64,000 nucleotides of DNA from Scenedesmus sp. PABB004 (GCA_014905635.1 JABVCE010000018.1:372001-436000), one strand, 5' to 3'. Shown: positions 1 through 64,000, numbered from the stretch's first letter. Notes: generated by a model not told the origin, from the letters alone. A program made the numbers and translations.

Positions 1-360
1 GGTTGCTGCGGGGCTGCCTCCTGTGCCTTTCGGCGCGCACCGCGCCGCGTCGTGAGTCAACCCGCTCGTGACCGGCGTGGCGGGCTCCGGCGGCGCCTGG
101 CACCAAGTTCTGGGGAACGGGGGGGGGGGGGGCAGCAGTGTTGCGCTGCGCCAAGAAACGCGCGCCCCGCGGTGAGCGCGCTGTCTGCGGCGGCGACGGC
201 GCGCCGTCGCTGGCACGGCGCCGGCGTCTGCGACCCTGGCGAGCGGCTGGGCTGCGAGCTCCGTGTTGCTGCTAAGTGCTGCGAGTCATCCTAATGTGCC
301 TGCCATGATCATCCGTGAGCGGCGAGCGGCCTCGCTCTGCACCGCTGTTGTAGCGGCTAG

Positions 361-365
361 TTACA
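361..365 (-). promoter_or_regulatory. Chlorophyte poly(A) signal TGTAA for LSG1
   Basis: TTACA on the + strand about 85 nt downstream of the LSG1 stop; UGUAA is the established chlorophyte polyadenylation signal. Confidence 0.6.
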
Positions 366-447
366 CACACACACACTGCGCTGGGGCAATGCGGGCAACG
401 ACAAGGACTGTTGTACACGCGGCACGCGCGCGTCGCGGCGCGGCGCG

Positions 448-3366
448 TCAGTACCCGCCGACGCGCACGAGGCCGCCCTTCTTGCCGGTGCTGAGCGCGG
501 CGCCGTCGTAGCCGCCCGCGTCGGCGGCCAGGCCGCGCGTTCCCTTGGTGCGGGGGGCCTTCTTGTGGAACTTGTGCTCCGCCCGCTTGGCCTTGGCGCG
601 CGGGCCCTCGCCCAGGCCCTCCAGCAGCTCCAGGTCGGCGTCGCTCAGCAGCAGCGCGCCCGCCGGCGGCGCGCCGGCGGCCTCGCCGCTGGCGCCGGCG
701 GCCGCGCCGCCGCCGCCGTTGTCGCTGCTGCTGCCGTCGTCGTCGCTGCTGCTGCTGCCGTCGCTGTCGTCGCTGCTGCTGCTGCTGCTGCCGCCGCCGC
801 TGCTGCCGCCCCCGCCTGGCGCTGCTCCTCGCGCTGCTGCGCCGCCGCCGTCGCCGCGGCCGCGGCGAGCTGCTGCTGCCAGCCCTGCGCGAGGCGCATG
901 CCGTTGACGCTGCCCGGCAGCGGCGCGACTGTCGGCGCCCAGCCGCGCCCCGCGGCGCAGCCCGGCGGCAGCCTGCAGAAGAGGAGCCTGCCGTTGGTGT
1001 AGTCCCGCAGGATCTGCCGCCCCGCGCGCACCTCGTCCGGCAGGCCCGCCGACGCGGCCCAGCCGCGCGCGCGCGCGAGCGCGCGCAGCAGCAGCGTGCC
1101 CGGCGACAGCGCCGCGGGCGCGTCGGGCGCCGCGGCGTCGCGCCCGGCGTCAAAGCCAGGCCCCAGCGCCGCGCCGTAGACGGCCTCGAGCTGCGGCCGG
1201 GCCACGCGCGCCGCGACGACCTCGATCGGCGCGCGCGTGTCAGTGAGGCGGTCAAGGCTGATCACGCCCGCGGCGACCATCTCCGCCTTGCTCGCCGCAA
1301 AGCGCGGGAACACCAGGCCTGCGCGGGGGGCGAGGCGCGCGGGTGAGGGGGCGGAGGGCCGGAGCGCGCGGCGCGGCGCGAGGCGGCGGGCGGCGCGCGG
1401 CTCGGGGCGGCGCGGCGCGCGCACCCGGGCAGTCGCAGAGGCAGCAGGTCGGCGAGACGTTGAGCGTCTGGAAGTGCTTCGTCTTGCCCGGCGTCGGCGC
1501 GACGGCGGTCTTCTTGGCGCCAAAGATGGCGTTGATCGTGGACGACTTGCCGACGTTGGGGTAACCCACCAGGCCGACCACGACGCGGCGCCCCGGGTCG
1601 GCCCTGCGCGGCGCGGCGCGGCGCGGGCGTGTGTGCGCGCGTGCGCGCGGCGCGAGGAGCGGCTGCGCGGGCCGCGCGCGGCGCGCGGCGCGCGCGCACC
1701 TGCGCGGGTCGTCGTCGCCCGCCGCCGCGACGGCGTCGCGCGCGAGGCCCTCCAGCAGCTCCAGCAGCTCCTCGACGCTGAGTATGCGCGTGCGCCCGCG
1801 CCCGCCCACCGCGCCCGCGCCCGCGCCGGCGCCCGCGACCGCCGCGGCGGCGGGGAGGCCGAGGAGCGCGTAAAAGTGCTCCAGCACCGCCGCGCTGCTC
1901 GGCGCCACCTCACCGACCGCGAGCGCGTCGTGCCGCGCGCGCGCCTGCGCCTCGGACGCGGCGAACGCCGACCAGAACCCGTAGCGCACGCCGGCCGCCT
2001 CAAAGTGGTCGGCCCACGCGGCCCGGACCTCCTCCGGCAGCAGGTCGGCCTTGTTCAGCAGCACAAAGCTGGCCTTGGTGGCGTGCAGCTCGCGCGCATA
2101 GGCGGCGAGGTCGGTGGAAAAGTAGGTCAGCGGGTCGCGCGCGTCCACGACCTGCGCCGGGCGGGCGGCCGGGGCGCGGGCGGGCGGGCGGGCGGGCGGG
2201 GCGGGCGCGGTAAGGGGGCGTGCGGCGTTTGTCAGCGCGGAGCGGCGCGCGGCGAGCAGCGGCGGCGGCGGCGCGCCTGCACGACGATGTCGGAGCGCTC
2301 GAGCACGCGCCAGAGCTGGCGCCAGACCTCGAGGTTGCGCTCAAAGGGGGTGAGCATCAGCCCCTCCTCCTCCTCCACCACCGCCAGCGCCCTGGGCGCC
2401 CGGCGGCGGCGGGGCGGGCGCGGTCGGCCGCCGGGCGGCGGCGGCGGCGCAGCAGCAGCGGCGGCGTCGGCGGCGGCCCAGCAACGCGGCGGCGGCGGCG
2501 GCGGCGGCGCGGCGCACCGGCGCCAGTCGAGGAAGGCGGCCTTCTCCTGCGCGTCGAGCTGCTCCGCCGTGGTGCTCGCGTCCCAGGCGGGGCGGCGGGG
2601 GATGACGAGCAGCGCCGCCGCGCGCGCCTCGGCCTCCGCGCGCAGCGCCGCGCTCTGCTCCGCCGCGAGCGTGCCGTGCGCGCTGCTGCCGACGACGACC
2701 GGCTGGTAGCGCTCCGCGGTGAAGTCCCGGTCCGCCAGCTCCGCCTGCGCGCGCCGGGGTGGCGTATGCGCGTGTGTGAGCGTGCGTGTTCCGGCAAAGG
2801 CCTGCGGGCTGCTCGCCGGCGCACCATGGCCATGAGCTCGTCGAGGTCGTTGCGCTCCAGGATGCTCTGCATGCCGCCGCCCATGTCGGTGGTGTGGCGG
2901 CCGCCAAAGTTGCCGCCGCCGCCGATCTGCGGGGCACGGGCGTGCGCGGCGGCAGCAGCGGTGAGCGAGCGCGGCGGCGGCGGCGGCACCCAGCGGCGCG
3001 CGCGCTGCTGCTGCCACGGGCTGTGCGCGTGGCGCGGCGCACTGGCCGCGCTCCCGACGCGGCCGCGGGGCCGCAGGGGGCGCGCCGGCGCCGGGGCGGG
3101 CGCGACTGCACGCGCCATGCGCGGCGCCGCCCCCGGCCGTCGCCGCGCCATGACGCCCCCGCGCGGCGCCCCGGGAGTGCCGCCACAGCAGCAGCGTCCC
3201 GCCGCGCCGCGGGCCGGCCCGCGCCGGGCCCGCCGGCGCCCGCCAGGCGCCCCGGCCGCCCGCTCCGCAGCCCGGGCGCGGCGACGCGCACCTTGTGCCG
3301 TTTCGTGAGCGCGCTCCCCACTTTGGTGCCCCCCTGCGACCGCGCCTTGCCGTTGTGCTTCCCCAT
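448..3366 (-). CDS. LSG1: Large-subunit GTPase 1 homolog (circularly permuted GTPase, 60S biogenesis), about 7 exons
   Basis: Exons give MGKHNGK..., LTPFERNLEVWRQLWRVLERSDIVVQ|VVDARDPL, LLNKADLL (G4), VGLVGYPNVGKSSTINA (G1), TPGKTKHFQT, LCDCPG|LVFP and GRQILRDYTNGRLLFC. The C-terminus ...KGGLVRVGGY* (stop 448-450) needs a 1-nt frame correction near 810. Confidence 0.93.
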
Positions 3367-3752
3367 CGCGCCGCCGCCGCCGACGCGCCGGCGCCGCCGC
3401 TCGCCGCCCGCCGCTTGCGTGTGCTGCGCGCCGCTCGGTGGCTGCCCGTGCGGTGCGAGGTGGTGGCGCCGGTGATGTGGCGCGCGGCGGCCGCTCCCGG
3501 GCAGCGGCCGGCGGGGCGCGGTTTTTGACGGCGCCGCCGCTCCACCGCGTCCCTGCTTTTCCAGACACGCCGCCAGCGCTTCCCCGGTCGATCTCCTGGC
3601 CCGGGCCGCAGCTGCCCGCTCGCCCGTCGCGGTCTCGCTCGCGCGCGCGCGCGCGCCGACGCCGCCGCCCGCCTCGCGGCGCCCGCCGCCGCCGCCCCGG
3701 CCGGATCGGCCCGCGCCCGCAGCGCCGCGCGGCTCCCGCGCACCCGCCAGCC

Positions 3753-5942
3753 ATGGCGCGCGCCGCCCGCGCCGCCGCCCGCGCGGCGGTTGCGCTCCTC
3801 GTGCTCACCTCGTTTGCCGCAGCCGCGGCCGCGAGGCCGCTGGAGGGCCCCCAGGGTGTGCTGCCGCGCCGACGCGGGGCGCCGCTCTGCGCCGCGCAAG
3901 CCGCCACCTGCTGCGCGCCGCCCTCCGCGCGCGCCGCCGCGCAGGCCGCGCCCTGCTGCAGTCGAGCGGCGCAGCCAGCAGCCCCGCCCCCGAGCCGGCC
4001 AACTCCAGCGCGGCGGCCACGGCCATCGCGCGTGCGCTGGGCAGCGGCGACGCGCGCGCGGCGGCCAACGCGATCTCGCGCGCGCTCAGCAGCGGCGACG
4101 CCTCCGCCGTGGCCGCTGCATTCTCGGTCGCGCTCGCGGCAGGTGCGCGCACGTGCGGGCCGACCGGGAGCGCCGGCGTGCGCGCTGGCGCCTGCCGGCA
4201 GCTGCCGGCGGCAGCTGCGCCGCCCTTGCGCCCCGAGGCCGCCGCCGCCGCTGCTGCGCGCACCCCACCCGGCAGGGAACGCGTCGACCGTGGCCAACGC
4301 CCTGTCGCAGGCCGCGTCCTCGGGCGCCAACAGCACCGCGCTCGCGCAGGCCGCCGCGCAGGCGACCTCGGCCACGCCCACCGCGGGGAGCAAGGTGCGG
4401 CGGCGTGCGCCGCTCGCAGGACGCGCGCGCGGGCGCTCGCAGGACAGGCACGCGCGCGCACGCGCCCGCCCGGCGCAGCGCGCTGAGCCGCGCGCCGCCC
4501 GCGCCGCGTGCAGGCGCCCGCCGCGAGCAGCCTCGCCGACGCGGTGAGCCGCGCGGACACTTCTGCGGTCACCCAGGCGCTCACCAACAACTACCGCAGT
4601 GAGCGCGGCTCGGCGCCGCCGCCGCCGCAGCGCTGGTTGAGGGTTCAGGGGGGCCACCGCCAGCCCCCGCACCGCCCCCCCCCCCCCCGCCGCAGGCTCC
4701 GTGACCGCGGTCGCGACGTCCAGCTCCCAGACCATCACCGAGGCGCGCAACGCGTCGGCGGCGGCGGTGGCCGCAGCCGTGGCGGCCGCGTGCAGCGGCA
4801 GCGCGAGCGCGGCGGCCCAGGCGCTAGCGACTGCCGTGGCTAATGCCAGCGCGTCGGCGTTCGCGGAGGCGACCGCAGCTGTCACGGTCGAGGGTGCGCG
4901 GCGTCGAGGGAGCGCAGCGGGCGGGCCGGGGTTTAGGGTTTAGGGTTTAGGACCCCCTAAACCCCTCTTAAACCCTTAACCCTAGCGCGCGCGCAGCTGC
5001 AGCTGTAAGCCCCACACCCGGCCGCCCGCCGCGGCCGCCGGGCTCGCAGGCACGGGGTCTGGCTGCGCCGACGCGTCTGCCTCTGCGTCGGCGGTGGCCG
5101 AGGCGGTCGCGCGCGCTGTGGCGGACGCGTTTGCCCAGGCAACGTCCGGCTGCGCCGCCGCCACGAGCGCGGCGCGCGCCGAGGACGTGCAGCGCGCGAT
5201 CGCGACCGCCATCGCCACCGCGTCGGCGTCCGCCTGCTCCACAGGTGCGCGCGCTGCAGCTGCGCTGCCGCGCGCGCTGGGCTGCAGCGGCAGCGATGCC
5301 ATGCAGCCCGCCGCCCGTCCGCACACACGGCCTCCCGCTGCGCCGACCCGCAGGCGGCACCGCGAGCGCCACCGCGCAGGCCGTCGCGACCAGCGTGGCG
5401 TCCGCCACCGCGCAGTCGTTTGCTCAGGCCCTCGCCGCCGCTACCGGGCCGTGCGGGGCGTGCCGCAACGTCAGCCCCGCGCCCGCGCTCGCGGCGTCGC
5501 CGGCCGGCAGCCCCGCGCCTGCAGGAGGCGTCAGCGCGGCGGCGGTCTCGCCCTCCCCGTCTCCCTCGCCGGCACCGGCCTCACCGGCGCCTCGGCCCAG
5601 CCCCAGCCCTTCCCCCTCCCCCAGCCCCTCCCCAGCCCCAGCCCCTCCCCCTCGCCGGCGCCGGCGCCCGGCGGCGCGGCGGCGCAGCCGGCGCGCGCCT
5701 GCCCGCCGTGGATCCAGGCGAGCGAGTGCTGCCGCTCGGCCACGCCGCCGAGCGCGTGCTGGAACTGCGGCTCGCCCTTTGGCTGCCAGTACCAGCTGGT
5801 CGCGCAAAGGCCGCCTACGTGGCAGGACAAGTTCAGCCAGCAGCGCTGCGCGTGCGTGCAGGGCGGCGCGCCCGGCGGCTTTGGCGGCTTTGGCGGCGGC
5901 GGCTTCGGCCGCGGCGGCGGCCGCGGCGGCGGCCGGCCGTGA
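3753..5942 (+). CDS. Secreted Ala/Ser-rich protein with (SP)n extensin-like stretch, Cys-rich C-terminal module and Gly-rich tail (cell wall/ECM candidate), about 7 exons
   Basis: Signal peptide [27 protein letters not shown], then RALLQ, Ala-rich helical repeats, SPSPSP, ACPPWIQASECCRS...CWNCGSPFGCQYQ...RCAC and GGFGGFGGGGFGRGGGRGGGRP*. GT-AG junctions give in-frame joins; 1-nt frameshift near 5630. Confidence 0.7.
4929..4985. repeat. Intronic interstitial telomere-type repeat, (TTTAGGG)n followed by degenerate (CCCTAAA)n
   Basis: gggtttagggtttagggtttagg-acc-ccctaaacccctcttaaacccttaaccctag, read directly. Confidence 0.85.
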
Positions 5943-6483
5943 GCAGCGCGGCGACGTGTGCGCAGCGCGCAGCGTGGTCGACGCGCGCGGCAGCTTGACC
6001 CCCAGCGCGAGGCGCGGCGCGGCGCGGTTGGAATAATCGGGGGCGGCGCCGCGCGCGCGCGAGCTTGACGACCACCACCCCCTGTCACACACTCAGGCCT
6101 GCATGCTGTGCGTTCTTGCCCGCATCCCACCCTTTGATTAGACCATGTGCCCCCCGGAGGCAGCCCCTGCTGGCAACACGAGCGGGGCGCGCGCGCGGCC
6201 GCGGGCGCTCGCAACGCAGCCCACATGTGGCTGTACAGCGCCGTCGCCGCCCACGCGCGCCCAAACGTTGGATCGGTCACCTCCGCCCCGCAAACGTTGA
6301 TCACCCCGCGACGCACACAGTTCCCCGCTGTCGATCGCAGGCGGGCGCCGAGTGAGCAGTGCAGTCCCTGCCCCGCGCCCCCGTGCCCCGCGCCCCCGCG
6401 CCCCCGCGCCGTTGCCAGCTGCAGTGCAGTTTTCGGGCGTTCGCGCCAGCCAGTGCTCGCGCCGCGTGCTCGTTGACTCGAAT

Positions 6484-9400
6484 TCAGTCCAGGATCGTCT
6501 GCATGCTCTGCTTCGTCTCCTTGTCCAGCGCCGCCTGCGCGGCCGCGACGTCGCCGAGGTCCGCCGCCGGCGCGCCGCCGCCCATGCCGGCCGGCCGCGG
6601 CGGCAGCTTGAGCCGCCCCGGCATCACAGGCTCGCCGACCGGCGTGCCGTCGACGCTCGCGAGCACCTGCGCGGCCGCGCGGCGCGCGGCGCGGTCGGGG
6701 GCTGCGGCGGCGGGCGGCGGCCGGGCGCGCGCCGAGGCGCCGGCCGCCGCTGTGCGCTGCGCGACGCACCGTCTCCTCGTGCTCGGTGCTGTCCATGGTC
6801 TTGGCGAGCTCCAGCGTCGCATTCAGCCAGAGCAGGCACACGCCGACAAACACCACGGCCGTGAAGGGCAGCGCGGCGGCCATCGACCCGGTCGCCAGCA
6901 GCGCAGCCTGCGCGGCGGCGGGCGCGGTGGCGGCGGCGGGCGCGGCGGCGGGCGCGTTGGTGCCCTGCCAGCGCTCCACGCCGCGCGGCGGCGCCGGCGC
7001 TGGCAGCAGGCCGCCGTGCCGCGTGCCCGCCCTGCCGCCTGCCGGCGCCGCCTGCCGGCGCGCGCCGCGCGTGTCGCGCGCCTGCATGAGCCAGCTGCCG
7101 CCGCTCTTGGCGATGCTGTTGCCGAGCACGTCGACCGCCGCCTTGCCGGCCTCCTTCTCGCGGCGGTCCATGGTGATGAACACCATTTCCTGCGGCGCGC
7201 ACGCACGCACGGCGGCGGTGTGTGTGAGTGGGGGGCAGGGCTTAGGGCTCAGCCGAGCCGGGCCGAGCTGAGCCGAGCCGGGCCGGCCCGAGCTGAACTG
7301 AGGTGAGCTGAGGCAAGCCGAGGTGAGGTGAGGTGAGGTGAGGTGAGGTGAGCTAGGCAGTCGGCACCCCACCTTGGCGGGGTCAAAGAGGCTGTACTTG
7401 GCGGACCGCCCAAACACCTGCGGCGGCCGGCAGCGGCGGCGGCGACGCCAGCGTCAGCGCCGGGCCTGCGCCGCGGCGCCCGCGCATCCCGTGGGCCGGG
7501 CGCCGCCGCCACTGCCGCCCCGCGCCTGCGTGACGATGCCGGCGGCGGGCCGACCGCGACCAGCGCGGCCAGGAGGCTGCCGGGCACGGCCGCGCCGGCC
7601 GGGACCATGCTGCCTGCGCGCGTGCCGGCCAGGAGGCAGCGGCGGCGTCAGTGCCGGGGCGGCTGGGTCGCCGCCGGCGGCACAGGGCACCCGGCGGGGC
7701 CGCGCTTGCAGCCCGGCCAGGCAGCCCACCTGCAAAGAACACGGCACCGCTGGCCAGGCAGACGAGGGGCGTCATCAGCGCTGCGCCCCGCCAGCCCAGG
7801 CGCTGCGCGGTGCGGACGGCCACGGCGCGGCGCGGGCGAGCGTTGCTGCGCGGCGCCTGCGCGCGCCCGCCACCCGAGCGGCCCTGCGCCCCGCAGACAC
7901 ACATGACACACACATGACACACACATGACACACACATGGCACACACATGACACACGCATGACACACGCATGACACACGCATGACACACACATGACACACA
8001 CATGACACACACATGACACACACATGACACACAGCCCAGCACGCACCTGGAAGAAGAACTTGCTGACCAGCATGAGGCACACCGTCGCGGCGCCTGCGGG
8101 GGCGCGCAGCGGCGGCGGCGGCGGCGGCGGGCGTGCGCGCGGCGCCTGCGGGGGCGCGGCGGGGGCGCGCACGCGGTGTGTGAAACGCGGCGCACCCGTG
8201 AACGAGGCGACGTCGCCCATGACCGTGGCGTACTGCGTGGTGCTCGGATAGAGAGCCTTCATCTGACCCTTCCAAGCAAAGCCAAAGAGCTTGTGACTGA
8301 TGCCGTAGCCCATCACCAGCAGGGTGAGGTTGAGGATGCGCGGCGAGCTCCTGTGCGCGCGCGCGAAAGCGTCGGCCCGGCGCGCCGGCGCGGCGCGGCC
8401 AGGCGGCGCGCCGCCGGGGGCGCGCCGCACCGCAGCAACTCCATCGTGCCCTGGCGCTTCTCGCCGCCCGCCGGCGCGCCCGCCTTGGCCGCCTTAGCCG
8501 GCTTGGGCGGCCGCTCCGCCTTGGTGACGTGGGGGAAGACGGCCGAGTCCATCCACAGCCGCACAGCGCTCATGCAGGCGGTGACCACCAGAACCGCGCA
8601 GATCAGCAGCTGCGGCGGCGCGGCGCGGCGGGGCGGGACGCGCGCGGGCTCGACGCCGCCCGCGGCCCCGCGCCCGCGGCCGCGCCCGCGGCGGCGGCGG
8701 CGCGCGCCTGCAGCGCGAGGCGCTCGTCGCCGCCCGCGAGGCGCTGGCCGACAAAGCGCGTGAACGACCCCGCCGCGATGAGGCCGACGTTGGCGAGGAT
8801 GCCGAGCTTGGGATAGACCTGGCGGTGGCGTGCGTGTGCGTGTGCGTGTGAGTGGGTGCGCGTGTGCGTGTCAGCGCGGCTGCTCGCCAGATTGCCCCTG
8901 GAGGGAGAAGCGCCTGGCCGCGCGCCGCCGGGCCGGCCGGGGCGCGCGCGCGGGCGCGCGCGGCGCACGTCCTTGGCCTCCTCCACGCTGCACACGTCGT
9001 CGGCGAGCGACCTGCGGCGCGGCGGCGCGGGCGTGGGCGTCGCGGGCGCGCAGCGCGGCGGGCGCAGGGCGGCGACGCCCGCGCGTGCGCGCGCCGGCGC
9101 GGCGCGGCGCGGCGCGGGGCGCGCTGCTGGGCAGGCGCACCAGAACAGGAGCGAGATGGCCACGCTGCCCCAGAGCTCGGCGACGATGAAGAACAGGGCA
9201 AAGGTCCAGTGCGCGCCGACGCGGACAAAGCAGGCGAGGCTGTCGGGCAGCGTCGCAATGCAGCGCTCCGCCGCGGCCACAGGGTGCAGGATGTGCGCGT
9301 TGGGGAGCAGCACCGCGGCAAAGAGGGCAAAGAAGGCAGCGAGCGGCGCGAGCGCGGCGTGAAACACCGCGCGCGGCGGGAGGCGCTTGTTCTGCGCGCG

Positions 9401-10091
9401 GCGCGGCGGCGGTGTGCGCGCGGTGTGCGTGCGCGGGCCGCGGGCCGCGGCGGCGGCGCGCCCCCGGGGCGCGCTGGGCCGCGGCGGCCGGGCCCGGGCG
9501 GCGCCGCGCGCTGGCGTGCGGCCGCCGCGGCGCGCGCCGAGGCCGCCGCACCAGGGTGTCAAAGTACACGAAGAAGGCGAGCGAGGCGGGGAGCACGCCA
9601 AACGCGGTGATGAGGGGCAGCGCCTCCGCGCCGCAGCTCGTCACGATGATGGCGTCGCGCAGGGACTGGAGCACCGTGTAGTTCACCGTCGCGCACAAAA
9701 AAATTAGCGCCAGCGCGCCGACCTTGAGCGGAAAGATGCGAGCGGCGGGCGCACCGGCGGCGCCCGCCGCGGCCGACGCGCGCACGCCCTGGCCCCGCTG
9801 GCTGAGCTGCTGGCTGGGCCCGGGGAAGCTGCCCGCGCCGCTGCCAGGGCAGCCGCCCGCGCCGGTGATGCCGGCGCGCACGAGCCGCGGCAAGGGCGCC
9901 GCCGCCGCCGCGGGCTGGCACCGAGACGGCGCGGCCGCCGGCGAGCGCGTGCAGCCCGAGCTGATCAACCCAAAGCACGCTGTCGGGCGCTGAGCAGCGC
10001 GCGATCGGGGAGCGTGGGCGGCGGCCATCTGGCGGCGCGCTGCCGCCGACGCCGGCGCCAGGCCGCGCGGGCGCGCGAGCGAGGACGCCAT
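6484..10091 (-). CDS. TLC/NTT-family plastid nucleotide (ATP/ADP-type) transporter, divergent; multi-exon
   Basis: Transit-like N-terminus; NYTVLQSLRDAIIVTSCGAEALP, WTFALFFIVAELWGSVAISLLFW, SVEEAK..YP, SAKYSLFDPAK|EMVFI and GKAAVDVLGNSIAKSGGSWLMQ match TLC family motifs. Confidence 0.9.
7250..7352. repeat. Intronic pentamer microsatellite (GAGCY grading into GAGGT repeats)
   Basis: gagccg/gagctg units followed by gaggtgaggtgaggt... inside an NTT intron. Confidence 0.8.
7896..8033. repeat. Intronic 11-bp minisatellite (ACACACATGAC)n, about 12 copies
   Basis: Direct tandem copies with occasional A>G variants; produces spurious CVMCVSCVCHV ORFs. Confidence 0.9.
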
Positions 10092-10475
10092 GGTGGGCGA
10101 GCGAGATTCCGACAGATGGCGGCCTCGGCGAGCTGCTCTCGACGGCGCTTGGGGCAGATCGATGCCCGCTGCTGCCGCCGCCGATCTGCTGGCCGCGCGG
10201 AGCGTGCGCCTTGCCGCGCTCGGGGCGGTGTGCGACATTACCGGGGCCACGGACGCCAGCCAGAAACGAGCCCGCGGCGGCTGCGGCCGCCGCACGGGGT
10301 TCTGCAGAGCGCGGCCCTCGCCGACAAGGGCACAGCACCGCCCGCGCCCGACCAGGGCGTGCCCCGCCAGGCCGCGCCGCCACGCCCGCCCCCAAAAGCC
10401 CACGTGAGGCACGCGGCCCCAGCCTAGGCCCAAGCGCAGACCCCGCACGCGCGCCTCCCGCGCCGCGCAGCCGGG

Positions 10476-10871
10476 TCAGCCAGGGCCGACCTTGGGGATG
10501 TCGTGGTGCTCGCTGAGCGACTGGAGGTGCTCGTTGAACTCCTTCACGCGCTCGCGGTAGCCCTTGACCGCCTGCTTCTTCAGCCGCTCCTCCTCGAGCG
10601 CGCGCAGGCGCTCCTCGTGCTTCCGCTCCGCCGTGGTGCGGCGGTCCGCGTCGGCCGGCAGCTCCGGCAGGACGAAGCCGTCCCGCGCCCTGACCGGCTC
10701 GCCGGCCTTGGCCTTGTCGCCGTCGGCGGCGCCGTCGGCGGCGCCGTCGGGCGCGCTCGCGAGCGCGAGCTCGCCGCCGGTCGACTTTTTCTTCTTCTTC
10801 TTGACGCCGCCCTTGAGCGGCTCGCCACCCTTGAGCTTGAGCTTGCCGCCCGTGAAGCCGCCGGACGACAT
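10476..10871 (-). CDS. FAM32A: FAM32A-family small basic protein, single exon
   Basis: MSSGGFTGGKLKLKG...KKKKKK, RTTAERKHEE and ERVKEFNEHLQSLSEHHDIPKVGPG*, the family's characteristic C-terminus. Confidence 0.9.
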   Translation of the reverse strand: MSSGGFTGGKLKLKGGEPLKGGVKKKKKKSTGGELALASAPDGAADGAADGDKAKAGEPVRARDGFVLPELPADADRRTTAERKHEERLRALEEERLKKQAVKGYRERVKEFNEHLQSLSEHHDIPKVGPG

Positions 10872-10980
10872 CGTGCCGGGGAGCCCGCGGGCGAGGGGAC
10901 CCCGGAGGGCGGGCAGGCGCGGGCGGTTGCTGCCGCCGCGGCGCGACGACTGGCGGCCTGCAGCTAGTCGCGACGGCTCC

Positions 10981-11223
10981 TCACTGGCGCGCAAAGGTGG
11001 GATCGGCGGTGACGTAGTGGTAGACGACGAGCAGGAACATGATCAGGATGCCCAGCCAGCTCTGCGGCGGCGGGCAGCGGCGCGCCGCAATCACCGCCGC
11101 GCCGCGGCGCGCACCCCCGTCGCCACGCCCCGCACGCCCTCCCTAGGGACGTCCCCGCATCCGGGGCGCACGGGGGCACCGCCGCACCGTGAACTCGCCC
11201 AGCTCCTTGTCGCCAAAAGCCAT
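10981..11223 (-). CDS. OST4: Oligosaccharyltransferase subunit 4 (38 aa; exons 11223-11188 and 11061-10981)
   Basis: Splicing the GT-AG intron 11187-11062 gives MAFGDKELGEFTSWLGILIMFLLVVYHYVTADPTFARQ*, with the OST4 hallmark LG...LVV.YHYVTADP. Not in the ORF track. Confidence 0.9.
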
Positions 11224-11541
11224 CGTCCTGCTGCGGTGGCCCGCGTGCCCCGTGGCCTGGGCCGAGGCGGCGGAGGCGGGCGCTGCGGTGGTCCCACGGG
11301 CTCTGCGCGGCGGGCCGGGACTGCGTGCGGCCGGAGTCCAACGGTTTGCGCCGCAGCAGCCGAGCGGGCGGCGCCGCGCTTCTGCCGGCGTGGCGCGGCT
11401 TGTGCACAGCGAGCGCGGGAGCGAGGGCCCACGTCCGCCACTGCACGATCCCCCGGCCAGCGGCGGCAGCCGCCCACCCGCCGCGCCGGCAGTGGCAGCG
11501 GCAGCAGTGGCGCCGCCGCGCCGCTGCCGCGCCGCGCAGCG

Positions 11542-12551
11542 ATGGCGCCGATGCCTGCCGCCGCCGCCGCCGCTGCTGCTGACGCCGACGCCGACGGCGA
11601 GTGTGCGGCGCGGCTGCTCGGCGGCGCGCCGCTCAGCGTCGAGGTCTCGTTTGCCGAGGACGGCGGCGCCGGCGGCGCTGCTGGCGCCGCGCCGCCGGCG
11701 GTGGCGCGGTGCCTCTACGCGGCGCACGCGCTCGCGCGCGCCGTGTGGCGGACCTGGGAGTTTGCGGTCGCGCTGATACTCATGCGCCTCGCGCCCGCGA
11801 GCCTGCTGCTGGTCAGCGCCTACGGCCTGCTCGAAGACGTGGCCCGCCTCGGCGCCGGCCCGCTCGTCGGCGGGTACGTCGACCGCACGGAGCGCCTGCC
11901 CGCCGCGGTCGCGTGCTACGGCGTGCAGAACGGCGCCATCGCCGTCTCCGCGGCCGCGGCGGGCCTGCTCGTGCGATTCGGCGCGAGCCTCGGAGCCGCG
12001 GTGCGGCGCGGGCGGGGGGGGGGGGGGCGGCGGTTGCGCGGGCGGGGCCGCGCCGCTGAGGCGGCGCGCCGCCGCGCCGGCCGCGCCTGGCGCAGGCCTC
12101 GGGCGCGCTGCTGTGGACGACTGTGCTGGCAGGGGCGTGCAGCAGCGTCGGCAGCCTGGGCGCGGCGGTCGCGGTGGAGCGCGAGTGGCCGGCGGTGCTG
12201 TGCGGCGATGATGCGGCGAGGCTGGGCCAGGTCAACTCGGGTGCGCGCGCTCGCGACGCCGGCGCCGGTGGCGGCGCGGCGGAGACCTGCGCGGGCGCGG
12301 GCCGCCCGCCGATCGCCCGCCGCCGCCGGCCCACCGCCGCGTCTGCCGCCGCCGCGCAGTGCTGCGCGCGATCGATTTGTCAAGCCAGATGCTCGCCCCG
12401 GTGGCGGCCGGCTTTCTTATGACCTTAGCAGGCGTGCTGCCGACGGTTGCGGCGCTCGCGCTGGCCTGCCTGGCCGCGTGGCCGCTGGAGTGCCTCCTGC
12501 TGCGCACGGCGCACGCGCGCTGCCACCGGCTCAGGCGCGCACGGGTGGCGG

Positions 12552-12587
<36 letters not shown>

Positions 12588-13512
12588 CCCGCCGTGCACG
12601 CGCGAGCGCCACCGCCGCCCGTGCCGCGCGCAGGCAGCCCAAGGCGCCGCGGCCGGCGCGCGCCGCGCCGCGCCCGTGCGCGGCGCTGCTCGGCTGCGCG
12701 GGCTGGCGCGCGTACGCGGAGCAGACGTCGACGCTGCTCGCGGGCGTCGCGCTCGCGCTGCTGTATCTGACTGTTTTATCGCTTGGTTACTTGATGACTG
12801 GATTCCTCACGGCAAGCGGCGTGCAAGAGTCAACACTGAGTCTGTTCCGGTGCGCGCGCGCGCGCGCGTGCTCTCGCAGGACGGCGGCGGGGAGGCCGGC
12901 CGTGCCCCGCCCGACGGCGGCCCGCCCCCGCCCCGCGCCGCGCCGCCGCCGCCCCGCGCGCGCAGGGCCGCGGGCGCGGCGTCGGGGCTGCTGGCGACGC
13001 TGACGTTCCGCCCGCTTGTGCGCGCGGTGGGCCTCGTGGGCGCGGGCGGCGTGGGCATCGCCTGGCAGCTGGCGTGCCTCGCGTGCGGCGTGGTGCCAAT
13101 CGCGGCGTCGCGCCTGGCGGGCGGCGGCGGCGGCCAGGCGGGCGGCGGCGCCCTGCTGTACGTGCTGCTGAGCGGGCTGGTGGCATCGCGCTTTGGTCTG
13201 TGGACGTTCGATCTGTCCGTGCTGCAGCAGCAGCAGGAGCTAGTGCCGGGGGAGCAGCTAGGGACAGTCAGCGGCGTGCAGGCGAGCCTCCAGAGCGCTT
13301 TTGAGATTGCCTCGTTCGTCGCGGGCTGCGTGCTGCACCGCCCGGAGCAGTTCCCCGTCCTGATGGCCGGCTCTGTCTGCGCCGTCGCCGCGGCGGCGGC
13401 GCTCTACGCTGCGCACGCCTGCAGGGGCGGCGGCCGCGCGGCGCCGGGCCCTGCAGCGGTGGTGGTGGCGCACCACGGCGGCGGCGGCGGGGGCGAGGCC
13501 GCGAAGCAGTGA
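11542..13512 (+). CDS. Ferroportin / SLC40 (IREG-type) metal exporter, about 6 exons
   Basis: LYAAHALARAVWRTWEFAVAL, GGYVDR, AVAVEREW, VNS|VLRAIDL..QMLAP, LLYLTVLSLGYLMT, SRFGLWTFDLSVLQQQQE and GVQASLQ. Confidence 0.9.
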
Positions 13513-14245
13513 TCGAGACGCGCTGCTGGGCGCCGAACGTGCTGCGCCTCCTCCGGCCGCCGCCTGCAAACAGTTTAACCGCCGTGACCCCAGTTCTGCG
13601 CGCAACGCAGTGCGTATGTGCAACCGACTCGAAACACAGGCCGCGCGCGGCACGCTGACGGCCGGCGCACAGGGCAGCCAGTCGCCGCGCAGCGAGGCAG
13701 CGCACGAGCGCCAGCGCGACGGATCGTGCTGCAAGGACGACAAGGGAGACACTCGCTGCACACAATCGCGGCGATGGGCAGGGAGGGGGAGGTGTGCGTG
13801 CACGCACAAGACGCCGTGGCGCGCCGGCCCGGTGTGAGGCGCACCGCCGCTGCTGCGGCGGCCGCGCTGTGCTTGGGATTGGTTGCGGCGCGGGAAAAAA
13901 AGTGTGAGCCTGCAGTGCGAAGCACGTGCAGGCACGCAAGGCTCAAATCCAGTCGCCGACGGTTTGTGTTTGGCTGCCGCTCGTGCCAGAGCGCCGCTTC
14001 AAGTCAGACGGACGCCACCGCGCCGGGGTGGCGGCGCCGCTGCAGTGCGCGAGCCCTTCGCCCCCAGCGCTCCGCCCCCCAAGCTCGCCCGCAGTGCCGC
14101 CGCGGCGCGCGCGCGCTCGCGACCCCGGGCCGGAATCCCCTCGCCCGCACGGCCAGGGCCGCCGCCGCTGGGCGCCGCGCTGGGCGCGCGCGCCTCGCGG
14201 CCGCCTCGCAGCCCCGCCGTGCTGCAGGCCCCCGTGCTGCCTCGC

Positions 14246-15435
14246 TCACAGGTCTTGCAGGAACTGGCTGGGGTCGAGCGCCGACGCGGTGCCCGTGCCG
14301 GACAGCGTGCCCGAGTATGTCGCGCTGAGGCTCGTGCGCGACACGTGCACCCCGCACTCGCCGCCGCGCCCGCTGCTGCCGGTGCCGCCCAGCCAGGGGC
14401 CGCCCAGCACCACCGGCGTGAGCGGCTGCGCCGAGCCGCCGGCCGCCGACGACGCGCTCAGCTGCCGCGCCGCGGCGGCGCCGGGCGGCACGGGCACCGG
14501 CACCGCCACGCGCGCCACCGGCTGCGGCTGTGCCGCGCGCACGGCCTCGCGCGCCGGCGGCGTGCCCCCGACGAGCCGCCCCGTGCTGCCCGCCGCCGCG
14601 GCCGCCGCGGCTGCCGCGGCCGCAGCCGCGGCCGCCCCAGGCGAGCCGCCGCCGTCGCCGCCGGCGTCGCCGCCCAGGCCCGCCAGCGCGGGCGCGCTGT
14701 CGCGCGGGCTGTCGGGGTCGCTGGAGAGGTTGTCCAGCATCAGCTCCAGGCACGTCACCACCTGCAGGGCAGCGGCGGCGGCGGCGGCGTGAGCGGCGGC
14801 GTGTGAGCGGCAGCGTGAGCGGCGGCGTGCCGCACGGCCTCGGCGCGCGCGGCCGCTGCGCTGCGGCCGCCGCCGCCGCCGCGCCTGCTGGAAGCTGGGG
14901 CGATTGCTTGGCTCCGCGTCCCAGCAGGCGGTCATCAAGAGGCCGTACTCGTCGGGCATGTCGTCGGGCAGCGGCGGGCGCTGCTTCTGGATGACCACGC
15001 GCTCCACGACCGCGCCGTAGTGCAGCCCCCCGTACGCCTGGCTGTTGGTGAACACCTCCCACACTGCGCGGCGCGGCGCGGCGCGGGGCGCGCGGCGGCG
15101 TGGGCGGTCGCGCGGGGCGGCGCGGCAGCGGCACGCGGGGGCGTGCGTCGCGCGGGGCCGGGCGCGCGTGCGCGTGCGCGCCGCTCACTCATGATGCCAT
15201 AGGAGTAGCTGCGGGGGCGGCAGGCAAGGAGGGAGGGCGGGCGGCGGCGCGGCGGCGGGGCGGCGGACCGGGGGTCAGCGCGGCGCGGAGCGGGCGGTCG
15301 GGCGCGTGCGCGGGCGCGGGCGCGCCGGGGGCCCGCGGCGGCCGGCGCCGCGCGCGCGCCGCTCACACGTCGGCGGCGGTCGACATGTGTCCGCTGCGCA
15401 GCACCTCGGGCGCCATGTGCGTGATGGTGCCCTGC

Positions 15436-15467
<32 letters not shown>

Positions 15468-18400
15468 GCGTCGGCGCGGCGCAGGCGAGGGCGCGCGCGG
15501 CGCAGGCCCTGCCTCGCGCGCGCGCGGCGCGCCGTCCGCCGCACCATGCTCGCGGTGCTGCGGTGCGTCGCGCCGTCGAGCAGCACGGCCGCGAGGCCGA
15601 AGTCGCTGATCTTGGCGACCTGGTCGCACCCGCCGTGCACGTTCTGCAGCAGCACGTTGCCGGCCTTGAGGTCGCCTGCGGCGCGCGGCGCGGCGGCGGG
15701 CGGCGCGCTCGCCCGCGTGCGCGCGGGCGCGGCGCGCGCGGCGCGGGGCGGGGCGGGGCGGGCGCCGCACCGTGCAGCACGCCCTTGCTGTGCAGGTAGG
15801 CCATGCCGTTGGCCGTCTCGAGCAGCAGGCTCAGCAGCTTGACCATGTCGACGCGCTGGTCAATGTTGAGCCGCCCGGTCGTGACCGCGTCCTTGAGCGT
15901 GCCGCCCAGGCACAGCTCCAGCATGATCCACACCTGCACCTCGCCGCGCTGCGCGGCGTGCTCGGCGCCGCCGTCGTCGCTGCCCCGCCCGGCCGCGTCG
16001 GCGGCGCCGGCGGCGGCGGCGTCTGGCCCGGCGGCGCCCGCGCCGGCGGCGGCGCCGCCGCGGCGGCTGCGCCCCGAGCCGTCGCGCTGCTCGGGCTCGC
16101 CCTGCAGCACGGCCGCGCCCCGGTCGAGGCCGCCAGGCGCGGGAGTGCCGGCGGCATCGCCAGCGCCATCGCCGGCGCCGGCCGCCGCCGCGGAGTCTGG
16201 CGCAGCCGCCGCCGCCGCCGCCGCTGCTGCCCCGCGCCGCGGCGAGCCCGCCGCGCTGCTGCTGCTGGCGCGCCGTGCCTTGGACAGGTGGCCACGGAAG
16301 GTGAAGCCCTGTCCAGAGCAGGCGTTGCCTGTGCTGCTGTTGCCGCCATCGGAGGTGCTGCTGAGGGTGCGCTGCCGCGCGGCCCGGCCGTGTCCCTCGG
16401 CCAGCGGGGCTGAGGGCGGGCCGCTGGAGCTGGGGTGGCCGCTGCTGCCGGCCGGCCATGAGGCCTCGTGCTGCAGCACGAGGAGCGGCTGCAGCGCCGG
16501 CAGCGGCTCGCTGCCGGCGTTGGCGGTGCTGCTCGTGGGGGGCGTGCCGCCTGCGCCGCCAGCCAGCGCGCCCTCGGCCTGGCCGTTGGTCTGCGGGCCC
16601 AGCAGCTCCGCCGAGCTGCTGCGCGCGCCCGCGGGGCCGCCGTTGACCGGCACCCAGTGCACGTGCGCGGTGTCGTCGACGCGGCGCAGCGTGTCGTCCC
16701 CGTCGTCGCGCGGCGGCGCCGGCGCCGACTGCCCCGGCGCCGACTGCCCCGGCATGGGCCGCACGACCACGTGGGGCAACACGCTCATCTCGACCGCGTG
16801 ACCCTCGCTGCTGCTCGCGCGCGCGCCGCCGGCGGGCGCGGCCGCGTCCGACGACGCGCGGCGCAGCACGTTGCAGCTGCTGCTCGTGGGCGGGGTCGCG
16901 TTGGCGTCGCTGCGCCGCGCCAGCGCGTTGTGCGGCGCGCTGCGGTTCTGCGCGCTGAGGTTGCTGCTCGAGCGCTTGGCTGCCGCCGCCTTGCGCCGCC
17001 CAGAGTCGCTGGTGCGCGTCTCGCGCGCCTGCAAGCGCGGCGCGCGCGCGGGCGCGCGGGCGCGGGCGCGCGTGACCGGCCGCGCGCGCGGCGCCGGCGA
17101 CGGGCCGCCGTCGTCGTCGCCCCCGGCGGCGCCGCCGCCTCACCTGCAGAGCGCGCACTTGCTCCGCCGGGTTCCACACGCTGGCGTGGAACGCGCGCAC
17201 GATGTTGGGATGGTTCAGCTGCGGCGTCGCGGGCGCGCACGCGCGGCGGCAGGCCGGCTCAGCGCGCCGCGCCGGCGCGGGCGGCGGGCCCCGCGCGGCT
17301 GCGCCCGCCGCGCGCCGCCCCGCCCGCCGCGCCTGCCCCCTGCCCGACTGCCCAACTGCCTCCGCCCCTGCCGCTGTGCCCTAAACCCTAAACCCTGGCC
17401 CACCTGCATCATGACCTCCGCCTCGCGCATGACGCGCGCGAGGTCGGCCCGCGTGCAGGACATGATCTTCACTGCGACGTCGCTGCTGTGCCACCGCCCC
17501 CTGCGCCCCCGGCCGACGCAGCGCGCGGCGCGGCGCGGTTGGAGCCCGCGTGGCGGAGAGCGCTGGAGCGGGCAGCGCGCGGCTGGCGCGCGCGGCGGCG
17601 CGCACTTGTACACGCGGCCAAAGGACCCAGCGCCCTGGCGCGGCGACCGGGCGGCGCGCGGCGCGGTGGGCGGCAAGCGGGCGGCGAGCGGCGCGGGCGC
17701 GTGGCGCGGGTGCGCGGGTGCGCGGGTGCGCGGGTGCGCGGGTGCCGCTCACCAGGAGCACGCCGAGCGTGACCTGCTGCGAGATGGCGCGGCGGCTGCC
17801 AGGGTAGTCCTCAACGCCGGTCAGCGGCGGCGGCGCGGCGCCGTCAAAGCCCTCCAGCATGTGGCTGCGGGCGGGCGCGCGGCCGCAGGCCGGCGGGTGA
17901 GAAGGGAGGGGTGTGCGGCAGGGCACCGTGCGGGGCGCGCGGCGCCGGCGCGTCGCGCGGCTCGCAGCCCGGCGCCCACCCCGTGCTCAGCGGCAGCTGC
18001 GACACCCACTGGCTGGTGCCGGCCTCCAGGTCTTGCAGCGACTGGCCGCCGAGGCGCACGCAGCAGAGCACGAGGCGGTGCCGGAAGATGCAGCAAGCGA
18101 CGAGCGCCGCCAGCACCACCGCGCCTGCGGGCGAGGGGGCGCGTGGGCGCGCGGGCGCGTGGGCGTGGGCACTGCGACCGCCCCGCCCCGCGCGCTCGCG
18201 CGCCCGCGCCCGCGCCCGCGCTCGCCGCTGCGGCGCACCCGCCACCGCCACGCCCGCGATCGCGCCGCGGCTCCAGGCGCCGCCGCCGCCGCCGCCGCCC
18301 ATCGCCGCGGTCACGAGCATCGCGAGGCAGAGCTCCTCGTCGCCCTCGTGCGCGTCGAGGCACTCCTGCGTGATGGTGTGCTCGCACACGCGCGTCGTGT

Positions 18401-19456
18401 TGCGCTGGACGAGCACGTACCCCGGGAACTGGTTGCCCGCGTCGGGGTCGTTGCTTGAGGCGAGCATGCTGAACGCGGTAAAGTGCAGCGCGCGGCGGAA
18501 GCAGGCCTGCGTCGGCGTGAGGCCACTGAACGCCGCGACGACGCAGAAGGTGTCAATCAGGCTGACGTTGTTGGGCGGGTACGCGGCGCTGTAGCGCTCA
18601 AAGCTCCGCGCCGCGCGCAGCACGTCGTCGGGGCGCTGGCACGCGAGCTTCACGCGCACGACGTCCGACAGCTCCACGACGCTGCCGGGCTCGCCGCTGG
18701 CGGCGGGCGGCGGGGCGGCGGGCGGCGGGGCGGCGGGCGGCGTCGCGCGCGTGCGGGGGGCGGGCGCCGTGCGCGCGTGCGCATGCGGGTGCGGGGACGG
18801 CATGCTGGCGCCCCGCGCGCGCTGCTGCGCGGCGGCACGCTGCACGGCGGCGCCCGCCAGCGCGCCGCGCTCACACGAAGAAGTCGAGGCCGAAGCCGCC
18901 CAGCTTCCTGCGCAGGGGAGGGCGGGAGGCGGCGGCGGCGGCGGTCGGCGGTCGGCGGGCAGCAGCAGCAGCGGCGCGGCGACTGCGCGCCGGCACGCGC
19001 GCCGGCGCCGGGGCGCCGCCCGGCTGCCCGCGGCCACGCGGACCTGATGTTCTGCAGCACGATCGACTTGAACGTCACGTGCACGCCCGCGGCGAGCAGG
19101 ACCTTGCGCTCCAGGAGCTGGAAATCCATCAGGCCATACGGCTTCACGCTGGAGCGCACGGTGAGGTTGCGGCGCAGCAGAAAGGGCGCCTCCCGGGTGT
19201 AATGCGCCCACGCCAAGGGGCGCAGGACGTAGCGCCCCGCGCCCAGCACAATCTCCGTGACGCCCTCATCCTCGATGGCCTGCTTGAAGTAGGGCGCGCC
19301 CGCCGCGTCGGTTCCGTCGCTCGGCAGCAGCCGGCAGCCCGGGCCGCAGCTGTCCTGCGCGCCAGCGGGCGCAAGCGACGCCGCCAGCGCGAGCGCCAGC
19401 AGCGCTCCCGCCAGCCAGCGGCCCACAGGCCGCGCCAGGCCGCGAGGCGGCCGCAT
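14246..19456 (-). CDS. Receptor-like TKL Ser/Thr(/Tyr) protein kinase (signal peptide, ectodomain, TM, kinase with large insert), multi-exon
   Basis: N-terminal LAGALLALALAASLAPAGA; TM GAIAGVAVA|GAVVLAALVACCIF; GAGSFGRVY, VAVK, HPNIV, LHG|DLKAGNVLL, KISDFG, GTITHMAPE, DV|YSYGI, CWDAEPSNRPSF. Confidence 0.9.
17379..17396. repeat. Intronic telomere-type repeat (CCCTAAA)2+
   Basis: ccctaaaccctaaaccct directly after a kinase splice donor. Confidence 0.75.
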
Positions 19457-19892
19457 CAGCCCGGCCGTGTGTCACGCCGGCCGGCGCCCGGCGGCGCGGC
19501 TGGCCCGTGGGCCGCTCGCGCGCTGCTGCTCCATCTGCACCGTGCTGTCGGCACGCGTGGGGCTGCCAGCGCCGCGTGATCGCAGGTCTGTGTGGTCTGC
19601 GTCACTGCAAGCTCGGGCGGGGGCTGCGCACAGCCCGGCCCGCGGCGGCTTAGTCGCTGACGCGCCGCCGCGCGCGCGCGACGACCGGCCGGTCGCCGCC
19701 GCGCCGCAGCGGCCTGCAGCTGACCCAGCAGTCGCTGGCCAGCGGGGTGCTGGGCACAAGCTGCTGCGCCGGCGGTCAGTGTGAGGCTGCGCGGGCCAGC
19801 CTCCACTGCCAGACCCCGTCGCGCCCGGCGTGCTCGCCCGGGCGTCGGGCGCCGCCAACGTCGTGGCGCGTGACGCACACAGGCTGCCGGCC

Positions 19893-19941
<49 letters not shown>

Positions 19942-20563
19942 GCCGCCGCCGCCGCCGCCGCTGGCACCGCCGGCGTCGTCGGGCGCGCGACGGTGACCGG
20001 GTGCTGCACGCTGATCGTGCGCACCCGTTGTCGCCCCCGAGAGCAACCACGCGGCTTTCGCGGGCTGCGCAGCCCAGGCCTGGCGAGCGGGCGGCGGCGC
20101 CCGCCAGACCGCCGGTCGCCGTCGTTTAGCAGACCGCCGGCTGGTGCCACCGCCCCAGCGCCCCGTCGCCGGTGGCGTTGGAGTGCAGCCACCACCAAGC
20201 GTGCAGCCCGCCCGCTGGGCCGCGACACAGCTGCTTCGCGCGGCGCCGAGCCCAAGCTCGCACCACCGCTCTCCGCCGCTACCCTGCGCGCGCGCCAGCA
20301 CCGCCGCCCGATCGAGAGCCGGCACCGCGCACAGCGGGCACACGCCGGCCCAGCGCGTGCCGCTGGCCGCAGCGCGGCACCTCCCGCCTCGCAGCGGCCA
20401 CAAAAATGATGCCGTGCGCTTTGGGCGCCCCCGCGCTTCCCACGGCGTGCAAGGTGGGTGCGACCGCGCTTCGAAAGATGCATGGCCACCTGAATGCCGC
20501 TCCGAGGCGCACGAATGGCGTGCTGGGCTCCGCGTCGGCCTGGGGTCGTCGCCTCATCTTGGC

Positions 20564-21249
20564 ATGCCCGCCCGCTCGCAGGCCGAGGGACCGCAGCGGC
20601 GCAGCGGCGGCCACGTCACGCCGTACGCTCCCTACGCCGTGACCCACCACCCCTCGGGCGCCGCCGCCACCACGCCTGAGACGCTTCGCCGCTGCTCGCC
20701 GGTGAGCGCCACACACCCAGAGCCTGGAACCTCGCGCCGCACGCGCGCTGCGCTGCCTGACCTGCTGCTGCTCACCACCTTGCTGCTCACCACCCCCGCC
20801 ATGTCGCGCTCGCGCAGGCAACGCTGCTGCACGCCGCGCTGCGGCTGGCGAGCCAGTCGCTGGCCGCCGCGATGACCGACATCAGCGCCGCGGCGGCAGC
20901 GTTCGAGGGCGACGCGGCGGCGGAGCTGCACGCCGCGCTCGCCCGCGCCGAGGGCCACATGGCGCAGGCGCTCCGCCGCGCGCAGCTCGCCCTCGAGCTG
21001 GCGCCCTACCTGGCCGACGACGACGAGGAGCCCGCCGCGCTCGACGTGGCCGGCGCGCTGGCGCAGCAGCGCCAGCACGCCGCGCTGCAGCGGGAGATGA
21101 ACGGTCAGCTCGTGCTGCTGCTCGCCCACCAGGCGCACCTGCGGCGTCTGCAGCACCGCGCCGGCGCCGGCGGCGGCTGCCCCGGCGACGACGACGGCGA
21201 GGAGGTGTGCAGCAGCTACACCGGCCCGAGCGTCGGGTGCGGCGCCTGA
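20564..21249 (+). CDS. Hypothetical helical protein, probably 2 exons (intron about 20702-20817); start uncertain
   Basis: ORF 20872-21249 has coding-like composition (AELHAALARAEGHMAQALRRAQLALEL...) and extends upstream to a GCAG acceptor that joins in frame to a GTGAG donor. No family recognised. Confidence 0.5.
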
Positions 21250-22105
21250 GGTGCCACTCAGCGCGGCGAGCCGCCCCCCGTGCCTGGGCCCCCGCGGCGA
21301 GCTGCCCGGCCGGGGCTCTGCGGGCTCTGCGGCCTGGGCTGGCTGCAACATGGTGTGCTTCCTGTCGGCTGTCTTGTTGCCCTGCCAGCTGTCTCGTCGT
21401 TATTGGTCGGCTGCATGTTGCCCTGGATCGGGCTGAAGCACTTGCGTCGCGTCTTGACCACCCAACCAGGCGCGCAGTCCCTAATGGCGGCGCCAGCCGC
21501 CCCTCTCTCCACTCACCTCGCGCCAGGCGAGCGCGCAGCGCCGCCCTGCACACCCGAGCGTCAAGCCCACGGCACGGCCACTCAGTCCAATGACTGGCGG
21601 CTCGCTCACGTGCGCGCTCGCAAGGATCGATTTGCCTGCTGGCTGCGCGCCAGCCCATTCGACGGCCGACGGCGGCCGGCCACCGCCGTCCGGGCGTGTC
21701 CAGCTGTGCTTGCTTGTGTGTGGGGGGGGAGGGGGGTGCGTGGCCTGAATGCGCGCGCTGACCGAGCGCCGCGCGCCTGCGCGTGTCTTTTTCTCGACAG
21801 CACCGGGGGGAGGGGTTGCCGCTGACATCATGATGTGATCACCAACGCCTCCGCCAGCGTCAACCGCACAATTGTGCAGCGTGCGCTGCACTCGCTCCAA
21901 GGGTGAGCCGCCCGATGCCCTTACGAACAGCGCACTCGTGTGCGGGGTTGGAATCGGCGGTTCTGGGGGCGAGTGGGCCGTAGGGGGGGGAGATGATGCA
22001 CTGTGCCCAAGTCGCGCTGCTTTTGGACGGGCGGCGCGCGGCTGAATGTCTCATGGGCTGCAGTCGAACAAACGGGGCAAATGTTCAACGTGTGCGCCGC
22101 TGAGG

Positions 22106-22110
22106 TTACA
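22106..22110 (-). promoter_or_regulatory. Poly(A) signal TGTAA for the DnaJ gene
   Basis: TTACA on + about 110 nt past the DnaJ stop. Confidence 0.55.
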
Positions 22111-22218
22111 CACAGCGCTGCTGCGCTGCGCTGTGCGTGCTCCGGCCGCACCCGCAGCTGCCTGCCAAGGCGCGCGCGGCCGCGGCGGCCCGTCGCGCGG
22201 GGAGGCGCGGCGGCTCGC

Positions 22219-24399
22219 TCACGAGAACCAGCCCTTCTTGCTGCTGCTGCTGCCGCTGCTGCTGCCGCCCGCCTCCTCGCCATCAAACTCCTTCAGCAGC
22301 TCCTTCTGCCGCTCCGTGAGCCGCGCCGGCTTGATCACCCTGCGCGGGGCGCGGGTGACGCGCTCCGCCGCGCCCCGTCAGCCCGAGCGCGACCCGGGCG
22401 CCGCCGCCGCAGCACTGCAGCGGCCGTCCCGCCCCGCCGCCCGCCCCCGGCCCGGCCCGCGCGCGAGCGCGGCTGGCCAGCGCCTCACCGCACGGTCACG
22501 AGCTGGTCGCCGCGCCCGCGGCCACGCGGGTCGCCCACGCCCTTGCCGCGCATGCGCAGCACCTCGCCGTTGAGCGTCAGCGGCGGCACCGCCAGCTCGG
22601 CGAGGCCGTCGATGGTCGGCACCTGCAGCTTCCTGCAGCGCGGCGGCGCGCGGGTGCGGGCGCGGCGGCGCGGGCGCATCGGGCGCGCGCGCCGCGCCGC
22701 CGGCGCGCCGCCGGGCGCGCGGCGTGCGCGCCCGCGCCACGCACTTGCCCAGCAGCGCCTCGCTGAGGCGCATGGTCGTCGAGGTGAGCACGTCCAGCCC
22801 CTGCCGCGTGAACTGGGGGTGCGGGTCCACCTCGATTCGGAACAGCACGTTGAGGCGCTGCTGCCCGTCGCCCACCGGCGCGGCGACCTGCGCCGACGCG
22901 CGGCGGCGGCGGCGGGCGCGGCGGCGCGGGCGGCGCGCGCGGCGCGCGCGACGCGTGGGCCCGCCGGCGGCCGCGCGGGCGGCGATGGCTGCGGCCGCGA
23001 CTGCGGCTGCGGCGACGGCTGCGGCTGCGGGGCGCGCCTGTATCTGCTGCCCCGCGTCCACGCCGGGCGGGATGTCCACCTCCACCGGCTGCATCGTCGT
23101 GCCGACGACGCGCGAGAGGTCGACGCGCTTCTTGGTGCCCTTGGCCGCCTCCTGCGGGGCGCGGCGCGGTCGCGCCGCGGCGCGGCGCGGCCGCCGCGGT
23201 CACACCCCCCCCCCCCCCCCAGCAGCCGCCGCCGCCGGCGCCGCCGGCGGCGGTGCGCGTCCTGGCCGCCGCGCCGCGGCCGTGCGCCGCGCCGCGGCCG
23301 TGCGGTGCGTTGCGTTGCGCCGCACCATGAATGAGAGTCGCATCGAGCTCTCCACCACCATCATGCCGCCGCCAAAGAACTGGCTGAAGCCGCCCGGGTC
23401 GGCGCGGAAGAACGACTCAAAGATGTCCTGCGCGCTGAACGGCCCCGCGCCGCCGGGGCCGGCGCCAAAGCCGCCGCCAAAGCCGCCCGCGCCGCCGCCA
23501 AAGCCGCCCGCGCCGCCAAAGCCGCCCGGGCCGGGCCCGCCCTCGGCCTCCATGCGCTCCATGCCGTCCCGCCCGAGCGCGTCGTGCAGGCGCCGCTTCT
23601 CCGGGTCCCGCAGCGTCTCGTAGGCCTTGGAGACCTCCGTGAAGAGCTTGGCCGCCGCGGGGTCGTCCTGCGAGGTGGCCGCGGCGCGTCGGCGCGCCGG
23701 CCGCCGCGGGTGCCGCCGCCGCGCCGCTGCGCCGCGCGGGGCGGAGTCGGGCCCTTGCGCGGCGCGCCTTGTTGGTGTCCGGGTGGTACTTCTTCGCGAG
23801 CTTGTAGTAGCTCTTTTTGATCTCCTGCTCGCTCGCGGTCCGCGGCACGCCGAGGACTTCGTAGTAGTCCTTGGCCGCCGCGGCGCCTGCGCACGGGCGG
23901 CGCCACAAGCCCCGCCGCGCGGGCCGGGCGCGGGCGTCGGGCGGTGGGCGGGCGGGGCGGCGCGGGGCGGGCGCGCGCAGGCGCGCGCTCGCGGCCGCCG
24001 CCGGCGTCGCCCGACCGCCCCCAACCCACCCGCGCTGGTGTGTATGCTGCGCGGCCCCGGCGCCGCCGCGCCGTGCCAGCCGCTGCCGCCTGCGGGGGTC
24101 GGCGGCGGCGCGGCGCGCGGTGAGGGCGCGCCCCGGCCGCCGCCGCGCGCGGCGGCGCGGCACGCCGCAAGCGCCGGTGGCGCACCTCTGCTGCTGCCGC
24201 CGCCCGCGTGCGCCAGCTGCGCGCCCCATGGGGCCGCGGCGCCCTGGCCCGCGGCTGCCAGCAGGCTGGGGCAGGCGCAGAGCGCGCGCGCCGCCTGGGC
24301 CGCGGCCGCGCCAGCCCCCGCGCCGGCCGCCGCTGCTGCCGCGCCGCGCCCCGCCGCCGCCGCCGCGGCGAGGCAGCGCCAGGCCCCCAGCCCGCGCAT
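22219..24399 (-). CDS. DnaJ/Hsp40 co-chaperone (J domain, G/F region, C-terminal domain; no Zn finger seen), probably mitochondrial
   Basis: [23 protein letters not shown] (HPD motif), [11 protein letters not shown], Gly/Phe-rich linker, [36 protein letters not shown]; Arg/Ala-rich presequence. Confidence 0.92.
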
Positions 24400-24821
24400 G
24401 GCGCGCCGCTGATGCTGTGCGAAGCCTGTGCGCCTGCTGAGCGGGCTTGGGGCGGAGCAGAGGGCAGGCAGTGCGCCCCAGGAAGCGCCTAGACGGCTGG
24501 TCCGGCGTGTGGCCGCGCTCGCTCGATCGTAGCCCGCTGGCGCAGCGCAACACGCTCGCGCATCGGCGGCGAAAGACGTGCGCGCCGGCAGAGTGCGCGA
24601 GCAGCAGGGCCGCTGTGCCCTGCTGCGCCCGTTGTCCTTTACGCCAGCCTGCGCGATCGCGGCCGCAGCGCAGTGACGCCGAGAGCGCGCAGCGCAACCG
24701 CCACCCGCAGCGCAACCGCTGCTGCGCGCCGCGCCCGGCGCCGGCGCCGCCACGAGCACCCGCCCAGCCGCAGCGTTGACAGCAGGCAGCGGCGGCTGGC
24801 CCGCGCCACCGTGGAGGCAGC

Positions 24822-26943
24822 ATGGCGGCGGCCGCGCCGCCGCCGGCGCCCGGCGTCGAGCTCGGCGCGGTCGAGGCGTTCTGGCGCGAGTTCGACCTGG
24901 ACTCCCGCCGCGGCAAGCTGGACGAGGTGCGGAGAGGCGGCCCTGGGCAGCGGGCCGGCGGCCCTGGGCAGCGGGGGCTGCCGCCGCGCGGGGCGAGGGG
25001 CGCGCTGCAGCAGCAGCGGCCACGCGCCAACCGCCGCGCGGCCGCGCGTGGCGCGCAGGTGGGGCTCAAGATCGCGGACCTGCAGGAGGCGTCCACCGCG
25101 GCGCGGCGGCGCCTCGCCGACGCGACGCGCGAGTTCAAGCGCGGCGGCGGCGCCGCGTCCGACGGTGCAGCCGGCGACGCGGCCGCGCTGCTGCGCCAGT
25201 ACCAGGAGGAGATTGACGCGCTCACGCGCCGCGCCAAGCACGGCGAGGCGGCCTTCCTGGACCTCTATGAGCAGCTCGTCGAGGCAAGAATGAAGGGCGG
25301 CGAGGCTGCAGGGCCGGGGCGGGAGGGCGGCGGGAGGGCCGGCGCGGCGTGGCGCGGGCGGCGAGTGGGCGCGCGACGCGGGCCGGCCGCTGACCTGCGA
25401 CCGCCGCCGCCGCAGGCCCCCGACCCCGCGCACGGCCTCGCGGCGGGGCTCGAGGCCGAGGCGCAGCTCTCGGCGCTGACCGCGCAGGTCGCCAAGGTCA
25501 GCGCCGAGCTGGCAGAGTACAAGGCTGAGAGCCGGGCGATCAAGAACCAGGACCTCACCATCCGCAAGCAGGCGCGCACCCCGCGCGCGCAGGCGGGCGG
25601 GCGGGCGGGCGGGCGGGCGGGCGGGCGGGCGGGCGGGCGGGCGGCGGCGGTTGGCGGCGCCAGCGGCGGCCGCGTGTGGCCCAGCCGGGCGCGCCGCAGG
25701 AGGAGGCGATCCGGGAGCTCAACGCCGCGCTGGAGGCAAAGGGCCAGGAGCTTGCAGACGCGCGCAAGCAGGCGGCGGCGGAGGCCAACGCGGCGGGGCT
25801 GGAGCGCATGCAGGCGCGCCGCGCCGGCGCCGCGCGCCCGCCAGGCTGATTCGCGGCCGGCCAGCCGCCGCCCGAGCAGCCCCCCCCCTAACCGCCGCCG
25901 CCGCCCGCCCGCCGCCGCCGCCCGCCCGCCGGCAGACGCGCGAGGCGGAGCTGTCTGAGATGCTGACCGGCGCGCAGGCCAGCCTGGAGGCGATGAAGCG
26001 ACTCTACGCGACAGCGCAGAACCAGCTGTTCGAGCTCACCTCGACGCGCGAGGAGGCGGCGGCGGGGCGCCAGGCGCGGCGCCGCGCGGCCGGGCGGGCC
26101 CGGGCCGGCGCGCCGCGCCGCGCGCGGCCGCGCCCGGCGCCCACGCGGCGCCGCCGCGCCTGGCGGCGCGCTGCGGGCAGGAGGAGGTGGAGCTGGCCGC
26201 CGCAGAGCTCGAGGCGGTGCAGGCGCGGCTGATGGCGCTGGAGGCGGAGAAGGGCAGCCTGAAGGCTCGGCTGGATGCCAGCCGGGACGAGGCGACCGCG
26301 GCAGGCGCTCTCGTGAGCTTGCGCAGCTGGGGGCGGCGGGCCGCCGGCGCGGGGTGCCGCGCGATGCCCTCGCCGGAGCCGCGCGCCGCCGCCGCGCGCC
26401 CGCGCCGCAGGCGAGCGGCGGCAGCGTCGAGGAGACGCTGCGGCAGGAGCTCGGCAGCCAGCGCGAGGTCGCGGCGCGGCTGCGCCAGGACCTGGCCGCC
26501 GCGCGGCAGGCGCTGCACGACAGCGCCGCGGCGGGCGAGGAGCGCGCCGCGGCGCTGGAGGAGCAGCTCGCGCAGCGCGACGCGGCGGCCGAGGCGCTGC
26601 AGCGCGAGCTCGCGGCGCGGCCCACGGCCGCGCAGCTCGCGGAGCTGCAGACGCAGGTCCGCGCGCTGCAGGCCGTCGGCTACGGCAGCATAGAGGAGGG
26701 CGCCCCCGGCCCGGTGGCGCGGCGCCGGGCGCCGACGGCGCGGCCGCGGCCACGCCCGGCGGCGGTGCGGCCGGCAGCGGCGGCGGCGGCGGCGGCGTGA
26801 GCCTAGAGGGGCTGCTGCTGGCCAAGAATCGCAAGCTGGAGCACGAGGTCACCATGGCCCGCCTCGCGGTCGCGGACGCCAGCCAGGAGGCCGCCGCGGC
26901 GCGCGAGCAGGTGCGGCCGGCGCGCGGCGGGCCCGCCGCGCCG

Positions 26944-26978
<35 letters not shown>

Positions 26979-27187
26979 GCGCGCGCGCCCGCGCCGAGCC
27001 TGTCCGCCCGGCGGCGGCGGCGGCGCAGGTTGCGGAGCTGCAGGAGCAGCTGGCGACGCAGCTCGACCTCGTGCGCCGGCTTGAGGAGGACCTGCTGGCG
27101 GTGCGGCAGGGCTCGGGCGGCGCCGCTGGCGCCACGGCGGCGGGCGATGCCGCGGCGGCGGGCGGCGCGCTGGCGGCTGCAGGCGCA

Positions 27188-27231
<44 letters not shown>

Positions 27232-28032
27232 GGGGGCCGACGCCGGCGGCGACGAGGCGAGCCCCATGGTCCGCGTGCTCGCGGGGCAGCGCGACCGGCT
27301 GCGGGCGCGCGTGCAGGAGCTGGAGGTTGCGCTCGCGGGCGCGCGCGCCGAGGCGGCGGACGCGGCGCAGGCGCTCGCCGCCGCGCGCGCCGACAACGTC
27401 GCGCTCGTCGAGCGCCTGCGCTACGTCGGGGGCTACAGGCAGCAGGCCGCCGCTGCGCGCAGCGGCGCGGCGCGCGGCGCCGACGTCGAGGGCGGCGGCG
27501 GCGCGGGCGGCGACGTGGTGGGCAAGTATGCGGCGCTGTATGAGGAGGGCATCAATCCCTTCTCACAGTTCCAGGCGCGGCCGCGGGCGCGGCACCCCGC
27601 GCGCTCTGTGCCGCGCTGCGCTGCGCGCGCCGCGCCGCGCCGACGCCGCGCCGACGCCGCCGCCGCGCCGCCGCCCGCGCCGCCGCCCGCGCCGCCGCGC
27701 AGGGCGCGCAGCGCGAGGCGAAGCGCCGCGGGCTGAGCGTGCCGGACCGCGCGATGTACAGCGTGGGCAGCTTGGTCTACCAGTCGGCCGCCGCGCGGCT
27801 GCTGACGTTTGGATACCTGGTGGTGCTGCACGTGCTCGTCTTTGCCTCCCTCACGCACATGACCCACCGCACCAGCGGGCACCTCATGGACCACCACGAG
27901 CTGATGCTCAGCAGCCACGGCCGCAACGACCTCACCGCGCTGCTGCACCACGACGGCGCGGCGGGGCTGCCGCGCGGCGCCGCCGCGGCGGCCGGGGCGG
28001 CGGCCGGCGGCGCGGGGCCAGCGGGCGGCTGA
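24822..28032 (+). CDS. CASP: CASP / Coy1-like golgin (coiled coil plus C-terminal TM)
   Basis: [97 protein letters not shown]. 1-nt frameshift near 26705. Confidence 0.92.
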
Positions 28033-28101
28033 GCGCGCGCGCGCGCGCGAGGGCTGTCGCGCGCGCGCGGCGGGTAACGGAACGAGCGCCTGCGGCCTGA
28101 T

Positions 28102-28106
28102 TTACA
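28102..28106 (-). promoter_or_regulatory. Poly(A) signal TGTAA for the OPR gene
   Basis: TTACA on + about 90 nt past the OPR stop. Confidence 0.55.
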
Positions 28107-28196
28107 CCGCCGCGCGCTCAGCACGAGGCGTTGGGCACCCGCCACGCCAAACACGCGAGCTACCTACAACAACACATGCGAGCCGCGGGCCCGCGC

Positions 28197-30457
28197 TCAG
28201 CGGCCACCCGCGGCGGCGACCGGCACGCCGCTCGCCGCGAGCAGCGCCGGCTGGCGCGCCGCGGCGGCGAGCGCCCTGCGCCGCCGCCCGCGCGCGCCCG
28301 CGTCGTCGCCGCGCGCGCCCAGCTCGGGCGCCGCGCCGTCGCTGGCGCTGAGCGCGAGGTAGCGGCCGTACTCTCGCCAGCAGTCGTCCGCGCTGGCGCC
28401 GCCGCGAGGGGCAGCGACGGCGGCGCCGCCGCCGCCCCGGCCGGCGCGCGCGCGGCCGCCGCCTGCGAGCACGCCGCCGGCGGGCGGGGCCACCACGGCG
28501 CCCGGGCGGCGGCTGCCGCTGCAGTCGCTCGCCGCGTGCGCCTCCTGCCCGCCCAGGCCGCCGCCGCTGTCGCTGCTAGCCGCCTCGGCGCGCTGCGCGC
28601 GGCCCTGGTCGGCCAGCGACTGCAGCGCGCGCGCCAGCTGCGCCGCGTCCTGCGGCGGCATCGCGGTGCCCGCCTGGTAGCGCTCGGCCGCCTCCAGGAC
28701 GCTCGCAGCGGGCACGTAGCGCAGCCGCGCCAGGCTGAGCAGCGCGTTGCTGACCTCCTTGGGCTTGACGCGCTGCGCCCCCTGCTGCTGCTGCTGCTGC
28801 GGCTGCTGCTGCTGCGACTGCTGCTGCTGCGACTGCTGCTGCTGCTGCGTCCGCTGCTGCTGCGACTGTTGCTGCTGCTGCTGCGGCAGCGGCTGCTCCT
28901 GCTGCGACTGTGGCTGCTCCTGCTGCGGCTGCTGCTGCTGCGCCAGGCAGGCCCGCTGCTCCTGCAGCAGGTGCGCCTCGAGCGCCGACGCGAGCGCGCC
29001 GAGCCAGGCGCGCGGCGGCTGCAGCCGCAGCTTCGCCGCGGCCATGGCAACGACCGCCACCTCGGCGGCGTTCATGGCGCGCGCTTCCAGCGCGGCCTGG
29101 CTCGCCTCCAGGAGCGCGTCCGCGACGTGCGGCGGCAGCGCCACGCCCAGCTTGGCCAGCGAGAGCATGAGCGTCGCCTGCGCCTGGGCGTCGGCCTGCT
29201 CCGGGCCGGCGCCCAGCAGCACGCGCGGGAGCTGCTGCCACACGCCGTCCCACCACGCCGCGTCGGGGCGGTGCTGCATGCACGCCAGCGCGTACACCGC
29301 GTTGGCCAGCGCCTTGCCGTCCGCCTGGGGCAGCGTCGCGCCGAGCTGCTGCAGCGCCGCCGCCAGCCAGGCGGGCTGCGGCGCCACGCCCATCACGCCA
29401 AACGCCCACAGCATGTTGGCGGCCTCGGCGAAGCGCAGCGTGTGCAGCCGGCTCCGGCTGATGGCCTGCACCGCCTGCAGCAGCGGCACGTCCGTCTGCA
29501 CCTGCTGCTCCGCGGCCGCCACCGGCATCTGCAGGCCCGAGCTGCTGGCGCCGCTGCCCCCGCTGCCGCCGGCGCCGCTCGAGTCCGGGCGGTAGTGCAG
29601 CCGCGCGAGGGCGTGGCAGAGCATGGCGAGCTCGGCGGGCTTGAACTGCCGCAGCCGCGCCGCCGCCGCGCCCGCGGCGGCCGCGAGCCACGCCTGGCTC
29701 GGCCGGCCGCCCAGCCGGGCGACCGCCCAGAGCAGCACCGCGAGGCCCTGGGGCGCGAAGCGGTGCATCGCGGCGGCCGCCGCCGACACCGCGCCGCCGA
29801 GCCACGCGTCGCCGGGCGAGGCCTCGAGCACCGCGAGGCCCCACAGCAGGTTGGCGAGGCCCTGGGGGTCCATGTCGGGCATGCGCGCCGCCGCCGCCGC
29901 GAGCAGCGCGCCGCGCCATGCGGGCTCGGGCGCGTGGCGGAAGCGCGCGAGCGCCCAGGTGAGCAGGCCGAGGTCCTGCGCGTTCATGGCGCCCAGCACC
30001 GGCGCCGCGGCGGCGAGGTACGCGCTCAGCCAGGCGGGCCCGGGGTGCAGCCCGAGCCGCGCGACCGCCCAGAGCATGCTGGAGACCTCGCGCGGCCCCG
30101 CGCCGTCGCTCGCGCGCTCAAACGCGAGGCGGAGCGCCGACACGTAAAACTCGCCAAACGCCGCCGACTCGCCCGGCGGCAGCGACGCGTAGCACACCAG
30201 CCGTGCCGTCGCGCTCAGCAGCGCGCAGGCGTGGATGTGATTCATGCGCGCCCCGTCGGCGCGCAGCAGCGCCGCCAGCGCCTGCCAGCTGCCCGCACCG
30301 GAGATGGCGGACGTGAGCATGCGGCTCGCCGCCACGTCGCCGCCGCTGCTGCCGCCGGTGGCGGGCCGCCGCTTGCCGCCGCGCTGGCCGGCCCCGGCGC
30401 GCGGGTGCGGCGCCGCGCGGCGCTGCTGCGCCGCGTCGCCGCCGCCGCCGCCGCCGG

Positions 30458-30496
<39 letters not shown>

Positions 30497-31214
30497 GGCT
30501 GCCGCCGCCCTGCTGCTGCAGAGGCGGGGGCGGCTGCTCCGCCGCGCCTGGCAGCTGGTGCTGCGCTGCTGCTGCTGCCGCTGCCGCTGCCGCTGCCGCT
30601 GCCGCGGCCGCCGCCTGCTGCTGCAGGCCGACGCCGCCGCGCGGCGCGCCCCGCGCGCCGTCGCTGCTCTCAGCGGCGCCGGCGCTGCGCGGCTCGCTGC
30701 GCGCCCGCAGCGCCGCGAGCGTCTGGTCCAGCGGCTGGCGCTCCAGCTCCTGCGCCGCCGTCCCGACGGCGCGCTGCCGCCGCGGGCTGGCGGCCGCGGC
30801 CCCGCCGCTGCCGGAGCTGGCGACGCGGGCGGCCGTGCCCTGCGGCGCGCGGCGGCGATGCGGCGGTCGGGCGCGCAGGCGCATGCGCACGCGCGCCCCC
30901 GGCCGCCCCGCCTCCCGCCCCGCCTCGCGGGCCGGCCGCACCCAGGGCCCGCCCTGGCGGCAGCGCCGCACCTCTCGCCGCGCGGCGCCGCGCTGCTGCA
31001 GCTGCGGCGGCCGCGCGCGCGCCGCCGCGCCCGCGCCGGCGCCGGCGCCGGTCGCGTCGCGGCGCCTGCGTGGCGGGGCGGCCAGCGGGCGTTGGGCGTC
31101 GGGGCGCGGCCGGAGGGGCGCTGCTGGCGCCTGGGCGGGCCTGCTGCTGCCGAGTGGCGCGCACCACGCCGGCGCCCGCGCGGGCGGGCGCAGTGCGCCC
31201 TCCCGGCTCCACAT
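28197..31214 (-). CDS. Octotricopeptide-repeat (OPR) organellar RNA-binding protein
   Basis: Roughly 38-aa repeats such as PREVSSMLWAVARLGLHPGPAWL, AQDLGLLTWALARFRHAPEPAW, PQGLANLLWGLAVL and PQGLAVLLWAVARLGGRPSQAWL. Probable in-frame 132-nt intron 30971-30840; start codon uncertain. Confidence 0.88.
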
Positions 31215-31583
31215 TGCGCTCACAGCGCGCGGTGCTCCATTCGCGTCCGCTGGAGAGGGCGAGGGGGGGCTCGCTCGCCTCGTCGCGAGCGGGGCGGGCT
31301 CGGCCGGGCGCGGCGCTGCTCGTGGGGAATCAGTTCATGACGGGGCGCGCGCCTGTGGGGAGATCGCTGGCCAGCGACCGGTGCTGGCGAGTTGTCCGTG
31401 GGTCTCAAGGCACGCCTGCCCTGCCGCCCCCGCTCGCCCCCGCTGCCGCCCGCCCAGACCGGCGCCGTGACCGCTCCTCGCCGGACGCAGCGCCTGCGCC
31501 GTCCGCCTTGCTGCGTGGCGCCTGAGAGCGGAACAGCAGCAGGCCGCCCCGCCTCGCCGCCCCTCCTCGCTGATCGAGGGGCC

Positions 31584-32283
31584 ATGCACCCCCTGGGCGG
31601 CGGCGCGTCGAGCCTGGCGCTGCCGCGGCCGGCGCTGCGCCTGGTGGCGCGCGGCCGCTCCGCGCTGGCGCGGGCGGCCGGGGCGCTGCAGCGCACGCCG
31701 CTGCTGGCCAAGGCCCTGCCCACGGCCGCGGGGTGGGCCCTGGGCGACGTGCTGACCCAGGTGCGCGCCGGGCGGGGGCCGGCGCGGGGGCTGCGCCAGC
31801 AGCGCCGGGCGCCGCTGCCCCAACTGGGCCCCCAGCGCGCCGCCGCGGCCCGCACGCACGGCCGGCGGCCTCCCCGGCCCCTCCCCTGGCGCCTCGCCGC
31901 GCGCCGACGCCGCCCGGCGCCCCGCGGCCCGCCCCGGCCCGCCGCAGCACCTCGGCCCCCTCTGGCCCCACGCCGGCGCGTGGCCGAGCAAGGGCGACTT
32001 CGCCGCCCACGACGCCGCCAAGACGCTCGCCATGGGCGGCGCGGGGGCCGCGCTGGGCGCGCCCGCGTCGCTCGCGCTCTACGCGCTGCTCGACGCCGCG
32101 GCGCCCGGCGGCGGCGCGGCGCTCGCGGCCGCCAAGTTTGCGGCCGACCAGGCGCTCGGCTGCCTGCTCTGGCAGGCCACCTACCTCGCCGTCAGCGAGC
32201 CCTACCGCGCCACGCTCGCGGCGTTCCTCGCGGCGCAGCAGCGGGCGCGGCCGCCGCACGCGGCGCTCGCGGCGGCATGCTGA
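31584..32283 (+). CDS. Mpv17/PMP22-like membrane protein (2 exons)
   Basis: PLLAKALPTAAGWALGDVLTQ and AKFAADQALG resemble the Mpv17 P..TK....GD..AQ and K...DQ motifs; C-terminal half is short or divergent. Confidence 0.65.
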
Positions 32284-33485
32284 CGCGGCGCGCCGGCGCG
32301 CGCGCCCAGCCGGCGAGCGCGGCGGCTGCGCGGCGGCTGCGCAGCGGACGAGCAGTAGCAGGAGCAGGAGCGGCAGGGTCGCCCAGTTTTGGTTGCACGC
32401 CGCGGGCGAGGTGCGCGTTGAGCAGAGCAGAGATTTTGTGCGCCCCACGGGCGCGGAGCGCGCCTCGTTGTCGCGCGGGCGGCCGGGCGCGGCGCCTGGC
32501 GGCCAGTGGTCGCCGTGGCGGCCGCGGCTGGCGGCCGGGCGCCTGCACACAGTCATGTAGTAGGGGGCCTTGGACGCATCATAAGACCAGCGCGAGGCGC
32601 CCCCACCCGGCCGGCCGGCCGGCCGGGCTGGGGGCGCCCGCGCGGGCACGCCCGCGTGCATGCGGGGCGTGCTGCAGGGCGCAACGCTCGCCGCTGCAGC
32701 GGCCCCGCCGCCGCGGCCGCTGTACAAATGTTCTCTGGCGCGCGGGGGCCCGTCGGGCTCGTCTAGGGATGGGGCTCAGCGGCTAGCGGCTAGGGCTCGG
32801 CTGCACGCCCCGTCGTTCGGGGCTCGTTTTTCTTCTTCTCGCCCGCAGCGCGGCCGCCGGCGCTCTGCCACCGCGCGCGGCCGCCCCTGCGCGGCCGCGC
32901 GCGCGGCAGTGCGCCGGCGCGCACGCACCACCATTTTGCTGCGGCAGTCGGGCGAGGCGCGCGGTGGGCGGGGGCGGCACGCCGGGCAGCGGCGCGGCGC
33001 CGCCGCCCACGTCGTGATGGGGTGATGATGCGCCGCGCGACCGCGCCTCCGTCTGTCTTTTGGCCTGGCTCGCGGGACAGCGCTGCCGCTCGAGCCAACG
33101 TGGGTTGGAGCTGGCTCCGCCGCAGGCGGCGGGCGCCTCTGTCGTCGTTGCGCGCAGCAGGCTGTGGGCGGCGCGCCAGCCAGCAGCTGGCGCGCGCGTG
33201 CGTGCTCTCGCGGCCGGCGCATTGCCGGCCTGCAGTCTTGGCCCCCTCCTCGCAGCAGCCGAACGTGCTGAGGGCACCCTGTGGAGGACTGAACATTGAT
33301 CGGTGACGCGGCGGCTGCGCAGGAGACCGGAGTGTGTGCGCAGGCCTCGAGTTGCCCGGACAGGGCAATGTATATCTCTTGTGTGCCAGAAGCGCGGGGC
33401 CGGCGGCGTCGCGGGGTGCTGCTGCAGCCTGGTTACTCACTCACTCACGACACGCCGCCGCCCACGCCGCTCACGCTCACGCCGC

Positions 33486-35613
33486 TCAGCCGCCGGGGGC
33501 CGTGGCGTTGCCCGCCGCCACCGCGCGCGCCGCGGGGCTGTCGGCCACGTGCCGCAGCACCACCAGGAAGGCGGCGAGCCAGTCCGCCACGACGCGCCGG
33601 TACTCGGCCTCGCTGGCGGGGTTGAACGCGGCAAAGCACGCGCGGTCGCTCGGCGACGCCACGCGCAGCAGGCTCAGCAGCGGGTCGGCCGCCGCGCCCG
33701 CGCCCGGCGCCTGCTGCTGCTCCGCCAGCTGCAGCAGCGCCTGCTGCCGCAGCTGCGGCAGGGCGTCCGCGTGGCTGAAGCCGCCGCCGCCGCCGCCAGC
33801 CGCGGCCTGCAGCGGCGCCCGCCCCGGCGCCGCGCCGGCCAGCCGCCGCCACAGCGCCGCGAGGCGCCGCCCCGGGCCGCCGCCGCCACCCGGCTGCACC
33901 TGCAGCAGGCGGCGCGGCTGCGGCGCGGCCGCGGGTGCTGCTGCCGCGGCGCGCGCCGAGGGCTCGACCACGTCGAATGCCGTCAGCGCCTTGTTCGCCT
34001 CGCCTGGGCCCCGCCGCGGCGGCGCCGGCGCCGCCGGCAGCGTCAGCGCGCGCGCGCGCCGCAGCGCATGCCGCCCGCGCGGCGGGGCGCGGCGCGGCGC
34101 GGCGCCGCGCCGCGCCGCCGCACCCGGCGCGAGCAGGCCCTCGCCGCCGCCGCCGAAGACCTCGACCGTGAGCGGGTAGGGCACGGCGTGGTGGGCGTAC
34201 ACGTAGTCCATGCTGCTGCCAAACGCGAGGTAGCCGCTGACCGCGCCCGCGGGGCCCGCGCGGCAGCCGCACAGGCGGCCGACCTTGGCCATGAGGTCCG
34301 GCAGGTCCGCCTGCAGGCGGCGGCGCCGTCGGCGGCGGCGCGCGTCGGCGGCGGCGCGGCGGCCGCGGCGCGTCGGCCGCGGCGTGTCGGCGGCAACGGC
34401 GGCCCGCGGGGCACGGCGGCCGCGGCGGCGCGGCGGCGGCAACGGCGGCCCGCGGGGCACGGCGGCGCGCGGAGGCGCTCGCTGCGGCGGCGCCCGCGCA
34501 CCGGCAGGCCGCCGCCGTACGCGGGCTTTGAGTCCCAGGGCGTGTACGCCGCCCACTCGCCGCTGTGAACGTTGACGTAGCTCACCAGGCGGCCGCGCAT
34601 GCCGTCGACGACATGCCGCACCTGCACGCGCGCGCGCGCGGGCGCGCAGCCTCAGGGCCCCACCGCGCCGCGGCGGCGGGTGGCCCAGCCCGGCCCAGCC
34701 CGGCCCGCCGGGCGCCGCGGCGCACCAGGCGGCTCTGCGGCTCGCTGAAGGGCGACGGCCCGCCGTACTGCTCGTCCGCGGGCGACCCCCGACGCCAGGC
34801 GAAGGGCCAGTTGCGGTTCAGGTCCACGTTGCGCGCCGTCTTGCGCACGCAGAGCGCGCCCTCCTCCACCTGGCGCCGGCTGTCCAGTGCTTCGATTGGG
34901 ATGATGCCCACCTCCAGCACGCCCAGCACCTCCCGCACCCAGCGCCGCGCGACGCTCGGCCAGTCGACGCCCGCGCCGCCGCCGCCGTCGCCGCCGCTGG
35001 CGCCGCCGCCCGCGCCGCCGCTGGCGCCGCCGCCCGCGCCCGCGCCGGTCGCCACGCTCGCGCCGGCCGCGTCCACGCCCGCGCGCGCGAGCGCGGCGCC
35101 GAGCTCGGGCCAGTCGAACGCGGCGCTGCTGTTGTCGACCAGCACGCGTGCGAGCCAGACGCCGACCTCGCTCGTGATCACCTCGCGCGCGTGCTCGCCA
35201 AAAACAAACAGCACCGCCGGCTTGGCCGGCGCCGGCGCGACTGCGCGGCGCGGCGGCGGCGCGTGAGCCGCGCTGCGGCCGCCGCGCGCTGCGCGCCCGG
35301 CGCCGCGCCGGCCGCCCGCACCGTCGGCGCCCGCGGTGATGGTCGCCAGCGGCAGCAGCGTCTTGGAGTGGTAGTCCCGGACGTCCCGAAACCTGCGGTG
35401 GTGCCGCCACGTCGGCAGCGGACGCGCCAGCAGCGGCGGTTGGCGCGCCCGCCCGCGCTGCCAGCCGCACCGCATCACGCCGGGGTGCTTGGCGGCGGTG
35501 GCGCTGAACCAGTGGAGCAGCTCGCCGCTGGTGTGGTATAGAGAGGCCGCCGGCGCCGCCGCCGCGAGCAGGAGCGCGGCCGCGGCGAGGCGCCGCCGCG
35601 CGAGCGCGCCCAT
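33486..35613 (-). CDS. Secreted M14 zinc carboxypeptidase
   Basis: Signal peptide; GEHAREVI (HxxE), RKT..NVDLNRNW, GPSPFSEPQ, VNVHSGE, GSSMDYVY, LTVEVFG. Confidence 0.92.
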
Positions 35614-35866
35614 CGCGCTCGCCCTGCTCGCGTGTCGGGGGCGCTTGTGCCGGTGGCGCTGCCCCGCTCGGTGTGCGTGGGCGTGCGCACGGGGCGCGGC
35701 GCAGCGCACGCGGCACCGCGCCGGCACGACGCCTGGCCTGACGCGGCCCGCCCGACTTCACAGCGGCCGCGCTGCCCGTGGTGCCGCCGCCGCTCGTCCA
35801 CACCTCGGCCCGGCATCGCCGCAGCGTCACGGCAGCGCCACGCGCGGTGGCGGCGCAGCAGCAGCC

Positions 35867-36548
35867 ATGTCGCGCGCGGTGAAGCAGCCCGTCGGTGCGC
35901 CCGCGGCGCCCGCGGCGCCTGGCGACGCGACGGCGCGACAGCGCGCGGCCCACGCGTCTGCGGGCCGTGCCGAGCACGCGCCGGCGCCGGCGCATGGCGG
36001 CGCGGGGCAGCCGCCGGCGCGGCGCGGCGCGGCAGCAGCGCGGCAGCGCCGGCCGGCCGGCGGCGCCGACGCCCGCTGCGCCGCGCGCGCTCTCGTCACC
36101 GCGTGCAGGCCAGAAGCGGCTCACCAACATCGCGGTGGTACGGCTGAAGAAGGGCGGGAAGCGCTTCGAGGTCGCGTGCTATCGCAACAAGGTCTCCGAC
36201 TGGCGCGCCGGCATGTGAGCCGCCGCCGCACGGCGCCGGCGGGGCCGCCGCGCCCGCGCCGCGGCCGCCGCGGGCGCCGCGCCGACGACGCCGCCGCGTG
36301 CGCTGCAGTGAGCGCGACCTGGACGAGGTGCTGCAGACGACGGCGATCTTTGCCAACGTCGGCAAGGGCGTGATGGCGGCCAAGGAGGACCTGCTCGCCG
36401 CGTTTGGCACCGCCGACGAGGAGGCCATCTGCCTCGAGATCCTCAGCAAGGGCGAGCTGCAGGTGCGGCGGCGGCCGCGGCCGCGGGCGCGCGCAGCGCG
36501 CGCGCTGCGACGGCGCGCTCGGCCACGGCCGCGCGTGGCACGAGCGCT

Positions 36549-36583
<35 letters not shown>

Positions 36584-37748
36584 GCACGCGCGCGCAGGTG
36601 TCGGACAAGGAGCGCGCGGCGCAGCAGGACAACCTGTTCAAGGACGTGGCCGGCATCCTGGTGGACAAGACGGTCAACCCCGACACGAGCCGCCCCTACA
36701 CGCTCACGATGCTCGAGCGCGCACTGCGCGACGTGCACTTCAACCCCGACCCCAAAAAGTCGGCCAAGCAGCAGGCGCTCGAGGTGCGCACGCGGCGGGC
36801 GGGGGCATGGGGTGTGGGGTGTGTGTGCTGCGGAGAGGCGAGGCGGGGGGCGCGCTGCCCGGGGGAGGGAAGGGAGGGAGAGCGCCGCCCGAGACGCGCC
36901 CCGGGCCCGCCGCCGCCGCTTCCGCAGGTGCTGCCGACGCTGCAGGCGCGCTTTCCCATCCAGCGCGCACGCATGCGGCTGCGGCTGCAGGTGCCGGCGG
37001 CGCACCAGGAGGCGCTGCTGGGCATGCTGGACGCGTCGGCGGCGGCGGTGGAGAGCATCGACGCCGCCGGCCACGACGCCGCCGTCGTCGCGCAGGCACG
37101 CGCCGCGCGGCAGCCCGCCGGCGTGCGGGGCGCGCGGGGAGGCCGCAGGGCTCGCAGCGGGGCGCCCCGGCCCTGCCTCGCCCCGCCTGACCCGGCTGGC
37201 CCGCCGGTGTGTGTCGCTGCACGCGCGCGCGGCGCACGCAGGTCGAGCCGGGCGTGTTCCGTGAGCTGCACGTGTTCATGCAGGACACCACGCACCGGCA
37301 GGGCCGCATCGAGGTGCTCAGCTTTGCCGTGACCGCCGAGGGCGGCGCCGACGATTTCAACAGCCTCGGCGGCAGCGAGACCGCGGAGCAGCCGTTCCGC
37401 GACGACGCAGCGCCGGCGCCGGCGCCGCCGCTGCCGCTGGGCGCCGGCGGCGCGGCGGCGCTGCCGCGGCAGCGCCCCGCCGGCGGCGCGGCCGAGGCGC
37501 CGAGCAGCACCGCCCGCGTGCTGTATGCGCGCGGCAGCGTAGCGGGCCTGCCGGACGAGTTTGCGTCGCGGCGCGAGCGCTTTGCGGAGCTGGACGGCCT
37601 GCAGCCAGGGTGGCAGGTCGAGCTGGCGGCGCGCGGCGAGAGCGTGGACGCCGTGTTCTTCGCGCCCGACGGCGCGCGCGTCGGCACGTTTGCGGCCGCG
37701 CGGCGGCAGGCGCTCGCCGCGCACAAGGCGGCGGCGCAGGGCGGCTGA
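35867..37748 (+). CDS. SBDS: Ribosome maturation factor SBDS/Sdo1 with C-terminal extension
   Basis: [81 protein letters not shown]. Confidence 0.95.
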
Positions 37749-38167
37749 GCGCGCGCGCGCGCGGCGGCGGCACTGAACTCGCTTGCAGCGTGCGCGGGGG
37801 TGGGCCCTGGCCCCGGGGGTGGCGTCGGTGAGCGGCCGCATTGGCCGAGCCGCGAGCGAGGGAGCGCGGGTGACGTCAGTGACACCGCGCTCGCGTGGGA
37901 GCAGCACCACCCCTCCCGCGCCGGGCGGCCAGCCCGCGCCGCGTGCAATGCGGCCCGCCGCCAATGTGCCCCCGCCCGCCCGGCCCCCGCCACGCGCGCA
38001 GCAGCAGTTCCCCAAGCCTAGCACTACAGCCCCCGCCCCGCCCGCCCGCCCGCCCTGACTCCCCAGCGCCCGCTGCGCTGCCCCGCCGCCCGTGCGCGCC
38101 CGTCCCCAGCGCCACCGCCGCGCTGCCCCGCCCGCCACCCCGCCGCCCCGCGCGAGCTGCCAGCTGC

Positions 38168-41100
38168 TCACTCGCACTTGATCGCCTGCGGCGCGGCGGC
38201 GGCGGCGCCGGCCGGGACGCGCCGCGCGCGTGGGCGGGAGAGCCGGCGCGCCGCCTTCCGCGTGCCGCCGCGCTGCTGGCTGCCGCCGGCGCCGGCGCGC
38301 CCACCTGGTAGATGCGGCGCACAAACATGAGGCTCGCGCGCCACCCGACCGTCCCCAGCATCAGGAAGAAGCCGAAGCACACCTGCGTGGACGCAGCAGC
38401 AGGCGCAGCAGGGATGCGCGGTGTGGGCGGCCGGCGGCCGGGCGGTGGCGGGCGGGGACGACGCGGCGGCGGAGGACGCGGCGGCGGAGGACGCGCCGGC
38501 GGCGCGCTCTCCCACACGCACACGCGCACGCACACGCGGCCACAGCCACGCGGCCACAGCCGCGCCCAGCTCCCCACACCCCGCCCCGCGCACCATGGCG
38601 TTGTAGCCGAAGAAAAAGGCGGTCTGCATGAACCCGCTCATGCCGCTGCGCGCGGCGTAGTAGTAGAAGCAGTAGCCGTACACAAACAGCGCCGTCGACC
38701 CGCCTGCGGCGCGCGGGCGGGCGGGCGCCGCGTGTGCCGCGTGTGCAGCGCCGCGCGCGTCGCATGTCGCGTGTCGCGCGTCGCATGTCGCGTGTCGCGC
38801 GTCGCATGTCGCGTGTCGCGCGTCGCGTGCGCGCCGGCGGCAGAGGTGGTGGCGGCGGCGCGCGCTGGCTGGCGCCGCGCGCGTCGCGGCGCGGCGCACC
38901 GCAGAGGAAGGAGCGCCACCACCAGCGGTGGTCCTCGACCGCGAGCTGGAAGTAGGTCAGCGCGACGGTGATGAACGCGGTCACTATGATGAGGATGATG
39001 TAGACGATGAACAGGATGCTCCAAATGATGTACACCTGGCAGCAGCGGCAGCAGCGGCAGCGGCGGCGGCAGCAGCAGGGGTGAGCAGCAGGGGAGAGCG
39101 CGGGCGCGGCGGGCGGGGCGCGAGGGCGGCGGGCGAGGGGTGAGGCGCGGGGTGAGGCGCGGCGCGCGCGCGCGGGCGGGCGGGCCGGGAGGGCAGCATG
39201 CAGCATGCAAACGCATGCAAACGCGCGCGGGCGTGCGCCGCGCGCGGCGGTCGGCTGCGCGGCGAGACAAGGCCCTGCGCGCCTTGTGGCCCCAGACGCT
39301 GGCGAAGATGTAGTAGAGCTCCACGTAGATGGCGCTGAAGGGCAGGAAGCCGGCCATGACCATCTGGGGCACCGCCGTCCTGCGGGGTGGCGGCGGCAAG
39401 GGCAAGGGGTGAGTTGTGTGCGTGCGTGTGTGAGGGTGTGCGGATGTGTGAGGGTGTGCGTGTGCGTGTGAGGTGTGGGCGGTGGGGCGGCGCGGGCGCG
39501 GGGGCCGCCGCACCTGTACCAGGGCAGCTCGGGGATCTCGCGGGGGTACTTGTTGGTTCTGTGTGCGGCGTGCGTGCGTGCGGGTGGGGCGTGTGCGCGT
39601 TGAGGTGGGCGCGGCGGGCGCCGGCCGACCGCGGGCGCCGCCCAGCTGGGGCCCACTGCCGCCGCGGCCCGCCGCGCTCCGCGCGCGCACCGGCAGGGCG
39701 CCGCAAACTCTGCCTTTTTGTTCTTGCCCGCGATGCCGCCCGCGACGGTGAGCGGGATGGTCACGAGGCCCCATATGACGAGGATGATGACGATCGTGCC
39801 AAACGGCAGCGCCGCCGTCGACTGGCGGCGGCGGCACGCGAGAAGTGACGGTGTGAGTGCGCGAGTGTGTGCGAGTGTGTGCGTGCGTGGGGCGAGCGCG
39901 CGCAGGGCGCCGGCGGCTCGCGCAGAGCACGCAGCGCGGCGCAGCGCACAGCGCAGCGCAGCGCGGCGCAGCGCAGCGCAGAGCACGCAGCGCGGCGCAG
40001 CGCGGCGCGGCGCACAGCACAGCGCGCAGAGCACGCCCCAGCACGCACGCGGTAGACGATGGCGACTGTGTTTAGGAACATGAACATCCCGAAGAAGGGC
40101 CCCGCGTACACAAACACGGTGAGCAGGATGTTGTGCACCCACGCGCCGCCCTCCATCTGGGCGTAGTAGCTCGCGCCGACGTAGCCCGCGACGCAGGCGG
40201 TGAGGGCGTAGAGCACAATGAGCGCGGTGAAGAGCGCGCCGCGGTTGTAGGGGTAGAAGACGCCGACGAGCGCGAGGCCAAAGATGCAGAGCGAGAGCGC
40301 AAAGATCTGCGTCCCCGTGCCCACGAACGAGGCAAAGAGGCTCTTGGCCGGCGGGAAGCGGAAGACGTCGCCGTGGATGTACTTCCACCCGCTCTCCTCC
40401 TCCTCCATCGCGGCTGCGGGCGGCGCGTGTGTGGGTGGGCGCGGCGGCGTGGGTGGGCGGGTGCGCAGGTGGGCGGGAGCGAGGGAGAGCCCGGCGGGCT
40501 GTCCGAGGGAGGGGGAGGCGCGGCGGTGCGGCAGCGCGGCGGCCGGGGGCCCCCGCCGCCTCCGTGCGCAGACGCCGCCCGCCCACAGCAGCACAGCACA
40601 ACGCGCGCGCGCCCGCAACTCGCGGCCCGCCCCGCGCACCGTCCTCGCGGCTGAACTTGACAAAGTCTGCCTTGAGCACGCGCAGCAGGATGGTCGCGAG
40701 GAAGCCGGTCAGCAGCAGCACCGTCACGCAGCTGTTGATGATGGAGAACCAGTGGATCTGATTGAGAGGGATGACGATGATGCCCCAGGGTTCAAGGGTG
40801 CAGGGTTCAGGAGGGGTGCCGGGACGGGCGGCGGGCGGCGGTGCGGGCGCGGCGCCGCGGTGAGCGCGCGGGCCGGCCGGCGAACGGCGTGGGCGCGGCG
40901 CCCCGCCCAGCTGCCCCGCCCCAGCCGCCGCCGCGCGCCCCCGCGTCCGCCGCCGCTCCCGCCGCGTGTCCCGACGCGCCTCGAGGTGGATGGGGTTAAG
41001 CGGGAAGCGCTCGTAGCGCGCGAGGCGCTGGTCAAACGGGATGCTCACGGCGCTCCACTTGACGCTGTAGCTGAACGCAACCTGCGCGCGCGCGCGGGCG

Positions 41101-42810
41101 CGCCGCGGGGCTGACGCCAGCGCCCGCCGCTCTCCGCGCGCCGCAGCGCCGCCCGCCGCCGCCCTCTGCGCGCCGCGCCCCGCCGCCACGCCGCCGCGCC
41201 GCCGCCGCCGCCGCAGCGCCGCCCTCCCCGCGCGCCCCGCCGCCGCGCCGCCCTCCCCGCGCCGCCGCGCGCGCCTTGACGTCGCGCGTGTTTTCGCTGA
41301 TGTCGACCGCCTGCGCGGGGTCTGTGAGGACGTTGATCTCGATCACGCGGTCGCCGTTGTACTTGATGTCAAAGTCGACGTGGCTGAACAGGTAAAACCT
41401 GTACTCCGGCTGGCCCGCCTTGGGGATGATCTTCTCAACCTGGGCGCGCGCCGCGCGGCGCAGACGAGCGCGTGAGCAGGAGGCGAGGCGCGCGCGGGCG
41501 GCGGGCGGGCGCGGAGAGCCGCCCGCCGCAGCTGCTGCCGCCGCTGGCTGCTGCCGGGCGTCCCGGCTCCAGCTGCTGCCCTGGCCGCCGTTGCAGCGCC
41601 GCCGCTCCGACGCGCGCTGCCGCTGCGGCCCCGTCGCTCCGGCCGCCGCTCCAGCACGCGCTGCCGCCGCAGCGCCGCCCCGCGCCCCTCCGCCCCCGCC
41701 CCCGCCCTGCCAGTGCGCGTCGCCCCCACCTTGCCGATGAAGCCCCAGACCGGCAGGTCATCGTAGTACATCTGAAAGTACCAGTCCTCCATCACCGCCT
41801 GCAGCGCAGCGTGCAGTGAGCGCGCATCGGGCGCGGAAGCGGCTCAGCGCGGGGGCGGCTCAGCGCGCGGCGCCGCCCGCTGCGAGCGCCGCGGGCGCCC
41901 TGCCGCTGCCCGCTGCCGCCGCCTGCTACCGCCGCCCGCTGCCACTGCCCGCCAGCGCCGCCCTCTGCCGCCGCCCGCCAGCGCAACCGGCTGCCGCCGC
42001 CCGCTGCCGCCGCGCGCTGGTGCCGGCGCCTGCGTGCCGGCGCCCTCGGGGGCGCTGCCGCAGCGGCTCACGCGTCTGAACTTGATCATGTCCTCGTCCG
42101 ACAGCGTCTTCTCGCAGATGCGCTCCGCGGTGCGCTCGACGAGAAAGTCGAGCGCGTAGGGCGTGGTGGCCATGCGGTTCGCGTCGACCACCTGCCGCCG
42201 GCGGCCGCGGCGGCCGCGGCGGCAGCGCGGGCGGCGCGGGCGAGGCGCGGCCGTGACGCGCGGGCGCACCGCTACGGCGCAGGGGCGGGCGGGGACGGCC
42301 GGCCGGGCGGCGCACACGCACCTCGCCCATGCCGAGCGTCTTGTAGCGCACGCCGTCCTTGGGCTTGCAGTACGGCAGCTTGTAGTACTCGTACGTCTCG
42401 CTGCGGCGGGCGCGGGGCGGTCAGAAGCGACCAGGGCGCGCGGGGCAGCGTCGGGCGCCGCGTGGGCGCACCTGGGGTTGGCGAACGGCCCCACCTGGCG
42501 ATGCAGCAGCAGCAGCGGCAGCAGCACGGGGTCTTGGGTCAGCCAGGGCCGCTGGCGGCGCAGCGGCGCGCCGTGCGGCACGGCCGTGCGTCCCTGGACC
42601 CCCTGCCGCGCCCGAGGCGCGCACCTTGGCCGCATACAGCGGCACTGGGTCGCCCTTGCCAAACTTGTGGTCGTTGCCGAGCAGCTGGCGGCCGTGCGGG
42701 CGGCCCAGCGACGCCCCAAGCACGCCTGAGCTCGCGGGGACCGCTGCCGCGCCCGCCAGCAGCGCCAGCAGCGCGGCTGCTGCCAGGGCGCTCTGCGATG
42801 GCCGCCCCAT
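38168..42810 (-). CDS. Transmembrane 9 superfamily (nonaspanin/EMP70) protein, many exons
   Basis: Signal peptide; KVGPFANP, YFQMYYDDLPVWGFIG, IHWFSIINS, EESGWKYIHGDVFRFP, GFLPFSAIYVELYYIF, EDHRWWWRSF, C-terminal AIKCE (KxD/E Golgi retention motif). Confidence 0.96.
38757..38826. repeat. Intronic 21-bp tandem repeat (about 3 copies)
   Basis: gcgtcgcatgtcgcgtgtcgc repeated. Confidence 0.8.
39925..40030. repeat. Intronic degenerate pentamer repeat (GCAGC/GCGGC)
   Basis: Read directly inside a TM9SF intron. Confidence 0.65.
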
Positions 42811-43150
42811 GGTGGCGCCTGCGCGCAGCGGGCAGTCCGGGGTGCGCAGACCTGTCGGGCACAGTGCGGCGGCGCGGGCGCCGCGGCGGCAGCGGCTGCC
42901 CGCGCCGGCGGGCGTGCGTCGCGGCGCCGCTGTCGTCGGCGGTTGAGCGGCGCCGCTGCTGCGCTGGTCGACAGGCCGGCGCCCCTGTCGAGGCCACACT
43001 GCCCGTAGCCGCGTGCGCAGCAACGACGCTGCGATCGGCGGCGGCGCGCACGTCGCCGCCGCGTGCAGCAGCGCCCGGGCCGCGCGCTGCGGTCGCAGAC
43101 GATCGCCGCGGCGCGGGGGCCTGGGCCGCCTGCCCCGTGCCCGTGCCGGC

Positions 43151-46100
43151 ATGGAGGGCCTGCGGGCGTGGCTGCGGGAGCGGCACAGCCTGGCGGTGGC
43201 GGTGTTCGCCACGCCCGCGGCGGAGGCGGTGCTGGCGCGCAGTGGCGTGGGCGTGGTCGACCTGCTGCGCCCCGTGGCGCTGGTCAACAGCCTGAACGGT
43301 GCGCCAGCGCGCCGGCAGCCGGCCACGGCTGAGCGGCGGCGCGCGCAGGCCGGCAGACAAACGCGCCCGCGCCGCCGCCGCACGTGCTGCCGCTGCTGCT
43401 GCGCCGCCGCAGTGCCGATGCGCGTGGGCGAGTTTTCGTCGCGCGTGCAGGAGGTGCAGCTGGGGCTGTACGGCGCGGCGACGATGTTCCAGCCGCCGCC
43501 AGAGGTGCGCGGGTCGGGGCGCGGGTCCGAGCGCGGGCGAGCGGCGTCGGGCGCGGCCGCGCCCAGCGCTGCCGCGACGGCCGCAGGTGCTGGACGAGGC
43601 GCTGCGGCAGCTGCTCGTGCGCGCGGCGGCGCGCCACGCCGACCTCGCGCCGCGGCCCGACCTGGTGGCGCACGTGCGCGCGGGTGAGCGGGCGCGCAGC
43701 GGCGCACAACCGCCGCCCGCGGTGCGCCGCGCCCGCCGCCCGCGCGCGCCGCAGCGCTCACGCCGCGGCCGCCGCGCAGAGTCGCCCGCCGCGCTGTGCC
43801 CGTGGTTCACGGCGTACGTGGCGGAGTTCATGCGCCTCCTGCGCTTCACGGAGCACGAGGCGCTGGACCACCCCGCCGGCGGTGCGGCGCGGCGCGGCCG
43901 CGGCCGCGGGCAGCGCGGCCAGCACTGTGCTCGTCCCTCTGGGTCGGCCGCCCACCCGCTGTTGCCCCGCGGCCACGCGGCGCCGCGGTCCGCAGGCCTG
44001 TTTGTGATGCCCTCCAACGCCGCCGCGCCGCTCGCTGTCGCGGAGAAGCTGCTCGCGCCGGGCGGCGCGGACGCACCGCTGCGCGGCAGCGCCGCCGTCA
44101 TGCCGCCGCAGGACCACCTCTTTGCAAAGCACTTTGTGCTGCTGCAGGACGTTGCGGGCGGCATGGACGACGCGCAGTGAGCGCCAGCCCGGGGCAGCGC
44201 GCCGCGCCGCGGCCGGCCGCCGGCGCGCGCGGCGGCCGCTGCGCGCAGGGGCCACCGCCCACCACGCGCCGCCCGCCACGTGCCGGCCGCCGCCGCAGGG
44301 CGCTGATGAATCTCGCCACGCTCAGCAACGTGTACGGCGCGGCCAACTGCTCCGTGCTGCGCGTCTATGCCGGCGGCGGCGGCGGCGAGGGCGTGCCGCC
44401 GGCGGTGTTCCAGGCCGTGCGGCACGCGACGCTGCCCGGCGGCGGCGCGGGTGCGGGGGCGGCCGCGCGGCGGGCGCTGCGCCGGCTCGCATGCGCGCGC
44501 GCACGGGCGGCTGGCGGCCGGCGGCCGACGCCGGCGCCGGCGCCGGTGCCGCGCCCGCAGGCGAGCCGGCGCAGCGCCCGCCGGAGCCGCCCGGCGGCCT
44601 GGGCGCGGGGCTGGGGCCGGACGACCTGGCCGCCGCGGGGCAGCTGCTGCGCGACTTTGCGGAGCGCACGCTGCTGCCGCGCGTGGAGGAGCGCGTCGCG
44701 CGGCTCAACCTCGCCGTCTCGACCGCGCGCAAGGGCCTCAAAAACCGCCTCACGCGCCTGTGGAAGGGCGCCGCGGGCGAGGCCGCGCCGGCGCAGGCAC
44801 GCCGCTGCGCGCGGCGCGTGGCGCGGCCCCGCCGCCGCCGCCGCCGCGGCGAAGGCCGCGCGCGCCATGCCCCGCGCCCGCGCCCGCGGGCCCCGCCCAC
44901 GCGCGTCTGCCCGCGGCGGCGCGCAGGGCGACGTGACGTACGCGTGGCACAGCGTGGAGGGCCAGATGCGGTGCCTCGCCGACCTCTCCTTCCTGCTGGG
45001 CCAGCACGACGCCGCCGCGGCGACGTACCGCCTCGCGGCGCAGGACTACCTCGCAGCGCCCAACGCGCGCTGGTACGCCGGCGCCGAGGTGCGACCTGCC
45101 GCGCGCACCGCGAGAGCCGCGAGTGCGCCCGGCTGCCGCCGCACCCGCGCGCCCGGCCGCGACGCCCGCCCGCCTGCGCTGCGCGTGTGCGGGGCCCGGC
45201 GCGCGCAGGAGATGATCGGGCTGTGCGCGCTGCTGAGCGGCGACCCGGGCGCCGACCCGCTCAAGTACCTCGGTCGCGCGCACGACCACTATGGCCGCAC
45301 GCGCGCCCGGGGCGGCCGCATGCTCGCGACGCGCGCGATGCTCACCGCGGCGGCGTACCAGGCCGCCGGCGGCAGGTGCGCGCGCGCGCGTGCGCGCACC
45401 GCACGCCGCCGCCGCCGCCCGCCGCCGCGGGGGCGCCTGCCCAGCGCGCGCGCCGGCGCCGTCGCCGCACGGTCGCCTCTGCGCCTCTGCCGCCGGCGCA
45501 GGCACCTCGCGGCCAACGCCTCGCTCATGCGGGCGCATCTCGAGGAGGAGCCTGCGCGCGCGGGGCTGCTGCTCGAGGCCTCGGCCTACGCGCTGCTGCG
45601 CGCGTCGCCGCCCGCGCTGCGCAAGGCGGGCTTTGCGCTCGTGCTCGCGGGGCTGCGCTACCACGCGGCCGGCAACCGCCGCCTCGCCGCGCACTGCTAC
45701 AGCCAGGCGCGCGTGGCGGTCGGCCGCATGCGCGCGGCGCGGCGCGGCGCGGCGTGGGCCCGTGCGGCCGCCAGCCCCGGCGCGGCGCGGCGCGCAGGTG
45801 TCGCGCATCTACTCGCCCGGCGCGTGGCGGGGCATCAGCGAGCACCTCGCCGACGTCCTGGGCAAGCAGTGCGCGGAGCTCGGCGACGCCGCGGGCGCGC
45901 TGCGCTATGCGGCGGCGCTGCTCGACTGCGCGCACCGCCCGGCGGCGGCGCAGGCGGCCCACCTGGCCCGCTTCATGCACGCACTCGCCGCGGCGGGCGC
46001 CACCGCGGTGCCGGGCCTCGTGCTGCCCGCGGTGGTGACGGACAGCGTGTTTGTGCGGCACGCCGACACGCGGTGCTACGCGCCCGGCGCGCCGCCGCCG

Positions 46101-47013
46101 GCAGCGGCCGGCGGCGGCGGCGGCGGGGAGGCGTCGCCCGGGGCGGCCTGGGGCCAGCTGGAGCAGCTGCTCGCCGGCGGCGAGATGCCGACCAGCAACT
46201 GGCTGGAGGGCGCCAAGCAGGTGCACGACGGCGAGGAGTTCAATACTGTGGCCGCGGGCGAGGAGGTGAGCGTGGAGGTGACGTTCTCCAACCCGCTGGC
46301 CGTGAAGCTCGCGCTGAGCGAGGTGCAGCTGGTCGTGCAGTTCACGCCGGCGCCGGCGGCGGCAGGGCAGCAGGCGGGGCAGCAGCAGGGGGGCCAGCAC
46401 GCGGCGCAGCAGGCGGCGCAGCAGGCGCACGACGCGGCTCAGGCGGCGCAGGCGCAGCAGCTGGACGTGCTAGCCGCGTGCGCGTCGCCGCCGGCGGCCG
46501 ACCAGGTGGTTGTGGGCGCAGCGGCCTTCACGCTGCACCCAGGCGAGGTGCTGAGCCAGCGCCTCACGGTGCGCCCGCTCTCGGCCGGCTGGCTGCGCGT
46601 CACGGGCGTGAGCTGGCTGCTGGGCGGCGCGGCGCGCGGCGCGGCGGCGTTTGACATCAAGGGCCGCCGGCGCAAGCGGCCCAAGGGCGACAGGTGCGGC
46701 GGCGGCGCGGCGCGCCGCCGCGCCCCGCGGCACGCGCGGCGCCGAGCCCCCGCTGCCGCCGCTGGCTCGCCGCCGGCTTGCCCGCAGGCCGAGCCAGCAG
46801 AAGCACTACCCGCCCGCGCGGCGGCTGCTGTTCCACGTCCTGCGCGGCATGCCCCGCCTCGAGGCGGCACTGGAGGGGCTGCCGGCCGAGGCGGCCGTGG
46901 GCGAGCTGCTGCGCGTCAACGTGCGGCTGCGCAACGTCGGCCTGCAGGCAGCGCGCGGCCTCAAGGCCGCCGTGAGCCACCCGGGCGTGGCGCTGGCGTC
47001 TCCAGGGAAGCCC

Positions 47014-47101
<88 letters not shown>

Positions 47102-47495
47102 CGGGCAGCGACGTGTGGCAGGAGCTGGCAGGTGAGAGCGGCCGGGCAGGTGGTGGGGCGCCCGCCCGCCGCGCGCAAGCCGCCGCGCACGCCCGTGTGA
47201 GGGCCCACGCTCCGCCCCGTGCCCCGCACGCGCCGCTGCAGCGGCATCCGACGTCATCACGCCCCTGCACCACCGCGCGGCGCACCGCCGGCACCAGTCG
47301 AGCGGCGCAGCACTGGTGTCGGCCGCCCACGCTCGCGCCGCGGCTGCCGGCGGCGCCGGCGGCAGCGGCGGCGGCGCGCTCGGCGACGCGGCGGCGGCGC
47401 ACCTGCCCCACATACAGAGCATGCCCTCGGTGCACGAGGCGGCCGCCGCCGCGGCTGCAGCGGCCGCCGGCTGCAGCGCACCCGAGCCGCCGCCG

Positions 47496-47526
<31 letters not shown>

Positions 47527-49097
47527 GCCTCGCCACTGTGTTTGCTGTCGGTGAGCCGGACCTCGTGCTGGCGCCAGGGCAGGGCGTGTGCGTGCCGATG
47601 TGGGTGCACGTGGCGGCGCCGGGGCGCTTCAGCTTCCAGTGCGCCTGGTTCTGCGAGCCCGCGGAGGGCGGCGCGCCGGGGATGCGCTACAGGGTGCTGC
47701 TCTCCCACCACAGCCTGGGCGTGGCGCCGCTGCTCGAGCTCGCGCCCAGCGTCAGCCCCTGCGGCACCGACCTGCGCCGATATTCCCTGCGCCTGCAGGC
47801 GGCGGCGAGCAAGGTGACGCTGCACGCGCGGGCGGGGTGCAAAGGGCGGGACGAGAGCTGACGCAACCGCACGCGCACGCGCCTGCAGGAGGCGGCCGGC
47901 GTGGTGGCGCTGCAGCAGGTCAGCGCGCTCACGGCGGGCGGCGACGAGAGCTGGCGCGTCACGCGCTTTGGCGGCGCGGGCGACGACGCCGCCGCGGGCG
48001 CGGCCCGGTCGCTCGCGCCTGGCCTGCGCATGGCGGCGGGCGAGAGCTGCACGCACTACGTGCAGCTGCTGGCGCCGGCGGGCGGCGACGCGCACGGCGG
48101 CGCCACAGCCACGCAGGAGCCGCTGCCGGTGCTGCAGGGGCCGCTGCACTACTTCTATCGCCGGGGGCTGGCCGCCCGCGGCGCAGGCGCCGGCGCCGGC
48201 ACGGGCGCGGAGGCCGCGGCGGCGCTGCCGGGCGGCCTCGAGCGCCGCGACGCGCTGGCGGCGGAGCCGCCCGTCGACCTGCTCGCGGTGTGGCGCTTCG
48301 AGCCGCAGGGCGGCGGCGCGGGCCTCGGCGCGCCGGCGGCCGCGCAGGCGCAGGCGCGGCCGCGCGTGGGGCTGCTGGCGTTCTACGACCTCTGCGCGGC
48401 GGCGCAGCTCAACCCCGTGCGCCTCACGCTGGAGGGCCCCGGGCTGCGCGCGCCGCTGCGGCACGACTTCAGGGCTGCCTCGCTGTGCGTGGTGCCGCTG
48501 GCGCTGCGGCTGCGCAACTGCGGCGCCGCGCCGGTCGCGGCCACGGTGCGCGCCGCGAGCGCGTGGGATGGCGTGTCGGGCGAGCACGCGTGGCATGCGA
48601 CGCCGCCGCCGCCGGGCAGCCGGCACGGCGGCCTGCTGGGAGCCCCGGGCGCGGCCGGCAGCGCCGGCAGCTCGCCGCGGCCGCGCACGCCGCCCTCCGC
48701 CGGCGGCGCGGAGTCGCCGCAGGTGCAGCAGCCGCAGCAGCCGGGCGGCGGCGGCGGCGGCGCGCCGGGCCCCTTCAGCAGCGCCGCCGCGCACGGCCCG
48801 CTGCCCGACGGCGGCGCCGCGGGCGTGCAGGCGGGGCTGCCGCCGGCGGGCGAGCGCGCGTGGTGCGGGCCGACGTGCGTGCCGGTCGGCCCGCTGCCGC
48901 CGGGCGGCGCGGCCGAGGTGGTGCTGCGGCTGGCGGTGTTCCGGCCAGGGACGTATGTGGTCGATGACTACGGCGTGGACTGGGCCCTCGCCGACGCGCC
49001 GCCGCGCCCCGGCGCCGCCGGCGCCGGCGGCGCCGGCCGGCGCCGCCAGGGCGCGCGCGTGGGCGAGGCGGTGGTGCTCACCGTGGAGGCGGCGTGA
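43151..49097 (+). CDS. TRAPPC8: TRAPP III subunit TRAPPC8/Trs85 homolog, many exons
   Basis: PWFTAY...LRFTEHEALDHP, LLPRVEERVARLN..VSTARKGLKNRLTRLWK, SVEGQMRCLADLSFLLG, YAGAE|EM, RKAGFALVLAG.RY, EVSVEVTFSNPLAVKL. Confidence 0.9.
47017..47100 (+). repeat. Perfect (CAG)28 coding polyQ tract in TRAPPC8
   Basis: 84 nt of uninterrupted CAG, in frame as Q28. Confidence 0.9.
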
Positions 49098-49353
49098 GGC
49101 GCGCGGGCGCCGCGGCGCCGCGCGCGCGCGTGCAACACGGCCTTGCGCCGCGCGTCGCGCGGGCGCGGGCCCCGCGCCCCGTTCTTGAGCCGCCGCCGCC
49201 CAGTCCGTCAACGGCCGTGTCCCCGCCGCCTCCACCCGGGCAGGCCACACGCACGCACGCGCCACACGCACGCGCTGCTGCCGCTGCTGCTGCCGCGCCG
49301 CCCGCCGCTGCTCTCGCGCTGGCCCGCCGCACCCCGCCTGCTGCCCGCCAGCC

Positions 49354-51004
49354 ATGGCGGAGGGGCCGGGTGGAGCCTCCATATTCCGTCGCGGCGGCCA
49401 CAAGAAGGAGCTGCTGGACGGCGGCGCGCCAGCCGGCAGCGACGACGCGCAGGAGCTCGCGCGGCACCTGTCGCAGCTGGCGGCCGCCTGGGCGGCGCCC
49501 AAGGCCAGGTGCGTTGCGGGAGGCTCGTCCCGGCGCCCTCCGGGCCCCGTCCCACGCCCAGCCCGCGCGCCGCAGGAGGCGCGCTGCCGCCGCGGTCTGG
49601 CGGCCGGCGCTCGGCGCGTTCGAGCTCCTGGACCGGGGGCGGCAGCAGTTCAGCGGCCTGGGCTTCCTGTACGACAAGAAGCACTACCTCAACGCCGAGG
49701 AGGCCGTGTGCGCGCAGCGGGGCGCGCGGCCGCGCCAGCCGGCAGCGGCGCCAGCCGGCAGCGGCGCCCGCTCAATCGCCGCGCCGCGCCGCGCGCAGGT
49801 TCATGGCGGACCAGGGCAGCCTGCTGCTGCTGCTGGAGCGGCCGGGCGGGCAGCAGCAGCTGCTGAGCATGCAGGAGGGCCTGGCGATGCTGGTGCGCGC
49901 GCCGCAAGGGCCGGCGCCGCCTGCAGCACCCTGCGGCACGGCGCGGGGCAGCGGCTCACCACCCGCCGCGCCGCCGCCCACGCAGGCGGCGCTGGACATC
50001 GACCGGGGGCGGCTGCTCGTTCTCAGCCACCTGAGCCGGCTGGGCTACGTCGTGCGGCGCCACCCCGCCTGCTGGGCAGCGCCCGGCGGCCAGCCGCCCT
50101 GCGCCAGCTGGCAGGCCAACCCCGCCTGGGCGCACACCGACGGGCTGCCGCCGCCCGCGCCGGGGCAGCCGGCCCGGCAGCTGGCGTTGCAGGCAGGCGC
50201 CGCGGCGACGGCGGCAGCTGGCGAGGCGCCCGATGAGGCCGCCGCCGCGCCGCGCGGCAAGCGGCGCAAGCTGGGCGGCGGCGCGGCAGCGGGCGCGGCA
50301 GCTGGGGAGGAGCCCGCGAGCGCCGGCTGGTGGGCACCGCTGCCGCCGTGGCTTGTGGGCACGCCGGCGGAGCAGGCGGCGGCGGGCGGCGAGGCGGCGT
50401 GCGCGCCCGACGAGCTGCTGGGCGCGCAGCTGGCGCGGCGCTTCCCGGGGCTGGCGCCGCTGCCCACCTACCGGGGCGGCGGCGGCGGCGAAGGCTGCGG
50501 CGGCGGCGGCGTGCCCGCCGAAGAAGCGCACGGGCAGGCGGCCGCCGAGCGCGCCGCCGACATGGTGCGCACGCCCGGCGCCTGGGAACCTGCGCCGGCG
50601 GGCCGCTGCCCGGCGCCGCAGGGTTGAGGGTTCAGGGCCGCTGCCCGGCGCTGCCCTGCGCCGCGTCGCAGGTGTATGACGCCCTGGTCGCGCAGCAGCA
50701 CTTCAGCTACCGCGCGCCGCCCGCGCCGGAGCTGAGCCTCGCCATGCCCCGCCCCGGCGCGGCCGCGCTGCCCCGCCTGGATGAGCTGCTCGACCTCGCC
50801 GCCGCCGCGGCCGGCGGCAGCAGCACGAGCGGCGGCGCTACGGCGGAGGACGACGACGATGCGGGCGGCGCGGCGGGGGCGGCGCGCGGCGGCGCGGTGC
50901 TGTTTGCCCTGCCCGACGGCGGCGACGTCAACTTTTACGCGCTGCGCCCCGTGGGCATCATGGACCTGCTGACCAACGGGCGCGGCGAAGCGGCGACGCG
51001 GTGA
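49354..51004 (+). CDS. TSEN54: tRNA-splicing endonuclease subunit Sen54-like protein (about 5 exons)
   Basis: GLGF....HYLNAEEAV|FMADQGSL, LSMQEGLAML and VLSHLSRLGYVVRRH match the Sen54 N-terminal pattern (L.PEEA.YL.ERG.L / LS.QEA / HL.RLGY.V.R). Confidence 0.75.
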
Positions 51005-51092
51005 CGCGGTGACGCGGCGCGGTCGGGCAGGGGCTGCGCAGCCGTGTTGACAAAGCAACGCGGCGCCGCGGCGCACGCTCGCCGCGCGGGGC

Positions 51093-52105
51093 TCACGGCA
51101 GCTCCAGGTGCTCCCGGCCGCGCCAAAAGGCGGGGCCGTAGTCCAGCAGCAGCTCCTCGCCCGGCGCGATCGCGCGCGTGGCGTGCAGCGCGACGCGGCG
51201 GCGCCCGCGCTCGTAGTAGCGGCCCACGTTGGCGCGCGCGCGCGAGTGGTTGATGTGCCTGCGGCGCGGCCCCCGGGCGCGGCGCGGCCGTCGCCGCGCG
51301 GCCGCGGCGCGGCGCCCGGCGCGGCGTGGGTGCGCGGCGTGCGGCGCGGCACGCACGCCGGGTGGAATGCGGTCGTGTCGGCCGCGCGCGCTGCGGCGTC
51401 GAGCACGAGCTCCTGGTCCAGGGCCAGGCAGTAGTCGGCCACGCCGTCCTTGTAGCGACCAAAGAAGGCGGCGCGGTTGAGCAGCTCGCCGGTGTAGTCG
51501 CCCAGGTGCGCGCCCGGCGGGATGGGCGCCGCGGCAAATGCGCCGTTCCCGCGCACGTCCCCCGTGGGGCGGACCACGATCGCGCCCGGCGGCACCCCCG
51601 GCGCGGCGTGCGGTGAGAAGGGCAGCAGCTGCAGCCACAGCCGGCCGGCGTGGAGCTCGGCGTGGAAGCGGTCCCCGAGCGCGAGCTTCAGCGCGCCCAA
51701 CACCGCCGCGCCCGCGAGCGCAGCTGCCGCCACGGCGCCCGCCACCGCCGACGGCGGCGGCAGCGGCGGCAGCTGCGACGCTTGCTGGGTGAGGGCGGAG
51801 AACGACGCAGCGCCGACGGCGCCCAGCGCTGCCGCGCCTGCGGCCGCCACCGCCGCCGGCTGCCGCCGCGCCAGGGCGCGCAGCCGCTCGACCGGCGGCT
51901 GCTCTCGCTGATGCTGCTGCTGCTGCTGCTGCTCTGGCTGCGGGGAGATCCTCGCTGGCTGCGGCTGCTGCTGCTCTCGCTGCTGCCGCTCTCGCTGCTG
52001 CTGCTCTGGCTGCGCGGAGCATCGCAAATGCAGCCGCAGGCGCGCGTGCCTCGAACCCGGGCCCGCCAGGGGCCGGGGCAGGCCGCGGTGGGGCAGGGCC
52101 GACAT
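51093..52105 (-). CDS. SET-domain methyltransferase with transit-like N-terminus (2 exons)
   Basis: RGNGAFAAAPIPPGAHLGDYTGE, HINHS..RANV and ATRAIAPGEELLLDYG. Confidence 0.88.
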
Positions 52106-52304
52106 CGCGCCGGCGCTGCTACAGCGCCGCTGCTGCTGCCGCCGCGCAGGTCAGCCGGCGGAGAGGAGGGTGTCGAGGAGCTCGCGAGAAGCGAGGGCGA
52201 GGCTCTGGGGCCGGGTCAGGGCTGCGGCGACGACGGTCGCGGTCGCGGCGCGCAGGGCTCTGCGGGCCAGGGCCCTGGCGCGCCGGCGGCGCCGCGCGCT
52301 GTTC

Positions 52305-54603
52305 TTACTTACACCTTGCCGCGGCGCCCAGCTCCACCACCACCGCGGCGTCGCCCGGCGCCGCCGCCTCGCGCCGCGCCGCGCGCACGGCGCGCGCGCG
52401 CAGCAGGAAGGCCAGCGTCGCGGAGCCGCCCTGGCGCCAGGGCTTGGCGGAGAAGAGCGATAGCAGCGCGTCCATGTCGCCCAGCGTCTCCGGCATCGCC
52501 GCGCCGAGCGTTTCAGGCAGGACCAGCGTCAGGGCGCCCGCCGCGAGCGCGGCGAGGCCAAACACGAGGAAGGGCAGCGTCGTTCTGGGGGTCTGCCTGT
52601 GCAGCGCCGGCCGGTTGGCGGGCGGGTGTGCGGCGCGGCGGTCCGGACTGCGGCGCGCCGCGCGGCGCGGCGGCCACCCGCACCCGCGCGCCCGCCATGA
52701 GGAGCAGCGGAGCCACGATCGACCCGAGCCGGCCCTGAAAGTTATAGAGGCCCATGAATGACGCCCGCACCGCCGTGGCGTGCAGCTCGGTCGTGAACCT
52801 GAGGCCACGGGGCGCGCGCGCGCGTCAGACGAGGAAGGAGAGGCTCGCACGCGCGCGGGCGCGCGCGCGCGCGCGCGCGCGCGCCCGACGCCCTGCGCGC
52901 GCAGCCATGCGCGCGCACGTGCCGAGCACCGCCATGCCCACGGTGACGCCGAGCTTGCCGGCCACCGCGAGCGCCGCGCGCGCGGCGGCGCCCCGCGTCA
53001 GCGCGCAGCCGAGGCAGGCGCCGCCGCCGACGAGCAGGCCGGCGCTGAGGATGACGTGGCGCCCGGCGCGGTCGGCGACGAGCGCGGTCAGCACCTGGGC
53101 GGCCAGCTCGGCCGCCATGAGTGTAGCGTACGTCACGTACAGCGAGCCCGGCAGTGACCCGGCGCCGAGGGAGAGGCCGTAGGAGGCGACGTAGATGGAC
53201 CACCAAGTAAAAAGCAGGACAAGCGTGCGCACTAGGAGCTTCCGCTCGCGCAGCACGGCGCGCAGGCTGACGCGCGGCGCCGGCGCCGGCGGCGCGCCGA
53301 GCTGGCCCTGCTGCTGCTGCTGTTCCTGACCCTGCTGCTCCTGCTGCTGCTCACCCTGCTGCTCACGCTGCTGCTCGCCGCCGGCCTCCGGCTCGCCGCA
53401 GCCGCCCTCCTCGATCGCCGCCAGCTCGGGCTCGGCCGCGTGCGCCGCCACGAGCGGGAAGGGCGGCGGCGCCTTGCCGTTCAACGACGCCAGTCGCCGC
53501 ACCACCGCCGTCGCCTCGGCCGTGCGGCCCCTACTCAGCAGCCAGCGCGCCGACTCTGCGCGCAGGTGCGGGCGGGCGTGCGCGAGCGTCAGCGGCCGCG
53601 CGCGAGGCTGGCCGGCGGCCCGAGCCCATTGGCGCCCCGTCTCCGTCTGCGCGCACCTGGGATGGCCGGCCAGAGCAGGACCATCGCCGCAGACATGCCC
53701 GCCGCGACCGCCGCGAGCGACCGCCACGCCCGCACGCGCGCGCCGAGCGTCACCAGCACAAAGCCGCCGACCGACCACACCATGCCCGACAGCACGCTCG
53801 CAATGCCCCTGGAGGTGCGGCGGTGCAGGGCCAGGGGGTCTGGCCTGGCCTGGCAGGGAGGCGCTCGCCCGCGCGCGCGAGGCCGCCGGCCGGCGCGCGC
53901 GCGCTGCGGCCCCACACGCACCTGCGCGACCGGCCGGCGATCTCCGCGTTCAGCAGGGAGACGCACTGGTTCTGGCCCGCCGCGCCGACGCCGGTCACAA
54001 AGCGCGCGACGGCGATGAACGCGTACCCGCCGGCGCCGCGCGGCGCGGCCGCGGTCGCGGCGACGCCGGCGGTGACGGCGAGGCTGGCGCCGAGCATCGG
54101 GCGCGTGCGGCCGTAGGCGTCATTCACGCGGCCAAAGGCGGCCGCGCCGAGCGTGTTGAGGAGCTGGACGCGCCACTGCGCGCCGCAGACCAGGTCGTAC
54201 TCGGCGGCGAGGTTGTCGGTGCTGGTCCAGCGCCACGCGCCGCGCGGCAGCGCGCAGAACGCTGCGGCGGGGCTCGCCGACGCGGCGACGGCCGCGCACG
54301 CCGCGTCGCCCGGCTCCACGCACGCCCAGGCGCGCTGCCGGCTGACGGGGTCGACAGCCACGAAGACCATGAGGTAGAAAATCACCTGAGCGCCCAGGGG
54401 CGGCCACGGCTGTGTTCAGGGCACGGGCGGTCGCGCGACGCCGCCGCCTGGGCGGTCTCGCGCTGGCGGCCGTGGCCACGCCCGCCGGCGGTCGCGCCGC
54501 GGTGCTGTCGCCCTGGGGCAGCCTCGCACACGTGAGGCACGCCCCGACCATCTTGGAGGCCGCCAGTGAGCGCCTCGTCGTACGTGAGGCACGCCCCGAC
54601 CAT
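52305..54603 (-). CDS. SLC22/OCT-like MFS organic cation transporter, about 7 exons
   Basis: AEYDLVC, NDAYGR, ARFVTGVG, IP|ESARWL, ADRAGRH, ELHATAVRA, GRLGSIVAP, LPETLG. First exon uncertain. Confidence 0.88.
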
Positions 54604-54614
54604 CTTGGAGGCCG
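54531..54614. repeat. About 32-bp direct repeat, 2 copies 52 bp apart, duplicating the transporter start-codon context
   Basis: cgtgaggcacgccccgaccatcttggaggccg at about 54531 and 54583. Confidence 0.85.
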
Positions 54615-55758
54615 GGGGAGGCCGGGGGAGGCGCCGCAGCGTCGAAGGAGCGCCGCGCTGGCCGCCCAGCGGCGGTCAAGGCCGGCCGCTGCTGCCCAGG
54701 CTGCTGCTCGCTCGCGACGCGGGCGGCCGCCGGACGCGCGGATGGGCCCGTCTGCGCAGCACGCACGCCTGTCTCACGCGTCGGGGCGGCTGCACGGACG
54801 GCGCCGCGCCGCGTCAGTGACGAACGGTTTAACGCACGCGCCTCCCGACGCCCGCACTTTTATGTGCCACTGCATCAATCACAATTGGAGGCCGCCGCCG
54901 CTGCACGCCTGTGCAATGCGTGATGCGGCGCGCGTGGCCCTGCTCGTGAGGTCGCCGGCGCGCGCCTGCAGGCGGCGGCCGCCGCCCAACATGATGCACT
55001 GGGCGCGCCGGGAACAAAGGCGCGCCGGCCCCGCCGTGCTCCGCCCGCGTGGTCGTGCGCGGCCCTGCGGGGCTCCCCCTCCCTCGCGCGCTGCAGCCGT
55101 GGCCACGGAATCACACGCCCCGCGCGGCGGCGGCGGGGCGTGAAAAGGGCGGCGGCGGCCTGCGCAGCATTCCAGCTGGGCCGCGCCGCCGCCCGCGCCC
55201 GCGCCGCCCATACGAGACAACAACACGGACGGTTGTACAGCAGCAAGGTCAGTCTCAGTCTCAACGCCCGCCGAGCGCGCGGGGCGGCGCCGCGCGGCGC
55301 CCGCGCGCCGACCGCGGGCCGCCCCGCGCCGCGCGGCGGGGGAACGCAGTGACGCGCGGCGCAGCAGCTGCGCCGCGCCAGCCTGGGCCTGTCGCGAGCA
55401 AACACGCTAGCTACGCGCCTAGCGCCGCCCGCCGCCCCCTCGCCTGCCGCACTTGTTTAGCGCCGCCGCCGGCGCCCCGCCGGCCGCCCCGCTGCCCCCG
55501 CAGACACCCGCCGCCCGCCCGACCCCGGGTGGCCGCCCGCGCGCGGCCGGTGCAGCCGTCGACGGCTGTGACCGCGAGCGGGGCGAGCCGCCGTCCCAGG
55601 TTCTGCACACCGGGCACCGCCCCCGTCCGCGGACAAAGCAGCCGGGGGCGTGCACACAGCTCGCCGCGGCCGGCCCGCGCGGGCCGGCCGCGGCGGCAAT
55701 CGACCGCGCTCGCGCTCGTTTCCGCCCCTCAGAGCGCGCCGCTCGCCGGCCGCGCCGC

Positions 55759-58700
55759 TCAGGCGCCCAGCCCCGGCGGCGGCCCGCCGCGCTCGCCGCC
55801 GGCCTCCGCCGCGCCGCTGCCCGCGGCCGCGAGGCCGCCGCCGCTGCCGCCGTGGCTGCTGCTGCTGGCCAGGCCGTGCTCCGAGGGCGAGCAGCCCAGC
55901 ACCGCGCCGCCGCCGCCGCCGCCGCCGCCGAGCGCGGTGCTCGAGCCGGCGCGGCTGCCGGCGAGGCTGCCGCTGCTGACCGCGCCGCTGCTGCTCACGC
56001 GCGGCGAGCGCTCGTACGCGCCGCCGCCGCCGCCGCCGCCGCCGAGCGCGCCGCCGCTGCTGCTGCCGGGCAGGCGCGGACGCGCGTGGGTGCCCATGGG
56101 GAAGGGCTCCGGCTCGCCCGCGTCGGGGCCCTCGCTCACAAACAGCACCGGCCGGCAGCGCTTGTCCTCGTGCATGAGGCTGCTGTTCTGGAAGTGGCTG
56201 ATCAGCGCGGCGCGGCCCTGGATGCGGCCGTAGCTGATGGAGCACACCTTCTCGCTGTTGAACTTGTCCCAGCGCTTGCCGTTGAAGCGCGCCACGAGCG
56301 GCGGGATGAGGCGGGGCGCGAGCATGTTGATGAACGCGTAGCCGACGTTGCACTTGTTCTTAAAGTCGATCGGCAGGTAGAAAAAGTCAAACGTGCCCTT
56401 GAACTGCTCCTCGATCGTGCCGAGCAGCATCTTCTGGGTGTACTTGTTGGGGATGTTCTTGATCATCAGCGTCGTGCGCTTGTCCTCGCCGCTGAGGATG
56501 CGGTCGACGTCGAGCGCAAACAGCCGCTCCTGCTGCGCCTTGCGCTCCGCCTCGACCGCGGGGTCGGCCGCGCGGCGGCTGAGCCGGCCGCCGCCGCGCG
56601 CGCCGCCGGCGCTGCCGCCGGGCTCGCCGCGGTGCCCGCCGCGGCCGTCGCCGGCGAGGCCAGAGAGCGACCCCGTGCTCGCGCCGCGCGGCATGCCGGG
56701 CCCGCCGCCCGCGGCCGCCGCCGCGGCGGCCGCCTGCAGCTGCAGCGCGCCGAGGCCGTGCAGGCTGCCGTAGCTGCTGCTCGCCGGCAGGCCGAGCCCC
56801 GCGAGCGCCGCGGGGTTGAGCATGCCCGCCGCGGCGAGCTGCGAGGGGTGCAGGCCCGCGTGCAGCAGCTGCTGCGCGGCGTGCAGGTTGCCCGCGAGCG
56901 CCTGCGCCTGCAGGTTGGCCTGCAGCAGCTGCTGCAGCGCGAGCTGCTGCTGCTGCTGCTCCAGGCCCGACATGCCCAGGCCCGCCGCCTGCGCCTGCAG
57001 CATCGCCGCCGCCGCGGCCGCGCTCTGCTGCTGGCCGAGCAGCCGCCCCGCCATCGCCGCGGCCGCGGCCGCGGCGGCGGCGTTCTGCTGCTGCGCCGCC
57101 GCCGCGTGCTGCTGCTGCTGCGCCGCGACCGCCGACATCGACAGGCACGGGTGGCTCAGGCTGCGCAGCCCGCTCGCGCCGAGGCCGCCCCGGTACGCCG
57201 CCGCGGCGGCCTGCTGCTCCGCGCCGAGCAGGTAGGGATTGCTGCCGAGCAGCCCGCCCAGGCCGCCGCCGCCGCCGCCGCCGGCGTGGCCGCCGCCGTG
57301 GCCGCCGGCGTCGCCCATGAGGTGGAGGCCGCTGTCAAAGCTCGTGCTGCCGAGCCCGCTGCTCAGGCCGCCGCCCATGCCCGCGGCGGCGGCCGCGGCC
57401 GCGAGGTTGGTCATGCTGCCGCCGAGCATGCCGCCCAGGCCGCCGGCGCCGCCGTCATCGTGGCCCGCCGCCGCGGCCTGCAGGAGGCCCTCCATGTTCT
57501 GCAGCTGGTCGCTGCTGCCAAAGCTGCGCTGCATGCCGCCCGCGCCGGCGGCCGCGGCGGCGGCCTGCGCCGCCGCGGCCGCGGCCGCGGGGCCCAGCGG
57601 CTGCTGCCCGCCGTGCGGGCCGTAGTGCGCGCCGCCCGGCATGCTGTAGCCGCCGTGCAGGCCGCTGCCGCTCGCGCCGGGCGCGCCAAACACGCTGCCG
57701 CCCTGCGCGCTCGCGATGCTGCTGGCAGAGTCGCTGACGTGCATGCCGCTGCTGCCGACGGGCAGGCCGCCGCGCTGCGCGCCAGCCGCGGCGCCGCCGG
57801 GGCCGGCGCCAGCGGCGCCGCCGCCGCCGCCCAGGCCGCCGCCGCCGCCGCCCGGGCCGCCGCCGCCCATGAGCAGCTGCAGCTTCTGCAGCGCGTCGGT
57901 GCTGCCGCTGCTGGTCTCGACCACCGGGTCCTGCGGCGCGCGGCGCGGCGGAGCAGGGTCAGGCGGGCGCGGGCGCAAGCGTCCGCCACGCCCACGCAGC
58001 GCGCAGCCCGCCCTCCGCCCCCTCCGCGCCCGCCCTCCCTCGCCCCGCGCACCAGGCCGGACAGATCGTTTCGGCTGCCGCGCAGCAGCCCGCTCGCCAG
58101 CGCCTGCTGCAGCAGCATCTGCTGCTGCTGCTGGTGCTGCTGCTGCAGCAGCGCCGCCTGCTGCTGGCCGTGCTGGTGCACCTGCGCCTGCTGCTGCTGG
58201 TGGTGCGCCTGCTGCTGCGCCTGCTGCGCCTGCTGGTGCGACTGCTGCTGCTGCGACTGCAACTGCGGCTGCTGCTGCCGGTTGAGCAGGCCCGCCAGGC
58301 TGCCGGGCTGGCCCGACGTGTCCCAGCTCTGCGACAGCGGGCCCAGGTTGAGCGGCGGCGAGACCGCGCTGTGCATGCGGTCAAGCATCCCGCTCACTGG
58401 CCGCACCATGCCGCGCTGCGCCGCCTGCGTCATGCCGTCGGCCTGCTGCATCGCGAGCGCCATGCGCGCGTGGTCGTAGCTCGGCGGCCGCGGGATGGGC
58501 AGCCCCGCCGAGCACGGGCGCGGCAGCTGCGGCGCCTGCTGGTGCTGCTGCTGCTGGTGCTGCTGCTGCTCCATCTCCAGCTGCTGCATCGCCGCCGCGA
58601 CCTGCGCCGCCGCGAGCGAGTGGCCGCCGGCGCCGGCGCCCTGCGCCGCGGCCGCGCCGCCGTCGCCGCCGGCGCCGCCGCCGCGCGGCGCGCCGTCGGC

Positions 58701-60101
58701 CTCGCCCGGCGCCGCCGCCAGCAGGCCCGCCGGCAGGCTGCCGCCGGCGGCGCCGGCGGCGCCGCTCGGGCTCGCGCCGCCGGGCAGGCGCGAGAGCTCC
58801 GCGCGGTTCATCGCGCGCAGCGCCGCCGCGGCGTGGCGGACGTCAAAGAACTCAATGAACTTTTGGTTTGACCGCGCGGGCGCCTGCTGGATGTCGCGCA
58901 CGTCGCCAAAGCGGCTGAAGATCCACACCAGCTGCTCGTTGGTCGTGTCGGGGTCGAGGTTGTACACGACCACGACGCCCTGGTTGACCTGGTTGGCCTC
59001 GCCGCGCTTGGGCGCGCTGAACGCGACCTCGAGCGGCCGCCCGCCGAGCGGCGCGCCGCTCAGCGCGCCCGCCGCCGACGTCGCGGCCCGGAGGTCGTAG
59101 TAGCCCACAATCACGAGGCCGCGGCCCTTGGCGGCGGTGTACAGCGTGCGCAGGTCGCCGTGCGCCGCAAAGATGCGGCGCACCTCCTCGTCGGGCACGT
59201 CGGGCGGGACGTTGGACACCAGCAGCGTGCGCGACGGCGCCTCGATGGGCGCGAGGTCGGACAGCGACGCCGCGCTCGGCAGGCCGCCGCCGGGCGGGCC
59301 GCCGGAGAGCAGCTGCTCCGCCGCCGCGGCGCTCGCGGCGGGGTCGGACCCCAGGTCGGCGCCGAGCTCGAGGCCGCCGACCGAGGCAAAGATGTCCTCC
59401 TCCACGCTCGCCGTGCTGCCCACGCGGCGGCCCTTGGCGAGCGGCCGGCCGGGCGCGGCGGGCGCGCCGCCGCCGCCGCGCGCGCCGCCCGGCGCCACGG
59501 CCGTCTCCGGCCCGTCGCCGTCGAGGTCGGGCAGCAGCCTGCCCAGGGCGGCGAGGCTCAGCGGCTCCATGTGCTCCGAGTCGTCGCCGAGGCTGCCTGC
59601 GCGGGGTCGGCGCGTGCGGCGTGCGGGGCGGCGGCGGCGGGGTGGGCGCTCGGAACAGACGCCGCGGCAGCGCTGCCGCCGCGCAGCGCTGCCGCCGCCG
59701 CCGCGGCGCCGCCGCCGCGCCGCGGGTGCATGCGGCAGCCTCACCGTCAAAGTGCCGGCCGTGTGCGGACGACGCGCTGTCCACGAGCGGCAGGCTGGCC
59801 TGGAACTGGGCGGTGCTGCCGGAGTCTGTTGCGGGTTGGTTGATGATTCGCCGCCCGAGCTCGCCCTGGCGGGCGCGGCGCGCGGGTCGGGGTGAGACCG
59901 AGGCGCACCGGGCCGGGGCGCCGCGCCGGCCAGGGTGGGCGCCCCGGCGCGCCGGCGCGGCCCATCAGCGCGCCCCGCCGCGCCGCGTGTGCTGCGCGCC
60001 CCCGGCGCAGCGGCACCGCCCCGCACCTTGAGGCCTGCACCAGGCGCCTGTCCCGCCGCCGAGGGCGCGGGCGCGAAGCTGCTGCTGCGCCAGGCGTCCA
60101 T
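55759..60101 (-). CDS. MEI2-like (AML) RNA-binding protein with three RRMs
   Basis: EEDIFASVGGLELG; RRM1 PSRTLLVSNV...GDLRTLYTA.K.RG..IVGYYDLRAA; RRM2 NQGVVVVYNLD...KFIEFFDVRHA; RRM3 DKRTTLMIKNIPNKYTQKMLL...YLPIDFKNKCNVGYAFIN...YGRIQG. Confidence 0.95.
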
Positions 60102-60708
60102 GTGCGGTGCGCGACCGCGCGCCGCCCCGGTCCGCCTGCGGGGGGGGCGTGCCGACGGTCGTGCCGAAGCGCGCCGCCGCGCGCTGGCGGCAGCAGCGCG
60201 CGCCGGCGAGCAGCGGCACCAGGGCAGCGCCACCCCCCGCGAGCTGGCCACAAACGCGCCTGGCCGCGCCGCGCCTCTGCCGCGCCGGCTGCGACCCAGG
60301 CGAAGCGTCACGTCTCCGGTCGGCGCGCGCGGCGAGCGGTCAGCCGGGCGCCCGCCCTAGGTCGCGCGCTGCGCTGTGGCCGCGCGCTGAGGGCCGGTGC
60401 CGGGCGTGCGGCGGCCGTGCGCGCGCGTGTCCGCGGTGCTGTGGGCGCCCCACGCCGCGGGGCGGGACCGACGGCCGGCGCGGGGCAGCGGGGAGCGCGG
60501 GAGACGCAGGTTGTCAATATGACGCGCTGCCTTGCGCGATAGCTAGTCGCCCCGCGTCTCCCGAGCAGGCGCCGGCCCTCCACGAGCAGCTCCACAACCG
60601 CAGCCGCCACAGCATCGCAGCCCAGCGTCGCCGCCGCGGAGCCCAGCGACGCCGCCGCGCAGCCCGGCTCCGCCGTGCGCCGCTGCCGACGCCGACGCCG
60701 TGGCCGCC

Positions 60709-61938
60709 ATGGGCGCCGCCGACGGCGCGACGAGCGTCGCGGCGCTGCAGGCGCGCTTCGCGGCGCTGGACGCGCGGCTGGGCGGGGCCGAGGCCGCGGC
60801 GGCGCTCTCGGCGCGCTGGCGCGCGATCGAGCAGCGCGTCGCCGCCGCGGAGCGCGCGCTCGCCGCCGCGGCGCCGGCGCAGCGGGAGGGGGTGCAGCAG
60901 GGGCAGCAGCATGAGGGGCAGCAGGGCGGCGGCGGCGCCGCCGCCGGCGCGGCGGCGGCCACGGCGGCGGCAGCAGCGGCGGCGGCCGCGCGGGACGCGG
61001 CGCTCGCGGCGGCGCTCGTCGACGCGAGCCCCATCCAGGCGCGCCTGGCGCGGGAGCTGCACGAAAAGGGCTTCTCCGACTTCAGGCGCGCCCTCGGGGG
61101 CGGCGCGCGCCGCCGCGTGCGCCGGGCAGCCGCGCCCTGTGCGGCCGCGCGCGTGACCCGCGGCGCCGCAGGTTTGTGCGCGTGCCGCCCGACTACTACG
61201 ACCGCCCGCTCGCGTGGCGGCGCGACGTGCTGCGCGCGGCGAGCGAGGCGCACCTGTGCAAGAGCATCATCATGGAGAACACGCGCGCGCACAGCAGCGT
61301 GCGGGGCTGGGAGGACCCCACCAACTCAAAGTACTACGTCGTCATCGTGCAGGCGCGCGCTGCGCGCGCTGCGCGCGTGCTGGGGACGTGCTGGGCACAC
61401 CTGCTGGGCGCGCGCTGGGGACGTGCTGGGCGCTCGCGCTGGGCGCGTGCTGGGGACGTGCTGGGCGCGCTGGGCACCTGCTGGGCGCGCGCGCTGGGCA
61501 CACCTGCTGGGCGTGCGCTGGGGACGTGCTGGGCGCACCTGCTGGGCGCGCGTGCTCGGCGCGCGCGCTGGGCAGGCTGCGGCGGCCGACGCGCGCCGCC
61601 GTGCCCCGCCCCCGCGCCCGCAGTACACGGCGCGGCTGAACGCGGACAAGCTCAAGTCCCACATCCACCGCCTGGCGGGCGGCAAGGTGGGCAAGCAGTA
61701 CTTCAACATGCGCCTCTGCCCCGAGGACGTGAGCGACGCGCTCTCGGGCTACGAGCACAACGCGGTGAGCCCGATCGGCATCAAGACGCCGCTCCCGGTC
61801 GTGCTGAGCCACCGCATCCCCGCGCTGCGCCCCGACTTTTTCTTCATCGGCGCCGGCGAGACGGACCTCAAGGTCGGGCTCTCGGCCGCCGAGTTTGTGG
61901 ACCGCTACCGCCCGTTCGTGCTCGACTGCACGCACTGA
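60709..61938 (+). CDS. YbaK/ProX-like aminoacyl-tRNA editing domain protein (3 exons)
   Basis: FVRVPPDYYD.PL..RR..L, HLCKSIIMEN, SKYYVVIVQ|YTARLN, LSGYEHNAVSPIG, FFFIGAGE.DLKVG. Confidence 0.85.
   Translation: MGAADGATSVAALQARFAALDARLGGAEAAAALSARWRAIEQRVAAAERALAAAAPAQREGVQQGQQHEGQQGGGGAAAGAAAATAAAAAAAAARDAALAAALVDASPIQARLARELHEKGFSDFRRALGGGARRRVRRAAAPCAAARVTRGAAGLCACRPTTTTARSRGGATCCARRARRTCARASSWRTRARTAACGAGRTPPTQSTTSSSCRRALRALRACWGRAGHTCWARAGDVLGARAGRVLGTCWARWAPAGRARWAHLLGVRWGRAGRTCWARVLGARAGQAAAADARRRAPPPRPQYTARLNADKLKSHIHRLAGGKVGKQYFNMRLCPEDVSDALSGYEHNAVSPIGIKTPLPVVLSHRIPALRPDFFFIGAGETDLKVGLSAAEFVDRYRPFVLDCTH
61353..61575. repeat. Intronic degenerate 10-11-bp tandem repeat (GCTGGGCGCGC / GCTGGGGACGT / GCTGGGCACCT variants)
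   Basis: Fills most of the second YbaK intron. Confidence 0.8.
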
Positions 61939-62230
61939 CCAGCTGACCGGCCAGCTGGTCAGTACGCACTGCGGCGCCGCAGTGCGACTGGCTCGGCTGC
62001 GCGTGCTCTGACCGGCCGAGCTGCGGCGGCCGCGCGCTGCGACGCGCGCGCGCGGGCGGCGCTCGCGGTTGCAACGCCACGCAGTCCCGTTCGCCCCAGC
62101 CTGGGCGTAGCACACAACCCCGGGGGCGCGGCGCCGCGCAATTTGTGCAGCGCTGCCCCGGCAACGGCACCTGCAACAACGCCCCAGTGCTGGAGGAGCC
62201 CCCCCTTCCTGCCGCCGCGGCGGCGCACCA

Positions 62231-62267
62231 TCACCAGCCGTCGTCGGCCGGCACGTGCTGCGCCGCA

Positions 62268-62298
<31 letters not shown>

Positions 62299-63851
62299 GC
62301 CAGCTGCTGCTCCGGCTCACGCTGCGCCCCTTGCGCCCGCCGCTGCTGCAGCTGGGCGCCGCGGCGCCCCACGTGTCCTCGCTGACGGGCGCCGACGCGG
62401 CCGGCCCGCGCGCTGCGGGCCAGGTGTCGCCCGCTGCGGGCCAGGCGTCGTCCGCTGCGCAGGCGGCCGCCGCTGGCCGCGCCGCGGCGGCGGCGGCGGC
62501 CGCCTCGTCCTGGCGCAGCGCGTCCTGCAGCTGCTGCAGCTCAAACCGCCGCGCCGCCCGCAGCGCCGCTCGCTGCTCGTGCGGCCAGCCCTCCCGCATG
62601 GCGTCGAGCTGGCGCTGCACCGACGGCACCGCGTCGCGCAGCCACGCGAACTCCAGTGCGCCCGTCGGGCTCGGGCGCCGCGCGGGGTCGCGCTGGAGCA
62701 GCGCGCCGAGCAGCTCCGCGGCGCCGGGGTGGGCGATGTGCCGCTCGATCTCCGCGCCCCAGTCCAGCTCCGCGGCGCGCTGCAGCGCCTCGGCCGTGCG
62801 CGCCGCGCTGGCCGCCGCGCCGCGCGGCGGCACGAGCTGCCGCGGCAGCGACCCGGCGATCAGCTCGTAGAGTGTAAGCCCCAGGCCATACATGTCGACC
62901 GCGCTCGTCGTGCGCGCGGCGAGCTCGGGCAGCTCGTGCAGGCGCCACGGCGGCGGCCCCGACTCCCGCCCCTGCTCCTGCCCCGGCTCGGGCCACGGCG
63001 CGCCGCCGCCCTCCCACGGCGCGATGATGTACTCGGGTGGGATATACTGCAGGTCAAAGCCTGTCAAAAAGCCTGCGGCAGGAGGCAGCACGCGCGGCGT
63101 CGACGCGGGCGCGCCGTGCCGCGCTGCGCCGCGGGTCGGCGGCGCCGGCCCGCGCAGCGCGCCGCTTTGACTTGACTGACCCCGCCCGGGCCGCCGCCGC
63201 GCCGCACCCGCGAGGCTGCCTGCGCGCGCCATCAGCCCGCAGTCTGACAGCCACGCCCAGCCCGCGCCCTCGGGCTGCACGTCACGCACGAGCACGTTGG
63301 CGGGCTTCACGTCGCGGTGCACCAGGCCCTGCCGCGCGCCCGGCCCCGCGGCTCAGCCCGCGCCGCCCGCCCGGCGCGCGCAGCACGGCCGCGCCCTCAA
63401 AACCGAGCCGCCCGAGCCTGGCCGCCGCCGCTGCGAGGCGCCGCACCCGCTGCGCCAGCTCCGCGAGCGCGAGCGCGACGTGCACTGCGACATGCTGCGC
63501 GAGCGAGACCGCCGCGCCCAGCAGCGCCTCGCCGTCGCCGAGCTCGGCCGACAGGCGGCGCCGCCACTCGGCCGCGCTGGGGCCGGCGTGCGCGTAGACC
63601 AGCTCCGCGCCGTGCTCGTCCAGCGTGAGGCGCAGCGGGACGTTGACGTTGGGAACGTCGGCGAGGTCGAGCATCGCGCCGTACTCGCTCAGTGGCTGCT
63701 GCCGGTTGCCGGCGAACAGCACGCGGCTGCGGCGCCAGCGCTTGAGCACGCACGCGCCGTCGGGCGTCTCAACGAGCAACACGACGCTCGACCGCGTGCG
63801 CGACGCCGACAGCTCGCGCGTGCGCACGTCGCCGCCGCCGCGCGCCGCCAT
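62231..63851 (-). CDS. Atypical Ser/Thr protein kinase (about 3 exons)
   Basis: VLKR, VHRDVKPANVLV, LSDCG in place of DFG, YIPPE, DMYGLGLTLYEL, LLQRDPARRPS; no canonical Gly-rich loop. Confidence 0.8.
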
Positions 63852-64000
63852 GGCGCCGCCGCGACCGGCGCCGCCGCGACCAGCGCCGCTGCCGCTGCGA
63901 CGCGGCCCGCCGCTGCTGGCGCCGCTGCTGGCGGACCGCTGCTGCCGCTGCTGGCGCGCGCTCCCCGACCCACAGCTGCTCTGACGGGGGCTCCGCGAGG

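Follow-up and report, generated by a model that had tools for sequence, protein, structure and literature searches.

In the window analysed here, a 64-kb stretch of Scenedesmus sp. PABB004 DNA, about one in six introns starts with GC, and every GC donor that protein homology fixes to the residue follows an exon ending in AG. These introns (Table 1) are very probably ordinary U2-type introns carrying GC in place of the GT donor, with a strong GC bias and compensation by the exonic AG as the favoured explanation. The initial annotation had proposed some 20 introns with GC donors after an exonic AG, most of them reading GCGCG, and at the level of sequence this observation is confirmed. All 20 positions read AG/GC on the appropriate strand, and at 15 of them the exons join into conserved protein without gap or frameshift; four others are probable (DnaJ 23037, SBDS 37096, TRAPPC8 44797 and kinase 14884) and one, ferroportin 12535, is an unverified candidate in a variable loop. 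The donor heptamer is AG/GCGCG in 17 of the 20, AG/GCACG in two (37096, 44797) and AG/GCAAG in one (25284). The base at -3 is C at 15 donors, A at three and G at two, and the paired acceptor is CAG throughout (20/20), as it is in 35 of 35 training introns.

Table 1. GC-AG introns and candidate introns in the window (slash, exon-intron boundary; homologs, proteins whose spliced alignment uses the intron; any-dinucleotide, the same with all 16 donor dinucleotides permitted).
Gene	Intron	Strand	Donor	Length (nt)	Phase	Support
LSG1	2152..2276	-	CAG/GCGCGC	125	0	residue-exact
NTT (TLC ATP/ADP transporter)	8610..8707	-	CAG/GCGCGC	98	0	4/6 homologs
NTT	6908..7081	-	CAG/GCGCGA	174	0	6/6 homologs
Ferroportin	12535..12633	+	CAG/GCGCGC	99	2	candidate, unverified
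TKL-type kinase	14762..14884	-	CAG/GCGCGG	123	0	candidate, probable
DnaJ, within J domain	23668..23767	-	AAG/GCGCGC	100	0	residue-exact
DnaJ, C-terminal domain	22888..23037	-	CAG/GCGCGC	150	0	candidate, probable
CASP	25284..25415	+	GAG/GCAAGA	132	0	8/9 homologs; any-dinucleotide 8/9
CASP	25572..25699	+	CAG/GCGCGC	128	0	9/9 homologs; any-dinucleotide 9/9
CASP	25814..25935	+	CAG/GCGCGC	122	0	8/9 homologs; any-dinucleotide 7/9
CASP	26074..26180	+	CAG/GCGCGG	107	0	9/9 homologs (GT/GC); any-dinucleotide 2/9
CASP	27575..27702	+	CAG/GCGCGG	128	0	9/9 homologs; any-dinucleotide 7/9
SBDS	37096..37241	+	CAG/GCACGC	146	0	candidate, probable
TM9SF	41082..41274	-	AAG/GCGCGC	193	0	6/8 homologs
TM9SF	40758..40979	-	GAG/GCGCGT	222	0	8/8 homologs; any-dinucleotide 8/8
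TM9SF	39036..39282	-	AAG/GCGCGC	247	0	8/8 homologs; any-dinucleotide 8/8
TRAPPC8	44797..44926	+	CAG/GCACGC	130	0	candidate, probable
TRAPPC8	45707..45797	+	CAG/GCGCGC	91	0	8/8 full-length homologs; any-dinucleotide 8/8
YbaK/ProX-like	61086..61171	+	CAG/GCGCGC	86	2	split codon AG/G (Arg)
YbaK/ProX-like	61353..61623	+	CAG/GCGCGC	271	0	residue-exact

The composition of the window dictates how such junctions can be recognized. The GC content is 76-82%, the dinucleotide GC is sixfold commoner than GT (27,774 versus 4,581), the two strands together carry 75 copies of AGGCGCG, and all frames are open over hundreds of bases; a search for Rfam matches within the window gave none. Because AGGCGCG and GC are so common, the motif alone proves nothing, and protein homology is needed as the test. 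Support was taken from spliced alignment to homologous proteins, from contiguous matches to solved structures and profiles, and from related metagenome contigs in which the colinear gene is uninterrupted. The spliced alignments were made with a purpose-written protein-to-genome aligner whose scoring ignores the exon bases next to the donor, and which was additionally run with every one of the 16 dinucleotides permitted as donor. In this control, TM9SF aligned with either of two homologs (P0006 and P0023) gave GT or GC at 15 of 15 junctions, indicating that the aligner locates true boundaries without a dinucleotide hint. In poorly conserved stretches the aligner and the ab initio model alike invented GC introns, since GC is so frequent in the window, and the genome-wide share is therefore not readable from predictions.

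The same open frames, at 79% GC, raise the alternative that most GC donors are mis-called, a nearby GT being used or the segment retained, with the in-frame fit as a by-product. An in-frame GT does lie 6-27 nt from several of the donors (LSG1, -6; TM9SF 41274, -6; YbaK 61353, -6 and +24; SBDS, +27), and the exact donor has only a narrow ab initio margin, of 1-17 bits. We nevertheless consider mis-calling extremely unlikely, as the GT alternatives at LSG1, TM9SF 41274 and YbaK 61353 would delete residues conserved in homologs, restricting the alignment to GT donors costs 91-320 score units per gene, six of the sites lack any GT within 45 nt, and at the 18 sites where it was measured, coding potential is absent from all three frames of the intron interior.

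The individual junctions bear out the use of GC donors. At LSG1 2276 the flanking exons align without a gap to residues 145-179 and then 180-245 of human LSG1, and to 170-203 and then 204-271 of yeast Lsg1, and use of the in-frame GT lying 6 nt upstream would cost a conserved VQ. Within the DnaJ J domain (23767), residues 3-39 of the upstream exon correspond to positions 2-38 of NCBIfam NF008035 and residues 1-58 of the downstream exon to positions 39-90, with positions 38 and 39 contiguous over the junction; the Pfam DnaJ model covers 1-33 and 36-63. NTT 7081 has no GT within 45 nt and is used by 6/6 homologs in the 16-dinucleotide control as well. The spliced NTT product is identical over 711 of 711 residues to an NCBI protein (P0142) named for Scenedesmus sp. 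PABB004, and this protein includes the introns at both 8707 and 7081, so GC donors are already in use in the deposited annotation. For the genome with the identically matching protein, the published record gives 78.5% GC and only 7,092 listed genes (PMC12571836).

Among the CASP introns, 25572 has no GT within 45 nt, reading through 25814 meets a stop after 33 nt, and 27575 separates Pfam CASP_C matches at 4-202 upstream and 197-250 downstream; the low any-dinucleotide count at 26074 comes from seven of nine homologs placing the donor one codon away, at an implausible CG. In TM9SF, the in-frame GT at 41280 that competes with 41274 would remove a VK conserved in the three homologs compared and scores 7-21 units worse with eight of eight. 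The ab initio model picked 45737 in place of TRAPPC8 45707, wrongly. For both YbaK introns the evidence is colinearity with ORFs that the metagenome loci L001, L003, L004 and L007-L010 carry without interruption. At 61086 exactly one codon lies between the two exon matches in L003, L004 and L007-L010, the sequence in L003 and L004 being ...KGFSDF R FVRAP..., while at 61353 the exon matches abut in-frame in L001 (1671 and 1672) and L004 (693 and 694), within ...YVVI(V/I)Q YT....

At the four probable sites the homology approaches the junction from one side or leaves an interval. The exon upstream of kinase 14884 matches positions 195-253 of the 258 in PK_Tyr_Ser-Thr, through its final residue, and a search 3' of the junction found no homology; no frame of the intron interior is coding, no GT lies within 45 nt, and a GT-only ab initio model is 26.9 bits worse. 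At DnaJ 23037, residues 1-37 of the 38 in the upstream exon match DnaJ_C 11-48, with the match of the downstream exon starting at DnaJ_C 60; alternative donors further upstream would cut matched residues, and the read-through as a PDB query gave no match. The exon downstream of SBDS 37096 begins at SBDS_C position 44, and the 56-residue upstream exon would be about the right length for the remainder of domain II plus SBDS_C 1-43. PDB searches with this junction gave no match, and a strong in-frame GTGCGG at 37123, 27 nt downstream, is a rival donor, the GT-only model that uses it being 10.3 bits lower. For the first TRAPPC8 intron, which separates Pfam Trs85 matches at 266-318 and 340-391, acceptor 44926 is used by 9 of 13 homologs and donor 44797 by five of 13, the remaining users of 44926 taking other GC sites; the sole GT option, 44818 (GTGGCG), carries a C at +5, and the ten homologs that resort to it lose 7-23 score units. 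Ferroportin 12535 lies in the variable loop that joins the two ferroportin halves, and homology does not extend across the junction. Over a (CGC)n tract there, coding potential drops by about 60 bits, the ab initio model favours another GC donor (12515 to 12637), and the segment may instead be read through without an intron.

How frequent these introns are can be estimated for this one window. A strand-resolved ab initio model places 104-138 introns in it, in agreement with the 110-130 counted initially, and the 15 firm plus five candidate GC-AG introns would then make up ∼11-19%. The ∼1% baseline against which the ∼15% first suggested had been set is correct for animals, fungi and plants, as reported in PMC7072748. 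A higher share, 15 of 50, is found among homology-supported introns, although these come from genes pre-selected in the initial annotation.

These same 50 donors (15 GC and 35 GT, in genes thus flagged beforehand) show what distinguishes the two classes. The exon ends in AG at 15/15 GC donors but at only 16/35 GT donors (Fisher p = 2.4e-4); put the other way, GC makes up 15 of 31 AG-type donors and none of 19 non-AG donors. The exon-side consensus is thus stronger at GC than at GT donors, at positions -2 and -1, while +3 to +6 are alike in both classes, GCG and then mostly C: the G, C and G at +3, +4 and +5 are present in 17, 19 and 20 of the 20 GC donors and in 34, 25 and 34 of the 35 GT donors. 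GC introns are also biased towards phase 0 (14/15 versus 19/35, p = 0.009). A occupies 1.7% of third codon positions, and because A-ending codons are so rare, most exons with a terminal AG end on a complete CAG, AAG or GAG codon, and nearly all GC-AG introns are consequently phase 0. The intron at 61086, however, is in phase 2, its codon being split AG/G, and 12535, if used, would be too, judging by the coding potential of its upstream exon, so the final exon codon is not always NAG. Median length is indistinctive (128 nt for GC, 127.5 nt for GT introns). The confirmed introns are 85-90% GC with ∼7.5% T, and GC-donor introns are marginally the richer in GC (0.899 versus 0.855; Mann-Whitney p = 0.05 for the 15 firm, 0.026 for all 20).

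We suggest that a strong AT-to-GC bias, arising from mutation or biased gene conversion, would drive the +2 T of donors to C, and that C would be tolerated there only if the exon ends in AG, mostly CAG, where pairing of -3 to -1 with the 5' end of U1 snRNA may offset the C:A mismatch at +2. Donors without the exonic AG would retain T, and about half of AG-type donors would already have become GC. According to published work, GC 5' splice sites mispair with U1, a stronger consensus at the remaining positions makes up for this, and such sites are frequent in GC-rich lower eukaryotes (PMC3167603). The earlier proposal that GC pressure has removed the +2 T wherever exonic AG compensates fits the GC-rich introns and the confinement of GC to AG-type donors; 'wherever' is too strong, as 16 of the 31 AG-type donors still have GT. 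Errors of assembly or polishing at genuine GT donors are a highly improbable source of the +2 C, since such errors would have to strike only the +2 position and only after AG, sparing 16 AG/GT donors and all 19 non-AG donors.

A second inference drawn initially, that 5' splice-site recognition is relaxed or adapted, does not follow. A changed splicing machinery, for example a U1 snRNA variant or an altered U1C or LUC7 that accepts +2 C and so abolishes the weakness of GC donors, might account for a GC-donor share far above the ∼1% of most eukaryotes and for GC at about half of AG-type donors. A U1 adapted to +2 C would, however, need no extra exon pairing, yet AG is strictly present at GC donors and no non-AG donor is GC, and GC-AG introns are already processed by standard spliceosomes elsewhere (PMC7072748, PMC3167603). 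The altered-machinery explanation is therefore very unlikely, and the strictness of the AG requirement speaks for standard U1 pairing, being what the standard U1:5' splice site helix described in PMC3167603 would predict. As for other intron classes, a scan with U12 donor (RTATCC) and branch motif patterns matched 0 of the 20 introns. An origin as introner elements of the Micromonas type was rejected, the introns sharing no repeated sequence family: all-against-all blastn of 20 GC and 34 GT introns revealed no repeat family, the best hits (72.5 bits, 75-81% identity) being ∼100-nt low-complexity matches with no excess of GC-GC over GC-GT pairs.

In the terms of published surveys, the introns resemble the U2-type GC-AG introns of all intron-bearing eukaryotes, which start with GC, end with AG and otherwise follow the organism's GT donor consensus (PMC7072748, PMC3167603), with a stronger exon-side consensus offsetting the +2 mismatch (PMC3167603). 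They differ from that general class in frequency, at roughly 14-19% of the introns in the window against ∼1%, and in that exon AG, elsewhere a tendency, is absolute in our sample. A high GC-donor share is already known from Emiliania, Micromonas pusilla and pelagophytes, with 14-60% GC donors published for other GC-rich algae (PMC4028052, PMC4815162, bioRxiv 10.1101/2024.10.30.620910); the present case thus extends a known pattern and does not open a new one, and the window is well above 60% GC. Emiliania huxleyi is likewise a GC-rich alga with very common GC donors and AG acceptors; its authors ascribe the donors to genome GC and report that GT-expecting ab initio models mis-predict junctions. 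It is, however, a haptophyte with 65% GC and 56-64% GC donors (PMC4028052), whereas the window belongs to a chlorophyte with ∼79% GC and a lower share. In the green alga M. pusilla CCMP1545, 25.6% GC donors were found once evidence-based models allowed GC, but 79% of them sit in D-IE1 introner-element introns, regular introns having 9.7% (PMC4815162). Close to the window estimate are the GC-AG shares predicted for the pelagophytes Aureococcus anophagefferens (∼14-17%) and Pelagomonas calceolata (14%), which are attributed to GC-rich genomes, against 0.32% in Aureoumbra, a low-GC relative; unlike the window, where genes carry 5-15 introns each, these stramenopiles have 0.14-0.9 introns per gene (bioRxiv 10.1101/2024.10.30.620910).

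A bolder reading, which we consider unlikely, is that, among nuclear genomes with intron-rich genes, this one may be the richest in GC, that its +2 donor position is conditionally neutral (∼50% C after exonic AG, 0% otherwise) and that it may be moving towards an Emiliania-like state with mostly GC donors, perhaps accompanied by co-adaptation of U1, U1C or LUC7. If true, the genome would be a natural titration of the U1 pairing that a 5' splice site requires. The clean split between non-AG donors, none of them GC, and AG-type donors, half of them GC, offers a quantitative handle on compensation in the U1:5' splice site helix under extreme GC pressure. For annotation, gene finders built around GT donors will fragment or truncate genes in the PABB004 genome, and the ab initio model was itself unreliable on GC donors, its non-AG GC calls being wrong in the three of three places that homologs could check (25308, 45737 and 47826). 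The AG/GC rule is a simple prior that would improve the annotation of PABB004 and of similarly GC-rich algae.

Judged from the genomic sequence and its protein homologs, the frequent GC-AG introns of this region are real and well above chance expectation. Exon-terminal AG precedes GC at all 20 donors listed in the initial annotation, each read on its own strand, and most continue as GCGCG, as had been claimed (17 of 20; GCACG stands at two of the others and GCAAG at one). Neither the motif nor an 'in-frame' fit is informative here: the window has 75 copies of AGGCGCG, six GC dinucleotides for each GT, and open frames hundreds of bases long in nearly every frame. Protein homology is therefore needed.

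The window is 76-82% GC throughout, with no N, and a six-frame Pfam scan identified about 19 eukaryotic genes, distributed over the two strands, among them LSG1, a plastid-type ATP/ADP transporter (NTT), FAM32A, ferroportin, kinases, DnaJ, CASP, SBDS, TM9SF, TRAPPC8, a SET protein, an MFS transporter, a Mei2-like RRM protein and a YbaK-like protein; an Rfam scan of the 64 kb matched no family. The closest homologs of the window's proteins are from chlorophycean green algae, and the NCBI protein 'AATP2 [Scenedesmus sp. PABB004]' (P0142) is identical (711/711) to a spliced translation from the window. The genome has been described as 39.8 Mb with 78.5% GC and 7,092 genes in a comparative paper (PMC12571836), the available part of which contains neither 'intron' nor 'splice'. 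The same paper gives lower GC contents for other Sphaeropleales, about 57% in Tetradesmus and about 71.5% in Raphidocelis. Within TM9SF, NTT and CASP, introns are GC-richer than exons (85% GC, 7.4% A, 7.5% T), and GC at codon positions 1, 2 and 3 is 70%, 48.5% and 94%, a contrast that lets coding potential separate exons from introns very sharply.

Homologous proteins were aligned to the window with a GeneWise-like aligner in three modes, allowing GT only, GT or GC, or any of the 16 dinucleotides at the same cost; the aligner is blind to the exon bases preceding the donor. When TM9SF was aligned with either of two homologs (P0006 or P0023) in the any-dinucleotide mode, GT or GC was chosen at 15/15 junctions, so the aligner locates true boundaries without knowing the dinucleotide. 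Spliced alignment produced many one-off GC introns in poorly conserved termini, and the count was confined to junctions common to several homologs. Fragment proteins (P0172, P0184 and others), probably unspliced ORF calls, gave inconsistent structures and were replaced by proteins of 947-1569 residues. An ab initio gene finder combining a 3-periodic Markov model with splice PWMs recovered 17 of the 20 claimed donors. Run on single strands, it merged genes and predicted shadow exons; 13 of its 31 GC donor calls lacked the exon AG and three calls contradicted homology (25308 for 25284, 45737 for 45707, and 47826 for a GT donor at 47814). Its use was limited to a rough estimate of intron number and to contrasts in coding potential.

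By homology, 15 of the 20 claimed junctions are fixed to the residue (see table). Restricting the aligner to GT costs 112-126 units in TM9SF and 173-320 in CASP, and the in-frame GT lying 6 nt upstream of TM9SF 41274 would delete VK, conserved in the three homologs shown. Since the identical NCBI model uses both NTT donors, GC-AG introns are already in the deposited annotation. At CASP 26074 the any-dinucleotide mode shifted by one codon to a CG donor in 7/9 homologs, which we regard as alignment noise. The first two YbaK exons and the TRAPPC8 exon ending at 45706 had no match in Pfam or NCBIfam. In related metagenome contigs (L001, L003, L004, L007-L010) the YbaK-like gene is without both GC-AG introns (61086-61623), so these are not common to those relatives, implying gain here or loss there; L002 and L004 carry introns at other positions of the gene.

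Claimed GC donors (named by first intronic base) and other features, in window coordinates
Gene	Position	Class	Support or description
TM9SF	41274	firm	6/8 homologs; gene has 15 introns, 12 GT and 3 GC
TM9SF	40979	firm	8/8
TM9SF	39282	firm	8/8
NTT	8707	firm	4/6 homologs
NTT	7081	firm	6/6
CASP	25284, 25572, 25814, 26074, 27575	firm	8-9/9 homologs; three GT donors besides
TRAPPC8	45707	firm	8/8 long homologs, both modes
LSG1	2276	firm	exon ending 2277 matches human LSG1 to 179 and yeast Lsg1 to 203; next exon from 180/204
DnaJ	23767	firm	NCBIfam DnaJ profile NF008035: 2-38 upstream exon, 39-90 downstream exon
YbaK-like	61086, 61353	firm	exon matches abut in L001, L004; one split codon between in L003, L004, L007-L010
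DnaJ	23037	candidate	upstream exon matches DnaJ_C 11-48 to its penultimate residue; downstream exon from 60
SBDS	37096	candidate	downstream exon begins at SBDS_C position 44
Kinase	14884	candidate	exon matches kinase profile to position 253/258
TRAPPC8	44797	candidate	5/13 homologs; others pick neighbouring GC sites
Ferroportin	12535	candidate	variable loop between the transporter's two halves (PDB search, profile matches)
Ferroportin	12557-12592 (+)	other	CGC triplet run
MFS transporter	54386-54573 (-)	other	ab initio GC donor, GAG|GCGCTC, 188 nt, phase 0
FAM32A/NTT	9915-10490 (-)	other	576-nt 'intron' of P0142, GTCGGC donor; exons 10491-10871, 9552-9914
TRAPPC8	47000-47131 (+)	other	predicted exon ending in a long glutamine run (QQQ...)
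CASP	26722-26777 (+)	other	56-nt skipped segment, GCG|GCGCCG

The remaining five donors are candidates. Reading through the DnaJ 23037 site gave nothing useful in a PDB search. For SBDS the upstream exon of 56 residues is, by our own reckoning, about the expected length; it was unmatched in Pfam and NCBIfam, and PDB searches with the two SBDS exons returned nothing. A good in-frame GTGCGG donor lies 27 nt downstream, and the GT-only solution using it scores 10.3 bits lower under the coding model. Beyond the kinase junction no homology was found, the following 123 nt show no coding potential in any frame, and there is no GT within 45 nt. The sole GT option for TRAPPC8 44797 is GTGGCG at 44818, with C at +5, where 34 of 35 GT donors have another base. 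In ferroportin, coding potential collapses across the (CGC)n tract, and the sequence does not favour either GC solution (12515 to 12637 or 12535 to 12633) over the other or over read-through. The CGC run itself lies in the loop or the intron and would encode poly-arginine if read through.

P0142 joins FAM32A to NTT across an 'intron' with an atypical donor and carries both PF08555 and PF03219; it looks like a chimeric model of two neighbouring genes. The glutamine run at the end of the predicted TRAPPC8 exon inserts low-complexity sequence into a trafficking protein that is conserved elsewhere.

The strict AG|GC rule put forward initially holds among the homology-supported donors: AG occupies -2/-1 in 15/15 GC and 16/35 GT donors (Fisher p = 2.4e-4), so that GC makes up 15/31 of AG-type and 0/19 of non-AG donors, while GC and GT donors resemble each other at positions +3 to +6. 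Of the 15 GC introns 14 are in phase 0, compared with 19 of the 35 GT introns (p = 0.009), an excess that follows from third codon positions being 1.7% A, which leaves exon-terminal AG mostly to CAG, AAG or GAG codons; the exception, 61086, is in phase 2 with a split AGG codon. A segment of CASP skipped with 5/9 homologs, and in shifted versions with others, has a non-AG GC donor and falls below the length of all confirmed introns (at least 71 nt). It is probably an insertion relative to the homologs, otherwise an exception to the AG rule, and was left out of the counts.

These GC-AG introns are ordinary U2-type introns. U12 donor or branch motifs were present in none of the 20 claimed introns, and no repeat family of the introner kind was found among the introns. 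Median lengths are 128 nt (GC) and 127.5 nt (GT), and GC content is 0.899 in GC-donor introns versus 0.855, a marginal difference (p = 0.05, firm 15). The acceptor is CAG in 35/35 training introns; all 35 confirmed and 20 claimed introns end in CAG, usually with G or C before it, after a C/G-rich rather than T-rich tract, and a YTRAY branch-point motif lies in the last 70 nt of no more than 3 of the 20 claimed introns.

With strands resolved, the ab initio model predicts 104-138 introns in the window, bracketing the 110-130 first estimated, and 15-20 real GC donors among these amount to about 11-19%; the figure first proposed was about 15%. The model's own GC share of 29-30% is inflated by its calls without exon AG and those against homology, and the 15/50 (30%) among homology-supported introns comes from genes chosen because they had been flagged. 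One further AG-type GC donor, in the MFS transporter, was predicted ab initio and is absent from the initial list.

By textbook U1 pairing, the intron side of the donor pairs weakly here, with GTGCGY in place of the classical GTAAGT. C at +2 mismatches U1 snRNA, and GC sites compensate through a stronger remaining consensus in the account available (PMC3167603). With little intron-side pairing, the exon AG would become obligatory once the +2 T is lost, under the strong AT-to-GC pressure suggested by composition (introns about 7.5% T). That GC pressure erodes +2 T where exonic AG compensates is thus supported by the AG rule and intron composition; the accompanying idea of a relaxed or adapted 5' splice-site recognition system is unsupported, as with an adapted U1 the exon AG would no longer be required.

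In animals, fungi and plants about 98% of introns are GT-AG, and genome GC correlates with splice-site GC, in the accessible part of a broad survey (PMC7072748). The available parts of other reports give GC donor shares of 56-64% in Emiliania huxleyi (PMC4028052), 25.6% in Micromonas pusilla CCMP1545, mostly in introner elements (PMC4815162), and 14-17% in Aureococcus and 14% in Pelagomonas (bioRxiv 10.1101/2024.10.30.620910), all ascribed there to genome GC content. Our search of a limited literature collection found no paper on splice sites of Scenedesmus sp. PABB004 or Sphaeropleales. The explanation is already known, and Scenedesmus sp. PABB004 is a new and rather extreme case of it.
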